Below, piece by piece: positions 1 to 49,707 of a stretch of 49,707 bases of DNA. The stretch comes from a virus. Its lineage: Duplodnaviria > Caudoviricetes. The position numbers were made by a program, and so were the translations under genes. The stretch lies in IMG/VR virus record IMGVR_UViG_3300027863_000054, positions 1-49,707 of that record; one strand, 5' to 3'. The notes beneath the pieces are model-generated. The model made no database searches, was not told the origin of the DNA, and worked only from the letters and a program-made list of their open reading frames with translations. Position 1 is the stretch's first letter; every line of letters begins with the position of its first letter.

Positions 1-208
1 CCTCTACACCAGAAATATCTGAATACTTTCCTATCTCACAAAGAAGCGGGGATAAGTTTACTTGTGTATTTGAGACTTTCTCAAGATATCCTCCTGAGTA
101 AATACCTCTTGGTGTTATTACACTATGCCTACGGTTAAAAACATAAGCATCCGCAGGGTCAAAATACTGTATACTTACAATCTGATTTCCTACATTTACA
201 TTACCCAT
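1..208 (-). CDS. Partial CDS running off the window start (MGNVNVGNQIVSIQYFDP...), probable tail/baseplate-associated protein
   Basis: Read by eye: GGAGG then ATG at 208, open to position 1; not in the ORF track; function from position only. Confidence 0.6.
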   Translation of the reverse strand, partial: MGNVNVGNQIVSIQYFDPADAYVFNRRHSVITPRGIYSGGYLEKVSNTQVNLSPLLCEIGKYSDISGVE

Positions 209-222
209 CTTTTAACCTCCTT

Positions 223-1860
223 TTATGACTTAGGCAATACATCTACTACTATTCTAAAAGCAACTCCATCTACTTTGTCTACATCAGGAAATGTAGAGGC
301 AATTTGCAAAGTATCGTTATCAAAACATAACCCTAACTCTGATAAACCATCTTGAACTAAATTCTGTGGAACGACAAATTCAAAACTAACTTTCTCTCCT
401 GTTTTCTTTACACTATCTATCGTTCCCTCAAAAACTATGTTTTCTAAATCAAATCCAGGGTCTCCAGGTGATTTATTCTTATTCCCTATACCTAATCTCC
501 ACTTACTTATCGCACTTATAAATGCATCATATCTCCAATCTAATCTCTTTCCATCATCTAAATTCCAAGCACTTGTTTCAGTCATATCTAAATACAATCG
601 TATAAACTCCCATACTGACATAGTTTTTGTCTTTATCTCTCCTAGAACTTCCATTACTTCAGAATTTTCTTTACATCTCGGATTCATATAAGTCTGATAT
701 TCATAGACAACATTAACTGGTCTGACTTTCTCAATCGTATTACTAAAGATTCTCATCATTCCACTTCTAAACAGATACTTATTTGGAACAACTCCATACG
801 CCTTATTTAACACTATCTCGTTTACAAGAAACGGTGCTTTAAAATACTTTCTTGGCGGGGTAAAATCTGAACTCCACAATACTTTACCTTTTACTATCCT
901 AAATGCATCTATACAACCCTTATAATACGGAGCAGTCCCTATACCTCTTGCTCCTAAAGCAAAATCAGCATCTATCAAAGGCAAATCTTTATTTTCTGAA
1001 GTCTCTACCTCTGTCCAAGAAACTTCTGAACCATCAATAAACAATCTTAACTTCCCAGCATATTCTCTACTTATACAAAAATGGTATCTTCTATTTGCTA
1101 CAATACTCACTTGCTTTTCATAGTTGCAGACTAAACTACCATTACTTTTCATAATAAATCCAACTGTTCCATTAGCCAAAACATATATATACCAAAAGTT
1201 GTTGCTGTTTTTATACTGACCACAAATATCATATTCAGCGTTTCTATCAGAAAACCATCCATACCAATCTATAGAAAATGCTCCTAAACCAAAATGAAAA
1301 TCTTCCGACTTCTCTATCTTTACATAGTCATTTATTCCATCAAACTTTAATGCTGGAAGCTTAGTCGTATCTATAACCATCTCACCATTGAAAACTAAAC
1401 TATGTCTTCCGGCTAAATCTAAAACATCGTCAACAGTCCTCCCTCCTGCCTGAAGCAGTAGAACCTCTAAACCAGTAAGCCTAAACTCATATGGAGCATA
1501 TTTTTCAACATCCTTTTCTCTATAATCCAGCAGCACAAAAGTCTTATAATCTTCTGTATACTTCTCAAAAATGTTTATATATGTCCCCAAAACAACTGAA
1601 ATTGCTTTTAAACTTGCATAACTTCCCTTAATCTTATACCAACCTACTGCATTATTTACCTGAAACCTCAAATCTCCTAATGATGTTTCTTCAGACTGCT
1701 CTACTTCCAGTCCTATCAGATTAGCAAGATGTGGTATCAACTGCGGACCTATTCTCCATACATCCTGAAACAGAGCCAAATCGCTTATTCTTGCAAGCCA
1801 AGTTCCTACCTCAAGATTACACACATCAATAAATTCTTTTAATGTTATGTCTCCAGGCAT
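223..1860 (-). CDS. Baseplate wedge/tail protein (P2 gpI / T4 gp7-like N-terminus) with an inserted LamG/concanavalin A-like domain
   Basis: LIPHLANLIG...WYKIKGS gpI-like motif; LKFDGINDYV...FSIDW...RYHFCIS...LRLFIDG...YKGCIDAFRI LamG signature; downstream of gp6-like wedge. Confidence 0.7.
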   Translation of the reverse strand: MPGDITLKEFIDVCNLEVGTWLARISDLALFQDVWRIGPQLIPHLANLIGLEVEQSEETSLGDLRFQVNNAVGWYKIKGSYASLKAISVVLGTYINIFEKYTEDYKTFVLLDYREKDVEKYAPYEFRLTGLEVLLLQAGGRTVDDVLDLAGRHSLVFNGEMVIDTTKLPALKFDGINDYVKIEKSEDFHFGLGAFSIDWYGWFSDRNAEYDICGQYKNSNNFWYIYVLANGTVGFIMKSNGSLVCNYEKQVSIVANRRYHFCISREYAGKLRLFIDGSEVSWTEVETSENKDLPLIDADFALGARGIGTAPYYKGCIDAFRIVKGKVLWSSDFTPPRKYFKAPFLVNEIVLNKAYGVVPNKYLFRSGMMRIFSNTIEKVRPVNVVYEYQTYMNPRCKENSEVMEVLGEIKTKTMSVWEFIRLYLDMTETSAWNLDDGKRLDWRYDAFISAISKWRLGIGNKNKSPGDPGFDLENIVFEGTIDSVKKTGEKVSFEFVVPQNLVQDGLSELGLCFDNDTLQIASTFPDVDKVDGVAFRIVVDVLPKS

Positions 1861-2231
1861 TATAACACCTCTGACAACAACGGATGAAACTTATCTGGAA
1901 TCAGTTGCATCAAATCTATATATATACAATATTCTACTGTTACTTCATCAACCCAATCTACAATCATTTCCAAGTCTAATTCCCTAAACAGCATTTTCTC
2001 TCCACCTGATGCCCATTCACATTCTATTTCCCAAGACTCTCTTAATACAGAATCAAGATGCCATTCTTGGTCTAAATTAAATCCTTGATTTAAATATATC
2101 TTGTCAAACTGCCAAATTTTCCTAATTTTACAAAGATAACTACTTTCTAAAGTAGCCTTTATTTCAAACCCTCGTAAACCTCCTATATTTCCACTATAAC
2201 TGGCACCACCGTATGAACGATTTCCAAACAT
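1860..2231 (-). CDS. Hypothetical baseplate protein, possibly the N-terminal part of the gpI-like gene
   Basis: TAATG overlap with next gene; IYLNQGFNLDQEWHLD resembles LYLD..WNLDDGKRLD in the downstream ORF. Confidence 0.5.
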   Translation of the reverse strand: MFGNRSYGGASYSGNIGGLRGFEIKATLESSYLCKIRKIWQFDKIYLNQGFNLDQEWHLDSVLRESWEIECEWASGGEKMLFRELDLEMIVDWVDEVTVEYCIYIDLMQLIPDKFHPLLSEVL

Positions 2232-2266
2232 TTATAATTCTCCCTTACTTTTATACTACTATCCTT

Positions 2267-2545
2267 TCATTTTACTATTGCCTCTATCTCCTCATCAGTT
2301 AAACCTAAACTTTTTAATTTTGCAACTGCGGATTGCTTGAGTAATTTTCTTTGCCTTTCTTCTTCCGTCTCTACTATCGGCGGTTTATAAACCTCAATTT
2401 GGTCTAATTCTTCTTTGCTTGCTACCTCATAGTAAGTATATCCTTCTTTTAGCGGATGTTTTCCTTTTGGTAGTTCTACTTTTGCTATGATGTTTCCATC
2501 TTTATCCTTAAAATATCCGTATCCTGTTTTGACTTCAAAATCCAT
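2267..2545 (-). CDS. Probable tail fibre assembly/chaperone protein (start corrected to MDFEVKTG)
   Basis: AAGGAGG upstream of ATG at 2545; follows the fibre gene; C-terminal KLKSLGLTDEEIEAI typical of small fibre-associated proteins. Confidence 0.5.
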   Translation of the reverse strand: MDFEVKTGYGYFKDKDGNIIAKVELPKGKHPLKEGYTYYEVASKEELDQIEVYKPPIVETEEERQRKLLKQSAVAKLKSLGLTDEEIEAIVK

Positions 2546-2555
2546 ATTTACCTCC

Positions 2556-3491
2556 TTAACTCCATAATGGTATCCAATAAATAGTGGCTGAGCCAGCCGA
2601 AATAGTAACTTTCCAATATTCATTCTTTGGAGTAGGAAAAAATATATATAATGTTGGTGCAGGAGATGTAGCCGCAGAATAGGCGTCTGCTCTTATTGTA
2701 GTTGGGGGATTACCACCATCACAGTATCCTGTTACCCTATCTCCTCCACCACTCCCATTATTTATGGCACAAACAAATCCATCCGCTGTTGCCTGGTAGA
2801 CTGTTCCAGCAGATTTAGAAACCCAAGCACCTAATTTTGGAGCTAAACTACTCTTTTTTACCTTCTTCTTCGCATAACTCGCTTCGCTATCTTCTATTAA
2901 AACTATATCATTATCAGAAAGAGTAGTTTTTTCGGTTAAAGCATTGATTTCACCTGTTCCTGCTCTCTGGAAGAAGTCAGAAGCATCTTTGTTATCTACT
3001 TTATCTACATTAAATTGTGCTGATATATCTGTCCAAGATGAGCCATTATCCCAATATAATTTCTTTGTGTCAGTTGCCCAGTAAAATCTATCCTTTTTAT
3101 AAATCGTAGGTTTATTTGCATCGAGACCAGACAGGACTTTGGTTTCTATATCCTCTACCATCTTCTTGGTAGGAGCAAGAATTATTCTATATGTCTTTCC
3201 TGAAGTATTATGATTTTTAGCAATCGTTCCTTCTTGTCCTCTCTGAATCGTATAAGTCGTATTTCCACCTGAACTTTGAGCATTAGTCACCCTTACAATT
3301 TCTACATTCGGGTCTTCAGCCGGGTCGAAATAATCTGTATAGTTGTAAACTACAACATTAAAGGCACCATCTGTACTCGGATTAGGAAATTTACTTGCAT
3401 CACTATCGGATATAACTAAAAATGTATCTGTATCTGAGATACCTAGCACTAAAGTACCATATGCAAAATTTCTAACTGGGTCTAAAGCCAT
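2556..3491 (-). CDS. Tail fibre / receptor-binding-like protein
   Basis: EIVRVT...IQRGQEGT N-terminal module; FYWATDTKKLYWDNGSSW motif; beta-rich C-terminal tip; position after baseplate. Confidence 0.6.
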   Translation of the reverse strand: MALDPVRNFAYGTLVLGISDTDTFLVISDSDASKFPNPSTDGAFNVVVYNYTDYFDPAEDPNVEIVRVTNAQSSGGNTTYTIQRGQEGTIAKNHNTSGKTYRIILAPTKKMVEDIETKVLSGLDANKPTIYKKDRFYWATDTKKLYWDNGSSWTDISAQFNVDKVDNKDASDFFQRAGTGEINALTEKTTLSDNDIVLIEDSEASYAKKKVKKSSLAPKLGAWVSKSAGTVYQATADGFVCAINNGSGGGDRVTGYCDGGNPPTTIRADAYSAATSPAPTLYIFFPTPKNEYWKVTISAGSATIYWIPLWS

Positions 3492-3504
3492 TTTTCACCT
3501 CCAA

Positions 3505-3999
3505 CTATTTTAACTTTACTCTAACTTTTGCAGTCATCGTATCCCCATCAAGAATCAATCTCTCAACTGACAAAGGCATATATCCAATCAAGTATCCTGT
3601 ATTGTCAGAAGTAGTTGCTAAAAATAACAGATTTATCGGTCCTATATCCCCACCTGAAGCCGTAAAATATACTTCAGCACTTACTACCCTATAATCTCCT
3701 TCGTGCATTTCAAGAGTCGGAAATCCTACATTATTCCTTGCTAAAGGCTGTGGCGAATATCCATTACCTGAAGGCTCATTCTGAATCGTTGTTAAAGTAT
3801 CTGTATCTTCCAATACATCCCTTGCAAGACGAGCATAAAAAGTATTAGTTATTGAAGCATTTCTAAAAAAGACATCAAGCATTAACATCTCTCCTTGGTC
3901 AACTAAAGCATTTCTTCCTTCTTCTTGCCATCGCAAGTTTCCATTCTTATCAAAACATTTTAATTCCCAAATCGCTTCATAAAATTTATGCTTACCCAT
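3505..3999 (-). CDS. Virion structural protein (baseplate/fibre attachment)
   Basis: NALVDQGE...EPSGNGY...FTASGGDIGP pattern common in phage tail modules; synteny. Confidence 0.5.
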   Translation of the reverse strand: MGKHKFYEAIWELKCFDKNGNLRWQEEGRNALVDQGEMLMLDVFFRNASITNTFYARLARDVLEDTDTLTTIQNEPSGNGYSPQPLARNNVGFPTLEMHEGDYRVVSAEVYFTASGGDIGPINLLFLATTSDNTGYLIGYMPLSVERLILDGDTMTAKVRVKLK

Positions 4000-4009
4000 C
4001 CTCTACCTC

Positions 4010-5692
4010 CTAACTTGAGAAACTTACGCTTTTTACCTCTACTCCATACAACTTACAAATCTGATTAAAATTTACTACTATATCTCTTTCTGCATCCTGC
4101 CTATATAAAACATAAACTGTCTCTGACGGCGCTGGACTTATACTAACTGATATATCACCTAAACTATAGTCAACTGTTCCTGAAACTGTATAAGTGCTTC
4201 CACTTACTGCAACTATGTTTCCTTCTCCGTCATCTTCTCCTATCTGAACATCTCCAACAAATAACTGAATCGAGTTCTTCTCCACAGGCAAAGCAGTTAA
4301 CTTCTCTACCCAATTACTTCCTTGCAAAACTAATTCTTTTCTCAATCTTAAATCCATATATACATAATCTACACCTTCTACTTGCTCTATCTCTGCAATA
4401 ATATCTGAATACCTTTTACTTATTCCTAATCTTGTAGTTAAACCTAATTGAAATAAACTCTCAATCAACTTTTCAACAGCACTCTGAACTAACGAAAGCG
4501 TATAGTTTTTCTTAACCCTCAAATCTAAAACTACATATACATCTAATATGTCTGCAGAAACGAATTCATACCTTACAGTTAGAATAGATTTTTGTCTTAA
4601 AAACTCTACTAATTCTTCCTCAAAATCTGTAGTTGGAGAACCCCATCCTTGCAATATCATAGCAATTCTAACCCAATTAAACATATTGTAATTAGGCGAA
4701 CCTTCTTCTCTTTCACCCCATACACTTGCTGTAGCAACACCAGGATAACTCTCTACCAAAGCACTAAAGTCATCCTTCGTAACTGCTCTATCTCCTGTTC
4801 TAAATACTCGTGGTGCATTATACTTTATCTCTTCTATACTCTCTTCGTCATCACCACCTACTACGGGATTGTCATTTGTCACCTTAACTTCAACTGGACT
4901 TCCAGCTTCATCAAATATAACAGAACTTACCTTTGTTATCATATTTGTTCCATAAACATTTCCATTCACACCAACAGTCTTAACAAACCTTATTAAAATC
5001 ATTGAACCACTCTGCGGTATAGCACCTCTTGAACCATTTCCAAATCTAATTAACAAAGTTCCATCATACTGAAGCACAACTGTATAGTGCCTATCAGTAG
5101 GCTCTGACAATATAAAACTATCTACCTGTTCCCATAATATACCATCTACATATACCCAAAGACTCTTATCCTCTACATCAACTTCATCAATTACATATTC
5201 TTGATACTCTTGCCCTGAACCCGTCATAGTCCTTTCTACTAACTCACCTTGAACTACTTCCACATCCATACTGGTCTGACCTTTTAATAGAACCACATCT
5301 TTTATAGTCAAATACTTCGTTCCATCTGCTGTTTCCACTACCGTATAACGAGGAATATAAATATTCTTGCTATGCGCAGTATCAAGATAAAATCTTACAT
5401 AACCTTTTGCTGATACCTTTCTTCTTGGTTTGTAATTTATTAACTTAACTAAACTTAAAACAGAAGACTTTAACTTTGCTGTATCAAGATAGCACTCTTC
5501 TGCTCTCCTTTCCAGATAGTATAAAACCATCTCACCTACATAGGCAAATAATTCAATCAACATCTGCCCAGTAGATGATTCATACATATCTTTCCAAGTT
5601 TCTTTCTTCCTTAATCTTTCCTGCAGTCTTTTTACCAATGTCTCAAAATTGTAATCTATAAACAAATAATTCTCTGGCATATCATCCTCCAA
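4010..5692 (-). CDS. Baseplate wedge subunit (T4 gp6 / baseplate J-like)
   Basis: GQMLIELFAY, YLDTAKL, IRFGNG..GAIP, GGDDEESIEEIK.NAP, DRAVTKDDF are gp6 motifs. Confidence 0.92.
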   Translation of the reverse strand: MEDDMPENYLFIDYNFETLVKRLQERLRKKETWKDMYESSTGQMLIELFAYVGEMVLYYLERRAEECYLDTAKLKSSVLSLVKLINYKPRRKVSAKGYVRFYLDTAHSKNIYIPRYTVVETADGTKYLTIKDVVLLKGQTSMDVEVVQGELVERTMTGSGQEYQEYVIDEVDVEDKSLWVYVDGILWEQVDSFILSEPTDRHYTVVLQYDGTLLIRFGNGSRGAIPQSGSMILIRFVKTVGVNGNVYGTNMITKVSSVIFDEAGSPVEVKVTNDNPVVGGDDEESIEEIKYNAPRVFRTGDRAVTKDDFSALVESYPGVATASVWGEREEGSPNYNMFNWVRIAMILQGWGSPTTDFEEELVEFLRQKSILTVRYEFVSADILDVYVVLDLRVKKNYTLSLVQSAVEKLIESLFQLGLTTRLGISKRYSDIIAEIEQVEGVDYVYMDLRLRKELVLQGSNWVEKLTALPVEKNSIQLFVGDVQIGEDDGEGNIVAVSGSTYTVSGTVDYSLGDISVSISPAPSETVYVLYRQDAERDIVVNFNQICKLYGVEVKSVSFSS

Positions 5693-6059
5693 TTCTCTTT
5701 GTATACTCTAAAATCTCCTCATTCCCTTTTACTACAAACTGTATAGTCATATCCAAATAGTTTCTATCTGGATTCGGAGCAAATTTTATTCCTACAACAG
5801 TTACTCTCGGGTCCCAAGTCTCTATTACTCTTTTAACTTCATCTGAAACAAATGTTGCCAATCTCTCATCCATCGGCTCAAATAATAAGTCCTTCAATCT
5901 ACTTGCAAATTGAGGAAGCATTACTCTTTCTCCCGGATGCGTCCCAAGTATATTATCTATACTCGTATACACAGCCTCTATATTCTTAACAATCTTTAAA
6001 TCACCTTTTGCATCCTTAATAAACTGGTGATGTATATCTGACCAAATTACCTTTTCCAT
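5682..6059 (-). CDS. Baseplate wedge / sheath initiator (T4 gp25-like)
   Basis: SIDNILGTHPGERVMLPQF.S.L..LLFEP...WDPRV. Confidence 0.93.
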   Translation of the reverse strand: MEKVIWSDIHHQFIKDAKGDLKIVKNIEAVYTSIDNILGTHPGERVMLPQFASRLKDLLFEPMDERLATFVSDEVKRVIETWDPRVTVVGIKFAPNPDRNYLDMTIQFVVKGNEEILEYTKRIGG

Positions 6060-6060
6060 A

Positions 6061-6336
6061 TCACTCTATATATATCTTTCTATCAGGTGGTGTTAACCTT
6101 GCTCCACAACCTGCTACCGCCTGCTCAGTTAATATTAACTTTCCATTACAATAACTTTTTACTGTCACTGCTGAAATACTCGTCACCCCATGCTCCGGAT
6201 GGGCACAACTGTGCATTGCTTCCTCAACAGCAACCTCTATTCCATTCACCTTAAACCTACCATCCTGATTATGACTTATAACTGTTCCGCCGTGGTCTGA
6301 ACTATCCCCTAATAAAGCAATCCTTTTACCAGACAT
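6061..6336 (-). CDS. PAAR-family spike tip protein
   Basis: LLGDSSDHGG...C.HPEHG...AGCGARL metal-binding PAAR pattern next to the spike gene. Confidence 0.88.
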   Translation of the reverse strand: MSGKRIALLGDSSDHGGTVISHNQDGRFKVNGIEVAVEEAMHSCAHPEHGVTSISAVTVKSYCNGKLILTEQAVAGCGARLTPPDRKIYIE

Positions 6337-6363
6337 TTCTCTTACCTCCTTTTTCTCTTACAA

Positions 6364-6828
6364 TCATACCGGGTTAATATTTACCGTTGCCCCTGAAATT
6401 GTTACATTCCCATCACCATCTATAACAACATAAGCATTACTCGGATGCGTCAATTTAACTACTTTATCTTTGTCATCTATTTCAAAAACTATTCCTGAAC
6501 TCAATTTAAAAACTCTCTTACTTGGATAATTTCCTACTCTTTCTTGAGGCATATCTTTTCCTGAAACAGCTTCAGCAAAATAAACAGGTTGATACATATC
6601 TCCGTTTTCAAAGAAAACAAATACATAAGACCCTACATCTGGAACACAGAACGAACCTTTATCACTTCCTGCTCCTGTAAATAAAGGCATAGCAGGAACA
6701 GCCCACGGAAGTATATTAGCATCAATTCCTACAAAAAACGGATAAATCTCCACTTTTATTCTACCTAATTTCTGTGGGTCATTATTATCTAAAACTTTGC
6801 CCCTAAAAATTCCAACTATTTCACCCAT
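6364..6828 (-). CDS. Baseplate central spike (gp5/gpV OB-fold), short, without a lysozyme domain
   Basis: RGKVLDNNDPQKLGRIKV...LPWA...VPDVGSYVFVFFENGDMYQP. Confidence 0.9.
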   Translation of the reverse strand: MGEIVGIFRGKVLDNNDPQKLGRIKVEIYPFFVGIDANILPWAVPAMPLFTGAGSDKGSFCVPDVGSYVFVFFENGDMYQPVYFAEAVSGKDMPQERVGNYPSKRVFKLSSGIVFEIDDKDKVVKLTHPSNAYVVIDGDGNVTISGATVNINPV

Positions 6829-6829
6829 A

Positions 6830-8008
6830 TTAATAACCTTTCTTCTTTCCCGCTTTCAACAAAGTTGTTGGCATAGTCGTATCTATACCATTTCTGGTCA
6901 GCAACAATCTCATTCTATGTGAACTCGTTAAAGAATGCACTACTCTTTCTACCATCCATAACCCCGCATACTGAAATACATACGGGTCTCCTGTATACAT
7001 TGCATCTGGAATCAATACATCTACTAAATCTCCCGGTGCTACATTTATATCCCCAGGAACTAAAATCCACATTTTTAATAAATTCATTAACCTTTTAGAC
7101 AATTTTGATTTCATCTGCACTTTATAGTCAAAAATAGAACTCCTGCCTAAAAATATCTGCCTACTTACTTCCTCTGCATCTGCCTCGATTAAAAAGTAAT
7201 CTGTCAAACTCATAAAATCTGACAAATCTACTTTATCAGTTATATAAGCTCTATTATCCCAATCAAAGTATTCATACTTTTGAATTTTTACTCCAAAAGA
7301 ACTTAATACTCCAAAACTATCTACTATTTGAAAATCAAACATAGGCTCTCTATCTTCAAATCCTACATCGTTCATTATATATTTCTTTTTTACTGAAGCA
7401 TTTATTAACTCTTTTAAAGCCCTAAACACAAAAACATTCTTGTGATTTACCCTTTTTACAAAACATCTAAAATCGTGTTCTCCTACTCTACCACTTAATC
7501 TTTGTCGCAAATCTTTTAAAAACTTAGCATTAGTCTGCATTCCTTGAACAAGATTCATCGAATAATTCAAAGATGGACTAATATCAACAGAATCACAACC
7601 TATTTCTTTTGCTATCTTCTCTAATGTTTCACTAATTTTTCCTGAAAACCCTCTAACTAAATCTCTATCAAATAACATCTTGTTGTCTAACAATCCACTA
7701 ATTTCAAAAATTGCTTGCATTCTTGACTGACTTTCAGGAAACTTTCTATACACCAAAAAGTTAAATGAATTGTCTAACTCCTCACTTATAGATTTACCTA
7801 CTTCTACATACATCTTATTTACTGTCTTATCTGACGGTAAAGTATGCACAAATAAACCTGTTGGGTCGTAAATAGAAAACCTAAATAAAGGCAGAAACTT
7901 ATTCATATCTTGAATTATAGTAAACTCCCTAATCATATCAAAAGACATCGGAATTGTTGTTCCTGCTAACTCGAATCTCAACAAATAATTACCAGCAAGC
8001 TCAATCAT
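6830..8008 (-). CDS. Baseplate hub protein (gp27/gpD-like)
   Basis: C-terminal VPGDINVAPGDLVDV...YAGLWMVERVVH; directly upstream of the spike gene. Confidence 0.75.
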   Translation of the reverse strand: MIELAGNYLLRFELAGTTIPMSFDMIREFTIIQDMNKFLPLFRFSIYDPTGLFVHTLPSDKTVNKMYVEVGKSISEELDNSFNFLVYRKFPESQSRMQAIFEISGLLDNKMLFDRDLVRGFSGKISETLEKIAKEIGCDSVDISPSLNYSMNLVQGMQTNAKFLKDLRQRLSGRVGEHDFRCFVKRVNHKNVFVFRALKELINASVKKKYIMNDVGFEDREPMFDFQIVDSFGVLSSFGVKIQKYEYFDWDNRAYITDKVDLSDFMSLTDYFLIEADAEEVSRQIFLGRSSIFDYKVQMKSKLSKRLMNLLKMWILVPGDINVAPGDLVDVLIPDAMYTGDPYVFQYAGLWMVERVVHSLTSSHRMRLLLTRNGIDTTMPTTLLKAGKKKGY

Positions 8009-8013
8009 AAAAT

Positions 8014-8319
8014 TTACCTAATTCTCCACTTCTTTCCAAACTCGTAAACATCTAAAATATTTGGTATTACTAAAAGTTGACCTACCTGTAAATCTGTCAA
8101 AGGATTAAATATGTCATTTACTAAACAAATTACCCACCAATACTTCACTGTTCCGTAAGCATAATAACTAATTAAATCTGGACGCATTAAATCATCTTGT
8201 CTAACTCTATAATATGCAGGCTCATATCTCATCCTAAACCTCGATAAATAATGATGCAAAAAATCTAATTCTTTCTTACCTTCTACCTCTTCTACTGCAA
8301 AAAATCTTGTCCTATCCAT
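8014..8319 (-). CDS. LysM-type baseplate wedge protein (T4 gp53-like)
   Basis: RPDLISYYAYG..KYWWVICLVNDI.NP...GQLLVIP. Confidence 0.88.
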   Translation of the reverse strand: MDRTRFFAVEEVEGKKELDFLHHYLSRFRMRYEPAYYRVRQDDLMRPDLISYYAYGTVKYWWVICLVNDIFNPLTDLQVGQLLVIPNILDVYEFGKKWRIR

Positions 8320-9275
8320 TATGTCGTCTTAGATACTTCTATTTTTCTTTTTCCACTAAATACATCTTCCAATTCTTCCTTCGCCAAAGTTGCATAAGTC
8401 TGAAATATTACATCTACTGAAGCACTTATAGGATATCCCTCTGTTGTAAATCTGTTAGCATAAGTCACATTTATCCTTTTCATTATCACACTATTAAAAT
8501 ACAAAAATGGTCTCGCTCCTAAACCTACTTGTATTTCTATATTCTCCCCACCAGCATAACCAAAAATTCCTCCTCTAATTATAGGATTCGGACCAGGTGG
8601 CCACAATACATTAGCAGGAATTGTTGATAGCATTCCTGCAGGACCAGACAAGTTTACTTTAGGACCTTGAGACGGCAAACCTAATTTCTTTAAACTCAAA
8701 CAAGGAACCACTACCTCATTATAAGCATCTTCATCTGCTTCAAACCTTAACTTCATATTTATTTCAATAGGCTCTGTCCCCATCCAAACTCGTCTTGTTG
8801 TCCATCTTGTTATTAAAGTTCCTCCTACCATCTGTGCCATAGCCTGCCATTCTGGTCTCGGCTCATACTTCGAAGGTATAAACGACTGCCAATTAGTCTC
8901 TACCCTTAAACTTATCTCTTCCTGCAAAATCGCTATTAAATCAACTAAAGTAGGTCCACTACTACCTATATCTATTTTTCTTGCAAAAATTCTAACAAGA
9001 TATTCTGGTGCTATTCTATCTAACATCCTCTTCGAAACAGTATTTCTAATTATCTGACCACCCCAAGCACTGCTACCTTTTGTCCTATGAATTCTTGGCA
9101 CATTGTAAAGAACATTAAAGAATCTTGCAGGGTCTTTTTGTTGCATTATTTGAGCTACATCCAACCCAGACCCTATATTCCTTTGTGCTTCAGCAACATA
9201 CTTATCCTTTCCTTTCTGAACATCACTTATCCTCTGCTGAAGGTTATTTACTAATCTTCTAATATTCTCTTCCAT
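8319..9275 (-). CDS. Tail tube initiator / baseplate-tube junction protein (gp48/gp54-like)
   Basis: VWMGTEPIEINMKLRF and RINVTY...GYPISASVDVIF; lies between tape measure and LysM gene. Confidence 0.6.
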   Translation of the reverse strand: MEENIRRLVNNLQQRISDVQKGKDKYVAEAQRNIGSGLDVAQIMQQKDPARFFNVLYNVPRIHRTKGSSAWGGQIIRNTVSKRMLDRIAPEYLVRIFARKIDIGSSGPTLVDLIAILQEEISLRVETNWQSFIPSKYEPRPEWQAMAQMVGGTLITRWTTRRVWMGTEPIEINMKLRFEADEDAYNEVVVPCLSLKKLGLPSQGPKVNLSGPAGMLSTIPANVLWPPGPNPIIRGGIFGYAGGENIEIQVGLGARPFLYFNSVIMKRINVTYANRFTTEGYPISASVDVIFQTYATLAKEELEDVFSGKRKIEVSKTT

Positions 9276-10996
9276 CAGAAATCTCCTTTATCTAAATCTT
9301 CTAAAAACGGGTCTCCTACATTACGAGTATCTGACACCCTTTCTTTACTTTCAGGAATTGTAACTGTCGTTTTCTTTTCATAGGCTTCAACTAACTTTTC
9401 TATTCCTTGTGATATTCTCTCATTTCCCTCTCTAACTTCTTCTACTAAACTTGTTTCAGGCACTGGGACTGGTTCTAATTTTCTCTCTTCTGGTGGCTTT
9501 AAGAATACTTCAGGTGTCGGCTTTCCAAACTCCTTATTAGCTTGTATTATAGCCTCTCTCAATGGCATACCTTGTGCATTTAACTCTAATGCTCTTGCAA
9601 TCTCTGGTCTTGCTCCTGCTCGTTTCAACTCTGCTACTTGTCTTCTTACTGCCCGTCTTTTTGCCCACCTCTCTACTCCCGGCTGTATCCACTCCCACAA
9701 CTTATCCCCTATAAACTTTCCAACAATCCATCCTGCTAATGCACTCAACGCAACTAAAACAACAGGTAAAATCACAGGTATAATAGATTTAATAAATGCT
9801 AAAATAGCTGGAATCATACCTTTTAACCAACCCATCAAACCTTGCAATATCCCACCAATACCTGCTCCTCCAGCTCCCTTTGTCCCTTTAAGTATTTCTA
9901 TAATCTCAGTAGTCCATCTTGCTTTATAAGCACCCTTGTCAAAAAACTGATACAAAGCTGTTTCTACAGCGCCTACTCCAATTGTCTCAGCTCTACCTCG
10001 ACCAAATCTTGTTGTCTCTGCTCTTCTTCTCTCCTCTCTTCTACCCCTCTCTGTTCTTACTCCTGACATCTGCTCTCTTAAAAAATCTTGAATATCAGGT
10101 GGCAAGTCTTCCATTCTTATTTTTTCGCCACCAATTGTTATTTCAGGTTCTTCTTCCCTCATTCTTTCTTCTCTTACTCTACCTTTTCCCATACCCTTGC
10201 CTCTACGAATTCTCTCTCCACCAGGCATACCTCTTACCCTCACAGGAGCTATTTCTTCTAAATATGCTTCCAATACTTCTTTAGGTATATATGGAGCAAT
10301 TCTTTCAATCTCTGGAGCCTCTTTTTCCCATCTTCTCCTCATCTTAGACTCTCTTTGTTGTTCTTTCCATTCTCTATACTTTCCTATCAAAACTCTGGCC
10401 GCAATTCCCGCAGGTCCTGCTAAACCCCAAGCCATCTGCCTAACCTGTGCAAAAGTAGGACTTTCCCATACTGCTGTTCTTAAAAAACCTTCTGGCTTCT
10501 CAGTCTTTAAAGCCTTTAATCTTCCTTCTACCAGCCTATGTGCTGTAGCAAGACTTCTTAAATCCAACCCTGTATGTATTCTTATATTCTCTAAAACCTG
10601 TTGAAAATTCTTATTCTCTTCTCCTATTCTTATTAAATCTGCAAATTCTTGCTCAATAGCCTTTATTTCTTCAAAAAGTCCTCTCACCTCTTGTTCTGTA
10701 GGTGTTTCTAACCAATCTATTATCCTGCCTATATAAGTTGCTACATTTCTCATTCTATCCTGTAAGGCACTTATCCTTCTATCTACCTCCACAAATTGAG
10801 GTCTAACCTTTACTCCTCTCGGTCCTTTTAAACTCTCCCTAATAACATTTAAATAGTTAATCCATTCACCAGAATACTTTTTTCTAACAGCATCCAATAA
10901 TTCAAAGGACTCTTTTGTAAAAACAGATACACCTTTCTTTAGAAAATCCCCTACCCATTTCGGGTCATACTTTTCTCTTCTCGGAATAAACTTCAT
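9275..10996 (-). CDS. Tape measure-like protein
   Basis: Helical, with a Gly/Ala-rich then long hydrophobic segment (GILQGLMGWL...ALAGWIVG); canonical position. Confidence 0.6.
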   Translation of the reverse strand: MKFIPRREKYDPKWVGDFLKKGVSVFTKESFELLDAVRKKYSGEWINYLNVIRESLKGPRGVKVRPQFVEVDRRISALQDRMRNVATYIGRIIDWLETPTEQEVRGLFEEIKAIEQEFADLIRIGEENKNFQQVLENIRIHTGLDLRSLATAHRLVEGRLKALKTEKPEGFLRTAVWESPTFAQVRQMAWGLAGPAGIAARVLIGKYREWKEQQRESKMRRRWEKEAPEIERIAPYIPKEVLEAYLEEIAPVRVRGMPGGERIRRGKGMGKGRVREERMREEEPEITIGGEKIRMEDLPPDIQDFLREQMSGVRTERGRREERRRAETTRFGRGRAETIGVGAVETALYQFFDKGAYKARWTTEIIEILKGTKGAGGAGIGGILQGLMGWLKGMIPAILAFIKSIIPVILPVVLVALSALAGWIVGKFIGDKLWEWIQPGVERWAKRRAVRRQVAELKRAGARPEIARALELNAQGMPLREAIIQANKEFGKPTPEVFLKPPEERKLEPVPVPETSLVEEVREGNERISQGIEKLVEAYEKKTTVTIPESKERVSDTRNVGDPFLEDLDKGDF

Positions 10997-11160
10997 TTTC
11001 TTTCTCTTTCTGTTCTATTAATCTGTTATACATCCAAGTTATTTCTGAAATATCTTTATCATCAAAATCTGTCATATACAAATAATACCTCAAGTTAAAT
11101 TCTATCTCCAACAATTCTGACAAGGGTCTTGCCAGACGGAATAAGCCATTCAAATCGAAA
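10965..11160 (-). CDS. Small hub-assembly/tail chaperone segment (gp51-like); start uncertain (own ATG at MTDFDD, or frameshift from upstream gene)
   Basis: LLEIEFNLRYYL...ISEITWMYNRLIEQKEKEN resembles the small ORF following gp26-like genes; overlaps the upstream ORF in the +1 frame. Confidence 0.5.
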
Positions 11161-11817
11161 GGGGCAGACCACCACCTCCTCCATCTCACACTTCGGACAT
11201 ACATAAGGTGCTTCCATTACAGGACCGTGATAGAACTTATCGTGAAAACCTCTTATCAAAGCAATATCTTTAGTTAACAGATTTTCTAAAAACGCTACTC
11301 TTTTATCTACTGGCTCATCACTTACAATTGACAATGCATATCTATATAACCAAGAATCAGATTTTATCTTTTCATAGTCAACAACCTTTATCTCGTCTTC
11401 TACTCTAAACAACCGCATATTTAGAACTGTCCCATCTGACAAAGTAATCGGATATGGCTCTTTATAGTCATCAGGCAATTCTTTCACCTCTAACTTTGAT
11501 AAATCTAAAGTAACTACTACTCTCTGAAAGCAATTCTTACAAATAATCTCTGCATCTACAGTAGGCGAATACGAGTTTACTACTTCCCAAACTAAAAGAT
11601 ACAATCTATCACCAATTGTCAACTTCTCAGGCTGAACTCCTACAAGAACATTCTTAAGCAATTCTACAAACTTTTTCTCAAGATTTTCATAGTTCATAGA
11701 AGCAATAAATTTTTCGTCTTTTCCTTTGAAGGCTCTAATTTTTACATCGGCAGGATTTACACTCGGATAAACTAAACACTTACTTGGTAAACTTACATTA
11801 AAATAATTTTCTGACAT
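11095..11817 (-). CDS. Baseplate hub assembly protein / tail assembly chaperone (T4 gp26-like, two CxxC)
   Basis: LPSK..VY...IRAFKGKDEK, LTIGDRLYLL, CKNC and CPKC motifs; between tube and tape measure. Confidence 0.75.
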   Translation of the reverse strand: MSENYFNVSLPSKCLVYPSVNPADVKIRAFKGKDEKFIASMNYENLEKKFVELLKNVLVGVQPEKLTIGDRLYLLVWEVVNSYSPTVDAEIICKNCFQRVVVTLDLSKLEVKELPDDYKEPYPITLSDGTVLNMRLFRVEDEIKVVDYEKIKSDSWLYRYALSIVSDEPVDKRVAFLENLLTKDIALIRGFHDKFYHGPVMEAPYVCPKCEMEEVVVCPFRFEWLIPSGKTLVRIVGDRI

Positions 11818-11861
11818 CTTTTACCTCCTTTATACTTTTTGAAAAGGAGCATCAATAACTT

Positions 11862-12371
11862 TTATGTGCCACTTTCCAAATACATGCCATCCGCACTTAA
11901 ATCTACAGTTATCTTTACTAAATCTTCCCCACCTTCATAACTTAAATCATACTTTGGCACAGCCAGTGGAAATACACCATCTAACTTAAATCTCCTTGTT
12001 TCTTTTCCTGTTTCATCAAATATAAACACATACATAACTTTAGCATAATTTAATTTCGGAAAATAATGCCCATTTTCATCTACTACCAATTTTCTCCAAG
12101 CATAAAAATAACTTCCTACTCTATCAGGAACAGGCATCCAAAAAGAACATCGAATATTATCTATCTTAAAAAAATTAGCAAACTTGGCTTGGTAAGGACC
12201 TAATTTCATTTCTGAAACCTGCTCTATGTTATAATTCCCAAAACTAACTGCGTAGCAATACTTTGAAACTTCTACTCCTGATTCACCTGCTACATCAGGC
12301 AAAAGTATTTCCCAATTGTATCTCTTATGCAGACGCCAATTCTTTACCGTATCAATTGAAATCCCCAACAT
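11862..12371 (-). CDS. Tail tube-like protein 2 (gp19/gp54 family)
   Basis: YNWEILLP, F.AWRKLV, FKLDGVFP...LSYE; paralogous to the adjacent tube gene. Confidence 0.75.
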   Translation of the reverse strand: MLGISIDTVKNWRLHKRYNWEILLPDVAGESGVEVSKYCYAVSFGNYNIEQVSEMKLGPYQAKFANFFKIDNIRCSFWMPVPDRVGSYFYAWRKLVVDENGHYFPKLNYAKVMYVFIFDETGKETRRFKLDGVFPLAVPKYDLSYEGGEDLVKITVDLSADGMYLESGT

Positions 12372-12388
12372 CTAATCTATTCCTCTCT

Positions 12389-12910
12389 TTATGATACTTC
12401 TTCCCACCAATCATAAACAAGCGTTACTGTAAATCTTAAAGGCTCGTCACGCTCATAACTTAACTCAGTCCTACCAATTGTCTTTATCCAGCAACCTATC
12501 AATCTAATTCCCAAAAACGACTCTCCCTTTGTATTTAACAAATTTAACTGAACATCTACTTTTATTGCCGGAACAGGAGACCCTACTCCATCCCTTGCAC
12601 TTACAACCTTTTCAACCCAATTATAAAATGCTTCAAAAATTGCTTTGTCTTCACCTTCAACAAATGTTATTTCCCACTGATGGTCTCCAAAACTAACTTT
12701 ACCAGGATATGCAACTCCTCCTGTCTGCTTATATGGAACAACTATACTTCCTGTATCTCTTGCAGGCAAACTTGTTGACTGAGCTCTCAAAAGCAAAGTC
12801 TCTGTATCAGCACCTCCACCAATTACATTAGGAAAAAGCACCTCCCATAAATAAATTCTTGCAACATTTGATAGATTAGATTTTAGATTGTCCACACCCA
12901 TTCTCGCCAT
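12389..12910 (-). CDS. Tail tube protein (T4 gp19-like)
   Basis: ARIYLWEV, STSLPA, WEITF, FYNW, LIGCW..IG..ELSY, FTVTLVYDWW; follows sheath. Confidence 0.88.
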   Translation of the reverse strand: MARMGVDNLKSNLSNVARIYLWEVLFPNVIGGGADTETLLLRAQSTSLPARDTGSIVVPYKQTGGVAYPGKVSFGDHQWEITFVEGEDKAIFEAFYNWVEKVVSARDGVGSPVPAIKVDVQLNLLNTKGESFLGIRLIGCWIKTIGRTELSYERDEPLRFTVTLVYDWWEEVS

Positions 12911-12935
12911 TTTTTACCTCCTCTTTATACCTTTT

Positions 12936-14537
12936 TTAGAATTGAACTCCTCTTGCAATTAACTCCTCAAACTTTGCACCAGTTTGAGTTATTATCGTCT
13001 GTAATTGTATAAACTCCGCAGCCCTAATTGGTTTAATAAATATATCCACATGCAATTCGTTCCTATCAATTATTGCAGGTGTGTTGTTTCTTGTATCACA
13101 GAGAACTTTAAATCCTCTATCACCAAGTTCTCTCTGGAATGCACCTCTGGCTGAAAGCAAATCCAAGAAACTCTCAATCGTAGAAGTTATTCTAAATCTT
13201 GTTATCTCGTTGTTCGGCTCAAATACAAAATATCTCAATGTAGCAGAAATTGATTTTTCTAACACAATTAAAAGCCTTCTTACATTCACTCTGTCTAAAG
13301 CAGATGCTTTTACTTGCTCTGTCTTTTGACCCCAAATTACATTACCTTCACCTCTAAATGTTTGCAACGGGTTAATTTGAGCTTGATAAAGCACATCTCT
13401 TTCGCCTTGAGTAAATACCTTATTTAGCCCTAACACATTTAAAATACCTCTGTTGAAACCTGCAGGTGCATACCAAGGTTCTGCTACATAGTCGTTATAT
13501 GCAATCTGACTACCTACATATCCAGAAGGCGGAATTTCTATAATCTTGTCGTTGTAAGGGTCATATATTTTTACCCAAGGAGCATACAAAGCACAATAAC
13601 TGGAATTAAAATTCTGTGTAGTCTTTCTCCAGTTAACCATACCAGTTACACTATTAGAAACTTCATAAGGTATATCAAAAATTGCTATACAGTCCTTTCT
13701 TGATTCAGCTACAGATTTCATCTTTTGTTGAACTGCTGTAGATGTATATCCACCATTTAACAAAATCCTTATATCCACATCATCCGGATTTGAAAATTTA
13801 TCCCATCCTTGAACTATTTCGCTGTCAGTTATTGTATCTCCATCAGAACCACCACCTAAATTTAAAACAGTAACTGATTGCTCTTTTGGCATTGTATCTT
13901 CATTTTCTGAAACATCATTTGCAACTAAAATATAGTCACTAAATCCATTGATTCTATCTTCCATATACATCTGACGACCATATCCATCTAACTTATGCTT
14001 TCTTGAAACTGTCCAAGTCTCTACCTTTTCCCAAACATCTTCCTCTGTCAAAACATACACTTCAATGTCAAATTCCTTCTCCGTAGCGTCTAAATTCGTT
14101 ATTTTTATTCCAACAGGATAAGCTCCTTCAGCATTAGCCCACTTTCCCTGGTCTTTTGCATAAACATAAAACAAAATATCATCCTCATCATAATAAATCG
14201 GCTCTGCTTTTCCTGCAGTCAGAGTCTGGTTGTTCTTTGAACTGCCACTTACAGCAATTTTTGCACCTGCGTATAACGCATTTTTAGCAACTCTAAAACA
14301 GTAAAGAGTATTACCATTCTCAAGAAAAGCTAATGCCGTATAGTGAAAATACTCACCTGGCACAGGATATCCATACTCTTCTATAAACTGACGAGTATTA
14401 GTTATTAACTTGATTTCTTTTGTGCTTCCTTTTCTTGAGAACCCTACCAATGCACACGATGTTGTTGCGATATTAGGAATTATCTCACTAATGTCTTTTT
14501 CCCTTACATAAACACCCGGACTTACATAGAATCCCAT
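12936..14537 (-). CDS. Tail sheath protein (T4 gp18-like)
   Basis: SPGVYVREKD, PWYAPAGFNRG, WGQKT, DRVNVRRL, FVFEPNN. Confidence 0.97.
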   Translation of the reverse strand: MGFYVSPGVYVREKDISEIIPNIATTSCALVGFSRKGSTKEIKLITNTRQFIEEYGYPVPGEYFHYTALAFLENGNTLYCFRVAKNALYAGAKIAVSGSSKNNQTLTAGKAEPIYYDEDDILFYVYAKDQGKWANAEGAYPVGIKITNLDATEKEFDIEVYVLTEEDVWEKVETWTVSRKHKLDGYGRQMYMEDRINGFSDYILVANDVSENEDTMPKEQSVTVLNLGGGSDGDTITDSEIVQGWDKFSNPDDVDIRILLNGGYTSTAVQQKMKSVAESRKDCIAIFDIPYEVSNSVTGMVNWRKTTQNFNSSYCALYAPWVKIYDPYNDKIIEIPPSGYVGSQIAYNDYVAEPWYAPAGFNRGILNVLGLNKVFTQGERDVLYQAQINPLQTFRGEGNVIWGQKTEQVKASALDRVNVRRLLIVLEKSISATLRYFVFEPNNEITRFRITSTIESFLDLLSARGAFQRELGDRGFKVLCDTRNNTPAIIDRNELHVDIFIKPIRAAEFIQLQTIITQTGAKFEELIARGVQF

Positions 14538-14554
14538 CTTTTCCTCCTTCTTTC

Positions 14555-14995
14555 TTATGGTTTAAACCCTGCTCTTTTTAAAGCATTTTTTAATTCATCC
14601 CTTAAATCAATAACAATCAAAAGCTCCTGCTTATGTTTCTTCCCATCTAAACCTTTATAAGTTCTCGTGAATAATATCTTATTATGAGCAATAGCATCAT
14701 CATCCCATATTCCAAACATCTTAAGCATATCTTCATCTCTAATCAGCTCTAAAAATCTTTTACGAGTTATCTCCTGATTCTTCACTCTATAAAAAGTATC
14801 TGAATAATAAAACTTCAACTTACCCCATAAACTTATTCTGTCCAGATAGAAGTCCATATTTATATCAAATGCCTGTGGTCTCGGGTCAGGATAAGCAAGC
14901 ATTTCGTGTGGTGTCATCTTAGGAGCTGGAATATCTAACCACTCTTTTATGCCTTTATCTGTCTCTTTTATAATCTCATCAATTAACCTTCTCAT
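14555..14995 (-). CDS. Hypothetical protein with leader-like N-terminus (MRRLIDEIIKE)
   Basis: ORF track; leader similarity; no adjacent SD (see hairpin finding). Confidence 0.65.
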   Translation of the reverse strand: MRRLIDEIIKETDKGIKEWLDIPAPKMTPHEMLAYPDPRPQAFDINMDFYLDRISLWGKLKFYYSDTFYRVKNQEITRKRFLELIRDEDMLKMFGIWDDDAIAHNKILFTRTYKGLDGKKHKQELLIVIDLRDELKNALKRAGFKP

Positions 14996-15003
14996 AAAAA
15001 ATA

Positions 15004-15045
15004 GGGCAAGGAGACCGCCTGATTTATCTGGCGGAGAAATTGCCC
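15004..15045 (-). promoter_or_regulatory. Compound hairpin (GGGCAA/TTGCCC outer, CCGCC/GGCGG inner) followed by a T-tract: terminator or SD-bridging structure
   Basis: Inverted repeats between AGGAGG (15048-15053) and ATG (14995). Confidence 0.6.
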
Positions 15046-15070
15046 ATCCTCCTTTCTTAAAAAATTTCTC

Positions 15071-15099
15071 TTGACATTTTCAAATAAATGAATTATAAT
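15071..15099 (+). promoter_or_regulatory. Perfect sigma70-type promoter TTGACA-N17-TATAAT, antisense to the structural genes
   Basis: ttgaca 15071-15076, 17-nt spacer, tataat 15094-15099. Confidence 0.65.
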
Positions 15100-15752
15100 T
15101 AAACTATTTTAAACTCTACTACTTCTTCAAATAATAACTCTGACGGAATTATATCATTCCATACTCTGACTATTATCTTCTTTATAGTTTTTAATGAAAA
15201 CTGGTCAAATACCCAACCTTCTAACTTTATGCTTTGTTTTACTACAAAATATAAACCTTTATCAAACATCCTTTCAACTGGTGATTCATCTACAACATCG
15301 GATAAAGACATATAAAACTCTATTGGATATAGTTCATTTACCAGTATCTCAAGTCTTGGATTCTGATGTTGCCAAAGCATTATTCTTTCTACTAACTTTA
15401 AAATCTTGTCATAGTCTTTAGACCAATACCAAACATTGTAGTTTAAATCCACTGGAACTGCTTTAAACTCTGTTATGTCTAACTTTGTGTCATCTAAATA
15501 GTTCCCATATAAACCTCTTCTTGCTGTAGGTGTTCTTTGCCTACCCCAAGCAAATTTAAAACTATCAATCCAAACATTTATAAACTCTAATACATTTTCT
15601 CCTCTTTTCTCTGCTATTACCCTTTGTGCAACATCTTTTGGAAATACAACTGTATCTAACTCTATAGTCTCCAAATTTAATATATCTCTTGCTTTATAAA
15701 AAGCTGTTGCCTGAATTCCTCTTGTAATTACTTTTAAAAAACTACTTTCCAT
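15099..15752 (-). CDS. Tail completion / sheath stabiliser (T4 gp15-like)
   Basis: AVPVDLNYNVWYWSK..D.I..L.E and IKLEGWVF...IKKIIV; upstream of sheath. Confidence 0.65.
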   Translation of the reverse strand: MESSFLKVITRGIQATAFYKARDILNLETIELDTVVFPKDVAQRVIAEKRGENVLEFINVWIDSFKFAWGRQRTPTARRGLYGNYLDDTKLDITEFKAVPVDLNYNVWYWSKDYDKILKLVERIMLWQHQNPRLEILVNELYPIEFYMSLSDVVDESPVERMFDKGLYFVVKQSIKLEGWVFDQFSLKTIKKIIVRVWNDIIPSELLFEEVVEFKIV

Positions 15753-15939
15753 TTTCTATCATCAACCCCAGAAACTCTTTCCAAATTTCTTTAACAAATT
15801 CCTCACTTGGCTTACTCAAAGTCATCTCGACCCAATCTTCAAAATATTTTTCTAATTCTTGACCCCTATGAAATCTCTGATAATCATTAAAGCACTTCTG
15901 AGCTACTAATAAAACTGCTCCTCTATAATCATCAGTCAT
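15742..15939 (-). CDS. Hypothetical protein
   Basis: Overlaps both neighbours in the operon. Confidence 0.55.
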   Translation of the reverse strand: MTDDYRGAVLLVAQKCFNDYQRFHRGQELEKYFEDWVEMTLSKPSEEFVKEIWKEFLGLMIENGK

Positions 15940-16153
15940 TTAACTTTCTCCTCTTTTTCTGACCCGGAGCAGGAAATTCACCTATTTCTGATAAATCTAT
16001 CTCTGAACGAATATACTTCTCAATGTCATAATAGTTTTCTACTTCTACATTTTCTAATATCTGTCCCGGTGATACATATACAGTTGTATTCCCTATTGTA
16101 ATAGGAACTGATACTCCCGATACATTTACTAACTTTTTAACTTTTATTCCCAT
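15932..16153 (-). CDS. Hypothetical small virion-associated protein
   Basis: AAGGAG SD, operon position. Confidence 0.6.
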   Translation of the reverse strand: MGIKVKKLVNVSGVSVPITIGNTTVYVSPGQILENVEVENYYDIEKYIRSEIDLSEIGEFPAPGQKKRRKLND

Positions 16154-16436
16154 AATTTACTCCTTTTATAGATATATATTCATTTAACAACCTATCCGAG
16201 ATAGTCTTAGTTTTAAGCAATTCTTCAAATACATCTTTCCTCAACGAACCACTTTTATAAAAATCTCTCCAAAACTGTTTTCTTGCTGTTCTACTTAATT
16301 TATTTTTTAATATCTCATCTATCACTATAAACAACTGGCATAAATCTTCAAGCATTATTCCCAACTTTTGCTCTTGTGTCATCTCTACTGGTTTTGGCTT
16401 TTTAAACAACTTATCTAAAAACAATTTAATTTTCAT
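16137..16436 (-). CDS. Hypothetical protein
   Basis: AGGAGGAG SD, ATGA overlap. Confidence 0.6.
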   Translation of the reverse strand: MKIKLFLDKLFKKPKPVEMTQEQKLGIMLEDLCQLFIVIDEILKNKLSRTARKQFWRDFYKSGSLRKDVFEELLKTKTISDRLLNEYISIKGVNYGNKS

Positions 16437-16867
16437 TTCTTTCTCCTCCTTGGTGCAATCCTACAAATTTTATGAATCTCTATATCGTGAATATGTGGCA
16501 TCTGTATATCTACTACTTCAAACTCATCTACTTTAATATTTTCTGGAACATATTTCAACGGTATTCTTATATAACTTCTTAGCTGAACTGGTATTTCATT
16601 CTTAAACCAAGCCACAATTGGACTCTCTTCTTCAATAAAAATTCCTAACTTTCTTAATCTATGCTGATTAGCAGACCACTCAATATACACTTTTGTCTGA
16701 TATACTGTATAGTCAAATTTTTCTTCTTCTTGAAATACATCTTTAATTTCGTGAACATCATAACTTTTAGGAACATATAACTCACAATCTATTCCGTATA
16801 AATCTATTGCTAAATCACTAAATGTCCTTAAAGCATTAACTGTCCCTTGAGGTATCATCCTACTCAT
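16433..16867 (-). CDS. Neck / head closure protein (T4 gp14-like)
   Basis: AIDLYGIDCELYVP and LRKLGI motifs; near tail completion gene. Confidence 0.6.
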   Translation of the reverse strand: MSRMIPQGTVNALRTFSDLAIDLYGIDCELYVPKSYDVHEIKDVFQEEEKFDYTVYQTKVYIEWSANQHRLRKLGIFIEEESPIVAWFKNEIPVQLRSYIRIPLKYVPENIKVDEFEVVDIQMPHIHDIEIHKICRIAPRRRKK

Positions 16868-17238
16868 TTCATCCTCGCCTCCAACTCATTTATCTTATGC
16901 CTCACTTGATAAATACCACTGTTAAAATTTAAAATTGCTGTGCTAATAACCACTATCAAAGTTACACTACCTAAAATAATAGTAAGCCAATTTAACTTAT
17001 TTTTACTTTCAGATATATCAACCTTTAAACCTGCTATATCTTGACAAATCTTATTACAACCTTTCTCCATAGAAGCTTCTATTTCTTTTACTACCCCATT
17101 GCCCAATTTATCTAAAATCTTTTTCTGGTCTTCTACAATAGTAGATAAAGACATTACAACTCTTTCCATCTGGGCAGCAGTCTTTGTCTGCACCTCAACT
17201 AACATCATTAATTCTTCTTTTGTTATACCTTCTGACAT
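16864..17238 (-). CDS. Coiled-coil protein with one C-terminal transmembrane helix (possibly lysis-related)
   Basis: WLTIILGSVTLIVVISTAIL hydrophobic helix after a coiled coil. Confidence 0.55.
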   Translation of the reverse strand: MSEGITKEELMMLVEVQTKTAAQMERVVMSLSTIVEDQKKILDKLGNGVVKEIEASMEKGCNKICQDIAGLKVDISESKNKLNWLTIILGSVTLIVVISTAILNFNSGIYQVRHKINELEARMK

Positions 17239-17639
17239 TTACTATACCCCCTCTCTGGCGGAATACAAACAAATATTACTTCTGTTTCATCTTCCAATGC
17301 TTTAACAGAATGCAATCTATTAGGTTTTATCGAAGCACATTCCCCTCTGTCTAATACTCTTACAGCACTGTTCTCAAACTGAACTAATATTTTCCCTTTA
17401 CCAACTATCAAATACTCTATAACTCCCTTATGGCAGTGCATAGGTATATAACTTCCTGCTTTGCAATGATACCCTATACCTATCTGATACTCATCTTTCT
17501 CATAAATAGTATTTAATACAGTCCCGCCAGTTTCTATTTCACCTTTCTCTTTTATTTTCATCTCGTTCAATTCTAAAAGTTTATCAATTGTTCGCTGTGT
17601 CTCTTTAATGTTATTTATTCTATCTATCATAGTATACAT
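17223..17639 (-). CDS. Cupin-domain protein
   Basis: PMHCH...EYLIVGKG...GECASIKPNRLHSV. Confidence 0.85.
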   Translation of the reverse strand: MYTMIDRINNIKETQRTIDKLLELNEMKIKEKGEIETGGTVLNTIYEKDEYQIGIGYHCKAGSYIPMHCHKGVIEYLIVGKGKILVQFENSAVRVLDRGECASIKPNRLHSVKALEDETEVIFVCIPPERGYSKCQKV

Positions 17640-17640
17640 C

Positions 17641-18549
17641 TTACCTTACCCCCAAAATCTTTTTCATTATCTCCAACTCTCTATCTGTAATCTCCTCATC
17701 TTTGATTATCTCCTCTAAATCAGAAATCGTCTTCATATACGAATATCTACTCAAAAGCTTAAACAAAGCATTCTTATCTACCCAAGTCTTCATCATCTCT
17801 ATATCAGACAAAGCCTGCTCAGGAGTTTTTGGCATAGAAGCAAACCTACGAGCCATAATCCAATCTTTTTTTGTCTTAAGTAATTCCTCAATACTTGCCT
17901 CAATCTCCTCAAGTTTCTTCTGAAGCTCTTCTTTCGCTTTTTGTCTTAACTCTGGAGACATATTTTTTAGCATACTCTTAATCGTATCATAGTCTATAAC
18001 CTGTCTTTTTAATCTTCCTAATAACACATCCGCAGGTCCAACTACTTTTTCTATATCACTGATTATATTTCTATATACTTCATAAGGGTCAAAGTCAGAA
18101 GAAACTAACTGCGGTTCTTTTAACCATTTCCCATTTTTTAACTCATAAACACCGGGTGATAAGAAATCCTGAGCAGGATTTAGTTGCAAATACACTTCAA
18201 TAGGATGGTCTTGAACATATCCTTCTATTGCTTCCCGATTGTCTTTAAACCACTTAAAGATATCTTTCTGCCAATCTTCAGAAGTCTTCTCTTTTGGCAA
18301 TTTATCCTCTTCAAATATCAAATGCACATCTAAATCTGATGTATCTATATACTGATTACTTGTCAAAGAACCTACTATTCTTATCTCATCTGCACCTGTT
18401 AGGTCAAAATGTGGATACTCTTTTAAAGTTGCCAAAATCTTCTCTTTCACATCGTCTTTAAGCAAATACTGATTATCCTTCTTTGTCCAAATGTCTTTAG
18501 ACAAGTCTTTCTGCGGATAATCAATTATGCTTTCTAAAAGTCTTTTCAT
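17641..18549 (-). CDS. Pol-beta superfamily nucleotidyltransferase with MKRLLE leader
   Basis: GS-x8-SDLDVH (GSLTSNQYIDTSDLDVHL) plus a third acidic residue in PIEVY. Confidence 0.85.
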   Translation of the reverse strand: MKRLLESIIDYPQKDLSKDIWTKKDNQYLLKDDVKEKILATLKEYPHFDLTGADEIRIVGSLTSNQYIDTSDLDVHLIFEEDKLPKEKTSEDWQKDIFKWFKDNREAIEGYVQDHPIEVYLQLNPAQDFLSPGVYELKNGKWLKEPQLVSSDFDPYEVYRNIISDIEKVVGPADVLLGRLKRQVIDYDTIKSMLKNMSPELRQKAKEELQKKLEEIEASIEELLKTKKDWIMARRFASMPKTPEQALSDIEMMKTWVDKNALFKLLSRYSYMKTISDLEEIIKDEEITDRELEIMKKILGVR

Positions 18550-19206
18550 TTATGCTACTCCCAGCATACTGCTAATCTTTGATATAGAACTTGAAACTCT
18601 CTGATACAAAGGAGCAAAAATGCTTTTAAACCATTCCACAATTTTTCTCCAGAAACCTTCTTCGTTTATACTTTCACCCATTGCTTTAATTACCAAAGAA
18701 GGCTCTTTAACTGCTGTTAATTTCGAATATGTTTCTCTTAACAGCTTATCTACATCTGGTTTTAATTTTGACTCCACCTCTTCATAAACTTGCCAAAAAC
18801 TTGGTATTGTCTTTGTTTCTTTAAGATAAATCAAGGCTTTCTCTAATTGAATTCCGTCTGCTTTAAGTTTCTCTAAAACCTCAATAACCGGTGCTTCCAG
18901 TTCCTTCTTCTGTGCTTTTAACTCTTCTAACTTGGATTTAAGTTCATTCATCTTCTGCTGAATCTCTACTAAGTCGTCAACAATCTCTTTTTTCTTTTTG
19001 TCTAAAACCGTAGGAGACAAATATATTTTATGAACCTCATACAATCCTTTTTCTTCCATTTCTCGTATCCTCTGTTTTATCTGTTCTCTTGTAGTTTCAT
19101 CTAATTCAATCTTTTCTAATTTTGCTATTTGTCTTTTTACTCTCTCATAAAGAGTTTTTAATTTATACACATTTTCTGCTAAAAGTTGAACTTTTAACTC
19201 ATCCAT
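18550..19206 (-). CDS. Coiled-coil protein, putative head core/internal protein (start corrected to MDELKV)
   Basis: GAGGGGG SD before ATG at 19206; LYE, SINEE sites; amphipathic C-terminal helix. Confidence 0.6.
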   Translation of the reverse strand: MDELKVQLLAENVYKLKTLYERVKRQIAKLEKIELDETTREQIKQRIREMEEKGLYEVHKIYLSPTVLDKKKKEIVDDLVEIQQKMNELKSKLEELKAQKKELEAPVIEVLEKLKADGIQLEKALIYLKETKTIPSFWQVYEEVESKLKPDVDKLLRETYSKLTAVKEPSLVIKAMGESINEEGFWRKIVEWFKSIFAPLYQRVSSSISKISSMLGVA

Positions 19207-19218
19207 CTTTTCCCCCTC

Positions 19219-19236
19219 TTTGACACACGTGTCAAA
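19219..19236. promoter_or_regulatory. Palindromic operator-like site TTTGACAC-AC-GTGTCAAA
   Basis: Intergenic, abuts SD; second copy at 38322-38343. Confidence 0.6.
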
Positions 19237-19240
19237 ATTC

Positions 19241-20287
19241 CTATAAAGAAACGACCTCTGCATTTAATTTATTTTCCTGAATATATTTTGTTGCTTCGTC
19301 TTTTGAAACAAATGCCTTTAGCTCTCCGCTCTCCTTAATCAACTCAAGCTTATCTAAATCGGCAACAAAATACCTCTCTGACTTAGACTCGGTTGTTTTT
19401 GTCTTCACCCTACTAAGAGCATCCATTCTCGCTTCCTGCCTATTATCATACAAAACCCAGTTCTCAGTTTGTACGGCATGCACAGGTGTACCTCTATAAT
19501 AATTGCCTAAGTCAGTTAAATTGTCTATCTTAATAACTACATCGTCTGCGGTTTCACCCTCCACTGGGTCTACAACTAACCACAATTTTGCTGACTTACT
19601 ATCTGCAAGTTTAGATTCTCTAACAGTCTTAGACTCTACCGGCTTAACAGGCAGTTTCATTCTTTTCTTTACAACTCCCATAATATACTGGTAGTCTCTG
19701 CCTGATAAATCTTTATCGGATTTGCCCATCCACTCTTTATATTTTTCTTTAGTCTCCTTCCAATATCTCTCTGCCTTAGATTTAGATATTCCTGCTTCTT
19801 TAGCTAAACTGTATAAGGCAGCAGGCGGATGAGTTTCTCCTGCCTTTGCCAACTCTTCCTGCTCTTCCTTTGCAATTGCTTCTCCTTCCTCAGGAGTAAC
19901 TAATCCAGCAATTGCTTCCTCTGGAAGAACCAAAATTATCTCCTCTCCTGCTACAGGTTCTTCAGGTTTCTCTGCTGGTTTTTCCTCTTCTTTTGGTTCC
20001 TCTTTCTCTATTCCTTTTGCTTCAGGTTCTTTTGGTTCCTCTTTCTCTATTCCTTTTGCTTCAGGTTCTTTTGGTTCCTCTTTCTCTTGTTCCACTAACT
20101 TCTTAATCTTTTCCTCTTCCGTATCATCTGGATTAGGAATTCTTCCTTCTCTTGTCCATCTTTTAAGTCCTTTTTCCCGTAGTTTCTTAATTTTCTCTTC
20201 CTCAGTATCGTCTGGATTAGGAACCCGACCCTCCAATTCTACCTCCTCAGAAATAAACCTAAAAAGTTTGTTGACTATATCCATCAT
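19241..20287 (-). CDS. Acidic multi-module putative head core protein with internal repeats
   Basis: Two GRxPNPDDTEEEKIKKL units, EEPKEPEAKGIEK repeats, many (I/L/V)-X-E sites. Confidence 0.65.
   Translation of the reverse strand: MMDIVNKLFRFISEEVELEGRVPNPDDTEEEKIKKLREKGLKRWTREGRIPNPDDTEEEKIKKLVEQEKEEPKEPEAKGIEKEEPKEPEAKGIEKEEPKEEEKPAEKPEEPVAGEEIILVLPEEAIAGLVTPEEGEAIAKEEQEELAKAGETHPPAALYSLAKEAGISKSKAERYWKETKEKYKEWMGKSDKDLSGRDYQYIMGVVKKRMKLPVKPVESKTVRESKLADSKSAKLWLVVDPVEGETADDVVIKIDNLTDLGNYYRGTPVHAVQTENWVLYDNRQEARMDALSRVKTKTTESKSERYFVADLDKLELIKESGELKAFVSKDEATKYIQENKLNAEVVSL
19988..20087. repeat. About 2.5 copies of a 39-bp in-frame tandem repeat (EEPKEPEAKGIEK)
   Basis: ttttggttcctctttctctattccttttgcttcaggttc repeated. 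Confidence 0.85.
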
Positions 20288-20688
20288 TTACCTCCTTTTA
20301 AATCTACTTTATCCCCTTTTTCATTACACCAGCCCCTATCTTTGACATTTAGTCCAAAGTCAATTAGACTAATAACTTTATCGGAAACAACTGAATCGTT
20401 TTTCCAAAATGCCACCTTAAAAGAACTGTCTTCTTTATATAATGGTCTTAATTCTAAAGGTAAATCTTCAAATCTTAAATTGAGCAAGTCCTGAATTGAC
20501 TTATAAACACTTCCACTTAAAATATAATCCAGAATCTCTAAAGCTCTTTCATCTTTAGGAATAACTTTTAATCCATTTTCCAAAACCTGTCTAAATAAAG
20601 TAATTGTTGTAGTTGCAGGCAGCTTATCAGAATACTCTCCTAAATTATGCAATAATTTCTTATAAACCGTTAAATCTAAATCTTTCAT
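20284..20688 (-). CDS. Hypothetical protein
   Basis: ATGA-coupled on both sides. Confidence 0.65.
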   Translation of the reverse strand: MKDLDLTVYKKLLHNLGEYSDKLPATTTITLFRQVLENGLKVIPKDERALEILDYILSGSVYKSIQDLLNLRFEDLPLELRPLYKEDSSFKVAFWKNDSVVSDKVISLIDFGLNVKDRGWCNEKGDKVDLKGGK

Positions 20689-21521
20689 AACACATCCTTA
20701 ATTATATCTTTTATCCTTTGAAAATCTTTTATAATAAACCTTTCTCTCTCTGGATACAACTTCCCACCTTCAATCTTTACTCCGGCTATGCCTTCTTCCT
20801 CAAGCTTCTCTGCCACCTCCTTGTCATCAATGTAGATATTTTCTAAAATCTTCCACGAATAAGTTATTACTCCCTCAAAAAGAACTCTAACTCCTTTATA
20901 ATTAGCTATAAAAACTACACCTGCTAAATTATCTCTATCTAATTCTACTGTTATCGGTCTTCCATTTTCCAAAGAATCAATCAACATCTCTATTGCCCCT
21001 CTGTCATCAGCATATTTATTCTTTACTTTTGCCATTAAACCTTCGATGCTTTCTGAAATTCTTCCTAAATCTATTACAGCATTTACTGGTTGATATACTC
21101 CTCCTTCAAAAACAAACTTAAAGCTTTCTACATCTTTCTTTAAGTCTTTAATCTTTGAGTTCTCTAATACATCTTCTAAAACCTCTTCAAGTTCATCGTA
21201 AAGCGAGCCTATTCCTCTATCTATTGCTTCTTTCAAATACTGAAACAAGTCCACAACCATAACCGGTGATACATATTTATCTGAGTTAAGAAATCTCTTA
21301 CAGAATTCCCCAAAAAATCCCCTTTCTACTAATGTGACTAACTCTCCATTGCCAAACTTTACCAAATACCCTTCAGGTCTTTCTAAAATCTTAATCTGCC
21401 ACTTATTTTTAAGTCTTGCTAAGGTCTCTAACTTTTTCTGAAAAGTAGTAAATCCTGAAGGCAAAAATACTATGTTAGCAGAAGTAGTTGCCTCGATAAT
21501 GTCATTAATAAATCTATCCAT
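20685..21521 (-). CDS. Hypothetical protein (start corrected to MDRFINDIIEA)
   Basis: GAGGAG SD before ATG at 21521; leader-like IIE-A. Confidence 0.65.
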   Translation of the reverse strand: MDRFINDIIEATTSANIVFLPSGFTTFQKKLETLARLKNKWQIKILERPEGYLVKFGNGELVTLVERGFFGEFCKRFLNSDKYVSPVMVVDLFQYLKEAIDRGIGSLYDELEEVLEDVLENSKIKDLKKDVESFKFVFEGGVYQPVNAVIDLGRISESIEGLMAKVKNKYADDRGAIEMLIDSLENGRPITVELDRDNLAGVVFIANYKGVRVLFEGVITYSWKILENIYIDDKEVAEKLEEEGIAGVKIEGGKLYPERERFIIKDFQRIKDIIKDVL

Positions 21522-21645
21522 TTTTATCTCCTCTTTGCCTCCTCTGAAGCCCATCTAAAATAGGTCCATAAGCTTTTCTAAACCCTTCTACCTCTCTGTC
21601 TACCTGTTCAGCTTCTTTTAAAATTGCCTCTAACAACTTTTTCAT
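21514..21645 (-). CDS. 43-aa leader-bearing mini-ORF or truncated gene (MKKLLEAILKEAEQVD...)
   Basis: Read by eye; AAGGAG SD; same leader as the duplicated upstream gene. Confidence 0.6.
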   Translation of the reverse strand: MKKLLEAILKEAEQVDREVEGFRKAYGPILDGLQRRQRGDKNG

Positions 21646-21659
21646 TTTTTACTCTCCTT

Positions 21660-22016
21660 TTAATATTCAATTGCATACCATTCCCATTCAAAATCTTTAA
21701 TGATTTCTCCTGGTGTGTATTTTCCTTTTCTAATATCTTCTCTTGTTATACGAACGCCGGGAGGTAGTCGCAGGTCTACTCTAAGTGTAGCATTTTTATA
21801 TTTTTCCCCTTCTCGTGTCACATATGTACCTTCAATTTCTATTCCCCTATCAAAAAGTTTGTCGTCTTCGGTAAACTCAATATTTACACTTTCCACATAG
21901 AAATCCCCATCTTCGCCTAAATCAATAAAATGCCTTCCTTTTATTACATCTTCATCTGCTAGCTCATATCTTACTTCTTTATCCTCTTTTAGAATTGCCT
22001 CTAATAACTTTTTCAT
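21660..22016 (-). CDS. Acidic 118-aa protein with MKKLLEAILKE leader, copy 2
   Basis: Identical to 22046-22402. Confidence 0.8.
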   Translation of the reverse strand: MKKLLEAILKEDKEVRYELADEDVIKGRHFIDLGEDGDFYVESVNIEFTEDDKLFDRGIEIEGTYVTREGEKYKNATLRVDLRLPPGVRITREDIRKGKYTPGEIIKDFEWEWYAIEY

Positions 22017-22045
22017 TCTGCCTCCTTTTCACCAAATAATACCTA

Positions 22046-22402
22046 TTAATATTCAATTGCATACCATTCCCATTCAAAATCTTTAATGATTTCTCCTGGT
22101 GTGTATTTTCCTTTTCTAATATCTTCTCTTGTTATACGAACGCCGGGAGGTAGTCGCAGGTCTACTCTAAGTGTAGCATTTTTATATTTTTCCCCTTCTC
22201 GTGTCACATATGTACCTTCAATTTCTATTCCCCTATCAAAAAGTTTGTCGTCTTCGGTAAACTCAATATTTACACTTTCCACATAGAAATCCCCATCTTC
22301 GCCTAAATCAATAAAATGCCTTCCTTTTATTACATCTTCATCTGCTAGCTCATATCTTACTTCTTTATCCTCTTTTAGAATTGCCTCTAATAACTTTTTC
22401 AT
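22046..22402 (-). CDS. Acidic 118-aa protein with MKKLLEAILKE leader, copy 1
   Basis: AGGAGG SD; identical to 21660-22016. Confidence 0.8.
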   Translation of the reverse strand: MKKLLEAILKEDKEVRYELADEDVIKGRHFIDLGEDGDFYVESVNIEFTEDDKLFDRGIEIEGTYVTREGEKYKNATLRVDLRLPPGVRITREDIRKGKYTPGEIIKDFEWEWYAIEY

Positions 22403-22414
22403 TTTGCCTCCTTT

Positions 22415-22876
22415 TTACCAAATAATACCTAAACCCATTAAACTATATGCAATCTCTATTCCTATTAACAATCCAATCATTCCCTCTACTATCTTCCAGA
22501 CAAATATATTTGCTGTCAACTTTGTATTACTTAATTTAAACAAAACAAGAAAACCTAAAACTGTAATCAAGTTCCACGCAGAAATACCTATCGGTATCCC
22601 AATTAGTCCATAAGCAAGACCTACACCTATTCTATCAATCCAATCTTTTCTTTCTCCATAACCAAGATGGAATGCACCACAAGCAAGAACTGCTACACCT
22701 ATTGCTTGCCCAAGTTTTACTCCGGCAATTATCCCTGCAACAAGATACACAATAGGCAATACAAATCTCCTAATCCATTTCTTTCCTTTAATCTTTTTTG
22801 AAATTTCTGTCCCACCTAAAGCAAATAATAGCCAAGATAAAGCTGGAACTATAACCATTAACAATTCTTTATTCAT
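22415..22876 (-). CDS. Multi-pass membrane protein
   Basis: Several hydrophobic Gly-rich helices. Confidence 0.7.
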   Translation of the reverse strand: MNKELLMVIVPALSWLLFALGGTEISKKIKGKKWIRRFVLPIVYLVAGIIAGVKLGQAIGVAVLACGAFHLGYGERKDWIDRIGVGLAYGLIGIPIGISAWNLITVLGFLVLFKLSNTKLTANIFVWKIVEGMIGLLIGIEIAYSLMGLGIIW

Positions 22877-22903
22877 TCTTCACTCTCCTCCTTTTCATCA
22901 AAT

Positions 22904-23140
22904 TTAACTCTCTCCTTTAATCAACTTATATAACTTACCATCCAAAAGCTCATTCGCTATCTTTAGTATTTCTTTAATCTGTGCTATGTCTACTGACCTT
23001 TTCTTCCCTTCAATCTTCGTGATTAACTTAGCAAATTCATTTAAATCCATACCTACTTCGTCCTTCTTAAATATGTCTCTAAATAACCAACCTAAAATAA
23101 AAGACAATATTAAAGCTAATATAAAAAATAAAATTATCAT
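22904..23140 (-). CDS. Small protein with N-terminal transmembrane helix
   Basis: MIILFFILALILSFILGWLF; an alternative start at MDLNEF is possible. Confidence 0.55.
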   Translation of the reverse strand: MIILFFILALILSFILGWLFRDIFKKDEVGMDLNEFAKLITKIEGKKRSVDIAQIKEILKIANELLDGKLYKLIKGES

Positions 23141-23208
23141 TTTTTACTTTTCCTTCTGTATTCTTCCGTGTTTTCTCATTTTTCCTTCCTATTTATAATA
23201 CCTACTTT

Positions 23209-23580
23209 TTATAAATATCCTAAAGCTTTTCTGATTCTTTTTGATGTTCCTTCATCCCATCCTTTTCCTTCTAACCTTGAATAAATCCAAGCAGTAGCAA
23301 AAGCAGGCACATCAATTTCGTCATGTAAATCGGGATTGTTAGATACTACACTTAAACCTCCCCCTACCTCTACAAAAGCATTTACCGCTTCTACGACATT
23401 GTTCCATTCTTTTTTAGCATTTTCATTGTATCTTTGAATGGCTACTTTTAGGTCTTCCATTCTTTTTTTCACTTCATCTGCTTTTCTCCGCTCTGACTCG
23501 TCTCTTGCCTTTTTTAATTCCTCTTCTGTCGGTGGTTTAAATATATCCTGCTCTAATAAACTCTCTAATAATTTTTTCAT
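23209..23580 (-). CDS. Protein with the LRR-family 22-aa N-terminus (MKKLLESLLEQDIFKPPTEEEL) fused to an unrelated helical domain
   Basis: 5' DNA identical to that of LRR genes; no repeats. Confidence 0.75.
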   Translation of the reverse strand: MKKLLESLLEQDIFKPPTEEELKKARDESERRKADEVKKRMEDLKVAIQRYNENAKKEWNNVVEAVNAFVEVGGGLSVVSNNPDLHDEIDVPAFATAWIYSRLEGKGWDEGTSKRIRKALGYL

Positions 23581-24371
23581 ACTATTATCTCACCTTTTAC
23601 TTCTGATACTTTGCTTACATCCTCTCTAGTAAATTTAACTAGATTATCATAACAATAAAAACCTCTTCCTACATATTCTGGTGCTCCCTCTAAAGAGGTT
23701 AACTTGTTATGAGAACAACCAAAATTTCCTCCTACATATTTAGGTGCTCCTTCTAATGAAGTTAAATTGTTGTCATGACAAACAAAATTTCCTCCTACTC
23801 TTTCAGGTGCTCCCTCTAAAGAGGTTAAATCGTTAAAAGCACAATCAAAATTTCCTTCTACTCTTTCTGGCGCACCTTTTAAAGAGGTTAAATTGTTCTT
23901 AAAACAATAAAAATTTCCTCCTACATATTTAGGTGCTCCTTTTAAAGAAGTTAAATTGTTATGAGAACAATTAAAATACTCACCTACATATTTAGGTGCT
24001 CCTTCTAAAGATTTTAACTTGTTACCACGACAATCAAAATTTCCTTCTACTCTTTCTGGCGCACCTTTTAAAGAGGTTAAATTGTTATAAGAACAATAAA
24101 AACTACCACCTACATATTTAGGTGCTCCCTCTAATGTAGTTAATCCACACTCATAACAATAAAAATTTCCTTTTACTTTACCAAACTTGATTATAAATTT
24201 ACCGTTTTTAACAACACTACTTAAATTATACAAACTACAATCAAAATCATAAGTTCCATCTGGATTCAGTTTACCGCTATATCCTTCTATAAATCTTTTT
24301 AACAATTCTTCCTCTGTAGGCGGTTTAAATATATCTTCCTGTTCTAAAAGTTTTGAAAGTAGTTCTTTCAT
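23577..24371 (-). CDS. Variable LRR protein (8 x 21-aa repeats), outlying paralogue
   Basis: PKYVGGxFxCxxNxLTSLEGA repeats; N- and C-caps shared with eight paralogues. Confidence 0.88.
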   Translation of the reverse strand: MKELLSKLLEQEDIFKPPTEEELLKRFIEGYSGKLNPDGTYDFDCSLYNLSSVVKNGKFIIKFGKVKGNFYCYECGLTTLEGAPKYVGGSFYCSYNNLTSLKGAPERVEGNFDCRGNKLKSLEGAPKYVGEYFNCSHNNLTSLKGAPKYVGGNFYCFKNNLTSLKGAPERVEGNFDCAFNDLTSLEGAPERVGGNFVCHDNNLTSLEGAPKYVGGNFGCSHNKLTSLEGAPEYVGRGFYCYDNLVKFTREDVSKVSEVKGEIIV

Positions 24372-24382
24372 TTTCTATCTCC

Positions 24383-25027
24383 TCAACTTTCCTCCATCCT
24401 CTTCTTTAAAAACTCTGTTGCCTTTCTAACAGTCTTATCGGTTTTTCTTACCTGCTCTTCTCCTTTCTCAATTGACTTACTATAAAAAGTTTTCAGGTAT
24501 CTGGATAAAGTTCCTATATACAAAGGCAAAACTTCCATAATAGCTTCTGTATGCTTGCAATATGCACCATACTCTTTTGGATTTCTAATTCTTGGTGGTC
24601 TATTTTCTGGACTGGTATATTTAGCATCTTTTTGTGTTAAAATGTAAGCAGGACCCCAATACTGGAATGCCGGACAACTACAATACAATTCTAAGTCTGC
24701 ATTGTAAAAAACTTCTGTTGCTAACCTAATTAAGTCTACTCCTGACAAATCTTCCTTCCACAATCTTTTGTCTTGAGTAAGTTCATATACTAACTTATCT
24801 AAATCTTTAAACTTTACTATTACATCATAGTAAAGATTTTTATCTGAAGATTTTGCTTTAAAAAACCAGATTCCACCTGCTTTATAGTCTCTAAATCTAA
24901 TACCTCTTGAATATATTACTTTAACTCTATCGTAAAAAGTCGGAAATAAATTAGTGATTGACCTCTGCTTTACTACTAAATCTGTATACCCTGCTTCCTG
25001 AACTATAGCTTCTATTAAACTAAACAT
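24383..25027 (-). CDS. SWIM zinc-finger-like protein
   Basis: CSCPAFQY...YCKH (CxC...CxH); leader-like MFSLIEAIVQE. Confidence 0.7.
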   Translation of the reverse strand: MFSLIEAIVQEAGYTDLVVKQRSITNLFPTFYDRVKVIYSRGIRFRDYKAGGIWFFKAKSSDKNLYYDVIVKFKDLDKLVYELTQDKRLWKEDLSGVDLIRLATEVFYNADLELYCSCPAFQYWGPAYILTQKDAKYTSPENRPPRIRNPKEYGAYCKHTEAIMEVLPLYIGTLSRYLKTFYSKSIEKGEEQVRKTDKTVRKATEFLKKRMEES

Positions 25028-25030
25028 CTT

Positions 25031-25723
25031 TTAGATTCTCCTTGACAGAGTGACCCAACGACCTTCTTCTACCAATTGCTTCTTTAAGTCCTCTGCCTCC
25101 TCTTTTCCCTCATCGTATAAAGACTGACCGTCTGACTTAGCACCTATAATATCTGCCTTTCTTAAAGCATTCCCTTCAACCATTTTGACTAATGCTTTAG
25201 AGTATCTTAAAATCCAGTCTAATACCCATTCATGCTTTATGTCCTCATCAGGTAAAATTCTTTTTGTTCCCATTACACATACTTTAGAAGCACCTAAAGG
25301 TAAGTTCTGTATATATAGTATCCCGCCAACTTGTGGGTCATCTGACTTAACAAACATCCATTGAAAGTCAGCAGATAAATACTGCTTATAAGTTCTAAAA
25401 GCTTCTCCCATTACAATTAAGTCGCTTGTCACATTGTCTAAAATCTGCGTTCCTAGCAAAGTCCATAGAGGTAAATCTTGAAAAACCCAAGTAGTTGTTC
25501 TATCTGGAATTACTCGAACTACTGTTTTGACATCCGGGTCTACTTGAACATGATTTTTTCCACCAACAGAATAAATCCGAGTAGTCTTAAATCCTGAATG
25601 TGAGTTGTAATAACGAATAGCATTGTCTATACATTGCTCTATTACATCATCTGGAGTAGTCAGACTTCCTCTTAATATACCAAACTCATTTTTTATCCAC
25701 TGAACTATCTCCTGTTTCGTCAT
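25031..25723 (-). CDS. Neck / head-tail adaptor (T4 gp13-like)
   Basis: IEQCIDNAIRYY, WILRYSKALVKMVEG, DGQSLYDEGKEE; directly after MCP. Confidence 0.8.
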   Translation of the reverse strand: MTKQEIVQWIKNEFGILRGSLTTPDDVIEQCIDNAIRYYNSHSGFKTTRIYSVGGKNHVQVDPDVKTVVRVIPDRTTTWVFQDLPLWTLLGTQILDNVTSDLIVMGEAFRTYKQYLSADFQWMFVKSDDPQVGGILYIQNLPLGASKVCVMGTKRILPDEDIKHEWVLDWILRYSKALVKMVEGNALRKADIIGAKSDGQSLYDEGKEEAEDLKKQLVEEGRWVTLSRRI

Positions 25724-25751
25724 ACAATCTATAGCCCTCCAATTTTAGAGT

Positions 25752-25781
25752 AAAGAGGGCAAGAAAAATCTTGCCCTCTTT
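25752..25781 (-). terminator. Probable intrinsic terminator after the major capsid gene
   Basis: Perfect 13-bp stem AAAGAGGGCAAGA / TCTTGCCCTCTTT with 4-nt loop; short T-tract. Confidence 0.7.
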
Positions 25782-25795
25782 TCCCTAAACTGCCC

Positions 25796-27247
25796 TTACG
25801 CCAAGCTGCTTACGGTTCCATAGGTGAACAGTCCATGGTTCACCACTTTATAACCTGCTGATGACAAGAAGCCTTTCTGCGCTCTTAAATCAGCTGTTAT
25901 AAGTGTTGGAGTGGTGAATAATGGAATATAAGGTGCATAAATAAACCCTGCAAAAAGATAGCTATCACCTTTAAAGCCCATAAGATACTCATTGCTCGAG
26001 AAGAATGGGTCTTGAATAACTATCTTGCCATCTAAATTTCCAATTTCAATCGGTCCAGTTGGTACATCAGGAATTCCCGTAGCAGGTTTAAAGTTAGGCT
26101 GAAGTTGTTTAATTACTCTTGCCACATTATTTCCTGCCACGATAAAGTTCCCAATGCCTCTTAAGGTTTTGGCAAAGATGTTATTTGAACCCTTCTCAAA
26201 CCTATCGAGTATCTCATATTTCTTCCAAAGCCATTCTTGACCACTCTGAACTGTTGCACTCCAATCACCAATCGGAGCAGCAGCCAAACTGGACTTGCTG
26301 GCTTCTAACATCATGTCAAGTCCTAAATGGTCGAGTTCAAATTTAATTTCTCCACCTAAGAACTTGACAACTTCATCTTCCAGCACAAGTCCGTGTGCTT
26401 TCTCCAAATCAATAGCAGCCCCTAAAGTATAGAAGGCTTTCAGTGGGAAGTCCTCTGCTTCTACCATCTCTGAAACAAGGCTAATGTCTACTTCAGGAAC
26501 TCCCACACCACCAGCCATCTTCTCATAGTTGTATCTATATGTCGCTTTAACTTTTGCTCCATTGGCAGGTGCAGTGTGGAAAGTCACACTTAATGCACCG
26601 GTTGTATAGTTAATTGTTCCAGAACCACCCGCTGAACCAGTTAAGGTTCCATCGCCATTGTCTACAAAAGTCTCAGTTCCATCAGTTACAGTCACTGTTC
26701 CTGCTTTAACTGGCTTGTAGTCAAGAGTCTTGGTAAAGGTCTTGGTTGACCCATCACCAGTTCCAACTAATTCGTTGTAGACAATAGTTCTGGCATATTG
26801 CTGTTGAGCAGTTCCATAAGCATGACCGGTCTTTGCACCAATCATAGTTTCGCCTGCTTCCACTTCGCCTTTCTTTGAACCGTATTTCACATCGAGATAG
26901 AACACCGCAGCCTGCCTACGGTCTAATGCCTGCACAATTGCTATACGATTTAGCACTAAACTGGGTAGCAAGGCAGCAATTACCGGCAATTGAATGCCAA
27001 GAAAGCTAATGTTGTCTTGGTAAGTAGTCTCAAAGATTTTCTGCCGAGTTCTTAATCCTCCATCAATAAGAGCGTTCTCTAATACTTGTGACATATTCAT
27101 TTTATCCCATTCAGATAAAGAACGACCCTCATATTTTTGAAGGAATTTATCGGCAGCATCCAGATATGGTTTCCAAGACTCTACCAGCAACTTTCTCTTG
27201 GCTTTCATTGCCTCTAATCTTGTCTCAAGTTGCTTCTGTATGTCCAT
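25796..27247 (-). CDS. Major capsid protein (T4 gp23-like) with a beta-rich insertion domain
   Basis: VLEN...IFE-T prodomain, LKAFYT..AAIDLEKAHG, MGFKG...AGFIYAPYIPL are gp23 motifs. Confidence 0.95.
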   Translation of the reverse strand: MDIQKQLETRLEAMKAKRKLLVESWKPYLDAADKFLQKYEGRSLSEWDKMNMSQVLENALIDGGLRTRQKIFETTYQDNISFLGIQLPVIAALLPSLVLNRIAIVQALDRRQAAVFYLDVKYGSKKGEVEAGETMIGAKTGHAYGTAQQQYARTIVYNELVGTGDGSTKTFTKTLDYKPVKAGTVTVTDGTETFVDNGDGTLTGSAGGSGTINYTTGALSVTFHTAPANGAKVKATYRYNYEKMAGGVGVPEVDISLVSEMVEAEDFPLKAFYTLGAAIDLEKAHGLVLEDEVVKFLGGEIKFELDHLGLDMMLEASKSSLAAAPIGDWSATVQSGQEWLWKKYEILDRFEKGSNNIFAKTLRGIGNFIVAGNNVARVIKQLQPNFKPATGIPDVPTGPIEIGNLDGKIVIQDPFFSSNEYLMGFKGDSYLFAGFIYAPYIPLFTTPTLITADLRAQKGFLSSAGYKVVNHGLFTYGTVSSLA

Positions 27248-27248
27248 A

Positions 27249-30200
27249 TTATTTTCCCTCCTTTATCCCAAACATACCTGACATAATCTGGTTTATCCTT
27301 TCATAAACAGGATTTGGTTTCTCCTCTCGAGATACTAAAAGTTCACTTCCAACTCCAGAGTGTAGAGTGGCTTCTCTTAAAGTATCTCTTACTTTATCTA
27401 AAACGGCATCCACTTCTTCCTCCGAGGAACATTTCTCAAGAAGTGCTTGAGTTCCTGAAGGAATCAGCTTAGCCAACCCAGATTCCGTTAATTTCTTCCT
27501 TATATATTTTCTAATAGTTTCTTTTCTATTCTCCTCTAACTTCTTTTCAAAATCTATTTTTGTCTCTTGAAGTTTTTTATCATATTCAGTTTTTGCTTCC
27601 TGTAATTTCTTGCTATATTCCAAAATCTTAGCTTCTTTTTCTTTTAAAATACTCTCTTGTCTATTTATTGCCTCTTTTAAACTCCTATTTAACTTTTCCT
27701 TTTCTAAAATTAGAATTTTTAACTTGTCTTTATAGTCTGAAACTGTTTCTTTTAACTTCTCCTTCTCTGCCTTTACCTCTGCTAATCTAATCTCTAAATC
27801 TCTAAGTTCTTTCATCCTTGAATCAACTAAAAGAGTAGTAATTCTTTTTCTGCTCTCCTCAGGAATTTTAGTAAAGTTCTCCTCAAAGAACTTTACTAAA
27901 GTTAAATAGTCTGCTTCCTGAATTTTTCCTTCTGACACTTTCTTGCCTAAAACATCTGCGGATGCTTTGCCAATAATCTCCTTGGCTAAATTAGCGGACA
28001 AATAAGGCTTATACTTATCTAACAAAATACTCTCTATTTCCTCATTAGACTTGCCCTGAGATAAAAGTTCTCTTGCGTCGTCTTCTATATCTATCATCAT
28101 ATTTGAAAACTTGCCTTCCTCTACTACAACAGCAAACTTCTTCGGGTCTTTCGGGTCTTGAGAAACCACACCTTTTTTGTCTCTTGCAAGTTTCTCTGCA
28201 TCCTCTTTCTTCTCGATTCCTCTTGCTATAAATCTCTGTTCCTTTATTCCTTTCTTAAACTTAATCGATTCAAATACCAGCCCAGCCTTTTCCATTTTCT
28301 CCTTCGTAAACCCAATATCTTCTCGCACCTCAAACTCAAATCTGTATGGCTCTTTAACCTTTACTCCCACTAAACCTGCTGACATTAACTCTCCAGTTAA
28401 ATGGTCTTCAATTGTCACTGTATTTATAGTATCCTTCTCAGGAGCGCTCGGTATCTCATCAATAACTCTTTGAGCAGCCTCTTTAGCCTCTTTATAGGTA
28501 TTAAATATACCTATCTCTTTATAAACTGGTTTCCAGTCTTTACCAAAGTATTCAGTTCCCGAAGCCCAATCAAAAACACTATCTTCAGTTTCAATCAAAA
28601 AATCACCTATTGCTGTAACATAGTATTTGTTAGGCAATTTACCAGACCCAACTTTACTATAGTCTTCTGCTTCTATAATTCTCTTAAACTTCTCAATTAC
28701 TTTCTCATCTATTTTACCTTCTGCAAAAGGAAACTTAAGCTGTGCCGGGTCAAAATCCGGCTCTACAGGTTCTCCTGCTAACTTCTTTCTTTGATAAGTT
28801 ACCAAGTTTATAGCAGTCTTATCTCCTTTAATAGCTTTTGCAAGTTGCTCAGCAGTCCCAACCCATTCTACATTTTCCATATAAAGATATTTTTCTCCTT
28901 CTACACCTACATCCCAAATATATCCCATATTCGTAACAGCATAAGGTTCTCGATATGCATCAAATGGTTGCATTTCCCTAAACTTAAGCTTGCCACTAGT
29001 TAGTTTTTCAATCTTCTTTACTTCATCTTCTATTGCTTTAGCCCATTCATAGTATTCACCACCCGGCTCAATATCTCTTTGGCTCATTTCACCGGTTTCG
29101 TTTATAGATTCATGAACTTCTCCTGACTTTTTCTCCAATTCTTCCATCATCTTATAGATAGCCTCTTCATCTTTAATAAGTCCAAATTCCTTCAGTTTAT
29201 CAAAGTGAGGTTCCATATCTTTAATCTGTTTCAATATTACATACGGATAAAAATAAGAATGTGCCTTAATTACATCTTCAAACGACTTGTATAAATTACT
29301 GGGAGTATAAAAATGCTTCGTTCCCGGAGCACTAGACCCTACCGTATCATGCTTTAAAAATGATATAACTGACTCAGCATATACTGACCTTCTTTTATCA
29401 TGCCTTATCGGTCCAATATACAACCTTATTCCTTTTTCCTCATCCCCAACTGTCTTTGCAGGCGTTTCTGCTGTAGGTTTATCAGATGGCCAAGGCAATA
29501 TCCTAATAATAACCAAATCAGAAATCCCACCGTCACTATATAAAGCGTATTCCCCCGGCTTAAAATCTGCCACTGTCAGCTTTGAACCAGCTTCCTTAAT
29601 ATATCCTTCCTTAATTTCTTCCCAAAAATCTGCTGGATATTCTACTATCTCTCCGCTATCCAATTTAATTTTAACTACAACCCCATATCCTTCAGTATAA
29701 CCAGTTTCACTTTGGATTACCCCTGTCTGACCTGCGTGGTCTCCTTTAACTATCTTCACCTTTTTACCCTGTAATCCAAATCCCTTTTCCAATCCTTCAT
29801 TTTTCCGTTTAAAGTACTCTATCTGCCTTAATCTCTTCAATGCTTCCTGTTTTGTATCGTATTCTCCCATCTTTCTGCCTGATTCAGCATATACTACCCA
29901 CTTAGACCCTTCCTTTTTGATAGTTTCTTTTATTATCTCTGTTCCCAGTATGTCCTGAACCAATCTTCCAATTTCACTGTGAGCACCTTCCCAAGACTTC
30001 AATATCTCATCCGGCATATTCTCTATTACATAATCTGTTATTTCTCCAAATCCAGTTAAACCCTCTTCCTTTGCCTTTTTAACTAACTCCCTTACTTTTG
30101 CTTTTCCTTTCAAACCTATAGTTCTTGCTTCACTTACCTTCTCATCCCTAATTCTTACAACCATACCACCTAAATCAACTTTTCCATCTACTTCTTCAGA

Positions 30201-31886
30201 AAACAATCCGAATACCCACACTTCACCAGTTAAAATAACCTTATTAGGGTCTTCTCCATAAACCTCAAAGTCTCCCGTAAAAGACCAATCATAAGCTCCT
30301 TCCTCTGTTGGCTCATTGTTTTCTACTCCATAGTCATATGCTCCTTCAGGTATAACAACGCGGTCAGTTTCTTTAATTACTTTGTTCTGAACTAAGCATA
30401 ACTTTATAGCCTCTGCAATTTTAGAAACTAAATTTCTAACCTCTACCTCTTCACCAATTTCAAAATCAAACTCTGTTCCTTTTTGCTCTACTAAGCTTTC
30501 ATCCATTTCCCATTCTTGTTTTTCCTTAAACCTTACTAACTCAACATTGTCTCCTAATCTTAGTTCGTAAATAGGAATTACATACAAGCGCTTAGAAGAT
30601 GGCTGTATTTCTTGTTCTCTACCAAGATTGAAGGCAGCAAGAACATACTCACGGTCTTTACCCTTTACAATATCATTTATATATAGACAGTCCCCCTTAA
30701 AAAGCGTTATCATAGTATCACATTCTTCCTCAAGCTCTTCCAGACTCTTCTTTTCAATATTATCAGGATACCGCCATCTAAATTCCATAACCTGCACCAA
30801 CGGCCATAATAAACGATACACTTTCCCTTTCTCTATCTTGCGTCCGGCTTCTACTATTCTTTTTTCCGATAAACTCCAAGCCTCTGCTATCTCTAACCAA
30901 TCTACTTCCTCTAATGCCCTACCCAACAAATCACTCACTAATCCACTTTTCTCTAACTCTCCGCCTAAAATATCTTCTTCTACAAATTCTTTTAATCTAT
31001 TAGAAAGTTCTAATTCATCTACCTTACCTTTCTCATCTTTTAACTCATCTATAATATCCTTAATTGCATCATATAACCCTTCATCCTCTGAAAGCCACAA
31101 ATTAACAACCCAAGTCTCATAATTCTTCCAGCCTTGATAATCCTCTTTTATCGACTCTTCCTTTAACATCTCCACTAACTTCTTAACTCTTTCTGATATT
31201 TCTTTCTTAACAGATTCTTTCTTTATACTCTCTACTAAAGCCATTGCTTCTGGAGTATTTAACTTCTCACATAGAGCAACTGCAAAGTCAGCATCTATCT
31301 TCTTTGATTCAATTCCTGCTCTTAAGTCTTGAACCAGATTTCTATCTACTCTTTCTGGCAATACTTCCAAAGTAGATGGGTCAGCAGTAAAGTCTATTGT
31401 CACAAATCTATAAGCCTCTGGAACTACATCGTAGTATTTATTTCCCTCTTTATCTACTTCTTCTTTTAATTCTCCATCTGCTCTTGTAGACACTCCTACC
31501 TTCGAACCTGCTTTCAAAAGCGTGTCAATAATCCTGCCATAAGGTGTGTCTAATACATCTAAAGTTGCTTTGACTTTGTTCTCTTTTTCATCTACCCAAA
31601 GATTAGAAACTATATGCGAAGTCTTTTCAAGATTAGACTGAGTAGTCTCTGGATGCTCTGCGTGTCCAAACAAAGTTCTATCTTTTAACTTTCGTAAAAT
31701 GTTATTGTCTTTTAAAACTTTTTCCCAAACCTCTCTTCTATAAATACGATTGTTCTGATTCTTCATACCAATGTTGCAAACTGGGTATGTGACTCTACAT
31801 AGAACACCTTGAGGCAATTCTTTCTCTTCAAATAGTATCGGCTCTTGTAAAACTGTCTCAATTAAAGCAATCTTTTTCTTACTCAT
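27249..31886 (-). CDS. Prohead protease (T4 gp21-like) fused through ~1100 aa of extra domains to a coiled-coil scaffold (gp22-like)
   Basis: NQNNRIY, GHAEHP, LDTPYGRII, VGVSTRADG, IDFTADPS; C-terminal coiled coil; directly upstream of MCP. Confidence 0.88.
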   Translation of the reverse strand: MSKKKIALIETVLQEPILFEEKELPQGVLCRVTYPVCNIGMKNQNNRIYRREVWEKVLKDNNILRKLKDRTLFGHAEHPETTQSNLEKTSHIVSNLWVDEKENKVKATLDVLDTPYGRIIDTLLKAGSKVGVSTRADGELKEEVDKEGNKYYDVVPEAYRFVTIDFTADPSTLEVLPERVDRNLVQDLRAGIESKKIDADFAVALCEKLNTPEAMALVESIKKESVKKEISERVKKLVEMLKEESIKEDYQGWKNYETWVVNLWLSEDEGLYDAIKDIIDELKDEKGKVDELELSNRLKEFVEEDILGGELEKSGLVSDLLGRALEEVDWLEIAEAWSLSEKRIVEAGRKIEKGKVYRLLWPLVQVMEFRWRYPDNIEKKSLEELEEECDTMITLFKGDCLYINDIVKGKDREYVLAAFNLGREQEIQPSSKRLYVIPIYELRLGDNVELVRFKEKQEWEMDESLVEQKGTEFDFEIGEEVEVRNLVSKIAEAIKLCLVQNKVIKETDRVVIPEGAYDYGVENNEPTEEGAYDWSFTGDFEVYGEDPNKVILTGEVWVFGLFSEEVDGKVDLGGMVVRIRDEKVSEARTIGLKGKAKVRELVKKAKEEGLTGFGEITDYVIENMPDEILKSWEGAHSEIGRLVQDILGTEIIKETIKKEGSKWVVYAESGRKMGEYDTKQEALKRLRQIEYFKRKNEGLEKGFGLQGKKVKIVKGDHAGQTGVIQSETGYTEGYGVVVKIKLDSGEIVEYPADFWEEIKEGYIKEAGSKLTVADFKPGEYALYSDGGISDLVIIRILPWPSDKPTAETPAKTVGDEEKGIRLYIGPIRHDKRRSVYAESVISFLKHDTVGSSAPGTKHFYTPSNLYKSFEDVIKAHSYFYPYVILKQIKDMEPHFDKLKEFGLIKDEEAIYKMMEELEKKSGEVHESINETGEMSQRDIEPGGEYYEWAKAIEDEVKKIEKLTSGKLKFREMQPFDAYREPYAVTNMGYIWDVGVEGEKYLYMENVEWVGTAEQLAKAIKGDKTAINLVTYQRKKLAGEPVEPDFDPAQLKFPFAEGKIDEKVIEKFKRIIEAEDYSKVGSGKLPNKYYVTAIGDFLIETEDSVFDWASGTEYFGKDWKPVYKEIGIFNTYKEAKEAAQRVIDEIPSAPEKDTINTVTIEDHLTGELMSAGLVGVKVKEPYRFEFEVREDIGFTKEKMEKAGLVFESIKFKKGIKEQRFIARGIEKKEDAEKLARDKKGVVSQDPKDPKKFAVVVEEGKFSNMMIDIEDDARELLSQGKSNEEIESILLDKYKPYLSANLAKEIIGKASADVLGKKVSEGKIQEADYLTLVKFFEENFTKIPEESRKRITTLLVDSRMKELRDLEIRLAEVKAEKEKLKETVSDYKDKLKILILEKEKLNRSLKEAINRQESILKEKEAKILEYSKKLQEAKTEYDKKLQETKIDFEKKLEENRKETIRKYIRKKLTESGLAKLIPSGTQALLEKCSSEEEVDAVLDKVRDTLREATLHSGVGSELLVSREEKPNPVYERINQIMSGMFGIKEGK

Positions 31887-31908
31887 TTCTTTACCTCCTC
31901 AACTTTTT

Positions 31909-33180
31909 TCAAAACTCTACCCCCAACTCTTTTAACTTATTTACTGTTTCTTTAAACTTGTCAATCACCCCTGTCGTTGCCTGTATATTATAAGCCCTCA
32001 CCCCATCCGTAACTTTTTTTGCTTCTTCCATAGCCTCTTCCATCGTATCTCCCTGCCCATTACAAGTGCAAACCAAATTGTCTCCGGGTATATAATAAAA
32101 CTTTCCATTCTTTGAAACTATTCTCCTAAAACCAATATTTGGCAATACTTTTGGCTCTATATCTAATACTCTTGGAACATCTGTATTATCTGTATATATT
32201 CCTATCTCACACTGATATGGCTTTTTTACTTCAAATCTATCAAGTGTTCCCTCTGCTATTCCAACTAATACATCAGGATAGTTAATTATACTCTTTGGAT
32301 AACAGGCACTGTCTGGATACGGAAATCTCGAAGTTGTATCTATAACTTTATATACTTTTCCATCCCAGAAACCTTCTACACAAATTACTCCTCTAAACTT
32401 CTGTTGTTTTAACCAATCTGCAATTTTGTCCATATACTGATTTACAAATATGCTATCTTCAACCCACTTACAAACATTTCCCATACCTTTAATTTCAATT
32501 GTAAAAAAATGAGGCTTTACAAATTTCTCACCGTTGAAAAAGCAATCACAGCCTATTTCTACTCCCTCACTTTCTCCTTCTACAATAAAATCAAAATCAT
32601 CAGCATAAGGTCCAAATCCTGCTGATTCAAATAATACTTTTGCATCCTCGACACCTGAAGCCCTAAATGTCTCTATGTTTCCTCTAAACTTATTTAACTT
32701 GACATAATGCACACCTTTGTTCTTTTCTAAATATGCTAATACATTCTTTACACCTTTTAGCACTACTGCTTCAGTAACTGCAATACCTAACTTGTTATAC
32801 ACTTCCCGCATATAAATTCTATCTGATTCCAATTTCTCAACTGAAGTCCCTGCTCCCCATACTGCCTTATTGTTCTTTCTTAATAAATCTATTGTTCCAC
32901 CAAAAGTTATATCAGCAAAGATAATCACTTGAACCCTATCTAAAACCTCACCCATATCATCTATCTTAACAATGCCTTCAAATCCATCACCTGTAATGTA
33001 ATCAGTAAATACTGGATACGCAGACCTCCAAGTCTCTTCTAAGTAAACTTTATATCCTTTCTTTCTCAATCCTAAACAATGGTCAATACCAATATTCGTA
33101 TCTACAAAGAGAATTTCTTTCTCTGCACTTTTTACCAAATCTATATCACCTATCTGCAATTGTTCAAGTAGCTTCTTCAT
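31909..33180 (-). CDS. ATP-grasp ligase, PurD (GAR synthetase)-like, with MKKLLE leader
   Basis: LESDRIYMRE, YVKL, FIVEGESEGVEIGCDCFFNG, VIDTTSRFPYP, GQGDTMEEA follow the PurD layout. Confidence 0.72.
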   Translation of the reverse strand: MKKLLEQLQIGDIDLVKSAEKEILFVDTNIGIDHCLGLRKKGYKVYLEETWRSAYPVFTDYITGDGFEGIVKIDDMGEVLDRVQVIIFADITFGGTIDLLRKNNKAVWGAGTSVEKLESDRIYMREVYNKLGIAVTEAVVLKGVKNVLAYLEKNKGVHYVKLNKFRGNIETFRASGVEDAKVLFESAGFGPYADDFDFIVEGESEGVEIGCDCFFNGEKFVKPHFFTIEIKGMGNVCKWVEDSIFVNQYMDKIADWLKQQKFRGVICVEGFWDGKVYKVIDTTSRFPYPDSACYPKSIINYPDVLVGIAEGTLDRFEVKKPYQCEIGIYTDNTDVPRVLDIEPKVLPNIGFRRIVSKNGKFYYIPGDNLVCTCNGQGDTMEEAMEEAKKVTDGVRAYNIQATTGVIDKFKETVNKLKELGVEF

Positions 33181-35177
33181 TTACCCTCCACTACAAATCT
33201 TTCGGCTCTGTCTTTGTCCTTAAAAAACAACTTCTCTCCTTTGCTTTCTGCTACCCAAACCCTTTCTCCTAACCTGATATACATTGGTGCATCATAATAC
33301 TCTTTGCCAGCAATATTTTCATCAGCAATAATTTCCTTTGATTCATCTACTTTACCACCTTTTCTCCTAAATATTTCTTTTACTTCTTCTGTATTCAAAT
33401 CTGGAATTCTTTCAACAAATTCTCGCCAATTCCAACCTGCCTTTACTGCCATATTTATTATATCCTCAGTTGACATACTTACTTCTTCTATATCTTCCTC
33501 TGCTTCACTTACTCTTTTCTTGCTAATAGGAATACCAATCGGTCCTCTTCCTCTGCCTCTTCCTAAACCTCTGCCCTTTCCTCTGGAACGGATTTTACTT
33601 CCCGGACAAACTTGTTCAGATACCTCCCCTATTATAATCTTGTCCTCTCCTACAACTTTATCAAGCTCTTCTTTAGGTCCATTTAATGTTACACTGTAGT
33701 AGCTAAAAGCGTGTAATATATTTGAGCTATCTGCGCCAGCAAACTCTACATCTACCACTGAGACATTCTTTGCTCCCTTTTTTGCAATGTCTTTTTCAAT
33801 TTGCTTACGGATGTAATCATATACCGCTTTACTATCAAGTAATTCAAACACATCGGTATCCTCTGCTACTTTAAAGACCTCTTTAGCGATATCAGATACT
33901 GCTATTCCATACTCACCACTTGCCGAAGCTTGAGTTCCTTTAGATTTCTCCTCAATCCTTATCAATCTATCTTTATATTTTACTTTCTTCTCCTGTATAC
34001 TTTCTACCGGTTCTTTTGGCTCTTCAGCTTCCGGTTCTTCCGGTTTAGGTTCCTCTGGCTTTATTTCCTCTGTCCCTTCCTCTGGTTTTTCCTCTTTCGG
34101 CTCTTCTTCTGGTCTTTCCGCTTTAGGTTTTTCCTCTTCCTCTGGCTTTTCTTCCTCAGGCTTTTCCTCTTCTTTCGGCTCTTCCTTTGGCAATAAGTAT
34201 TTATCTACTATCTCATAAGCGATGTCTTCTAAATCTAAATCTCTGATAGCATCGATTAAAAATTGCTCCAAAGTCTCACCCTCTTCACTTGTCAAAACAT
34301 CATTTCCTGTTGCATCCTGAATAGCGTATTTTGAGCCTCTTTTAACAAAGTAATAATACTGGTCTTTTGCTTTGCCAAAATACTCTTTACTTTCCTCTGC
34401 ACCAACTTCTTTTGTGCTAACTTCTTCTGCCTCTTTAATCTCCTTTTTCTCTTCTACTTTCCCTTTCTCGATTAGTTCCTCTGCTATTTTAAATATATCT
34501 ATCCCCAAACTCCGTCTTCCCTCAAAAAATCCTTCCCAAAACGCATTCTTTATCTCAGATAAAAACTCTATTTGCTCATCGAAATCATCAGTAAGTGCTT
34601 TGCAATCCTTTCCCATTTTTGAAGCATATTTAATATAAAAATGGTCTGTTTCTTCCCATCTTTCCAAATCTGTATAAACTAAATCATAAGAGTCTTCAAA
34701 TTTCTCTTCCTCATAAGTATCTTTTATAGTGTTTTCAACATCCATCCAATCATCATTTTTACCTGCTTCAATTCCTAACTTATGCCACTTATCTATTAGT
34801 TTTTGTAATTCTGCATTCTCTTTTATATACTCATATAGACTTTTACTTTTCATAGCCTTTGCCTCTTCTAATCCTTTTTTCTTAATTAGAAAATCCCAGG
34901 CAATCTCTTTTAAGTCTTCTCCAAATACATCCTTAATCTCTTTAGTCTTTACCTCTAATGTTTCCCTATCAATTATATGTTTCTTAACTATATATAAATC
35001 CACTCCTTCATCGTAGAAAATATCCAAGTTCCTGTTGTCCTTATGTAGTCTTAATTCCTTATCACTTAGCCTCATAAACTGAACTCCCATCCTATCAAAG
35101 TTTCTCCAATTAAGCCATTGCATAATTGTATAAAGTGTTACATCTTCTTCTCTTATCTCCGATAACTTCTCTTCCAT
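33177..35177 (-). CDS. Large acidic multi-module putative prohead core protein
   Basis: E/P/K low-complexity linker, RG-rich tract, repeated (I/V/L)-X-E sites; position comparable to T4 genes 67/68. Confidence 0.6.
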   Translation of the reverse strand: MEEKLSEIREEDVTLYTIMQWLNWRNFDRMGVQFMRLSDKELRLHKDNRNLDIFYDEGVDLYIVKKHIIDRETLEVKTKEIKDVFGEDLKEIAWDFLIKKKGLEEAKAMKSKSLYEYIKENAELQKLIDKWHKLGIEAGKNDDWMDVENTIKDTYEEEKFEDSYDLVYTDLERWEETDHFYIKYASKMGKDCKALTDDFDEQIEFLSEIKNAFWEGFFEGRRSLGIDIFKIAEELIEKGKVEEKKEIKEAEEVSTKEVGAEESKEYFGKAKDQYYYFVKRGSKYAIQDATGNDVLTSEEGETLEQFLIDAIRDLDLEDIAYEIVDKYLLPKEEPKEEEKPEEEKPEEEEKPKAERPEEEPKEEKPEEGTEEIKPEEPKPEEPEAEEPKEPVESIQEKKVKYKDRLIRIEEKSKGTQASASGEYGIAVSDIAKEVFKVAEDTDVFELLDSKAVYDYIRKQIEKDIAKKGAKNVSVVDVEFAGADSSNILHAFSYYSVTLNGPKEELDKVVGEDKIIIGEVSEQVCPGSKIRSRGKGRGLGRGRGRGPIGIPISKKRVSEAEEDIEEVSMSTEDIINMAVKAGWNWREFVERIPDLNTEEVKEIFRRKGGKVDESKEIIADENIAGKEYYDAPMYIRLGERVWVAESKGEKLFFKDKDRAERFVVEGK

Positions 35178-35190
35178 CTTTTTTCCTCCT

Positions 35191-35529
35191 TTACCATTTC
35201 AGTCCCAACTTTTTAAATTCCTCACTCCAGTCTTCTTTCTCTAAAACTTTATCTGGCTCTTTTGCCATCTCTAAATAAAGTTCACAGGCCCTGATATTCC
35301 CTTTTCTTGCCTGCTCAAGAAGAGACTGCAATACTGCAATTCTGGCATCTCTTTTTCCCTTTTCAAATGACTCCTTTACCTCAGGTCTTTTTTTAAAGTA
35401 GCGGATTAGCCCGGATAGACTTATCCGCCAGACATCTGCTAAATCTCCTATGTTTAAACCTAAAGCACCAAATCTATATGCCTCTTTAACCAAAACATCT
35501 TTATTTTTAAAATCTCTTTTTTTAGACAC
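35191..35529 (-). CDS. HTH DNA-binding protein, terminase small subunit-like
   Basis: GLNIGDLADVWRIS HTH; FEKGK..A...V..SL...A..GN..A pattern; GTG start after AGGAGG. Confidence 0.55.
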   Translation of the reverse strand: MSKKRDFKNKDVLVKEAYRFGALGLNIGDLADVWRISLSGLIRYFKKRPEVKESFEKGKRDARIAVLQSLLEQARKGNIRACELYLEMAKEPDKVLEKEDWSEEFKKLGLKW

Positions 35530-35555
35530 GCCATCCTCCTCCCTGAACTAACCTC

Positions 35556-35966
35556 TCAGACATAACTATGCTCTTCTACTTCGAATAAAATTCTTCCTAT
35601 CTTCTCATATACATCACAGAGTATCCCTCTATATTCCAAATTGCCTTTTTCTAACTCTATACAGATATGAGTTCCTAAACTAAAAAGCCCTTTTAGAGTT
35701 TCCCAAACATTGTCGGTTTTACTTTCACTTATCTTCCTTAAAGTCTTATAAACAGGTTTTTCCTTTAACTTCTCTATTAAACCTTCCAGAAGTTGCTCTC
35801 TTGTAGGTAAAGTATTTAAAACCTGCTCTAAGTCTACATAACGCTTCTCTAAATATAAGTTCATAGCTTGCCTGACTTTTTCTTCAAAAGTCGTTCCCTT
35901 AAAATCTTGCTTTGCCTGATATAAGCGCTCTAATAAACTATAAGAAGAGACTAAACTTAATTTCAT
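35556..35966 (-). CDS. Hypothetical protein
   Basis: ORF track, SD-like site. Confidence 0.6.
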   Translation of the reverse strand: MKLSLVSSYSLLERLYQAKQDFKGTTFEEKVRQAMNLYLEKRYVDLEQVLNTLPTREQLLEGLIEKLKEKPVYKTLRKISESKTDNVWETLKGLFSLGTHICIELEKGNLEYRGILCDVYEKIGRILFEVEEHSYV

Positions 35967-35975
35967 TTTTTCCCT

Positions 35976-36254
35976 TTACTCATTCTGTAAACTACTTAGG
36001 TCTAATTCATTTATCCAATTTCTAAAGTTATCCAATAAACGCTCGCCTCCTAACTCGCTAAATTCATAATTATCATAGAGTTCGCTATATTCCTCTTGCC
36101 CAAAATTTTCGTAAAATCCTTGTCTTTTTGCCTTAGCTATCAATTGCTTTTTTGCTTTGTTGATGTCTCTTTCTAATTGTTTTACTATTTCTTTATAATC
36201 TTTCATCTCACCTTCTTCAAATACTTGATTCAAATATTCCAATAACTTTCTCAT
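35976..36254 (-). CDS. Small protein with MRKLLE leader
   Basis: MRKLLEYLNQVFEE; GFYENFGQ motif. Confidence 0.7.
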   Translation of the reverse strand: MRKLLEYLNQVFEEGEMKDYKEIVKQLERDINKAKKQLIAKAKRQGFYENFGQEEYSELYDNYEFSELGGERLLDNFRNWINELDLSSLQNE

Positions 36255-36493
36255 CCTGTTCCTCCTGTTTCTAAACTATAAATCTCTTTCTTTACTTTAA
36301 TTATCTCATTTAGCACAGCACCAAGTCTTTCTGGGTCTTTACCTGAAGTCATTAGGATATCTCTTTCTCTCTGCAACTTTTCAAGCTTTTTCTTTAAGGC
36401 ATCTATCTGCCTTTTCTTTTTGTTTGCAGGATTTATCCAATCTCTAATCAACCCGATTAACTGCCCTATTGCTTCAAATATACCTGTCATCAT
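36251..36493 (-). CDS. Small coiled-coil protein with amphipathic N-terminus (possible lysis accessory)
   Basis: Adjacent to the holin-like gene; SD separated from ATG by a hairpin. Confidence 0.55.
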   Translation of the reverse strand: MMTGIFEAIGQLIGLIRDWINPANKKKRQIDALKKKLEKLQRERDILMTSGKDPERLGAVLNEIIKVKKEIYSLETGGTG

Positions 36494-36539
36494 TTATAGG
36501 TTTCTGTTAAAACAGAAACTCCCTCCTTTTTGTCTCTAT

Positions 36540-36574
36540 ATAATATATATACACAAAATTTCTTAAAATTGGAA
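36540..36574 (-). promoter_or_regulatory. Candidate phage promoter TTCCAA-N16-GTATATATATTAT
   Basis: Same motif and spacing upstream of the portal (49578-49612). Confidence 0.6.
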
Positions 36575-36622
36575 TTATTTGCATTCTATTATCTTTAAAT
36601 TAGTCCTATAACAACCTCTTCA

Positions 36623-36868
36623 TTACTTCTCCGTTAACTTCTTTACTGTATCATACGCCAATACAGAACCACCAGCGATACCAAGTATCTTTAAGATTAT
36701 ATCCATTATAGATTTTACATCCAAGTCAATACCTACTATCTTTGCTCCTGCTACAACTACAATGGCTAATATTATAGCAACAATAGGAGCAATCTTTGTA
36801 GGCAACTTAATTTTCTTTAGCAACTGAATTACAAATGGAATTACTATGGCACTAATTATCTCAAACAT
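36623..36868 (-). CDS. Holin-like membrane protein
   Basis: 81 aa, 2-3 hydrophobic helices, IQLLKK and AYDTVKK motifs, charged C-terminus. Confidence 0.65.
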   Translation of the reverse strand: MFEIISAIVIPFVIQLLKKIKLPTKIAPIVAIILAIVVVAGAKIVGIDLDVKSIMDIILKILGIAGGSVLAYDTVKKLTEK

Positions 36869-36980
36869 TTTCTCCTCCTTTTTTACTTTCCGTGTTTTTC
36901 CAGAAACCCTGATAAAGGAATTCTTTTTCTACATCTTCTCTCGTTGACTCTACCAAAATCTCTTCAAGCAATCTTTTCAT
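36861..36980 (-). CDS. 39-aa leader-bearing mini-ORF (MKRLLEEILVESTRED...)
   Basis: Read by eye; strong SD; overlaps the holin start. Confidence 0.55.
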   Translation of the reverse strand: MKRLLEEILVESTREDVEKEFLYQGFWKNTESKKGGENV

Positions 36981-36995
36981 TCTGTCCCCTTCCTC

Positions 36996-38315
36996 CTATA
37001 CCTTTACCGCCTTTTTACCGCTAAACTGCTCCCACCTATCTATAATCAACTGACAATACTTAGGCTCTATCTCCATCATATAACATCTACGTTTTAACTT
37101 CTCACAAGCAATCATAGTTGTTCCTGCTCCACCAAAAAGGTCTAAAACCAAAGCACCTCTCTTTGTATATAAAACCAAATGCCTCTCTACTAACTCTACC
37201 GGAAACGAAGCACAATGCCCTGCCTCTTTAGCGGTTCCTCTTATGTCATCCCAATAACTCCTTAAAGCCCAAGAGGTATTAGTTTTATTTTGTCCTAAGG
37301 TCTTTCCCATCGGATTGTAAAAAGTCTCTAAGATATAAACCTTGTTTTCCTCTATGATGTCCTTAAAGTCCAGCTCTTCTCCTAAACTATGCTCAAAAGT
37401 CCCAATGAACTCTGAATGCTGGTCAATTAAATCGGTCTTAGGTGAAATCCCTCTGGGTATGTTGAAGTATCCTTCTTTAAGCCAATGCCTTATATGTCTT
37501 AAATACCAACCTAACTCATTAAAAGCATTTGCCCATTTGTCGATTAAAAGCAAGACATTTCTTTTACCGATCTTCTCAAAAGAGGTTGTAAAGCCTGTTC
37601 CGGTATTTATGATAATCCTTGACCTGTCCTTCTTTACTGCAAAGTCATAACTCTTGGCAGCTTTTCTAATAAACTCGTTTATCTCCTCTACAGACTTTTC
37701 CCTTTCGTATTCTTTCCCTACCCAGTATGGCGGTGAGGTAAACCCTAAGTCTGCCTTCTCTCCGTTCATCAGCTTTTCTACATCCTCTAATAGCAGCGAA
37801 TCACCACACATAAGCCGATGGTCTCCTAACTGAAAGATATCCCCATATTTTATATCGGTCTCTCTTACCTCCGGTAAGTCGTCGTCAGAAGGTTTATCTA
37901 TCTGAAAAACCTTATCCAGTTCTGAATTACTAAATCCCACTTTCTTTAAAAAGTCCTCATCAAAATTTGATAACATATCCCAGTCCCATTCTCCGACATT
38001 CTTATTTGACCTAAGTAGATACTCTCTCGCTTCCTCCTCAGTTAAAGGTCGGTTAGGAACTCTAACCTCTATCTCTTCCTCTTCTCTGCCTAACTTCTTT
38101 AAAGCCATAATCCTCATATTCCCTGCAACAACTCTGTTGTCCTGGTCAATTGCCGGTATCTCTACCAAGTTGAACTTCTTTAAAGAGGTTAAAAGTTGCT
38201 CTGCCTGTTCTTCGGTCATCCTTCTGGGATTTCCTTCAAACAACTTTAAGTCTTTAACCTTTCTTTTTTCTGTATGCCAGACTAGCTTACCGTTCTCCAT
38301 TTCTATTTTTTCCAT
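36996..38315 (-). CDS. ParB-like N-terminal domain fused to an N4/N6 DNA methyltransferase
   Basis: NPRR...VVAGNMR; GDHRLMCGDS; TSPPY catalytic motif; DLFGGAGTT SAM-binding motif. Confidence 0.9.
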   Translation of the reverse strand: MEKIEMENGKLVWHTEKRKVKDLKLFEGNPRRMTEEQAEQLLTSLKKFNLVEIPAIDQDNRVVAGNMRIMALKKLGREEEEIEVRVPNRPLTEEEAREYLLRSNKNVGEWDWDMLSNFDEDFLKKVGFSNSELDKVFQIDKPSDDDLPEVRETDIKYGDIFQLGDHRLMCGDSLLLEDVEKLMNGEKADLGFTSPPYWVGKEYEREKSVEEINEFIRKAAKSYDFAVKKDRSRIIINTGTGFTTSFEKIGKRNVLLLIDKWANAFNELGWYLRHIRHWLKEGYFNIPRGISPKTDLIDQHSEFIGTFEHSLGEELDFKDIIEENKVYILETFYNPMGKTLGQNKTNTSWALRSYWDDIRGTAKEAGHCASFPVELVERHLVLYTKRGALVLDLFGGAGTTMIACEKLKRRCYMMEIEPKYCQLIIDRWEQFSGKKAVKV

Positions 38316-38321
38316 ATTCCC

Positions 38322-38343
38322 TTTTTGACACGCGTGTCAAAAA
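38322..38343. promoter_or_regulatory. 22-bp perfect palindrome TTTTTGACACGCGTGTCAAAAA
   Basis: 6 nt upstream of the MTase ATG; near copy at 19219-19236. Confidence 0.65.
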
Positions 38344-38415
38344 TATATTTTCTAAAAATCTTTAACAGTTCACAAGTTCCTTTTACTTTTCCTATTCTAT
38401 TTCTATTTCTCTTCG

Positions 38416-38595
38416 TCAATCTGTTAACTCCTTTAACTTACTTTTACTCAAAAGCACCCAATCAAAATCTGGAGTCGGTGGCTGTTGCCCTGCTTTCCCG
38501 ACATATACTTTGTCTGAATCTTTGATTATTATAGGTTTTACTGCACAACCTGTAAGCATTATGCCTATAATAACTATTATGCAAATCTTTCCCAT
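38416..38595 (-). CDS. 59-aa lipoprotein (lipobox LTGC), o-spanin-like; missed by the ORF track
   Basis: MGKICIIVIIGIMLTGCAVKPIIIKDSDKVYVGKAGQQPPTPDFDWVLLSKSKLKELTD read by eye. Confidence 0.7.
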   Translation of the reverse strand: MGKICIIVIIGIMLTGCAVKPIIIKDSDKVYVGKAGQQPPTPDFDWVLLSKSKLKELTD

Positions 38596-38596
38596 C

Positions 38597-39028
38597 CTAA
38601 TCCCACCAAATCCTCAGTTCATCGCCTACAAAATCAACTTCATCTGCACTAAGTTCTTTTTGAAGTTTTTCTAAGTTGATGTCTTTACTTACTCCATCTA
38701 CATATACTACAACAGAACCTTCCCTGCCTAATCTATACTCTTTGTTCCTTCCTAACAAATCTACAAGTTTCTTTGCCACATTAGGATTAAACAAATTGTA
38801 TCCACCAACAATCTCTGCCTGTTTTAAAAAGGTCTCTGCATCTGTATATACCCCTTCCCAGTCTAATGTTCTTAAATGTTGTCCTATTTCCCAGTCCAAA
38901 ATACAATCTGCATAGGCTTTCGCGGTTGTATAAAAAGGCTCCTCCGGATATTTGCTCTTAATATATGCTAAGTATTTCTCTTTCTCTTTACTAACCTCAT
39001 TTAATGCTTCTATTAACTTCTTAATCAT
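38597..39028 (-). CDS. Hypothetical protein with MIKKLIEALNE leader
   Basis: ORF track; REGSVVVYV and ADEVD...LRIWWD motifs. Confidence 0.7.
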   Translation of the reverse strand: MIKKLIEALNEVSKEKEKYLAYIKSKYPEEPFYTTAKAYADCILDWEIGQHLRTLDWEGVYTDAETFLKQAEIVGGYNLFNPNVAKKLVDLLGRNKEYRLGREGSVVVYVDGVSKDINLEKLQKELSADEVDFVGDELRIWWD

Positions 39029-39040
39029 TCTTCCCCTCCT

Positions 39041-39553
39041 TTATCTTTTAAGCAGGTTCTCGATAATGTTTATCCTTACATCACTTAAAATCTTTTTTCT
39101 AAGTTCTGAATCTATTTCTATTTCCTCCTCCTCTAACTTCTCTCTTCTTTCTAAAACTTCTTTTAACAAGTCAAACGAGCCTTTAGTTTCTCTCTGCTCT
39201 GGCGACTTAACTACAGATGCTTCTTTCGGTATCTCCCTCTGAGCAATCATTTCTATCTGTTTTAAGATTATCTCTTTATTTTTCCCTGTAGGATTTACTG
39301 CCCTGTCATCTATAAGTATCTCCCAGTCTTTTTTGTATGCTTCATCAATAGAGATATACCCATCTGGAACTATACCTCTTTCTTTAAGCCAAGCATCTAT
39401 TTCTTCGTTTTCTCTACCGGAGAAGATAAATACTTGATGACCTTTTGCTTTTAAGTCTTTAACCAATTCTAAAATGTCTCCGATAGGTTCACCGATAGAA
39501 CCATCAGGATTCTTTACTGCTATTGTGTCGTCAAAGTCTATGGCTATTTTCAT
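39041..39553 (-). CDS. HAD-superfamily phosphatase with acidic tail
   Basis: IAIDFDDTI (motif I), FSGR (motif II), LIDDRA (motif IV). Confidence 0.85.
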   Translation of the reverse strand: MKIAIDFDDTIAVKNPDGSIGEPIGDILELVKDLKAKGHQVFIFSGRENEEIDAWLKERGIVPDGYISIDEAYKKDWEILIDDRAVNPTGKNKEIILKQIEMIAQREIPKEASVVKSPEQRETKGSFDLLKEVLERREKLEEEEIEIDSELRKKILSDVRINIIENLLKR

Positions 39554-40215
39554 ACAAATTTCCGACCTTTTACTTCTGATACTTTGCTTACATCCTCTCT
39601 AGTAAATTTAACTGGATTATCATAACAATAAAAATTTCCTCCTACATATTTAGGTGCTCCCTTTAAAGAAGTTAACTGGTTATTAGAACAATCAAAATAT
39701 CCTCCTACATATTTAGGTGCTCCCTTTAAAGAGGTCAACTTGTTGTTATAACAATAAAAATCTCCTTCTACTCTTTCAGGTGCTCCTTTTAAAGAAGTTA
39801 ATTTATTACTAGAACAACTAAAATTTCTTCCTACATATTTAGGTGCTCCCTCTAAAGAGGTTAACTCGTTAACAGAACAATCAAAATATCCTTCCACATA
39901 TTTAGGTGCTCCTTTTAAAGATTTTAATTTGTTATCACGACAATCAAAATCACCGCCTACATATTTAGGTGCTCCCTCTAATGAGGTTAACTCGTTAATA
40001 GAACAATCAAAATAACCTTTTACTTTACCAAACTTGATTAGAAATTTACCATCTTTAACAACACCACTTACATCTTTAATACCCACATCAAAATCATAAC
40101 TACCATCTGGATTCTGTCTGCCTTTATATCTTTCTATAAATCTCTTTATAAGTTCTTCCTCTGTCGGTGGTTTAAATATATCCTGCTCTAATAAACTCTC
40201 TAATAATTTTTTCAT
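39550..40215 (-). CDS. Variable LRR protein (6 repeats)
   Basis: Leader, N-cap, 21-aa repeats, C-cap. Confidence 0.88.
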   Translation of the reverse strand: MKKLLESLLEQDIFKPPTEEELIKRFIERYKGRQNPDGSYDFDVGIKDVSGVVKDGKFLIKFGKVKGYFDCSINELTSLEGAPKYVGGDFDCRDNKLKSLKGAPKYVEGYFDCSVNELTSLEGAPKYVGRNFSCSSNKLTSLKGAPERVEGDFYCYNNKLTSLKGAPKYVGGYFDCSNNQLTSLKGAPKYVGGNFYCYDNPVKFTREDVSKVSEVKGRKFV

Positions 40216-41015
40216 ACTATTATCTCACCTTTTACTTCTGATACTTTCTTGACATCTTCTTCGGTAAATTTAACTGGATTATCATAACAATAAAAATCTT
40301 TTCCTACATATTTAGGTGCTCCCTCTAAAGAAGTTAACTTATTATAAGAGCAATCAAAATCTCCTTTTACTCTTTCAGGTGCTCCCTCTAAAGAAGTTAA
40401 ATTGTCACCGCGACAATCAAAATCTCCACCTACATATTTAGGTGCTCCCTCTAAAGAAGTTAACTGGTTATAAGAACAATTAAAATGTCCACCTACTCTT
40501 TCTGGCGCTCCTTTTAGAGAGGTTAAGTTGTTAGCAGAACAAGAAAAACGCCCACCTACATATTTCGGTGCTCCCTCTAAAGAAGTTAATTTGTTATCAG
40601 AACAATAAAAATCCTTACCTACATACTTCGGTGCTCCCTCTAAAGATGTTAACTTGTTATGAGAACAATCAAAATATCCTTCTACATATTTAGGTGCTCC
40701 TTTTAAAGAAGTTAACTGGTTATAAGAACAATCAAAACCTCCTTCTACTCTTTCAGGTGCTCCCTCTAAAGAGATTAACCCACTATCAGAACAATAAAAA
40801 CCTCCTTTTACTTTACCAAATTTAATTGCAAATTTACCATTTTTAACAACACTACTTACATCATACAAATCACAATCAAAGTCATAACTACCATCTGGAT
40901 TTAGTTTACCGTTATATTCTTTTACAAACTTAACTATTTTTGCCTGTTCTAATTCCTCTTCTGTCGGTGGTTTAAATATATCCTGCTCTAATAAACTCTC
41001 TAATAATTTTTTCAT
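40212..41015 (-). CDS. Variable LRR protein (8 repeats)
   Basis: Same architecture; ATGA-coupled. Confidence 0.88.
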   Translation of the reverse strand: MKKLLESLLEQDIFKPPTEEELEQAKIVKFVKEYNGKLNPDGSYDFDCDLYDVSSVVKNGKFAIKFGKVKGGFYCSDSGLISLEGAPERVEGGFDCSYNQLTSLKGAPKYVEGYFDCSHNKLTSLEGAPKYVGKDFYCSDNKLTSLEGAPKYVGGRFSCSANNLTSLKGAPERVGGHFNCSYNQLTSLEGAPKYVGGDFDCRGDNLTSLEGAPERVKGDFDCSYNKLTSLEGAPKYVGKDFYCYDNPVKFTEEDVKKVSEVKGEIIV

Positions 41016-41839
41016 ACTATTATCCTACCTTTTACTTCTGATACTTTCCTAACTTCTTCTTCTGTAAATTTAACTGGATTATCACGGCATTCAAAATCTC
41101 CACCTACATACTTCGGTACTCCCTTTAAAGAGGTTAATTTGTTATCAGAACAATAAAAACCTCCTTCTACTCTTTCAGGTGCACCTTTTAATGAAGTTAA
41201 CTGGTTATCAGAACAATTAAAATATCCCCCTACATATTTAGGTGCTCCTTCTAAAGAAGTTAAATTGTTACCAGAGCAATTAAAATATCCTCCTACATAT
41301 TTAGGTGCTCCTTTTAAAGAGGTTAAATTGTTATAAGAACAATTAAACTCTCTTTTTACTCTTTCTGGAGCACCTTCTAAAGAAGTTAAATTGTTATCAG
41401 AACAACCAAAATATCCTCCTACATATTTCGGTGCTCCTTCTAAAGAAGTTAATTTGTTATAAGAACAATAAAAATCTCCTCCTACTCTTTTTGGAGCACC
41501 TTCTAAAGATGTTAACTTGTTATGAGAACAATCAAAATATCCTTCTACATATTTAGGTGCTCCCTCTAAAGAGGTTAATTTGTTATAAGAACAATAAAAA
41601 TCTCCTTTTACTTTACCAAACTTGATTATAAATTTACCATCTCTAATAATACCACTTACATCTTTAATATCCACATCAAAATCATAACTACCATCTGAAT
41701 TTAGTTTACCATTATATTTCTTGACAAATTCCTCAATTTTTCTCTGTTCAAATTCTTCTCTTCTCTGTTCTAATTCTTCCTCTGTTGGTGGTTTAAATAT
41801 GCTATCCTGCTCTAACAAACTTTCTAATAATTTTTTCAT
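41012..41839 (-). CDS. Variable LRR protein (8 repeats)
   Basis: Same architecture; ATGA-coupled. Confidence 0.88.
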   Translation of the reverse strand: MKKLLESLLEQDSIFKPPTEEELEQRREEFEQRKIEEFVKKYNGKLNSDGSYDFDVDIKDVSGIIRDGKFIIKFGKVKGDFYCSYNKLTSLEGAPKYVEGYFDCSHNKLTSLEGAPKRVGGDFYCSYNKLTSLEGAPKYVGGYFGCSDNNLTSLEGAPERVKREFNCSYNNLTSLKGAPKYVGGYFNCSGNNLTSLEGAPKYVGGYFNCSDNQLTSLKGAPERVEGGFYCSDNKLTSLKGVPKYVGGDFECRDNPVKFTEEEVRKVSEVKGRIIV

Positions 41840-42405
41840 ACTTCTATTACACCTTTTACTTCTGATACTTTCCTTACATCTTCTTCGGTAAATTTAACTG
41901 GATTATCATAACATTCAAAATTTCCTCCTACATATTTAGGTGCTCCCTCTAAAGAAGTTAATTTGTTATGAGAACAATAAAAACCTACTACTTTTTCTGG
42001 TGCACCTTTTAAAGATGTTAACTTGTTAAAAGAACAATAAAAACTACCACCTACATATTTAGGTGCTCCTTCTAAAGTGGTTAAATTGTTATGAGAACAA
42101 CTAAAACTTCCTCCTACATATTTAGGTGCTCCTTTTAAAGTAGTCAATTCACACTTATAACAATCAAAATAACCTTTTACTTTACCAAATTTAATTATAA
42201 ATTTACCATCTACAATAATATCTCCTAAACCAATCCTATCAATATTTCTATCAAAGTCATAACTACCATCTGGATTTTGTTTACCGTTATATTCTTTTAC
42301 AAATTTCTCAATTCTAAACTCTTTTCTTGCCTGCTCTAACTCTTCCTCTGTAGGTGGTTTAAATATATCCTGCTCTAATAACAAATTCTCTAATAATTTT
42401 TTCAT
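41836..42405 (-). CDS. Variable LRR protein (4 repeats)
   Basis: Same architecture; one repeat is one residue short (PEKVVGFYC). Confidence 0.88.
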   Translation of the reverse strand: MKKLLENLLLEQDIFKPPTEEELEQARKEFRIEKFVKEYNGKQNPDGSYDFDRNIDRIGLGDIIVDGKFIIKFGKVKGYFDCYKCELTTLKGAPKYVGGSFSCSHNNLTTLEGAPKYVGGSFYCSFNKLTSLKGAPEKVVGFYCSHNKLTSLEGAPKYVGGNFECYDNPVKFTEEDVRKVSEVKGVIEV

Positions 42406-44318
42406 AGCTTTATACCCAATTCAGCTAAAATCTCGACAGCTTTATTTCCGTCTATCTGCGTGTCTTTAGCATCCCAATACATCTTTTTTCCTGACTTGTC
42501 AACTAAAATTGCAATCTTGTCATAGTTATCTCTTTTAGGCTGTTTTCGTATCACAAAATATATAGCATATTTCATAAAATAGTCATAAAAATGATGGCTG
42601 TCGCTCTCTCCAGAAATACACCACTTTGTTCCCTTCCCATACAAGCAAGATGCTTCCCAAGTAGTAATCCTATAAACAAAAGCTTTGTCGTTCTCAAATA
42701 CTTTCTCTGCTCCTTTTATCTTTGCTTCCTTTTCTAACTCCGACTTCGTCAGAGCATCAAATTCCTCTACTTTCTGACCAACCTCTTTCAAAGACTTATA
42801 TGACTGTATATTCCTTGCATCCACTGGCATTACACCCTTATTAACTAACTTATCAAACTTTGGAATTACTCTCTCAAATTCACTAATCTCAGGCTTCTCT
42901 TGAGAATAAATCTTGCACATCCATTCAATATACTTCTTCTGAGAAGTAGGGTCTATTTCAAGAAGCTTGCTAAATATATCCTCTGGAACTTTACCTGTTT
43001 CTACATATTTCTTCCTTGCTGACACCTCTCCCTCCTCTATCACCTCTTCTTTAACAACTTCTCTCTCTTTTTTATATGCTTGCCACTCATCTTCTGCTTC
43101 CCTTGTCAACTGTTTAATCAGAGTATCATCTCCTGCTAATACATTCCTTATCTCTTCCGAACTTCGGGTAAGCAACTTCCTCCAAATCAACGGAATCATA
43201 TTTTGCTTGTCTGCAGGAATCATTCCTACAATCTTTCTATATACACCAGGCCCTGCTAACATATCTCTTGTCTCATCCTCAATCTCTTCTTTTCCCATAA
43301 TCGCCTGAAACTCTTTTGCCAAAGACAGCCACTCATATATACCTTTTACTATCTCGTGGATAAGATACGGAAATATAATTGCTTTTGCTTCTATAGTATA
43401 CGCATCTCCTTCAGGCTTAACTTTTTCCACACCAGCTCGTGCTCCTCCTTTTAAACCGATTTTCTCTATTCCAAAAGGCGTGACCCAATAGCCAAGTTCT
43501 GCTAAAACAGCAACTATACCATACTTGTTTATTAATGTTGGGTCTATCTTGTCAAGCTCATCTTTAACTACATTAAAAAGATAAAACTTATTTACCGCAC
43601 CACCTGTAATCAATAAATTCGCAAATCGCCTCTTGATACTCAACTCTTCCCTAAAAGCAGACGCAAGCAACTTGTTAAATTCCTCTTCAGGAGTTAAATT
43701 TTCTGACCTCTTTTCTAATCTAAAATCTGCAAGAGTTGGAGTATCTAACCTTGCTTCTATTCTTAACTCCTCTCCTTCTACCGCATCTTTGACCATTTCA
43801 AACTCTGGTAGATTCAAAACAACCTCAACAGCAAGTCCTTCTAACCTCTTTTTGTATGAGTGCTCTATCTCAAGAATATCATTCAAGGCTTGCATAGCAA
43901 TAGAAACAAATCCCGGCAGTTTTAACTCAGACGCTCTCTTTCCTGTATATTGTTCAAGTCTTGACAACATACGGTTATACTCATCACTCGTCACCAACTC
44001 TAAATATGACTTTTCTTCACTGGATAACTTCGGAAACAACTTGTTTATAATCTCATCACCTTTTTTTATCCACTTCTGTTTGTCTTCTGAAGTCCAATTT
44101 GGAAAACGAGTCTTTTCTCCTAATCCTTCTGCCCTCTGCAAAAAGAACAATGCTACATCACTCTCTGCTTTTGGCTTCGGAGATATACCCGGTTCAGGAG
44201 CAATAGGACTCTTTGGTTTTGGCTTTATATCTGGCTCTGTTTTCACATCTGGTTCTACTTCTGTGTCTGTCTTCACTTCTTTAAGCTTTTCAATTAAAAA
44301 TTCTAATAACTTTTTCAT
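42402..44318 (-). CDS. Two-domain protein with MKKLLEFLIE leader; C-terminal ASCLYGKGTKWCIS domain
   Basis: Pro-rich linker, LIHEIVKGIYE motif, VKEEVIEE junction, then DPT..KKYIEW and GTKWC motifs. Confidence 0.7.
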   Translation of the reverse strand: MKKLLEFLIEKLKEVKTDTEVEPDVKTEPDIKPKPKSPIAPEPGISPKPKAESDVALFFLQRAEGLGEKTRFPNWTSEDKQKWIKKGDEIINKLFPKLSSEEKSYLELVTSDEYNRMLSRLEQYTGKRASELKLPGFVSIAMQALNDILEIEHSYKKRLEGLAVEVVLNLPEFEMVKDAVEGEELRIEARLDTPTLADFRLEKRSENLTPEEEFNKLLASAFREELSIKRRFANLLITGGAVNKFYLFNVVKDELDKIDPTLINKYGIVAVLAELGYWVTPFGIEKIGLKGGARAGVEKVKPEGDAYTIEAKAIIFPYLIHEIVKGIYEWLSLAKEFQAIMGKEEIEDETRDMLAGPGVYRKIVGMIPADKQNMIPLIWRKLLTRSSEEIRNVLAGDDTLIKQLTREAEDEWQAYKKEREVVKEEVIEEGEVSARKKYVETGKVPEDIFSKLLEIDPTSQKKYIEWMCKIYSQEKPEISEFERVIPKFDKLVNKGVMPVDARNIQSYKSLKEVGQKVEEFDALTKSELEKEAKIKGAEKVFENDKAFVYRITTWEASCLYGKGTKWCISGESDSHHFYDYFMKYAIYFVIRKQPKRDNYDKIAILVDKSGKKMYWDAKDTQIDGNKAVEILAELGIKL

Positions 44319-44350
44319 ACTTCCACCTCTCTACTTTTACATCAATTCTT

Positions 44351-44902
44351 TCATACTTCTATTACACCTTTTACTTCTGATACTCTTCTAACTTCTTCTT
44401 CGATAAATTTAACTGGATTATCATAACAAACAAAATTTCCTCCTACATATTTAGGTGCTCCTTTTAAAGAAGTTAATTTATTACTAGAACAACTAAAATT
44501 TCTTCCTACATATTTAGGTGCTCCCTCTAAAGAGGTTAACTCGTTAACAGAACAATCAAAATATCCTTCCACATATTTAGGTGCTCCTTTTAAAGATTTT
44601 AATTTGTTATCACGACAATCAAAATCACCGCCTACATATTTAGGTGCTCCCTCTAATGAGGTTAACTCGTTAATAGAACAATCAAAATATCCTTTTACTT
44701 TACCAAACTTGATTAGAAATTTACCATCTTTAACAACACTACTTAAATTATACAAACTACAATCAAAATCATAAGTTCCATCTGGATTCAGTTTACCATC
44801 ATGCATCTTTACAAACACATCTATCTTTCTCTGTTCTAATTCTTCCTCTGTAGGTGGTTTAAATATATCCTGCTCTAATAGACCCTCTAATAATTTTTTC
44901 AT
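44351..44902 (-). CDS. Variable LRR protein (4 repeats)
   Basis: Repeats nearly identical to those of 39550-40215. Confidence 0.88.
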   Translation of the reverse strand: MKKLLEGLLEQDIFKPPTEEELEQRKIDVFVKMHDGKLNPDGTYDFDCSLYNLSSVVKDGKFLIKFGKVKGYFDCSINELTSLEGAPKYVGGDFDCRDNKLKSLKGAPKYVEGYFDCSVNELTSLEGAPKYVGRNFSCSSNKLTSLKGAPKYVGGNFVCYDNPVKFIEEEVRRVSEVKGVIEV

Positions 44903-44925
44903 ACTTACGACTCCTTATCAATTTC

Positions 44926-45186
44926 TCATACTACTTCCTCTCCATCAACAGTTATTCTACCATCTACATACAGAATCACTACCTTCTCCCCAGATGTATA
45001 CTTCCAATACGGAGCACTAACTTCAGCTGAACGCTCAAGTTCTCCACCTTCAAGTGGTTCATCAATTAAGCCTTTTTCTTTCAAATACTTCTCTAACACA
45101 TTTTTCAACATCTCTCCTACTTCTATTTTCTCCTCTACCTGTCTTTCTTTTACTTCCTCCTGAATCCCTTCAAGCAATTTTTTCAT
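44926..45186 (-). CDS. Small leader-bearing protein (start corrected to MKKLLEGIQEE), paralogue of 46125-46400
   Basis: AAGGAGG SD before ATG at 45186; shared KYLKEKGLI..PL and LY..GRI.VDG.EV. Confidence 0.75.
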   Translation of the reverse strand: MKKLLEGIQEEVKERQVEEKIEVGEMLKNVLEKYLKEKGLIDEPLEGGELERSAEVSAPYWKYTSGEKVVILYVDGRITVDGEEVV

Positions 45187-45208
45187 TTCTTCCCTCCTTA
45201 CACTTGTT

Positions 45209-45376
45209 TTATTTCTTCTCCTTCTTTTCCTTTTTCTCTGGTTCTTTCTTTTCTTCCACAAATACATAAGCAAGACCTATTGACTTATCTCTAACCCATT
45301 TTCCACCTTCTGCTGGAACTTCATCAGGCGGATTCTTCGGGTCAATCTTAGACCAATCTAATACTGGAATAGCCAT
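45209..45376 (-). CDS. 55-aa hypothetical protein (MAIPVLDWSKIDPKNPP...KEKKEKK); missed by the ORF track
   Basis: GAGGAGG SD; read by eye. Confidence 0.6.
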   Translation of the reverse strand: MAIPVLDWSKIDPKNPPDEVPAEGGKWVRDKSIGLAYVFVEEKKEPEKKEKKEKK

Positions 45377-45377
45377 T

Positions 45378-45419
45378 TCATACCTCCTCTTTACATAAAT
45401 TCTCTAATAGTTTTTTCAT
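45378..45419 (-). pseudogene. Leader-only remnant MKKLLENLCKEEV*
   Basis: ATGA-coupled to the upstream LRR gene exactly as full cargo genes are. Confidence 0.6.
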
Positions 45420-46102
45420 ACTTTTATCCTACCTTTTACTTCCGACACTTTTCTAACTTCTTCTTCGGTAAATTTAACTGGATTACCATAACAATCAAAA
45501 TATCCTCCTACATATTCAGGTGCTCCCTCTAAAGAGGTTAATTTATTATAAGAACAATTAAAATGTCCACCTACATATTTAGGTGCTCCTTCTAAAGAGG
45601 TTAAATTGTTATCAAAACAATAAAAACCTCCTTCTACTCTTTCTGGTGCTCCCTTTAAAGAAGTTAACTGGTTATAAGAACAATCAAAATATCCTCCTAC
45701 ATATTTAGGTGCTCCCTTTAAAGAAGTTAACTGGTTATTAGAACAATTAAAATATCCTCCTACATATTTAGGTGCTCCCTTTAAAGAAGTTAACTGGTTA
45801 TTAGAACAATTAAAATATCCTCCTACATATTTAGGTGCTCCCTCTAATGAGATTAATCCGCTATCAGAACAATCAAATTTACCACCTACTTTACCAAATT
45901 TAATTGCAAATTTACCATTTTTAATAACAAATTTTAAATCATCTCTATATAAAATGCAATCAAAGTCATAAGTTCCATCTGGATTCAGTTTACCATTATA
46001 TTTCTTTATAAACACCTCTATTTTTCTCTGCTCTAATTCTTCTTCTGTTGGTGGTTTAAATATGCTATCCTGCTCTAATAAACTTTCTAATAATCTTTTC
46101 AT
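45416..46102 (-). CDS. Variable LRR protein (6 repeats, two adjacent ones identical)
   Basis: APKYVGGYFNCSNNQLTSLKG occurs twice in tandem. Confidence 0.88.
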   Translation of the reverse strand: MKRLLESLLEQDSIFKPPTEEELEQRKIEVFIKKYNGKLNPDGTYDFDCILYRDDLKFVIKNGKFAIKFGKVGGKFDCSDSGLISLEGAPKYVGGYFNCSNNQLTSLKGAPKYVGGYFNCSNNQLTSLKGAPKYVGGYFDCSYNQLTSLKGAPERVEGGFYCFDNNLTSLEGAPKYVGGHFNCSYNKLTSLEGAPEYVGGYFDCYGNPVKFTEEEVRKVSEVKGRIKV

Positions 46103-46124
46103 TTCTTCTTACTTCATTTAATCA

Positions 46125-46400
46125 CTATTTTACTTCTTTGCCATCTACAAATATTCTACCATTTCGATAGAGCCAAACCTCTCTACCCTTTTTATCTTTA
46201 TAACCAATAGACTTAACAAAAAACCCGTCTACTTTAAGCGGAGGCTCTATCAAACCTTTTTCCTTTAGATATTTCCCCAATATATCCTGTAAAAGGTCCT
46301 CCGCATCCATCTCTTCTATCTCTTCATCATCCATCTCGTCCTCTTCACTTTCATCTACTCTTCGGATTCTTCGGATTATTGTTTCTAACAGCTTCTTCAT
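46125..46400 (-). CDS. Small acidic leader-bearing protein
   Basis: MKKLLETII...VDES; paralogue of 44926-45186. Confidence 0.75.
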   Translation of the reverse strand: MKKLLETIIRRIRRVDESEEDEMDDEEIEEMDAEDLLQDILGKYLKEKGLIEPPLKVDGFFVKSIGYKDKKGREVWLYRNGRIFVDGKEVK

Positions 46401-46428
46401 ATTTCCTCCTTACTTATCCATAAAACTC

Positions 46429-46509
46429 TTATCTTATTTCCCTGCCATCTACGGTTATTCTACCATCTTGATACAAAATTATTTCTCTACTTTCTAATAG
46501 TTCTCTCAT
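46429..46509 (-). pseudogene. Internally deleted paralogue MRELLESREIILYQDGRITVDGREIR*
   Basis: AAGGAGG SD; leader joined directly to the family C-terminal hairpin. Confidence 0.6.
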
Positions 46510-46524
46510 TATTTTTTCCCTCCT

Positions 46525-47202
46525 TTAGATACCAGTGCTTATTATCCTACCTTTTACTTCTGATACTTTTCTGACTTCTTCTTCGGTAAATTTCTTTGGA
46601 TTTCTTCTACAATAAAAATCTCCTCCTACATACTTCGGTGCTCCCTCTAAAGATGTTAACTTGTTATCAGAACAATAAAAACCTCCTTTTACTCTTTCTG
46701 GTGCTCCCTCTAAAGAAGTTAATTTGTTATCAGAACAATAAAAATCCTTACCTACATATTTAGGTGCTCCCTCTAAAGATGTTAACTTGTTACGAGAACA
46801 ATAAAAATCTCCTCCTACATATTTAGGTGCTCCTTTTAAAGAAGTTAAATTGTTATCAAAACAATAAAAATTTCCTTCTATCCTTTCTGGTACTCCTTCT
46901 AAAGAAGTTAAATTGTTAAAAGAACAATCAAAATCTCCTTCTACATACTTCGGTGCTCCCTCTAAAGATGTTAACCCAGTTTCAGAACAATCAAAATAAC
47001 CTTTTACTTTACCAAATTTAATTAGAAATTTACCATCTCTAATAATACCACTTACATCTTTAATATTCACATCAAAATCATAAGTTCCATCTGGATTCAG
47101 TTTACCGTTATATCTTTCTATAAATCTTTTTAACAATTCTTCCTCTGTAGGTGGCTTAAATATATCTTCCTGCTCTAATAGACTTTCTAATAATTTTTTC
47201 AT
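46525..47202 (-). CDS. Variable LRR protein (6 repeats)
   Basis: Same architecture as paralogues. Confidence 0.88.
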   Translation of the reverse strand: MKKLLESLLEQEDIFKPPTEEELLKRFIERYNGKLNPDGTYDFDVNIKDVSGIIRDGKFLIKFGKVKGYFDCSETGLTSLEGAPKYVEGDFDCSFNNLTSLEGVPERIEGNFYCFDNNLTSLKGAPKYVGGDFYCSRNKLTSLEGAPKYVGKDFYCSDNKLTSLEGAPERVKGGFYCSDNKLTSLEGAPKYVGGDFYCRRNPKKFTEEEVRKVSEVKGRIISTGI

Positions 47203-47840
47203 ACTTCTATTACACCTTTTACTTCTGATACTTTCCTTACATCTTCTTCGGTAAATTTAACTGGATTGTCAAAACAAACAAAATTTCCTCCTACATATTT
47301 AGGTGCTCCCTCTAAAGAAGTTAATTTGTTATGAGAACAATAAAAACCTACTACTACTTTTTCAGGTGCTCCTTCTAAAGAGGTTAAATTGTTATAAGAA
47401 CAATAAAAACTACCACCTACATATTTAGGTGCTCCCTCTAAAGAAGTTAATTTGTTATCAGAACAATTAAAATATCCACCTACTTTTTCTGGAGCACCTT
47501 TTAGAGAAGTTAAATTGTTAAAAGCACAATCAAAATCTCTACCTACATATTTAGGTGCTCCTTTTAAAGTAGTCAATTCATACTTATAACAATCAAAATA
47601 ACCTTTTACTTTACCAAATTTAATTATAAATTTACCATCTACAATAATATCTCCTAAACCAATCCTATCAATATTTCTATCAAAGTCATAACTACCATCT
47701 GGATTTTGTTTACCGTTATATTTTTTCACAAACCTCTCAATTCTATCCTTTTCGAACTCTTTTCTTGCCTGTTCTAATTCTTCCTCTGTAGGTGGTTTAA
47801 ATATATCCTGCTCTAACAAACTTTCTAATAGCTTCTTCAT
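47199..47840 (-). CDS. Variable LRR protein (5 repeats)
   Basis: First gene after portal; caps nearly identical to 41836-42405. Confidence 0.88.
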   Translation of the reverse strand: MKKLLESLLEQDIFKPPTEEELEQARKEFEKDRIERFVKKYNGKQNPDGSYDFDRNIDRIGLGDIIVDGKFIIKFGKVKGYFDCYKYELTTLKGAPKYVGRDFDCAFNNLTSLKGAPEKVGGYFNCSDNKLTSLEGAPKYVGGSFYCSYNNLTSLEGAPEKVVVGFYCSHNKLTSLEGAPKYVGGNFVCFDNPVKFTEEDVRKVSEVKGVIEV

Positions 47841-47852
47841 TTCCCCTTCTTT

Positions 47853-49541
47853 TTAGGCCTTTACTACTTCTACTTTAAGCTTTACCTTCCCATAGACACT
47901 TTCCCAAACCTCTTGGTCTTTTCCAGTAGGTAGAAAAGTCTTTAAGTCTGAGGAAACCCTCTGTGGCTCTGTCCTGTTAAAAGCTTCGTTGATTACATAG
48001 TTTATCCGCTCTATATCTTTCTTATCTATCCCTTCTATCTGCAATGCCTTCTGCTCTACTGCTTTCTTAAACCGCTTTATGTCAAAGTCTCCTAACTTCA
48101 ATATCTTATGATTGAAATAATTCAAAAGCTCCTCTTTGTCTAACCCCTCTTCTCCAATATGCTTAAAGATTAAATCCACAAGTTTATCTACTACATCTAC
48201 ACCCTTATCTAAAGCGTTCTTAAGTTCCTCTTCTTCTGCTGAAGATGTAGTTGCCATATTAACTCTAAAGAGGTTCAAATCAGGTGCCATATTCATATAA
48301 GCCAGATGTATCTGGCAAAGCCTCATAATCCCATCAATTAAAGCCCTCTGAAGCCTTCTGCAAGTCCTTGCAAACCTAATATCCAATCTTTCTAATGCTG
48401 ATTCGCCTAGCCCTGACTTAATCTCTGCTCCATATCCTCCTAAAACCTGTAAAGGCACCCTTAAGGCAGCTGACAGCTGATTCCTTAACTCCTCTATATC
48501 CGTAATCCATTTTATGTCTGCCTCTCCTCCGATTTTCTCTATAGATAAATCATTAGTATCCCCCCAAACCGGTATAACTATATCCTCTATAGAAGATAAA
48601 GGACTAAACTTTGACAAAAACTCCGGGTTGTTCGGGTCTATATCCAAAGCCCTTGCTTTCTTTAAAATCTCATCATACTCGTCAATTATCTCTGAAACTG
48701 CCTCTATATTCTCTCCTGAGACCTTTACTTTGTAGATATATCTTAATATCCCCCTTGAAATCCTTGCCATCAGTAAAGCATCCTCCGCCAATCTTAACCT
48801 CTTCCAGACTGGTAAAGCATTGATAATTATAGGAGTTCCATAAGTCGATTCTATCCTCTTTACATCCGGTGATAATATATTTACACTTCTAAACTCTGAC
48901 CACATCGGGTCTCCGTAATAAGGTCTTTTCCTTTTAACCCCTAATAACTTAAAATGCACATATTCCCAAGGCGGCAATAACTTCTCTATAGTAGTTGACC
49001 CGTATCCTAAAGGCGTCTTATAAAACCCGATTAGCCTACCGTGATAATCCGCTCTTGATATATTTATTGGATGTTCTGAATCATCTATTGTAATTATCCC
49101 AAGTCCCGGCTCTGCAATCACTTTTATAAATAAATCCCCGTAAGTTGCTAAAGTATAAGCCCAGTCAAATATCTTCTCTTCTACATCTATTCTATCTAAT
49201 AACTTATTTAACTCATTTAAATACTTCTGATTCTCTGAAGTAATCCAGACTGAAGCATTATGCAGTTGGTCGTAAGTCGTTGCTGTATCAGCATATACTT
49301 CAAGTGCTGAACCTACCAACCAGTGCTGTATTGCTCTATCACACTCTTTATAGATATTCATCCTCTCAAGATTAATCTGGGTAAGTTTCTCCATTACCTT
49401 ATTTAACTCTCTGGATACTACTCCTATCTTACGAAGCATTTCTTTGTCTTTGTCTGATAGTCCTTGCTTGACTTGTTCGGCGGGAATAAAGGCGGGCTTT
49501 TTTTGAAAGAGTTTACCTAAAATATCTAAAAAATTTGGCAT
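47853..49541 (-). CDS. Portal protein (T4 gp20-like)
   Basis: ALEVYADTAT, TYGDLF, YVHFK, YGTPII..A..VWKRLRLAEDALLMARISR, ALRVP, DIRFARTC.RLQ. Confidence 0.9.
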   Translation of the reverse strand: MPNFLDILGKLFQKKPAFIPAEQVKQGLSDKDKEMLRKIGVVSRELNKVMEKLTQINLERMNIYKECDRAIQHWLVGSALEVYADTATTYDQLHNASVWITSENQKYLNELNKLLDRIDVEEKIFDWAYTLATYGDLFIKVIAEPGLGIITIDDSEHPINISRADYHGRLIGFYKTPLGYGSTTIEKLLPPWEYVHFKLLGVKRKRPYYGDPMWSEFRSVNILSPDVKRIESTYGTPIIINALPVWKRLRLAEDALLMARISRGILRYIYKVKVSGENIEAVSEIIDEYDEILKKARALDIDPNNPEFLSKFSPLSSIEDIVIPVWGDTNDLSIEKIGGEADIKWITDIEELRNQLSAALRVPLQVLGGYGAEIKSGLGESALERLDIRFARTCRRLQRALIDGIMRLCQIHLAYMNMAPDLNLFRVNMATTSSAEEEELKNALDKGVDVVDKLVDLIFKHIGEEGLDKEELLNYFNHKILKLGDFDIKRFKKAVEQKALQIEGIDKKDIERINYVINEAFNRTEPQRVSSDLKTFLPTGKDQEVWESVYGKVKLKVEVVKA

Positions 49542-49577
49542 AATTTTAGACCTCTCTGCCTTTAATAATCATCTCGC

Positions 49578-49612
49578 ATAATATATATACCAAAAACTTC
49601 TCTAGTTTGGAA
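49578..49612 (-). promoter_or_regulatory. Candidate promoter of the structural operon TTCCAA-N16-GTATATATATTAT
   Basis: Ends 36 nt upstream of the portal ATG; matches 36540-36574. Confidence 0.6.
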
Positions 49613-49707
49613 AACCTTTTAAAAATCTTATTGTTCCTACTTGGCACAAAAACTAATTCAATGTTCCACTTGTTGCTTTCTGTGGAACAATTTTAAAATA
49701 AAGGTCG

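Follow-up and report, generated by a model that had tools for sequence, protein, structure and literature searches.

Between the portal and the tail sheath of this phage, genes with dissimilar bodies begin with nearly the same short peptide, which raises the question of what that peptide does and where it sends the proteins that carry it. The window analysed here is the whole stretch of DNA, 49,707 nucleotides in length. The first-pass annotation had read the peptide, MKKLLESLLE, as a capsid-targeting leader that loads a swappable set of proteins into the head for injection. Our analysis suggests that the leader is probably a T4-type head-addressing propeptide, that its carriers are packaged and cut by the phage's own S77 protease, and that accessory modules probably leave with the DNA; judged from sequence, injection is less certain than packaging and cutting.

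A short leader marks genes between portal and sheath

The strict motif M[KR][KRE]LL[ES] was found at the N-terminus of 21 of the 68 curated minus-strand genes, with 21 of 50 genes between portal and sheath carrying it versus 0 of 18 outside, the latter being tail and baseplate genes only. Besides nine LRR genes, the motif starts the 638-aa, ATP-grasp and nucleotidyltransferase proteins, the two copies of the 118-aa protein, 23209, 35976, 46125, three mini-ORFs and 44926, the last only if translation begins at an internal ATG (45186). With the pattern loosened slightly, a six-frame scan returned 24 matches, every one a minus-strand start between portal and sheath. The chance expectation for the strict motif is 0.003-0.004 per 68 starts, and internal matches numbered 1 in 14,986 positions. 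The carriers named by the first-pass annotation and their confinement were recovered, as were the weaker variants at 38597, 24383, 14555 and 20685, for which the start must be taken at an internal ATG (21521); its fourth mini-ORF is only a 13-aa frame at 45378-45419. The features are as follows.

47853..49541, minus strand: portal, T4 gp20 type (PF07230, E 3.7e-28), upstream boundary, without leader
47199..47840, minus strand: LRR1, leader MKKLLESLLE and tag QDIFKPPTEEEL
46525..47202, minus strand: LRR2, leader and tag
46429..46509, minus strand: 26-aa mini-ORF, leader MRELLES, C-terminal motif common to 46125 and 44926
46125..46400, minus strand: 91-aa protein, leader MKKLLET
45416..46102, minus strand: LRR3, leader and tag
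45378..45419, minus strand: 13-aa frame, leader MKKLLEN, likely a remnant
44926..45186, minus strand: 86-aa protein, leader MKKLLEG from the internal ATG, with SD
44351..44902, minus strand: LRR4, leader and tag
42402..44318, minus strand: 638-aa two-module protein (orf638), leader, predicted internal cut near residue 429
39550..42405, minus strand: LRR5-LRR8, overlapping tandem genes, leader and tag on each
38597..39028, minus strand: 143-aa protein (orf143), weak leader MIKKLIE, internal polyprotein module in relatives
36861..36980, minus strand: 39-aa mini-ORF, leader MKRLLEE
35976..36254, minus strand: 92-aa protein, leader MRKLLEY, leader-bearing homologue in the relative L034
33177..35177, minus strand: 666-aa acidic modular protein, internal hydrophobic-x-Glu sites, candidate core polyprotein
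31909..33180, minus strand: 423-aa ATP-grasp-like protein, leader MKKLLEQ (TIGR00877, E 5.4e-5; PDB 2yrw, E 0.17)
27249..31886, minus strand: 1545-aa fusion of S77 prohead protease (about 1-225), variable modules and scaffold-like C-terminus, starting with LIE-10
25796..27247, minus strand: major capsid protein, gp23 type
24383..25027, minus strand: 214-aa SWIM-finger protein, weak leader, conserved core gene, N-terminal site conserved
23577..24371, minus strand: LRR9, leader MKELLSKLLE and tag
23209..23580, minus strand: 123-aa non-LRR protein, LRR-type leader and tag
21660..22402, minus strand: two identical 118-aa genes (21660-22016, 22046-22402), leader MKKLLEAILKE
21514..21645, minus strand: 43-aa mini-ORF, leader as in the 118-aa pair
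20685..21521, minus strand: 278-aa conserved gene, weak leader ending IIE
18550..20287, minus strand: 348-aa and 218-aa proteins with internal sites
17641..18549, minus strand: 302-aa Pol-beta-type nucleotidyltransferase, leader MKRLLE, body from invariant E6-S7
14555..14995, minus strand: 146-aa protein, weak leader MRRLIDE
12936..14537, minus strand: tail sheath, downstream boundary, without leader

Two parts of the earlier reading had to be narrowed. E6 and a hydrophobic residue 8 are each present in 20 of 21 carriers, but hydrophobic-8 and E10 occur together in only 11 of them, and once the LRR genes and 23209 are set aside, only 2 of the remaining 11 carriers have both; the common unit is six residues, MKKLLE, with the ten-residue form mostly a property of the LRR genes. 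Because the nine LRR genes are paralogues (66-93% identical), the two 118-aa genes are identical, and 46429, 46125 and 44926 have a common C-terminal motif, the carriers reduce to about ten bodies instead of about 20 unrelated families.

Several other searches were made. A T4 late promoter was considered and rejected: the coding strand holds three copies of TATAAATA, and none of the upstream 7-mers showed convincing enrichment (uncorrected p at best 1e-3). An Rfam search gave no matches. The capsid protein had no relative in the genome-contig collection, so no host was assigned.

Relatives carry leaders of their own

In relatives, the strict motif occurred in 5 of 521 genes inside the portal-sheath region versus 0 of 1302 outside. 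N-terminal similarity between non-homologous genes, scored without supervision, was enriched inside in 10 of 14 relatives (p<0.05), with no significant enrichment in the other 4. The complete genome G006 has its own, different leader, mostly ending L-x-E, which starts 25 genes of the head region and none of the 256 genes elsewhere. The window leader matrix transferred poorly (4/134 vs 5/467 at the higher cut-off, p 0.12; no count enrichment in G002 or G003). A general amphipathic-plus-site pattern gave 127/521 vs 65/1302, with an optimistic p-value since the pattern was drawn up after the gene lists were seen; a profile-based count of 138/163 is in part circular, since the site forms part of that profile, and one of the matches counted, an 1889-aa ankyrin protein, is probably false. 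Leader types track the capsid tree; the L-x-E site is the most conserved part, and the residues upstream vary between lineages.

The swappable character proposed earlier suits orf638, orf143, the LRR genes and the block at 21514-24371, but the nucleotidyltransferase is present in 10 of 14 relatives, 20685 in 12 and 24383 in all 14; some carriers are conserved core genes, not swappable cargo. Separately, one contig from a different run lacks exactly orf143. Domains in the relatives include SLT, 2H (weak), histidine phosphatase, WGR and GNAT. Farther afield, an LRR homologue in Vibrio phage PP083314 starts with a CTS-like peptide beside four genes with similar starts, which is suggestive, and one LRR gene of the huge phage LR756501 has a leader-like start.

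Predicted protease sites end leaders and join modules

The window encodes a T4-type head module (PF03420, PF07068 and PF07230 matched). The protease is intact, with H78, S133 and D165/D169 invariant in 9/9 sequences, and matches T4 gp21 (E 1.7e-7); E73 of the capsid protein, the predicted propeptide end, is invariant in 13/13. A hydrophobic-x-Glu conserved at 70% in the first 30 residues was found in 9 of 21 inside families versus 0 of 27 outside (p 1.8e-4), and in the same stretch portal, neck and gp15 had none. Such sites also mark module joints within polyproteins and join the variable modules of the 1545-aa fusion, in which only S77 and DUF7249 scored above cut-off and most modules are unnamed; the internal-site pattern is, however, also high on the tape measure (z 3.1, versus z 4.9 for the protease fusion). 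One module of the 348-aa protein lies within the protease fusion of L034, and the nucleotidyltransferase body begins at an invariant E-S both behind leaders and inside fusions. Few internal sites were found in the LRR, ATP-grasp and nucleotidyltransferase proteins and in the relatives' enzyme-domain proteins. The window's 134-aa gene (20284) lacks a propeptide found in 91% of its family, which indicates that the leader is not always needed.

The nucleotidyltransferase model had a pLDDT of 67; MNT and CdnE led its PDB matches with E values no better than 0.07, so that it was given no family, and no match was found in the annotated phage collection. Complex prediction of scaffold 1400-1545 with leader and tag scored 0.00, which speaks neither for nor against docking. 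The idea that the leader copies the scaffold tail was rejected: the leader of G006/G010 had no internal match, nor was there a match at the window scaffold tail.

A second tag and a virion-detected homologue

Ten carriers have a second short tag behind the predicted cut, DIFKPPTEEEL in the window and IFKAAS.EQ in relatives, which is a new element of the present analysis. Internal copies of the tag come after a hydrophobic-x-Glu site in 26 of 28 cases against a 14% background, and six genes without a leader, lying outside the head region, also begin with the tag. Such a tag would remain on the mature protein after leader removal.

The C-terminal module of orf638, which the predicted cut would release, is encoded in relatives by a leader-bearing gene of its own that keeps the site at its border, and is homologous to PA5oct gp205 (EST35_0205; profile E 7e-24, a distant match at 24% identity). 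By mass spectrometry gp205 was detected in PA5oct virions with 20 peptides and 55% coverage (PMC7318152, Table S5), a result that does not place it inside the head; its start is leader-like and ends L-Y-E. The N-terminal module of orf638 (model pLDDT 53) had no atlas match and no useful PDB sequence match.

Comparison with known systems

The window phage resembles T4 (IPI, IPII, IPIII, Alt; gp21) in its T4-type portal, S77 protease and gp23, in short N-terminal peptides on unrelated proteins ending hydrophobic-x-Glu, in a protease that starts with LIE-10 (LIE-9 in gp21), and in cargo that varies between relatives, as already described for T-evens (passages of PMC9026906, PMC3012670, PMC9958956 and PMC5694885). 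T4 targeting depends mainly on residues 4 and 7 (PMC9026906), but only 2 of 21 carriers have a hydrophobic residue at position 7, and the other 19 do not; a shifted register (M1/L4/L5 on Y4/F7/I8) retains the T4 spacing. Against 15 T4 proteins the window matrix scored Alt best (5.3), with IPII and IPIII at -1.8, and Alt is cut at ITE-6 (PMC5694885); the leader resembles the six-residue Alt propeptide more than that of IPIII. The residue-by-residue IPIII likeness of the earlier reading is thus weak, whereas the relatives and the one virion-detected homologue lend good support to a cleavable propeptide that addresses proteins to the head. The window also differs from T4 in having 21 strict carriers instead of four, in a single portal-sheath block, in mostly acidic cargo (pI < 7 in 18/21 carriers; T4 IPs 8.9-9.5, Alt 6.0) unlike the small basic DNA-binding IPI-III, in a protease fused to scaffold with inserted modules, and in the retained second tag. 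The principle is known from T4.

Giant phages already offer examples of large sets of head proteins, with about 50 in SPN3US (PMC5694885). SPN3US/phiKZ share with the window dozens of head proteins, cleavage after Glu and paralogue families (PMC5694885, PMC10052503), including diverged paralogues with identical N-termini, but their propeptides are mostly longer than 100 residues, cleavage is at A/S/G-x-E, processing affects only 8-9 proteins, and the head-gene context is unrelated. Polyvalent proteins, as described in PMC5512222, are likewise late proteins of several domains, among them nucleotidyltransferase, 2H and peptidoglycan-hydrolase domains, for which packaging and injection have been proposed; in the window, by contrast, modules are bounded by predicted head-protease sites and shuttle between leader genes and the protease-scaffold fusion. 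Domain searches of the window found no MuF domain.

Discussion

We propose that the leader would act as a short amphipathic helix docking late proteins on the prohead core, where carriers would co-assemble with the protease-scaffold fusion. The S77 protease would then cut after hydrophobic-x-Glu, at E6 and/or E10-11 and at internal polyprotein sites, so that a module could be delivered as a leader gene or as a fusion segment. Freed accessory modules (LRR binders, enzymes) may stay in the head and probably exit with the DNA, conserved carriers are probably fixed core parts, and the second tag would become the new N-terminus and probably dock on a partner after maturation.

The closest competitor, which we regard as unlikely, keeps packaging and trimming and makes the carriers core, scaffold or filler like T4 gp67, gp68 and gp22, degraded or retained instead of injected. 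It would account for the several carriers conserved in 10-14 of 14 relatives, for their mostly acidic character, as in gp22 and gp67, for modules fused into the protease-scaffold protein itself, and for the fit of T4 gp67 and gp24 to the general leader pattern; but LRR solenoids with variable repeats, the ATP-grasp and nucleotidyltransferase proteins and the relatives' SLT, histidine-phosphatase and GNAT proteins are folded, site-poor and lineage-variable, which fits a function after maturation. That the L-x-E site is conserved over lineage-specific upstream residues would suit a cut site or docking helix without a loading role, for instance one by which the protease times when late cytoplasmic proteins are activated or degraded. 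Yet T4 gp21 acts within the assembled prohead (PMC9958956), which requires its substrates to be there, and one homologous module, PA5oct gp205, is virion-associated; we give this reading little credence.

Least probable, and largely excluded, is a motif produced without protein function by translation-initiation bias, which the first-pass annotation had named as the outcome that would undo its proposal, or by recombination copying gene starts. Carrier starts are A-rich (0.55 vs 0.39), 23209 shares gene-junction DNA with LRR8, the 43-aa mini-ORF has the start of the 118-aa pair, and the mini-ORFs resemble remnants. Against this, no strict motif occurs in the 1302 outside genes of relatives, synonymous codons in the leader are randomised (101/213 versus a background of 91.6), which indicates that selection acts on the peptide, and the same site is conserved within fusions, where initiation does not occur.

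Beyond the head-addressing propeptide we favour, a more speculative extension is a two-part postal code: the leader might address proteins to the head, and cleavage might expose the (I/V)FK(P/A)xS/TxE tag at the start of every released module, queuing it for ejection or docking a host partner, with small non-packaged proteins carrying the tag only and a recombining repertoire of nine LRR binders and enzymes being injected. The second tag suggests a post-cleavage step not described in the T4 passages of PMC9026906, PMC3012670, PMC9958956 and PMC5694885.

How T4 proteins localise to the core is termed mysterious in a passage of PMC9958956, and lineage-specific leaders that track the capsid tree offer natural swap experiments on this step. 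A heat-adapted six-residue loading signal could also serve for packaging proteins into capsids. If the proposed reading is true, the LRR binders, the nucleotidyltransferase and the ATP-grasp enzyme would be candidate injected counter-defence proteins, and genome sequence alone would be enough to list what an uncultured T4-like clade packs in its heads.

A shared N-terminal leader on head-region genes

The window is a T4-like myophage fragment of 49.7 kb with every gene on the minus strand, and encodes portal, S77 protease, gp23-type capsid, neck, gp15, sheath, tube and baseplate proteins, the capsid protein being at most about 34% identical to those of annotated phages. Two hot-spring runs contain 85–86% of the sampled window words and may be its source. 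The curated set comprised 68 genes, for which an independent simple caller matched 68/68 stops and 62 exact starts. Genes from portal to sheath are termed inside (head region), and all others outside.

47853–49541, minus strand: portal
42402–44318, minus strand: orf638
39550–47840 and 23577–24371, minus strand: nine LRR genes
38597–39028, minus strand: orf143
27249–31886, minus strand: 1545-aa S77 protease-scaffold fusion
23209–23580, minus strand: gene 23209
21514–21645, minus strand: mini43
20284–20688, minus strand: 134-aa gene
14555–14995, minus strand: orf146
12936–14537, minus strand: sheath

The motif M[KR][KRE]LL[ES] was found at the start of 21/68 genes, namely 21/50 inside and 0/18 outside, against a chance expectation of 0.003–0.004, and a 22nd copy opens a 13-aa frame at 45419. 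The common leader of head-region genes that the first-pass annotation had described is real, and its count of about 20 ORFs stands, but their unrelatedness was overstated: the 21 carriers represent only about ten different bodies, since nine are LRR paralogues, two are identical 118-aa genes and three have a C-terminal motif in common, the rest being singletons. Its ten-residue form, MKKLLESLLE, holds only in part, as what carriers have in common is the hexapeptide and a hydrophobic residue at position 8, whereas E10 occurs in only 2/11 carriers outside the LRR genes and 23209. Amphipathicity over the first eleven residues is higher in carriers than in the remaining genes (0.60 vs. 0.32, p = 6e-5). 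Synonymous codons of the leaders agreed in 101/213 comparisons vs. 91.6 expected, so that unrelated carriers share a peptide and not a DNA cassette; 23209 and mini43 are cases of local copying. The 118-aa pair at 21660–22402 forms a tandem duplication of 386 bp whose coding copies are identical, either a recent amplification or an assembly artefact.

Also inside the head region, at 36251–38595, a ParB-like/N6-N4 methyltransferase gene is flanked by a holin-like gene, a coiled-coil gene and a lipobox-type lipoprotein gene, none with the strict leader; a spanin-like pair there would point to a two-membrane host. An operator-like 16-bp palindrome, TTGACACNNGTGTCAA, lies directly upstream of the methyltransferase gene (38325–38340) and of a 218-aa gene (19220–19235), giving 2 copies vs. 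0.14 expected. Upstream of orf146, positions 14996–15098 combine a short frame that has a Shine–Dalgarno (SD) sequence, a hairpin, and a T-run immediately preceding an ATG that lacks an SD; an Rfam search of this element returned no match.

Lineage-specific leaders in relatives

Fourteen related virus records were compared in full (45–215 kb; G003 and G006 complete, the others partial), together with 24 metagenome loci, one being the window itself. The strict window motif starts 5/521 inside and 0/1302 outside genes of these relatives, which speaks, for the relatives though not for the window's own genome, against the equal frequency in non-structural genes that the first-pass annotation had named as its refutation. 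The window leader matrix transferred weakly (12/134 vs. 9/467 at one cut-off, not significant at a higher one), because leaders differ from lineage to lineage, their types tracking the capsid tree. In an unsupervised test, N-terminal likeness among non-homologous genes was significant in 10/14 relatives. In G006, a 15-residue, MSLEKDITEIKKLVE-like leader, whose C-terminal end aligns with MKKLLE, starts 25 inside and 0/256 outside genes.

Several loci are recorded here as separate observations. The head leader is found on TnsA-like endonuclease-domain genes of G006 (154654, L086:14654, also with NUMOD3) and G010 (26288, L108:6288), where a homing-type nuclease may be hitch-hiking into the capsid. 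A leader gene of G009 (48217, L105:8217) combines a weak 2H domain, SLT and nucleotidyltransferase. In G002 and G003, the tail-distal region carries a long gene block whose starts resemble, by eye only, sugar-modifying enzymes. Vibrio phage PP083314 (L125:7941–11024) has, beside the terminase, an LRR homologue and four neighbours with T4-like F-x-x-F/Y-x-x-E starts.

A predicted cut site and a second tag

A hydrophobic-x-Glu within the first 30 residues was kept by 70% or more of the members in 9/21 inside and 0/27 outside families, and at 50% in 11/21 and 5/27, respectively, two mixed families being excluded. The portal, neck and gp15 families lack a conserved N-terminal site; the T4 portal is likewise given as not cleaved (PMC9026906, Table 1). 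Since an invariant E-S opens the nucleotidyltransferase body, whether behind the leader or deep within fusions, a cut is predicted after E6. In eight other records, the C-terminal module of orf638 stands as a gene of its own with a leader, the border site being retained. E73 of the capsid protein is invariant. Protease-scaffold fusions range from 533 to 1545 aa; that of locus L031 has one module in a changed position, and that of L034 includes another which is its own gene in the window. Against the cut-site reading, the tape measure is flagged as well by the pattern used for internal sites, and the window gene at 20284–20688 lacks the propeptide of its family; this gene opens where the mature protein is predicted to begin, whereas 91% of its family carry a propeptide with a terminal hydrophobic-x-Glu.

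Behind the leader, all nine LRR genes and 23209 carry DIFKPPTEEEL-like residues, the equivalent in G006 and G010 being (I/V)FK(A/P)AS.EQ. Copies located by the tag pattern alone were preceded by hydrophobic-x-Glu in 30/30 N-terminal cases inside the region and 26/28 internal cases (background 14%). Six outside genes of G006 open with the tag, the preceding site being present in 0/6, and two N-terminal copies of L050 also lack it. The tag thus marks the predicted mature N-terminus and can be used without the leader. A leader-plus-tag profile gave 213 matches among 1.84 billion clusters (50% identity); among the 150 matches listed, only 15 were G006 or G010 genes, and 84/93 scanned matches had no Pfam family. 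Three small tag-only genes of G006 lie between terminase-like and portal genes (112243–112862, L084:12243–12862), two of them with pieces that by eye resemble the start and end of the major capsid protein, possibly decoys or remnants.

Swappable and fixed carriers

The proposed swappable set applies to part of the carriers. Among the 14 records, most of them partial so that absences are weakened, LRR genes occur in 4, orf638 in 4, orf146 in 4, orf143 in 3 and the ATP-grasp gene in 0 (it is present in L031 and L034), but the nucleotidyltransferase occurs in 10, the 278-aa gene 20685 in 12 and the SWIM-finger gene 24383 in 14. The 21514–24371 block, which holds five strict carriers, is missing from the close relatives L031 and L033. 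One contig of run X4 skips 38596–39030, exactly orf143, and LRR genes follow one another differently in contigs of runs X3 and X4; these rearrangements rest on single contigs at 85% likeness, where repeats may mislead. The LRR genes, which overlap at stop-start junctions and are joined differently in other runs, have 4–8 repeats of 21 residues by pattern count, with variable positions, and their closest named family is internalin J, well under its cut-off. The ATP-grasp and Pol-beta identities are weakly supported. Among head-region proteins of relatives, 10/49 matched any family, with SLT, histidine phosphatase and WGR among those seen.

Relation to the T4 packaging system

PA5oct gp205 is a homologue of the orf638 C-terminal module (pairwise E 3e-12, profile E 7e-24) and begins with a leader-like peptide. 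It is a virion protein detected by 20 peptides at 55% coverage (PMC7318152, supplement Table S5); this anchor covers one distant family only. In T4, Alt is shortened by six residues at ITE-6 (PMC5694885), and in IPIII residues 4 and 7 serve chiefly targeting, and 8 and 10 processing (PMC9026906). The first-pass match to the IPIII-type capsid-targeting sequence (CTS) is weak: on the window matrix IPII and IPIII score -1.8 vs. 5.3 for Alt, with window carriers at 4.1–22.1 (leave-one-out). Although the window leader would work as in the T4 system, it lacks the IPIII register and its carriers lack the basic-cargo feature, so the window system is a variant of the T4 system rather than a member. Diverse CTS-bearing cargo was already known in T-evens (PMC3012670), as was a head of about 50 proteins in SPN3US (PMC5694885); literature searches, covering mostly open papers, listed no account of such leaders in this clade. 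Collectively, head addressing and protease trimming of the carriers are likely, the injection of accessory carriers is an evenly balanced possibility, and the retained second tag is the most original part of the leader system.

Follow-up and report, generated by a model that had tools for sequence, protein, structure and literature searches.

A family of LRR genes with variable faces and a capsid-targeting-like leader among the head genes of a T4-like hot-spring phage

Results and discussion

Gene content of the locus

We analyzed a stretch of viral DNA of 49,707 nucleotides (the window, a genome fragment), in which nine intact paralogous genes for LRR proteins, all on the minus strand, lie in the head module of a T4-like hot-spring myophage (Table 1). 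An earlier note on this DNA had counted eight LRR open reading frames (ORFs) within 39550-47840, a ninth at 23577-24371, and 55 full repeat units; this count was borne out, and the common leader, N-cap, and C-cap that it described are present in the alignment. The proteins (183-275 aa) contain 64 F-x-C strands, comprising the 55 full units (4-8 per gene) and 9 terminal strands that run on into the C-cap. The 63-bp period was recovered in all nine genes with Tandem Repeats Finder, but the corresponding 21-aa unit is not quite universal, one unit of g5 being 20 aa long. Similarly, the description of the locus as an array is accurate for the eight clustered LRR genes, but their succession is broken up by leader-bearing non-LRR genes (91, 86, and 638 aa), a 55-aa ORF, and two leader remnants.

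Table 1. Positions of the LRR paralogues, other leader-bearing genes, and neighboring head genes in the window.
Feature	Position	Strand	Description
g1, LRR paralogue	47199..47840	-	213 aa, 5 full units
g2, LRR paralogue	46525..47202	-	225 aa, 6 full units
g3, LRR paralogue	45416..46102	-	228 aa, 6 full units; used for the folded model
g4, LRR paralogue	44351..44902	-	183 aa, 4 full units
g5, LRR paralogue	41836..42405	-	189 aa, 4 full units, one of 20 aa
g6, LRR paralogue	41012..41839	-	275 aa, 8 full units
g7, LRR paralogue	40212..41015	-	267 aa, 8 full units
g8, LRR paralogue	39550..40215	-	221 aa, 6 full units
g9, LRR paralogue	23577..24371	-	264 aa, 8 full units; downstream of major capsid gene
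Leader-bearing non-LRR gene in array	42402..44318	-	638 aa
Leader-bearing non-LRR gene	46125..46400	-	91 aa
Leader-bearing non-LRR gene	44926..45186	-	86 aa
Leader-linker fusion gene	23209..23580	-	123 aa; LRR-type leader and linker fused to unrelated domain
Leader-only remnant	45378..45419	-	13 codons; overlaps g3 stop
Leader-bearing mini-ORF or remnant	46429..46509	-	26 codons
T4-like portal gene	47853..49541	-	12 bp upstream of array
Prohead protease and scaffold-like protein	27249..31886	-	1545 aa; rich in [ILV]xE sites
Gp23-family major capsid gene	25796..27247	-	

Fold and repeat class

Structure prediction for g3 yielded an LRR solenoid of parallel beta-strands (pLDDT 94), as had been anticipated from the letters. 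Each full unit carries V-x-G-x-F-x-C-x-x-N-x-L, an LxxLxLxxNxL-type segment longer than the standard by one residue, and its second half reads TSL(E/K)GAP(K/E)(Y/R)V; Pfam LRR_4 was over its cut-off in 3 of the 9 genes. The closest solved structure is that of Internalin J (PDB 3bz5), a protein of the IRREKO type as presented in the available text of PMC2946307: the 21-residue period and the LxCxxNxL strand are common to both, whereas the remainder of the window unit (TSLEGAPKYVGG) departs from the nested LxxLDLxx(N/L)xx described there. The NCBIfam scores for the InlJ family, 43.5 and 57.5 bits, fall far short of the cut-off of 1700, and the window genes, unlike Internalin J, have no evident secretion or wall-anchoring parts. 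The fold matches also included the IpaH/SspH LRR-E3 effectors, with which the window proteins would have the LRR as a targeting module in common, but not the E3 ligase domain. Phage LRRs of the window type are often fused behind an unnamed domain, PcfJ, a nucleotidyltransferase, or a dUTPase. LRRs whose conserved segment is of the VxGx type have reportedly been described in bacteria and unicellular eukaryotes; that paper did not turn up in the literature searches, and the repeat class as such may therefore have been published before.

Variable positions and selection

Per-position entropy, computed over 45 regular internal units after dropping the irregular one, falls mainly on the x positions that the LRR strand exposes, where the earlier note had placed the variability: positions 7, 9, 11, and 12 (hereafter the face) reach 2.56, 2.15, 1.32, and 3.01 bits, respectively, compared to 0-0.26 bits in the core, an approximately 40-fold excess of variation. 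The near-invariant framework of that description thus corresponds to the core, but not to positions 2, 3, 5, 6, 14, and 19, which vary at 0.9-1.8 bits, mainly through K/E swaps and a PKYVG/PERVE dimorphism. Face residues are mostly Y, D, N, S, G, H, F, or R, and the 64 strands display 49 different face codes.

An excess of nonsynonymous change on the face, relative to non-face codons, was found in the window array (ratio of 1.2-1.3) but not in 6 of 9 other arrays (0.82-0.94), and the ratio was significantly above 1 in only 2; given that the face positions were chosen by their variability and that the repeats share ancestry and have recombined with one another, the p values err on the optimistic side. 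We adopted this conservative ratio because the same-codon pN/pS at the face, which stood at 5.8 and was discarded, is inflated by the preference of the genome for T-ending codons. Taken at the level of codons, the data lend modest support to diversifying selection on the face.

Distribution in related and unrelated phages

Related hot-spring phages carry different LRR gene sets at the same locus, which supports a strain-to-strain turnover of the repertoire. Such arrays recur in many large phages; a phage genome of 597 kb includes at least 83 LRR ORFs, only 3 of which match the leader, and a cultured Vibrio phage has an LRR gene that, on inspection, lacks the leader. In a search with the profile, 17,511 cluster representatives were hit at E 1e-10, a set that will include other LRR classes, and an alignment-based viral scan confirmed no relative among 312 candidates. 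No description of phage LRR arrays was found in the literature, and PMC7824862 makes no mention of LRRs.

The tandem LRR locus of Flavobacterium psychrophilum, insofar as the available text of PMC10392669 covers it, has hypervariable residues on one face, strain-specific gene sets, and signs of recombination. These features, together with tandem LRR genes and variable repeat number, are common to this locus and the window; the paper also mentions lamprey VLRs. However, the locus described there is bacterial, its genes encode a secretion peptide and a type 9 secretion signal, and numerous broken fragments lie between them, whereas the window array is viral, has a head-type leader, and includes no LRR fragments outside the intact ORFs. 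On inspection, the leader is charged and the C-cap short, unlike a secretion peptide or type 9 signal, and no Pfam domain of either kind was found in the window proteins.

A leader shared with other putative head cargo

The MKKLLE leader is common to 21 window ORFs, namely the nine LRR genes and 12 unrelated cargo-like genes, and is absent from the 25 genes used as controls (shell and tail genes plus two enzymes), a comparison in which the pattern was defined after the sequences had been seen and the paralogues are not independent. It resembles the T4 capsid-targeting sequence, and its L-x-E sites match the T4 protease rule. As indicated by the 123-aa gene, the leader is a movable module. Differently worded versions recur in unrelated large phages, although at least half of the LRRs bear the leader in only 23 of 44 contigs. 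The phage possesses T4-like head machinery (Portal_T4, Peptidase_S77, and Gp23), and the 1545-aa protein is likely the processing enzyme. Delivery in the capsid, as put forward in the earlier note, is consistent with the T4-like leader and the gene context, but the leaderless LRR genes of the 597-kb phage and the Vibrio phage do not conform to it.

According to the available text of PMC9026906, T4 internal proteins IPI-IPIII have a short N-terminal propeptide with an L/I-X-E site, and IPI blocks a type IV restriction enzyme; the internal proteins are mutually unrelated, basic, and 8-20 kDa in size, and their set varies between related phages. By analogy, these proteins are what the window system most likely works like, the L/I-X-E propeptide, T4-like head machinery, and phage-to-phage variation of the (here putative) cargo being common to both. 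The putative window cargo differs in that it is a single repeat scaffold with a variable face and is larger and not uniformly basic (pI 5.1-8.8).

The 638-aa gene of the array

New in this analysis is the in-array gene for a 638-aa protein, residues 420-638 of which constitute the unnamed domain that other phages fuse to LRRs. Of 5 array-bearing records, only 2 were found to contain the domain, which adjoins the array in one. The 638-aa protein is a candidate LRR partner, its unnamed domain being weakly predicted to bind the LRRs. In the window phage this domain would act in trans, and neither a fold nor an activity could be assigned to it.

Possible functions of the LRR family

We lean slightly toward a reading in which the nine genes constitute an inherited LRR family that is reshuffled by recombination, packed into the head by means of the N-terminal tag, and injected to bind differing host proteins. 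The leader would join the prohead core and would be cut after L-x-E by the prohead protease of the phage itself, as in T4 internal proteins. Each gene would provide a different binding face directed at a host protein, for which the T4 IPI precedent makes defense proteins the best guess, and the LRRs might dock, as weakly predicted, on the unnamed domain of the 638-aa protein, in which case they would be targeting subunits that can be exchanged. Should the proteins be packaged and have different host proteins as ligands, they would represent a widespread, undescribed counter-defense strategy of large phages, and the individual paralogues would lend themselves as baits in the search for new host defense proteins. 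With its small size, likely heat stability, and four variable positions in every repeat, the scaffold might also be developed into an engineered binder.

A broader version can be proposed only tentatively, and we consider it rather improbable: recombining LRR genes, numbering in the dozens in large T4-like phages, would form a modular binder system, in which exchangeable recognition subunits are head-packed along with a common partner domain, enter the host by injection, and there disable defense proteins from a changing panel, as a counterpart of an antibody or F-box repertoire.

It is unlikely that the variable binders are instead made late and act in the cell unpackaged, with the leader being no more than a module that the genes share for translation start and recombination. 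The ATGA overlaps present at 6 of 12 array junctions, leader DNA that is nearly letter-for-letter identical between genes, and the existence of large tagless arrays would all suit such a role, but the match of the leader L-x-E sites to the T4 protease rule, the absence of the leader from the 25 controls, which include late tail genes, and its recurrence in different wording in unrelated large phages argue against it.

Near-neutral expansion of repeat genes, or redundant head filler with drifting exposed positions, appears quite unlikely. This would explain why the face ratio is close to 1 in most arrays, why leader-only remnants exist, and why there is free variation in the numbers of genes and repeats, the extreme being a 58-aa gene without repeats in L155. 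However, the nine genes are all intact with a core pN of 0.009, the face avoids K and E, which make up 70% of the other surface positions, and one phage has kept its 83 or more LRR genes.

External virion proteins for host recognition are a still more doubtful option. Variable faces would suit receptor binding, and a phage Goslar preprint, in its available part, proposes a host-recognition role for other LRR-bearing proteins (LRR/beta-helix domains of the DUF7941 fiber proteins), but no known attachment domain was detected with Pfam or PHROGs, and the genes are located among head rather than tail genes and have their leader in common with enzyme-like cargo.

Origin of the diversity

The LRR genes are mosaics of each other, as exemplified by g4, which combines a g9 N-cap, g8 repeats, and a g1/g5 C-cap. 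Ordinary recombination is the likely source of the diversity, because the analysis turned up neither a template repeat or reverse transcriptase nor any adenine-specific mutagenesis.

Lamprey VLRs combine constant caps with variable repeat numbers and variable concave-face residues. The window genes have all three features but, unlike VLRs, are complete and inherited, with no somatic cassette assembly, stalk, or membrane anchor. The likeness to VLRs drawn in the earlier note may therefore extend to function but not to mechanism, since neither silent cassettes nor programmed assembly was found in the window, every repeat match falling within the nine complete ORFs.

That the variable codons are written by a programmed diversifier, be it a diversity-generating retroelement or cassette assembly of the VLR kind, is hardly credible, even though 175 of 180 face codons of internal units end in T, as expected from an AAT template, and face Gly and Arg are encoded by GGT (14/14) and CGT (6/9) far more often than genome-wide (33% and 4%). 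Adenine-specific mutagenesis of the whole repeat, part of the retroelement definition in the available text of PMC5758913, is contradicted by the conserved synonymous adenines of the framework (Val is GTA in 39/40, and third positions with an A consensus vary at 0.16 versus 0.21 for T). Furthermore, none of 1709 matches in the window represents a template copy outside the nine ORFs, and no reverse transcriptase was detected among the 38 proteins of the window, which covers only part of its genome, in the 5 array-bearing records (two of which are ≥90% complete), or in 2 further phage records.

Regulatory and host-related signals

Promoter and terminator scans of the window were no richer than shuffles (25 versus 38.1 and 3 versus 4.2, respectively). 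No RNA record with these sequences was found, which is uninformative as to expression. CRISPR-repeat-like letters flank window positions 45503-45538 in runs X1 and X2; there was no convincing spacer match to the window phage (best, 25/28), and the exact CRISPR repeat matched no genome. A looser form of the repeat matched 110 stretches spread over many thermophile lineages, and naming the host by this route failed.

LRR genes of the structural module

The 49.7-kb virus record carries a T4-like myophage structural module that lies entirely on the minus strand and includes genes for the portal, prohead protease, Gp23 capsid, sheath, tubes and baseplate. Even the best matches to the capsid protein among phage records share only about 28–34% identity with it. 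The two sequencing runs with most of the array's words (shares of 0.84 and 0.83) are hot-spring metagenomes, and the assembly may derive from either of them. Directly downstream of the portal gene lie eight LRR genes, interleaved with non-LRR genes bearing the same leader, and a ninth is downstream of the capsid gene (Table). Together they contain 64 F-x-C strands, that is, the 55 full units counted in the earlier note plus 9 terminal strands.

Table. Features of the window and of related records
Position	Strand	Feature
17641-18549		Leader-bearing nucleotidyltransferase-like gene; relative fused to LRRs in protein P0130
21656-22431		Near-perfect 386-bp tandem duplication yielding two identical 118-aa leader-bearing ORFs
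23577-24371	-	Ninth LRR gene (g9)
27249-31886		Prohead protease-scaffold protein (1545 aa); about 1,100 of its residues are extra and include a DUF7249 domain; [ILV]xE sites numerous
31909-33180		Leader-bearing PurD-like ATP-grasp protein gene
36996-38315		ParB-like and N6/N4 DNA methyltransferase gene within the head-gene region
39041-39553		HAD-family phosphatase gene, no leader; ATGA overlap with the last LRR gene
39550-47840	-	LRR array, from g8 (39550-40215) to g1 (47199-47840)
42402-44318	-	638-aa leader-bearing non-LRR gene
45503-45538		CRISPR spacer-like match in g3
L155 (contig of a relative), 1806-1982		58-aa gene reduced to leader and C-cap by loss of every repeat; lies just downstream of the portal gene
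G003:C1:30001-190000 (L284-L291)		160-kb region of a 597-kb phage record

Among 45 regular internal units, the entropy at positions 7, 9, 11 and 12, the face, was 2.56, 2.15, 1.32 and 3.01 bits, respectively. The near-invariant framework described in the earlier note applies to the unit core, which is nearly fixed, but not to positions 2, 3, 5, 6, 14 and 19, which also vary, mostly among two or three residues. The 64 strands display 49 distinct face codes drawn from a non-random alphabet: Y, D, N, S, H, G, F and R make up 96% of face residues versus 36% of the background, whereas K or E account for 1.2%, compared with 19.8% of the background and 70% at four other variable positions. The family is neither a VLR nor an internalin.

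Selection on the repeats

Across 41 distinct units, non-synonymous diversity (pN) reached 0.397 at face positions, against 0.009 in the core. Face change relative to synonymous change at non-face codons gave a ratio of 1.24 in these units (bootstrap 1.03–1.51) and again 1.24 in 83 units from relatives, whereas a spanning-tree count gave 1.34 (p 0.03) in the window and 1.35 (p 0.0004) with relatives added, all figures being derived from non-independent units and from face positions picked by their own variability. Of nine unrelated arrays, three had ratios of 1.53, 1.49 and 1.24, and six fell at 0.82–0.94. A fair reading of these sequence comparisons is that the core is under strong purifying selection and face change is neutral to mildly positive.

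Origin of the diversity

The LRR genes are patchworks of each other. In g4, a 287-nt stretch matches g8 with 1 mismatch, 108 nt of the N-cap match g9 with 3 mismatches, and 111 nt of the C-cap match g1 and g5 with 7 mismatches; g1 and g5 have both ends in common but not the middle, and g3 contains an exact internal duplication. Related hot-spring contigs have the same flanking genes with different LRR gene numbers and repeat counts, and the sets differ: none of 12 complete relative genes is identical to a window gene, 10 of the 73 face codes in these genes recur in the window, and an identical unit sequence was seen once among 81. The simpler account of this diversity would be NAT-codon point mutation in a C-poor strand combined with unequal crossing-over and gene conversion. 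A diversity-generating retroelement, whose output the T-ending face codons (175/180) resemble, is argued against by the mutagenesis test, in which synonymous framework adenines were not randomised. No template repeat was found outside the LRR ORFs of the window, and a scan of 38 window proteins and of 7 other records found no reverse transcriptase.

The 386-bp duplication recurs in one relative contig (L163) and is single-copy in another (L156). The phosphatase gene follows the LRR genes in three relatives as well. In runs X1 and X2 the g3 match is flanked by CRISPR-repeat-like letters, so that one of the LRR repeats is likely the target of a host spacer; the CRISPR repeat family occurs across many thermophile lineages.

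Leader and probable head packaging

The strict MKKLLE-type pattern occurs in 21 window ORFs: all nine LRR genes plus 12 further ORFs, among them those for ATP-grasp-like and nucleotidyltransferase-like proteins. None of 25 control genes, of which 23 are structural or from the structural region and 2 encode enzymes, carries it. In one window gene the LRR leader and linker are fused to an unrelated domain. T4 internal proteins reach the head by means of propeptides of 10–19 residues, which are removed by cleavage after L/I-X-E; among these proteins, IPI acts as an inhibitor of a restriction enzyme (PMC9026906). The window protease-scaffold protein has 4.5 [ILV]xE per 100 residues versus 1.5–2.5 in six other structural proteins, and may be a polyprotein that carries head cargo domains. 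The LRR proteins are probably packaged in the head and would act on targets, a system that likely works like the variable internal proteins of T4; the ATP-grasp and nucleotidyltransferase-like products are candidate injected enzymes. In its organisation the LRR scaffold resembles the LRR locus of F. psychrophilum (PMC10392669).

Across viral loci, a looser leader pattern, written after the data were seen, matched 89/153 LRR ORFs versus 43/576 non-LRR ORFs, with at least half of the LRRs matching in only 23/44 contigs. Its generality is countered by the 597-kb record G003 (3/83 LRR ORFs) and by cultured Vibrio phage VB_VaC_SRILMA, whose inspected LRR gene has no such leader.

Candidate partner domain and fusions

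Residues 420–638 of the 638-aa product form an unnamed domain (predicted fold, pLDDT 85.5). It occurs in 10/120 similar-length, 43/120 longer and 34/136 representative LRR homologues, where it precedes the repeats on the N-terminal side in all but one; a free copy lies inside the array of locus L040, and the domain was found in only 2/5 records. Its predicted complex with g3 scored 0.59 (best control, 0.01); at least 67% of contacts agreed between runs, and partner pLDDT was 90 or higher. The mark for complexes was reached by 116/157 solved and 2/215 mismatched pairs, of which only 18 solved pairs and both mismatches scored 0.60 or under. The model weakly suggests that g3 binds this domain, and may simply mirror the natural fusions. 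Other LRR fusions involve PcfJ, dUTPase and a nucleotidyltransferase, the last being a relative of the 302-aa gene product in the window; such fusions are consistent with the LRR serving as a targeting module.

Spread among phages

Phage LRR arrays are a real, widespread gene system, apparently undescribed so far: a search of the literature, covering mainly the main texts of open-access papers, found no account of them. A degenerate scan of 39/64 parts of viral contigs gave at least 149 matching stretches; in the flanked loci, 44 contigs carry LRR genes of this type, at least three of them in 16 contigs and at least five in 13, each array lineage having its own caps. Protein search found 7160/8000 scored candidates, and 31,695 representatives matched at E 0.001; the Atlas clusters nearest by features are listed as 98–100% viral, from few annotated members. 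Five whole records yielded 21–128 profile matches each (matches, not copy numbers), three of them with a Gp23 capsid, and 16 places match in a 735-kb phage record. The 160-kb G003 region contains 83 LRR ORFs, which form blocks on either strand; most of them have a conserved acidic tail at their end and no head-type leader.
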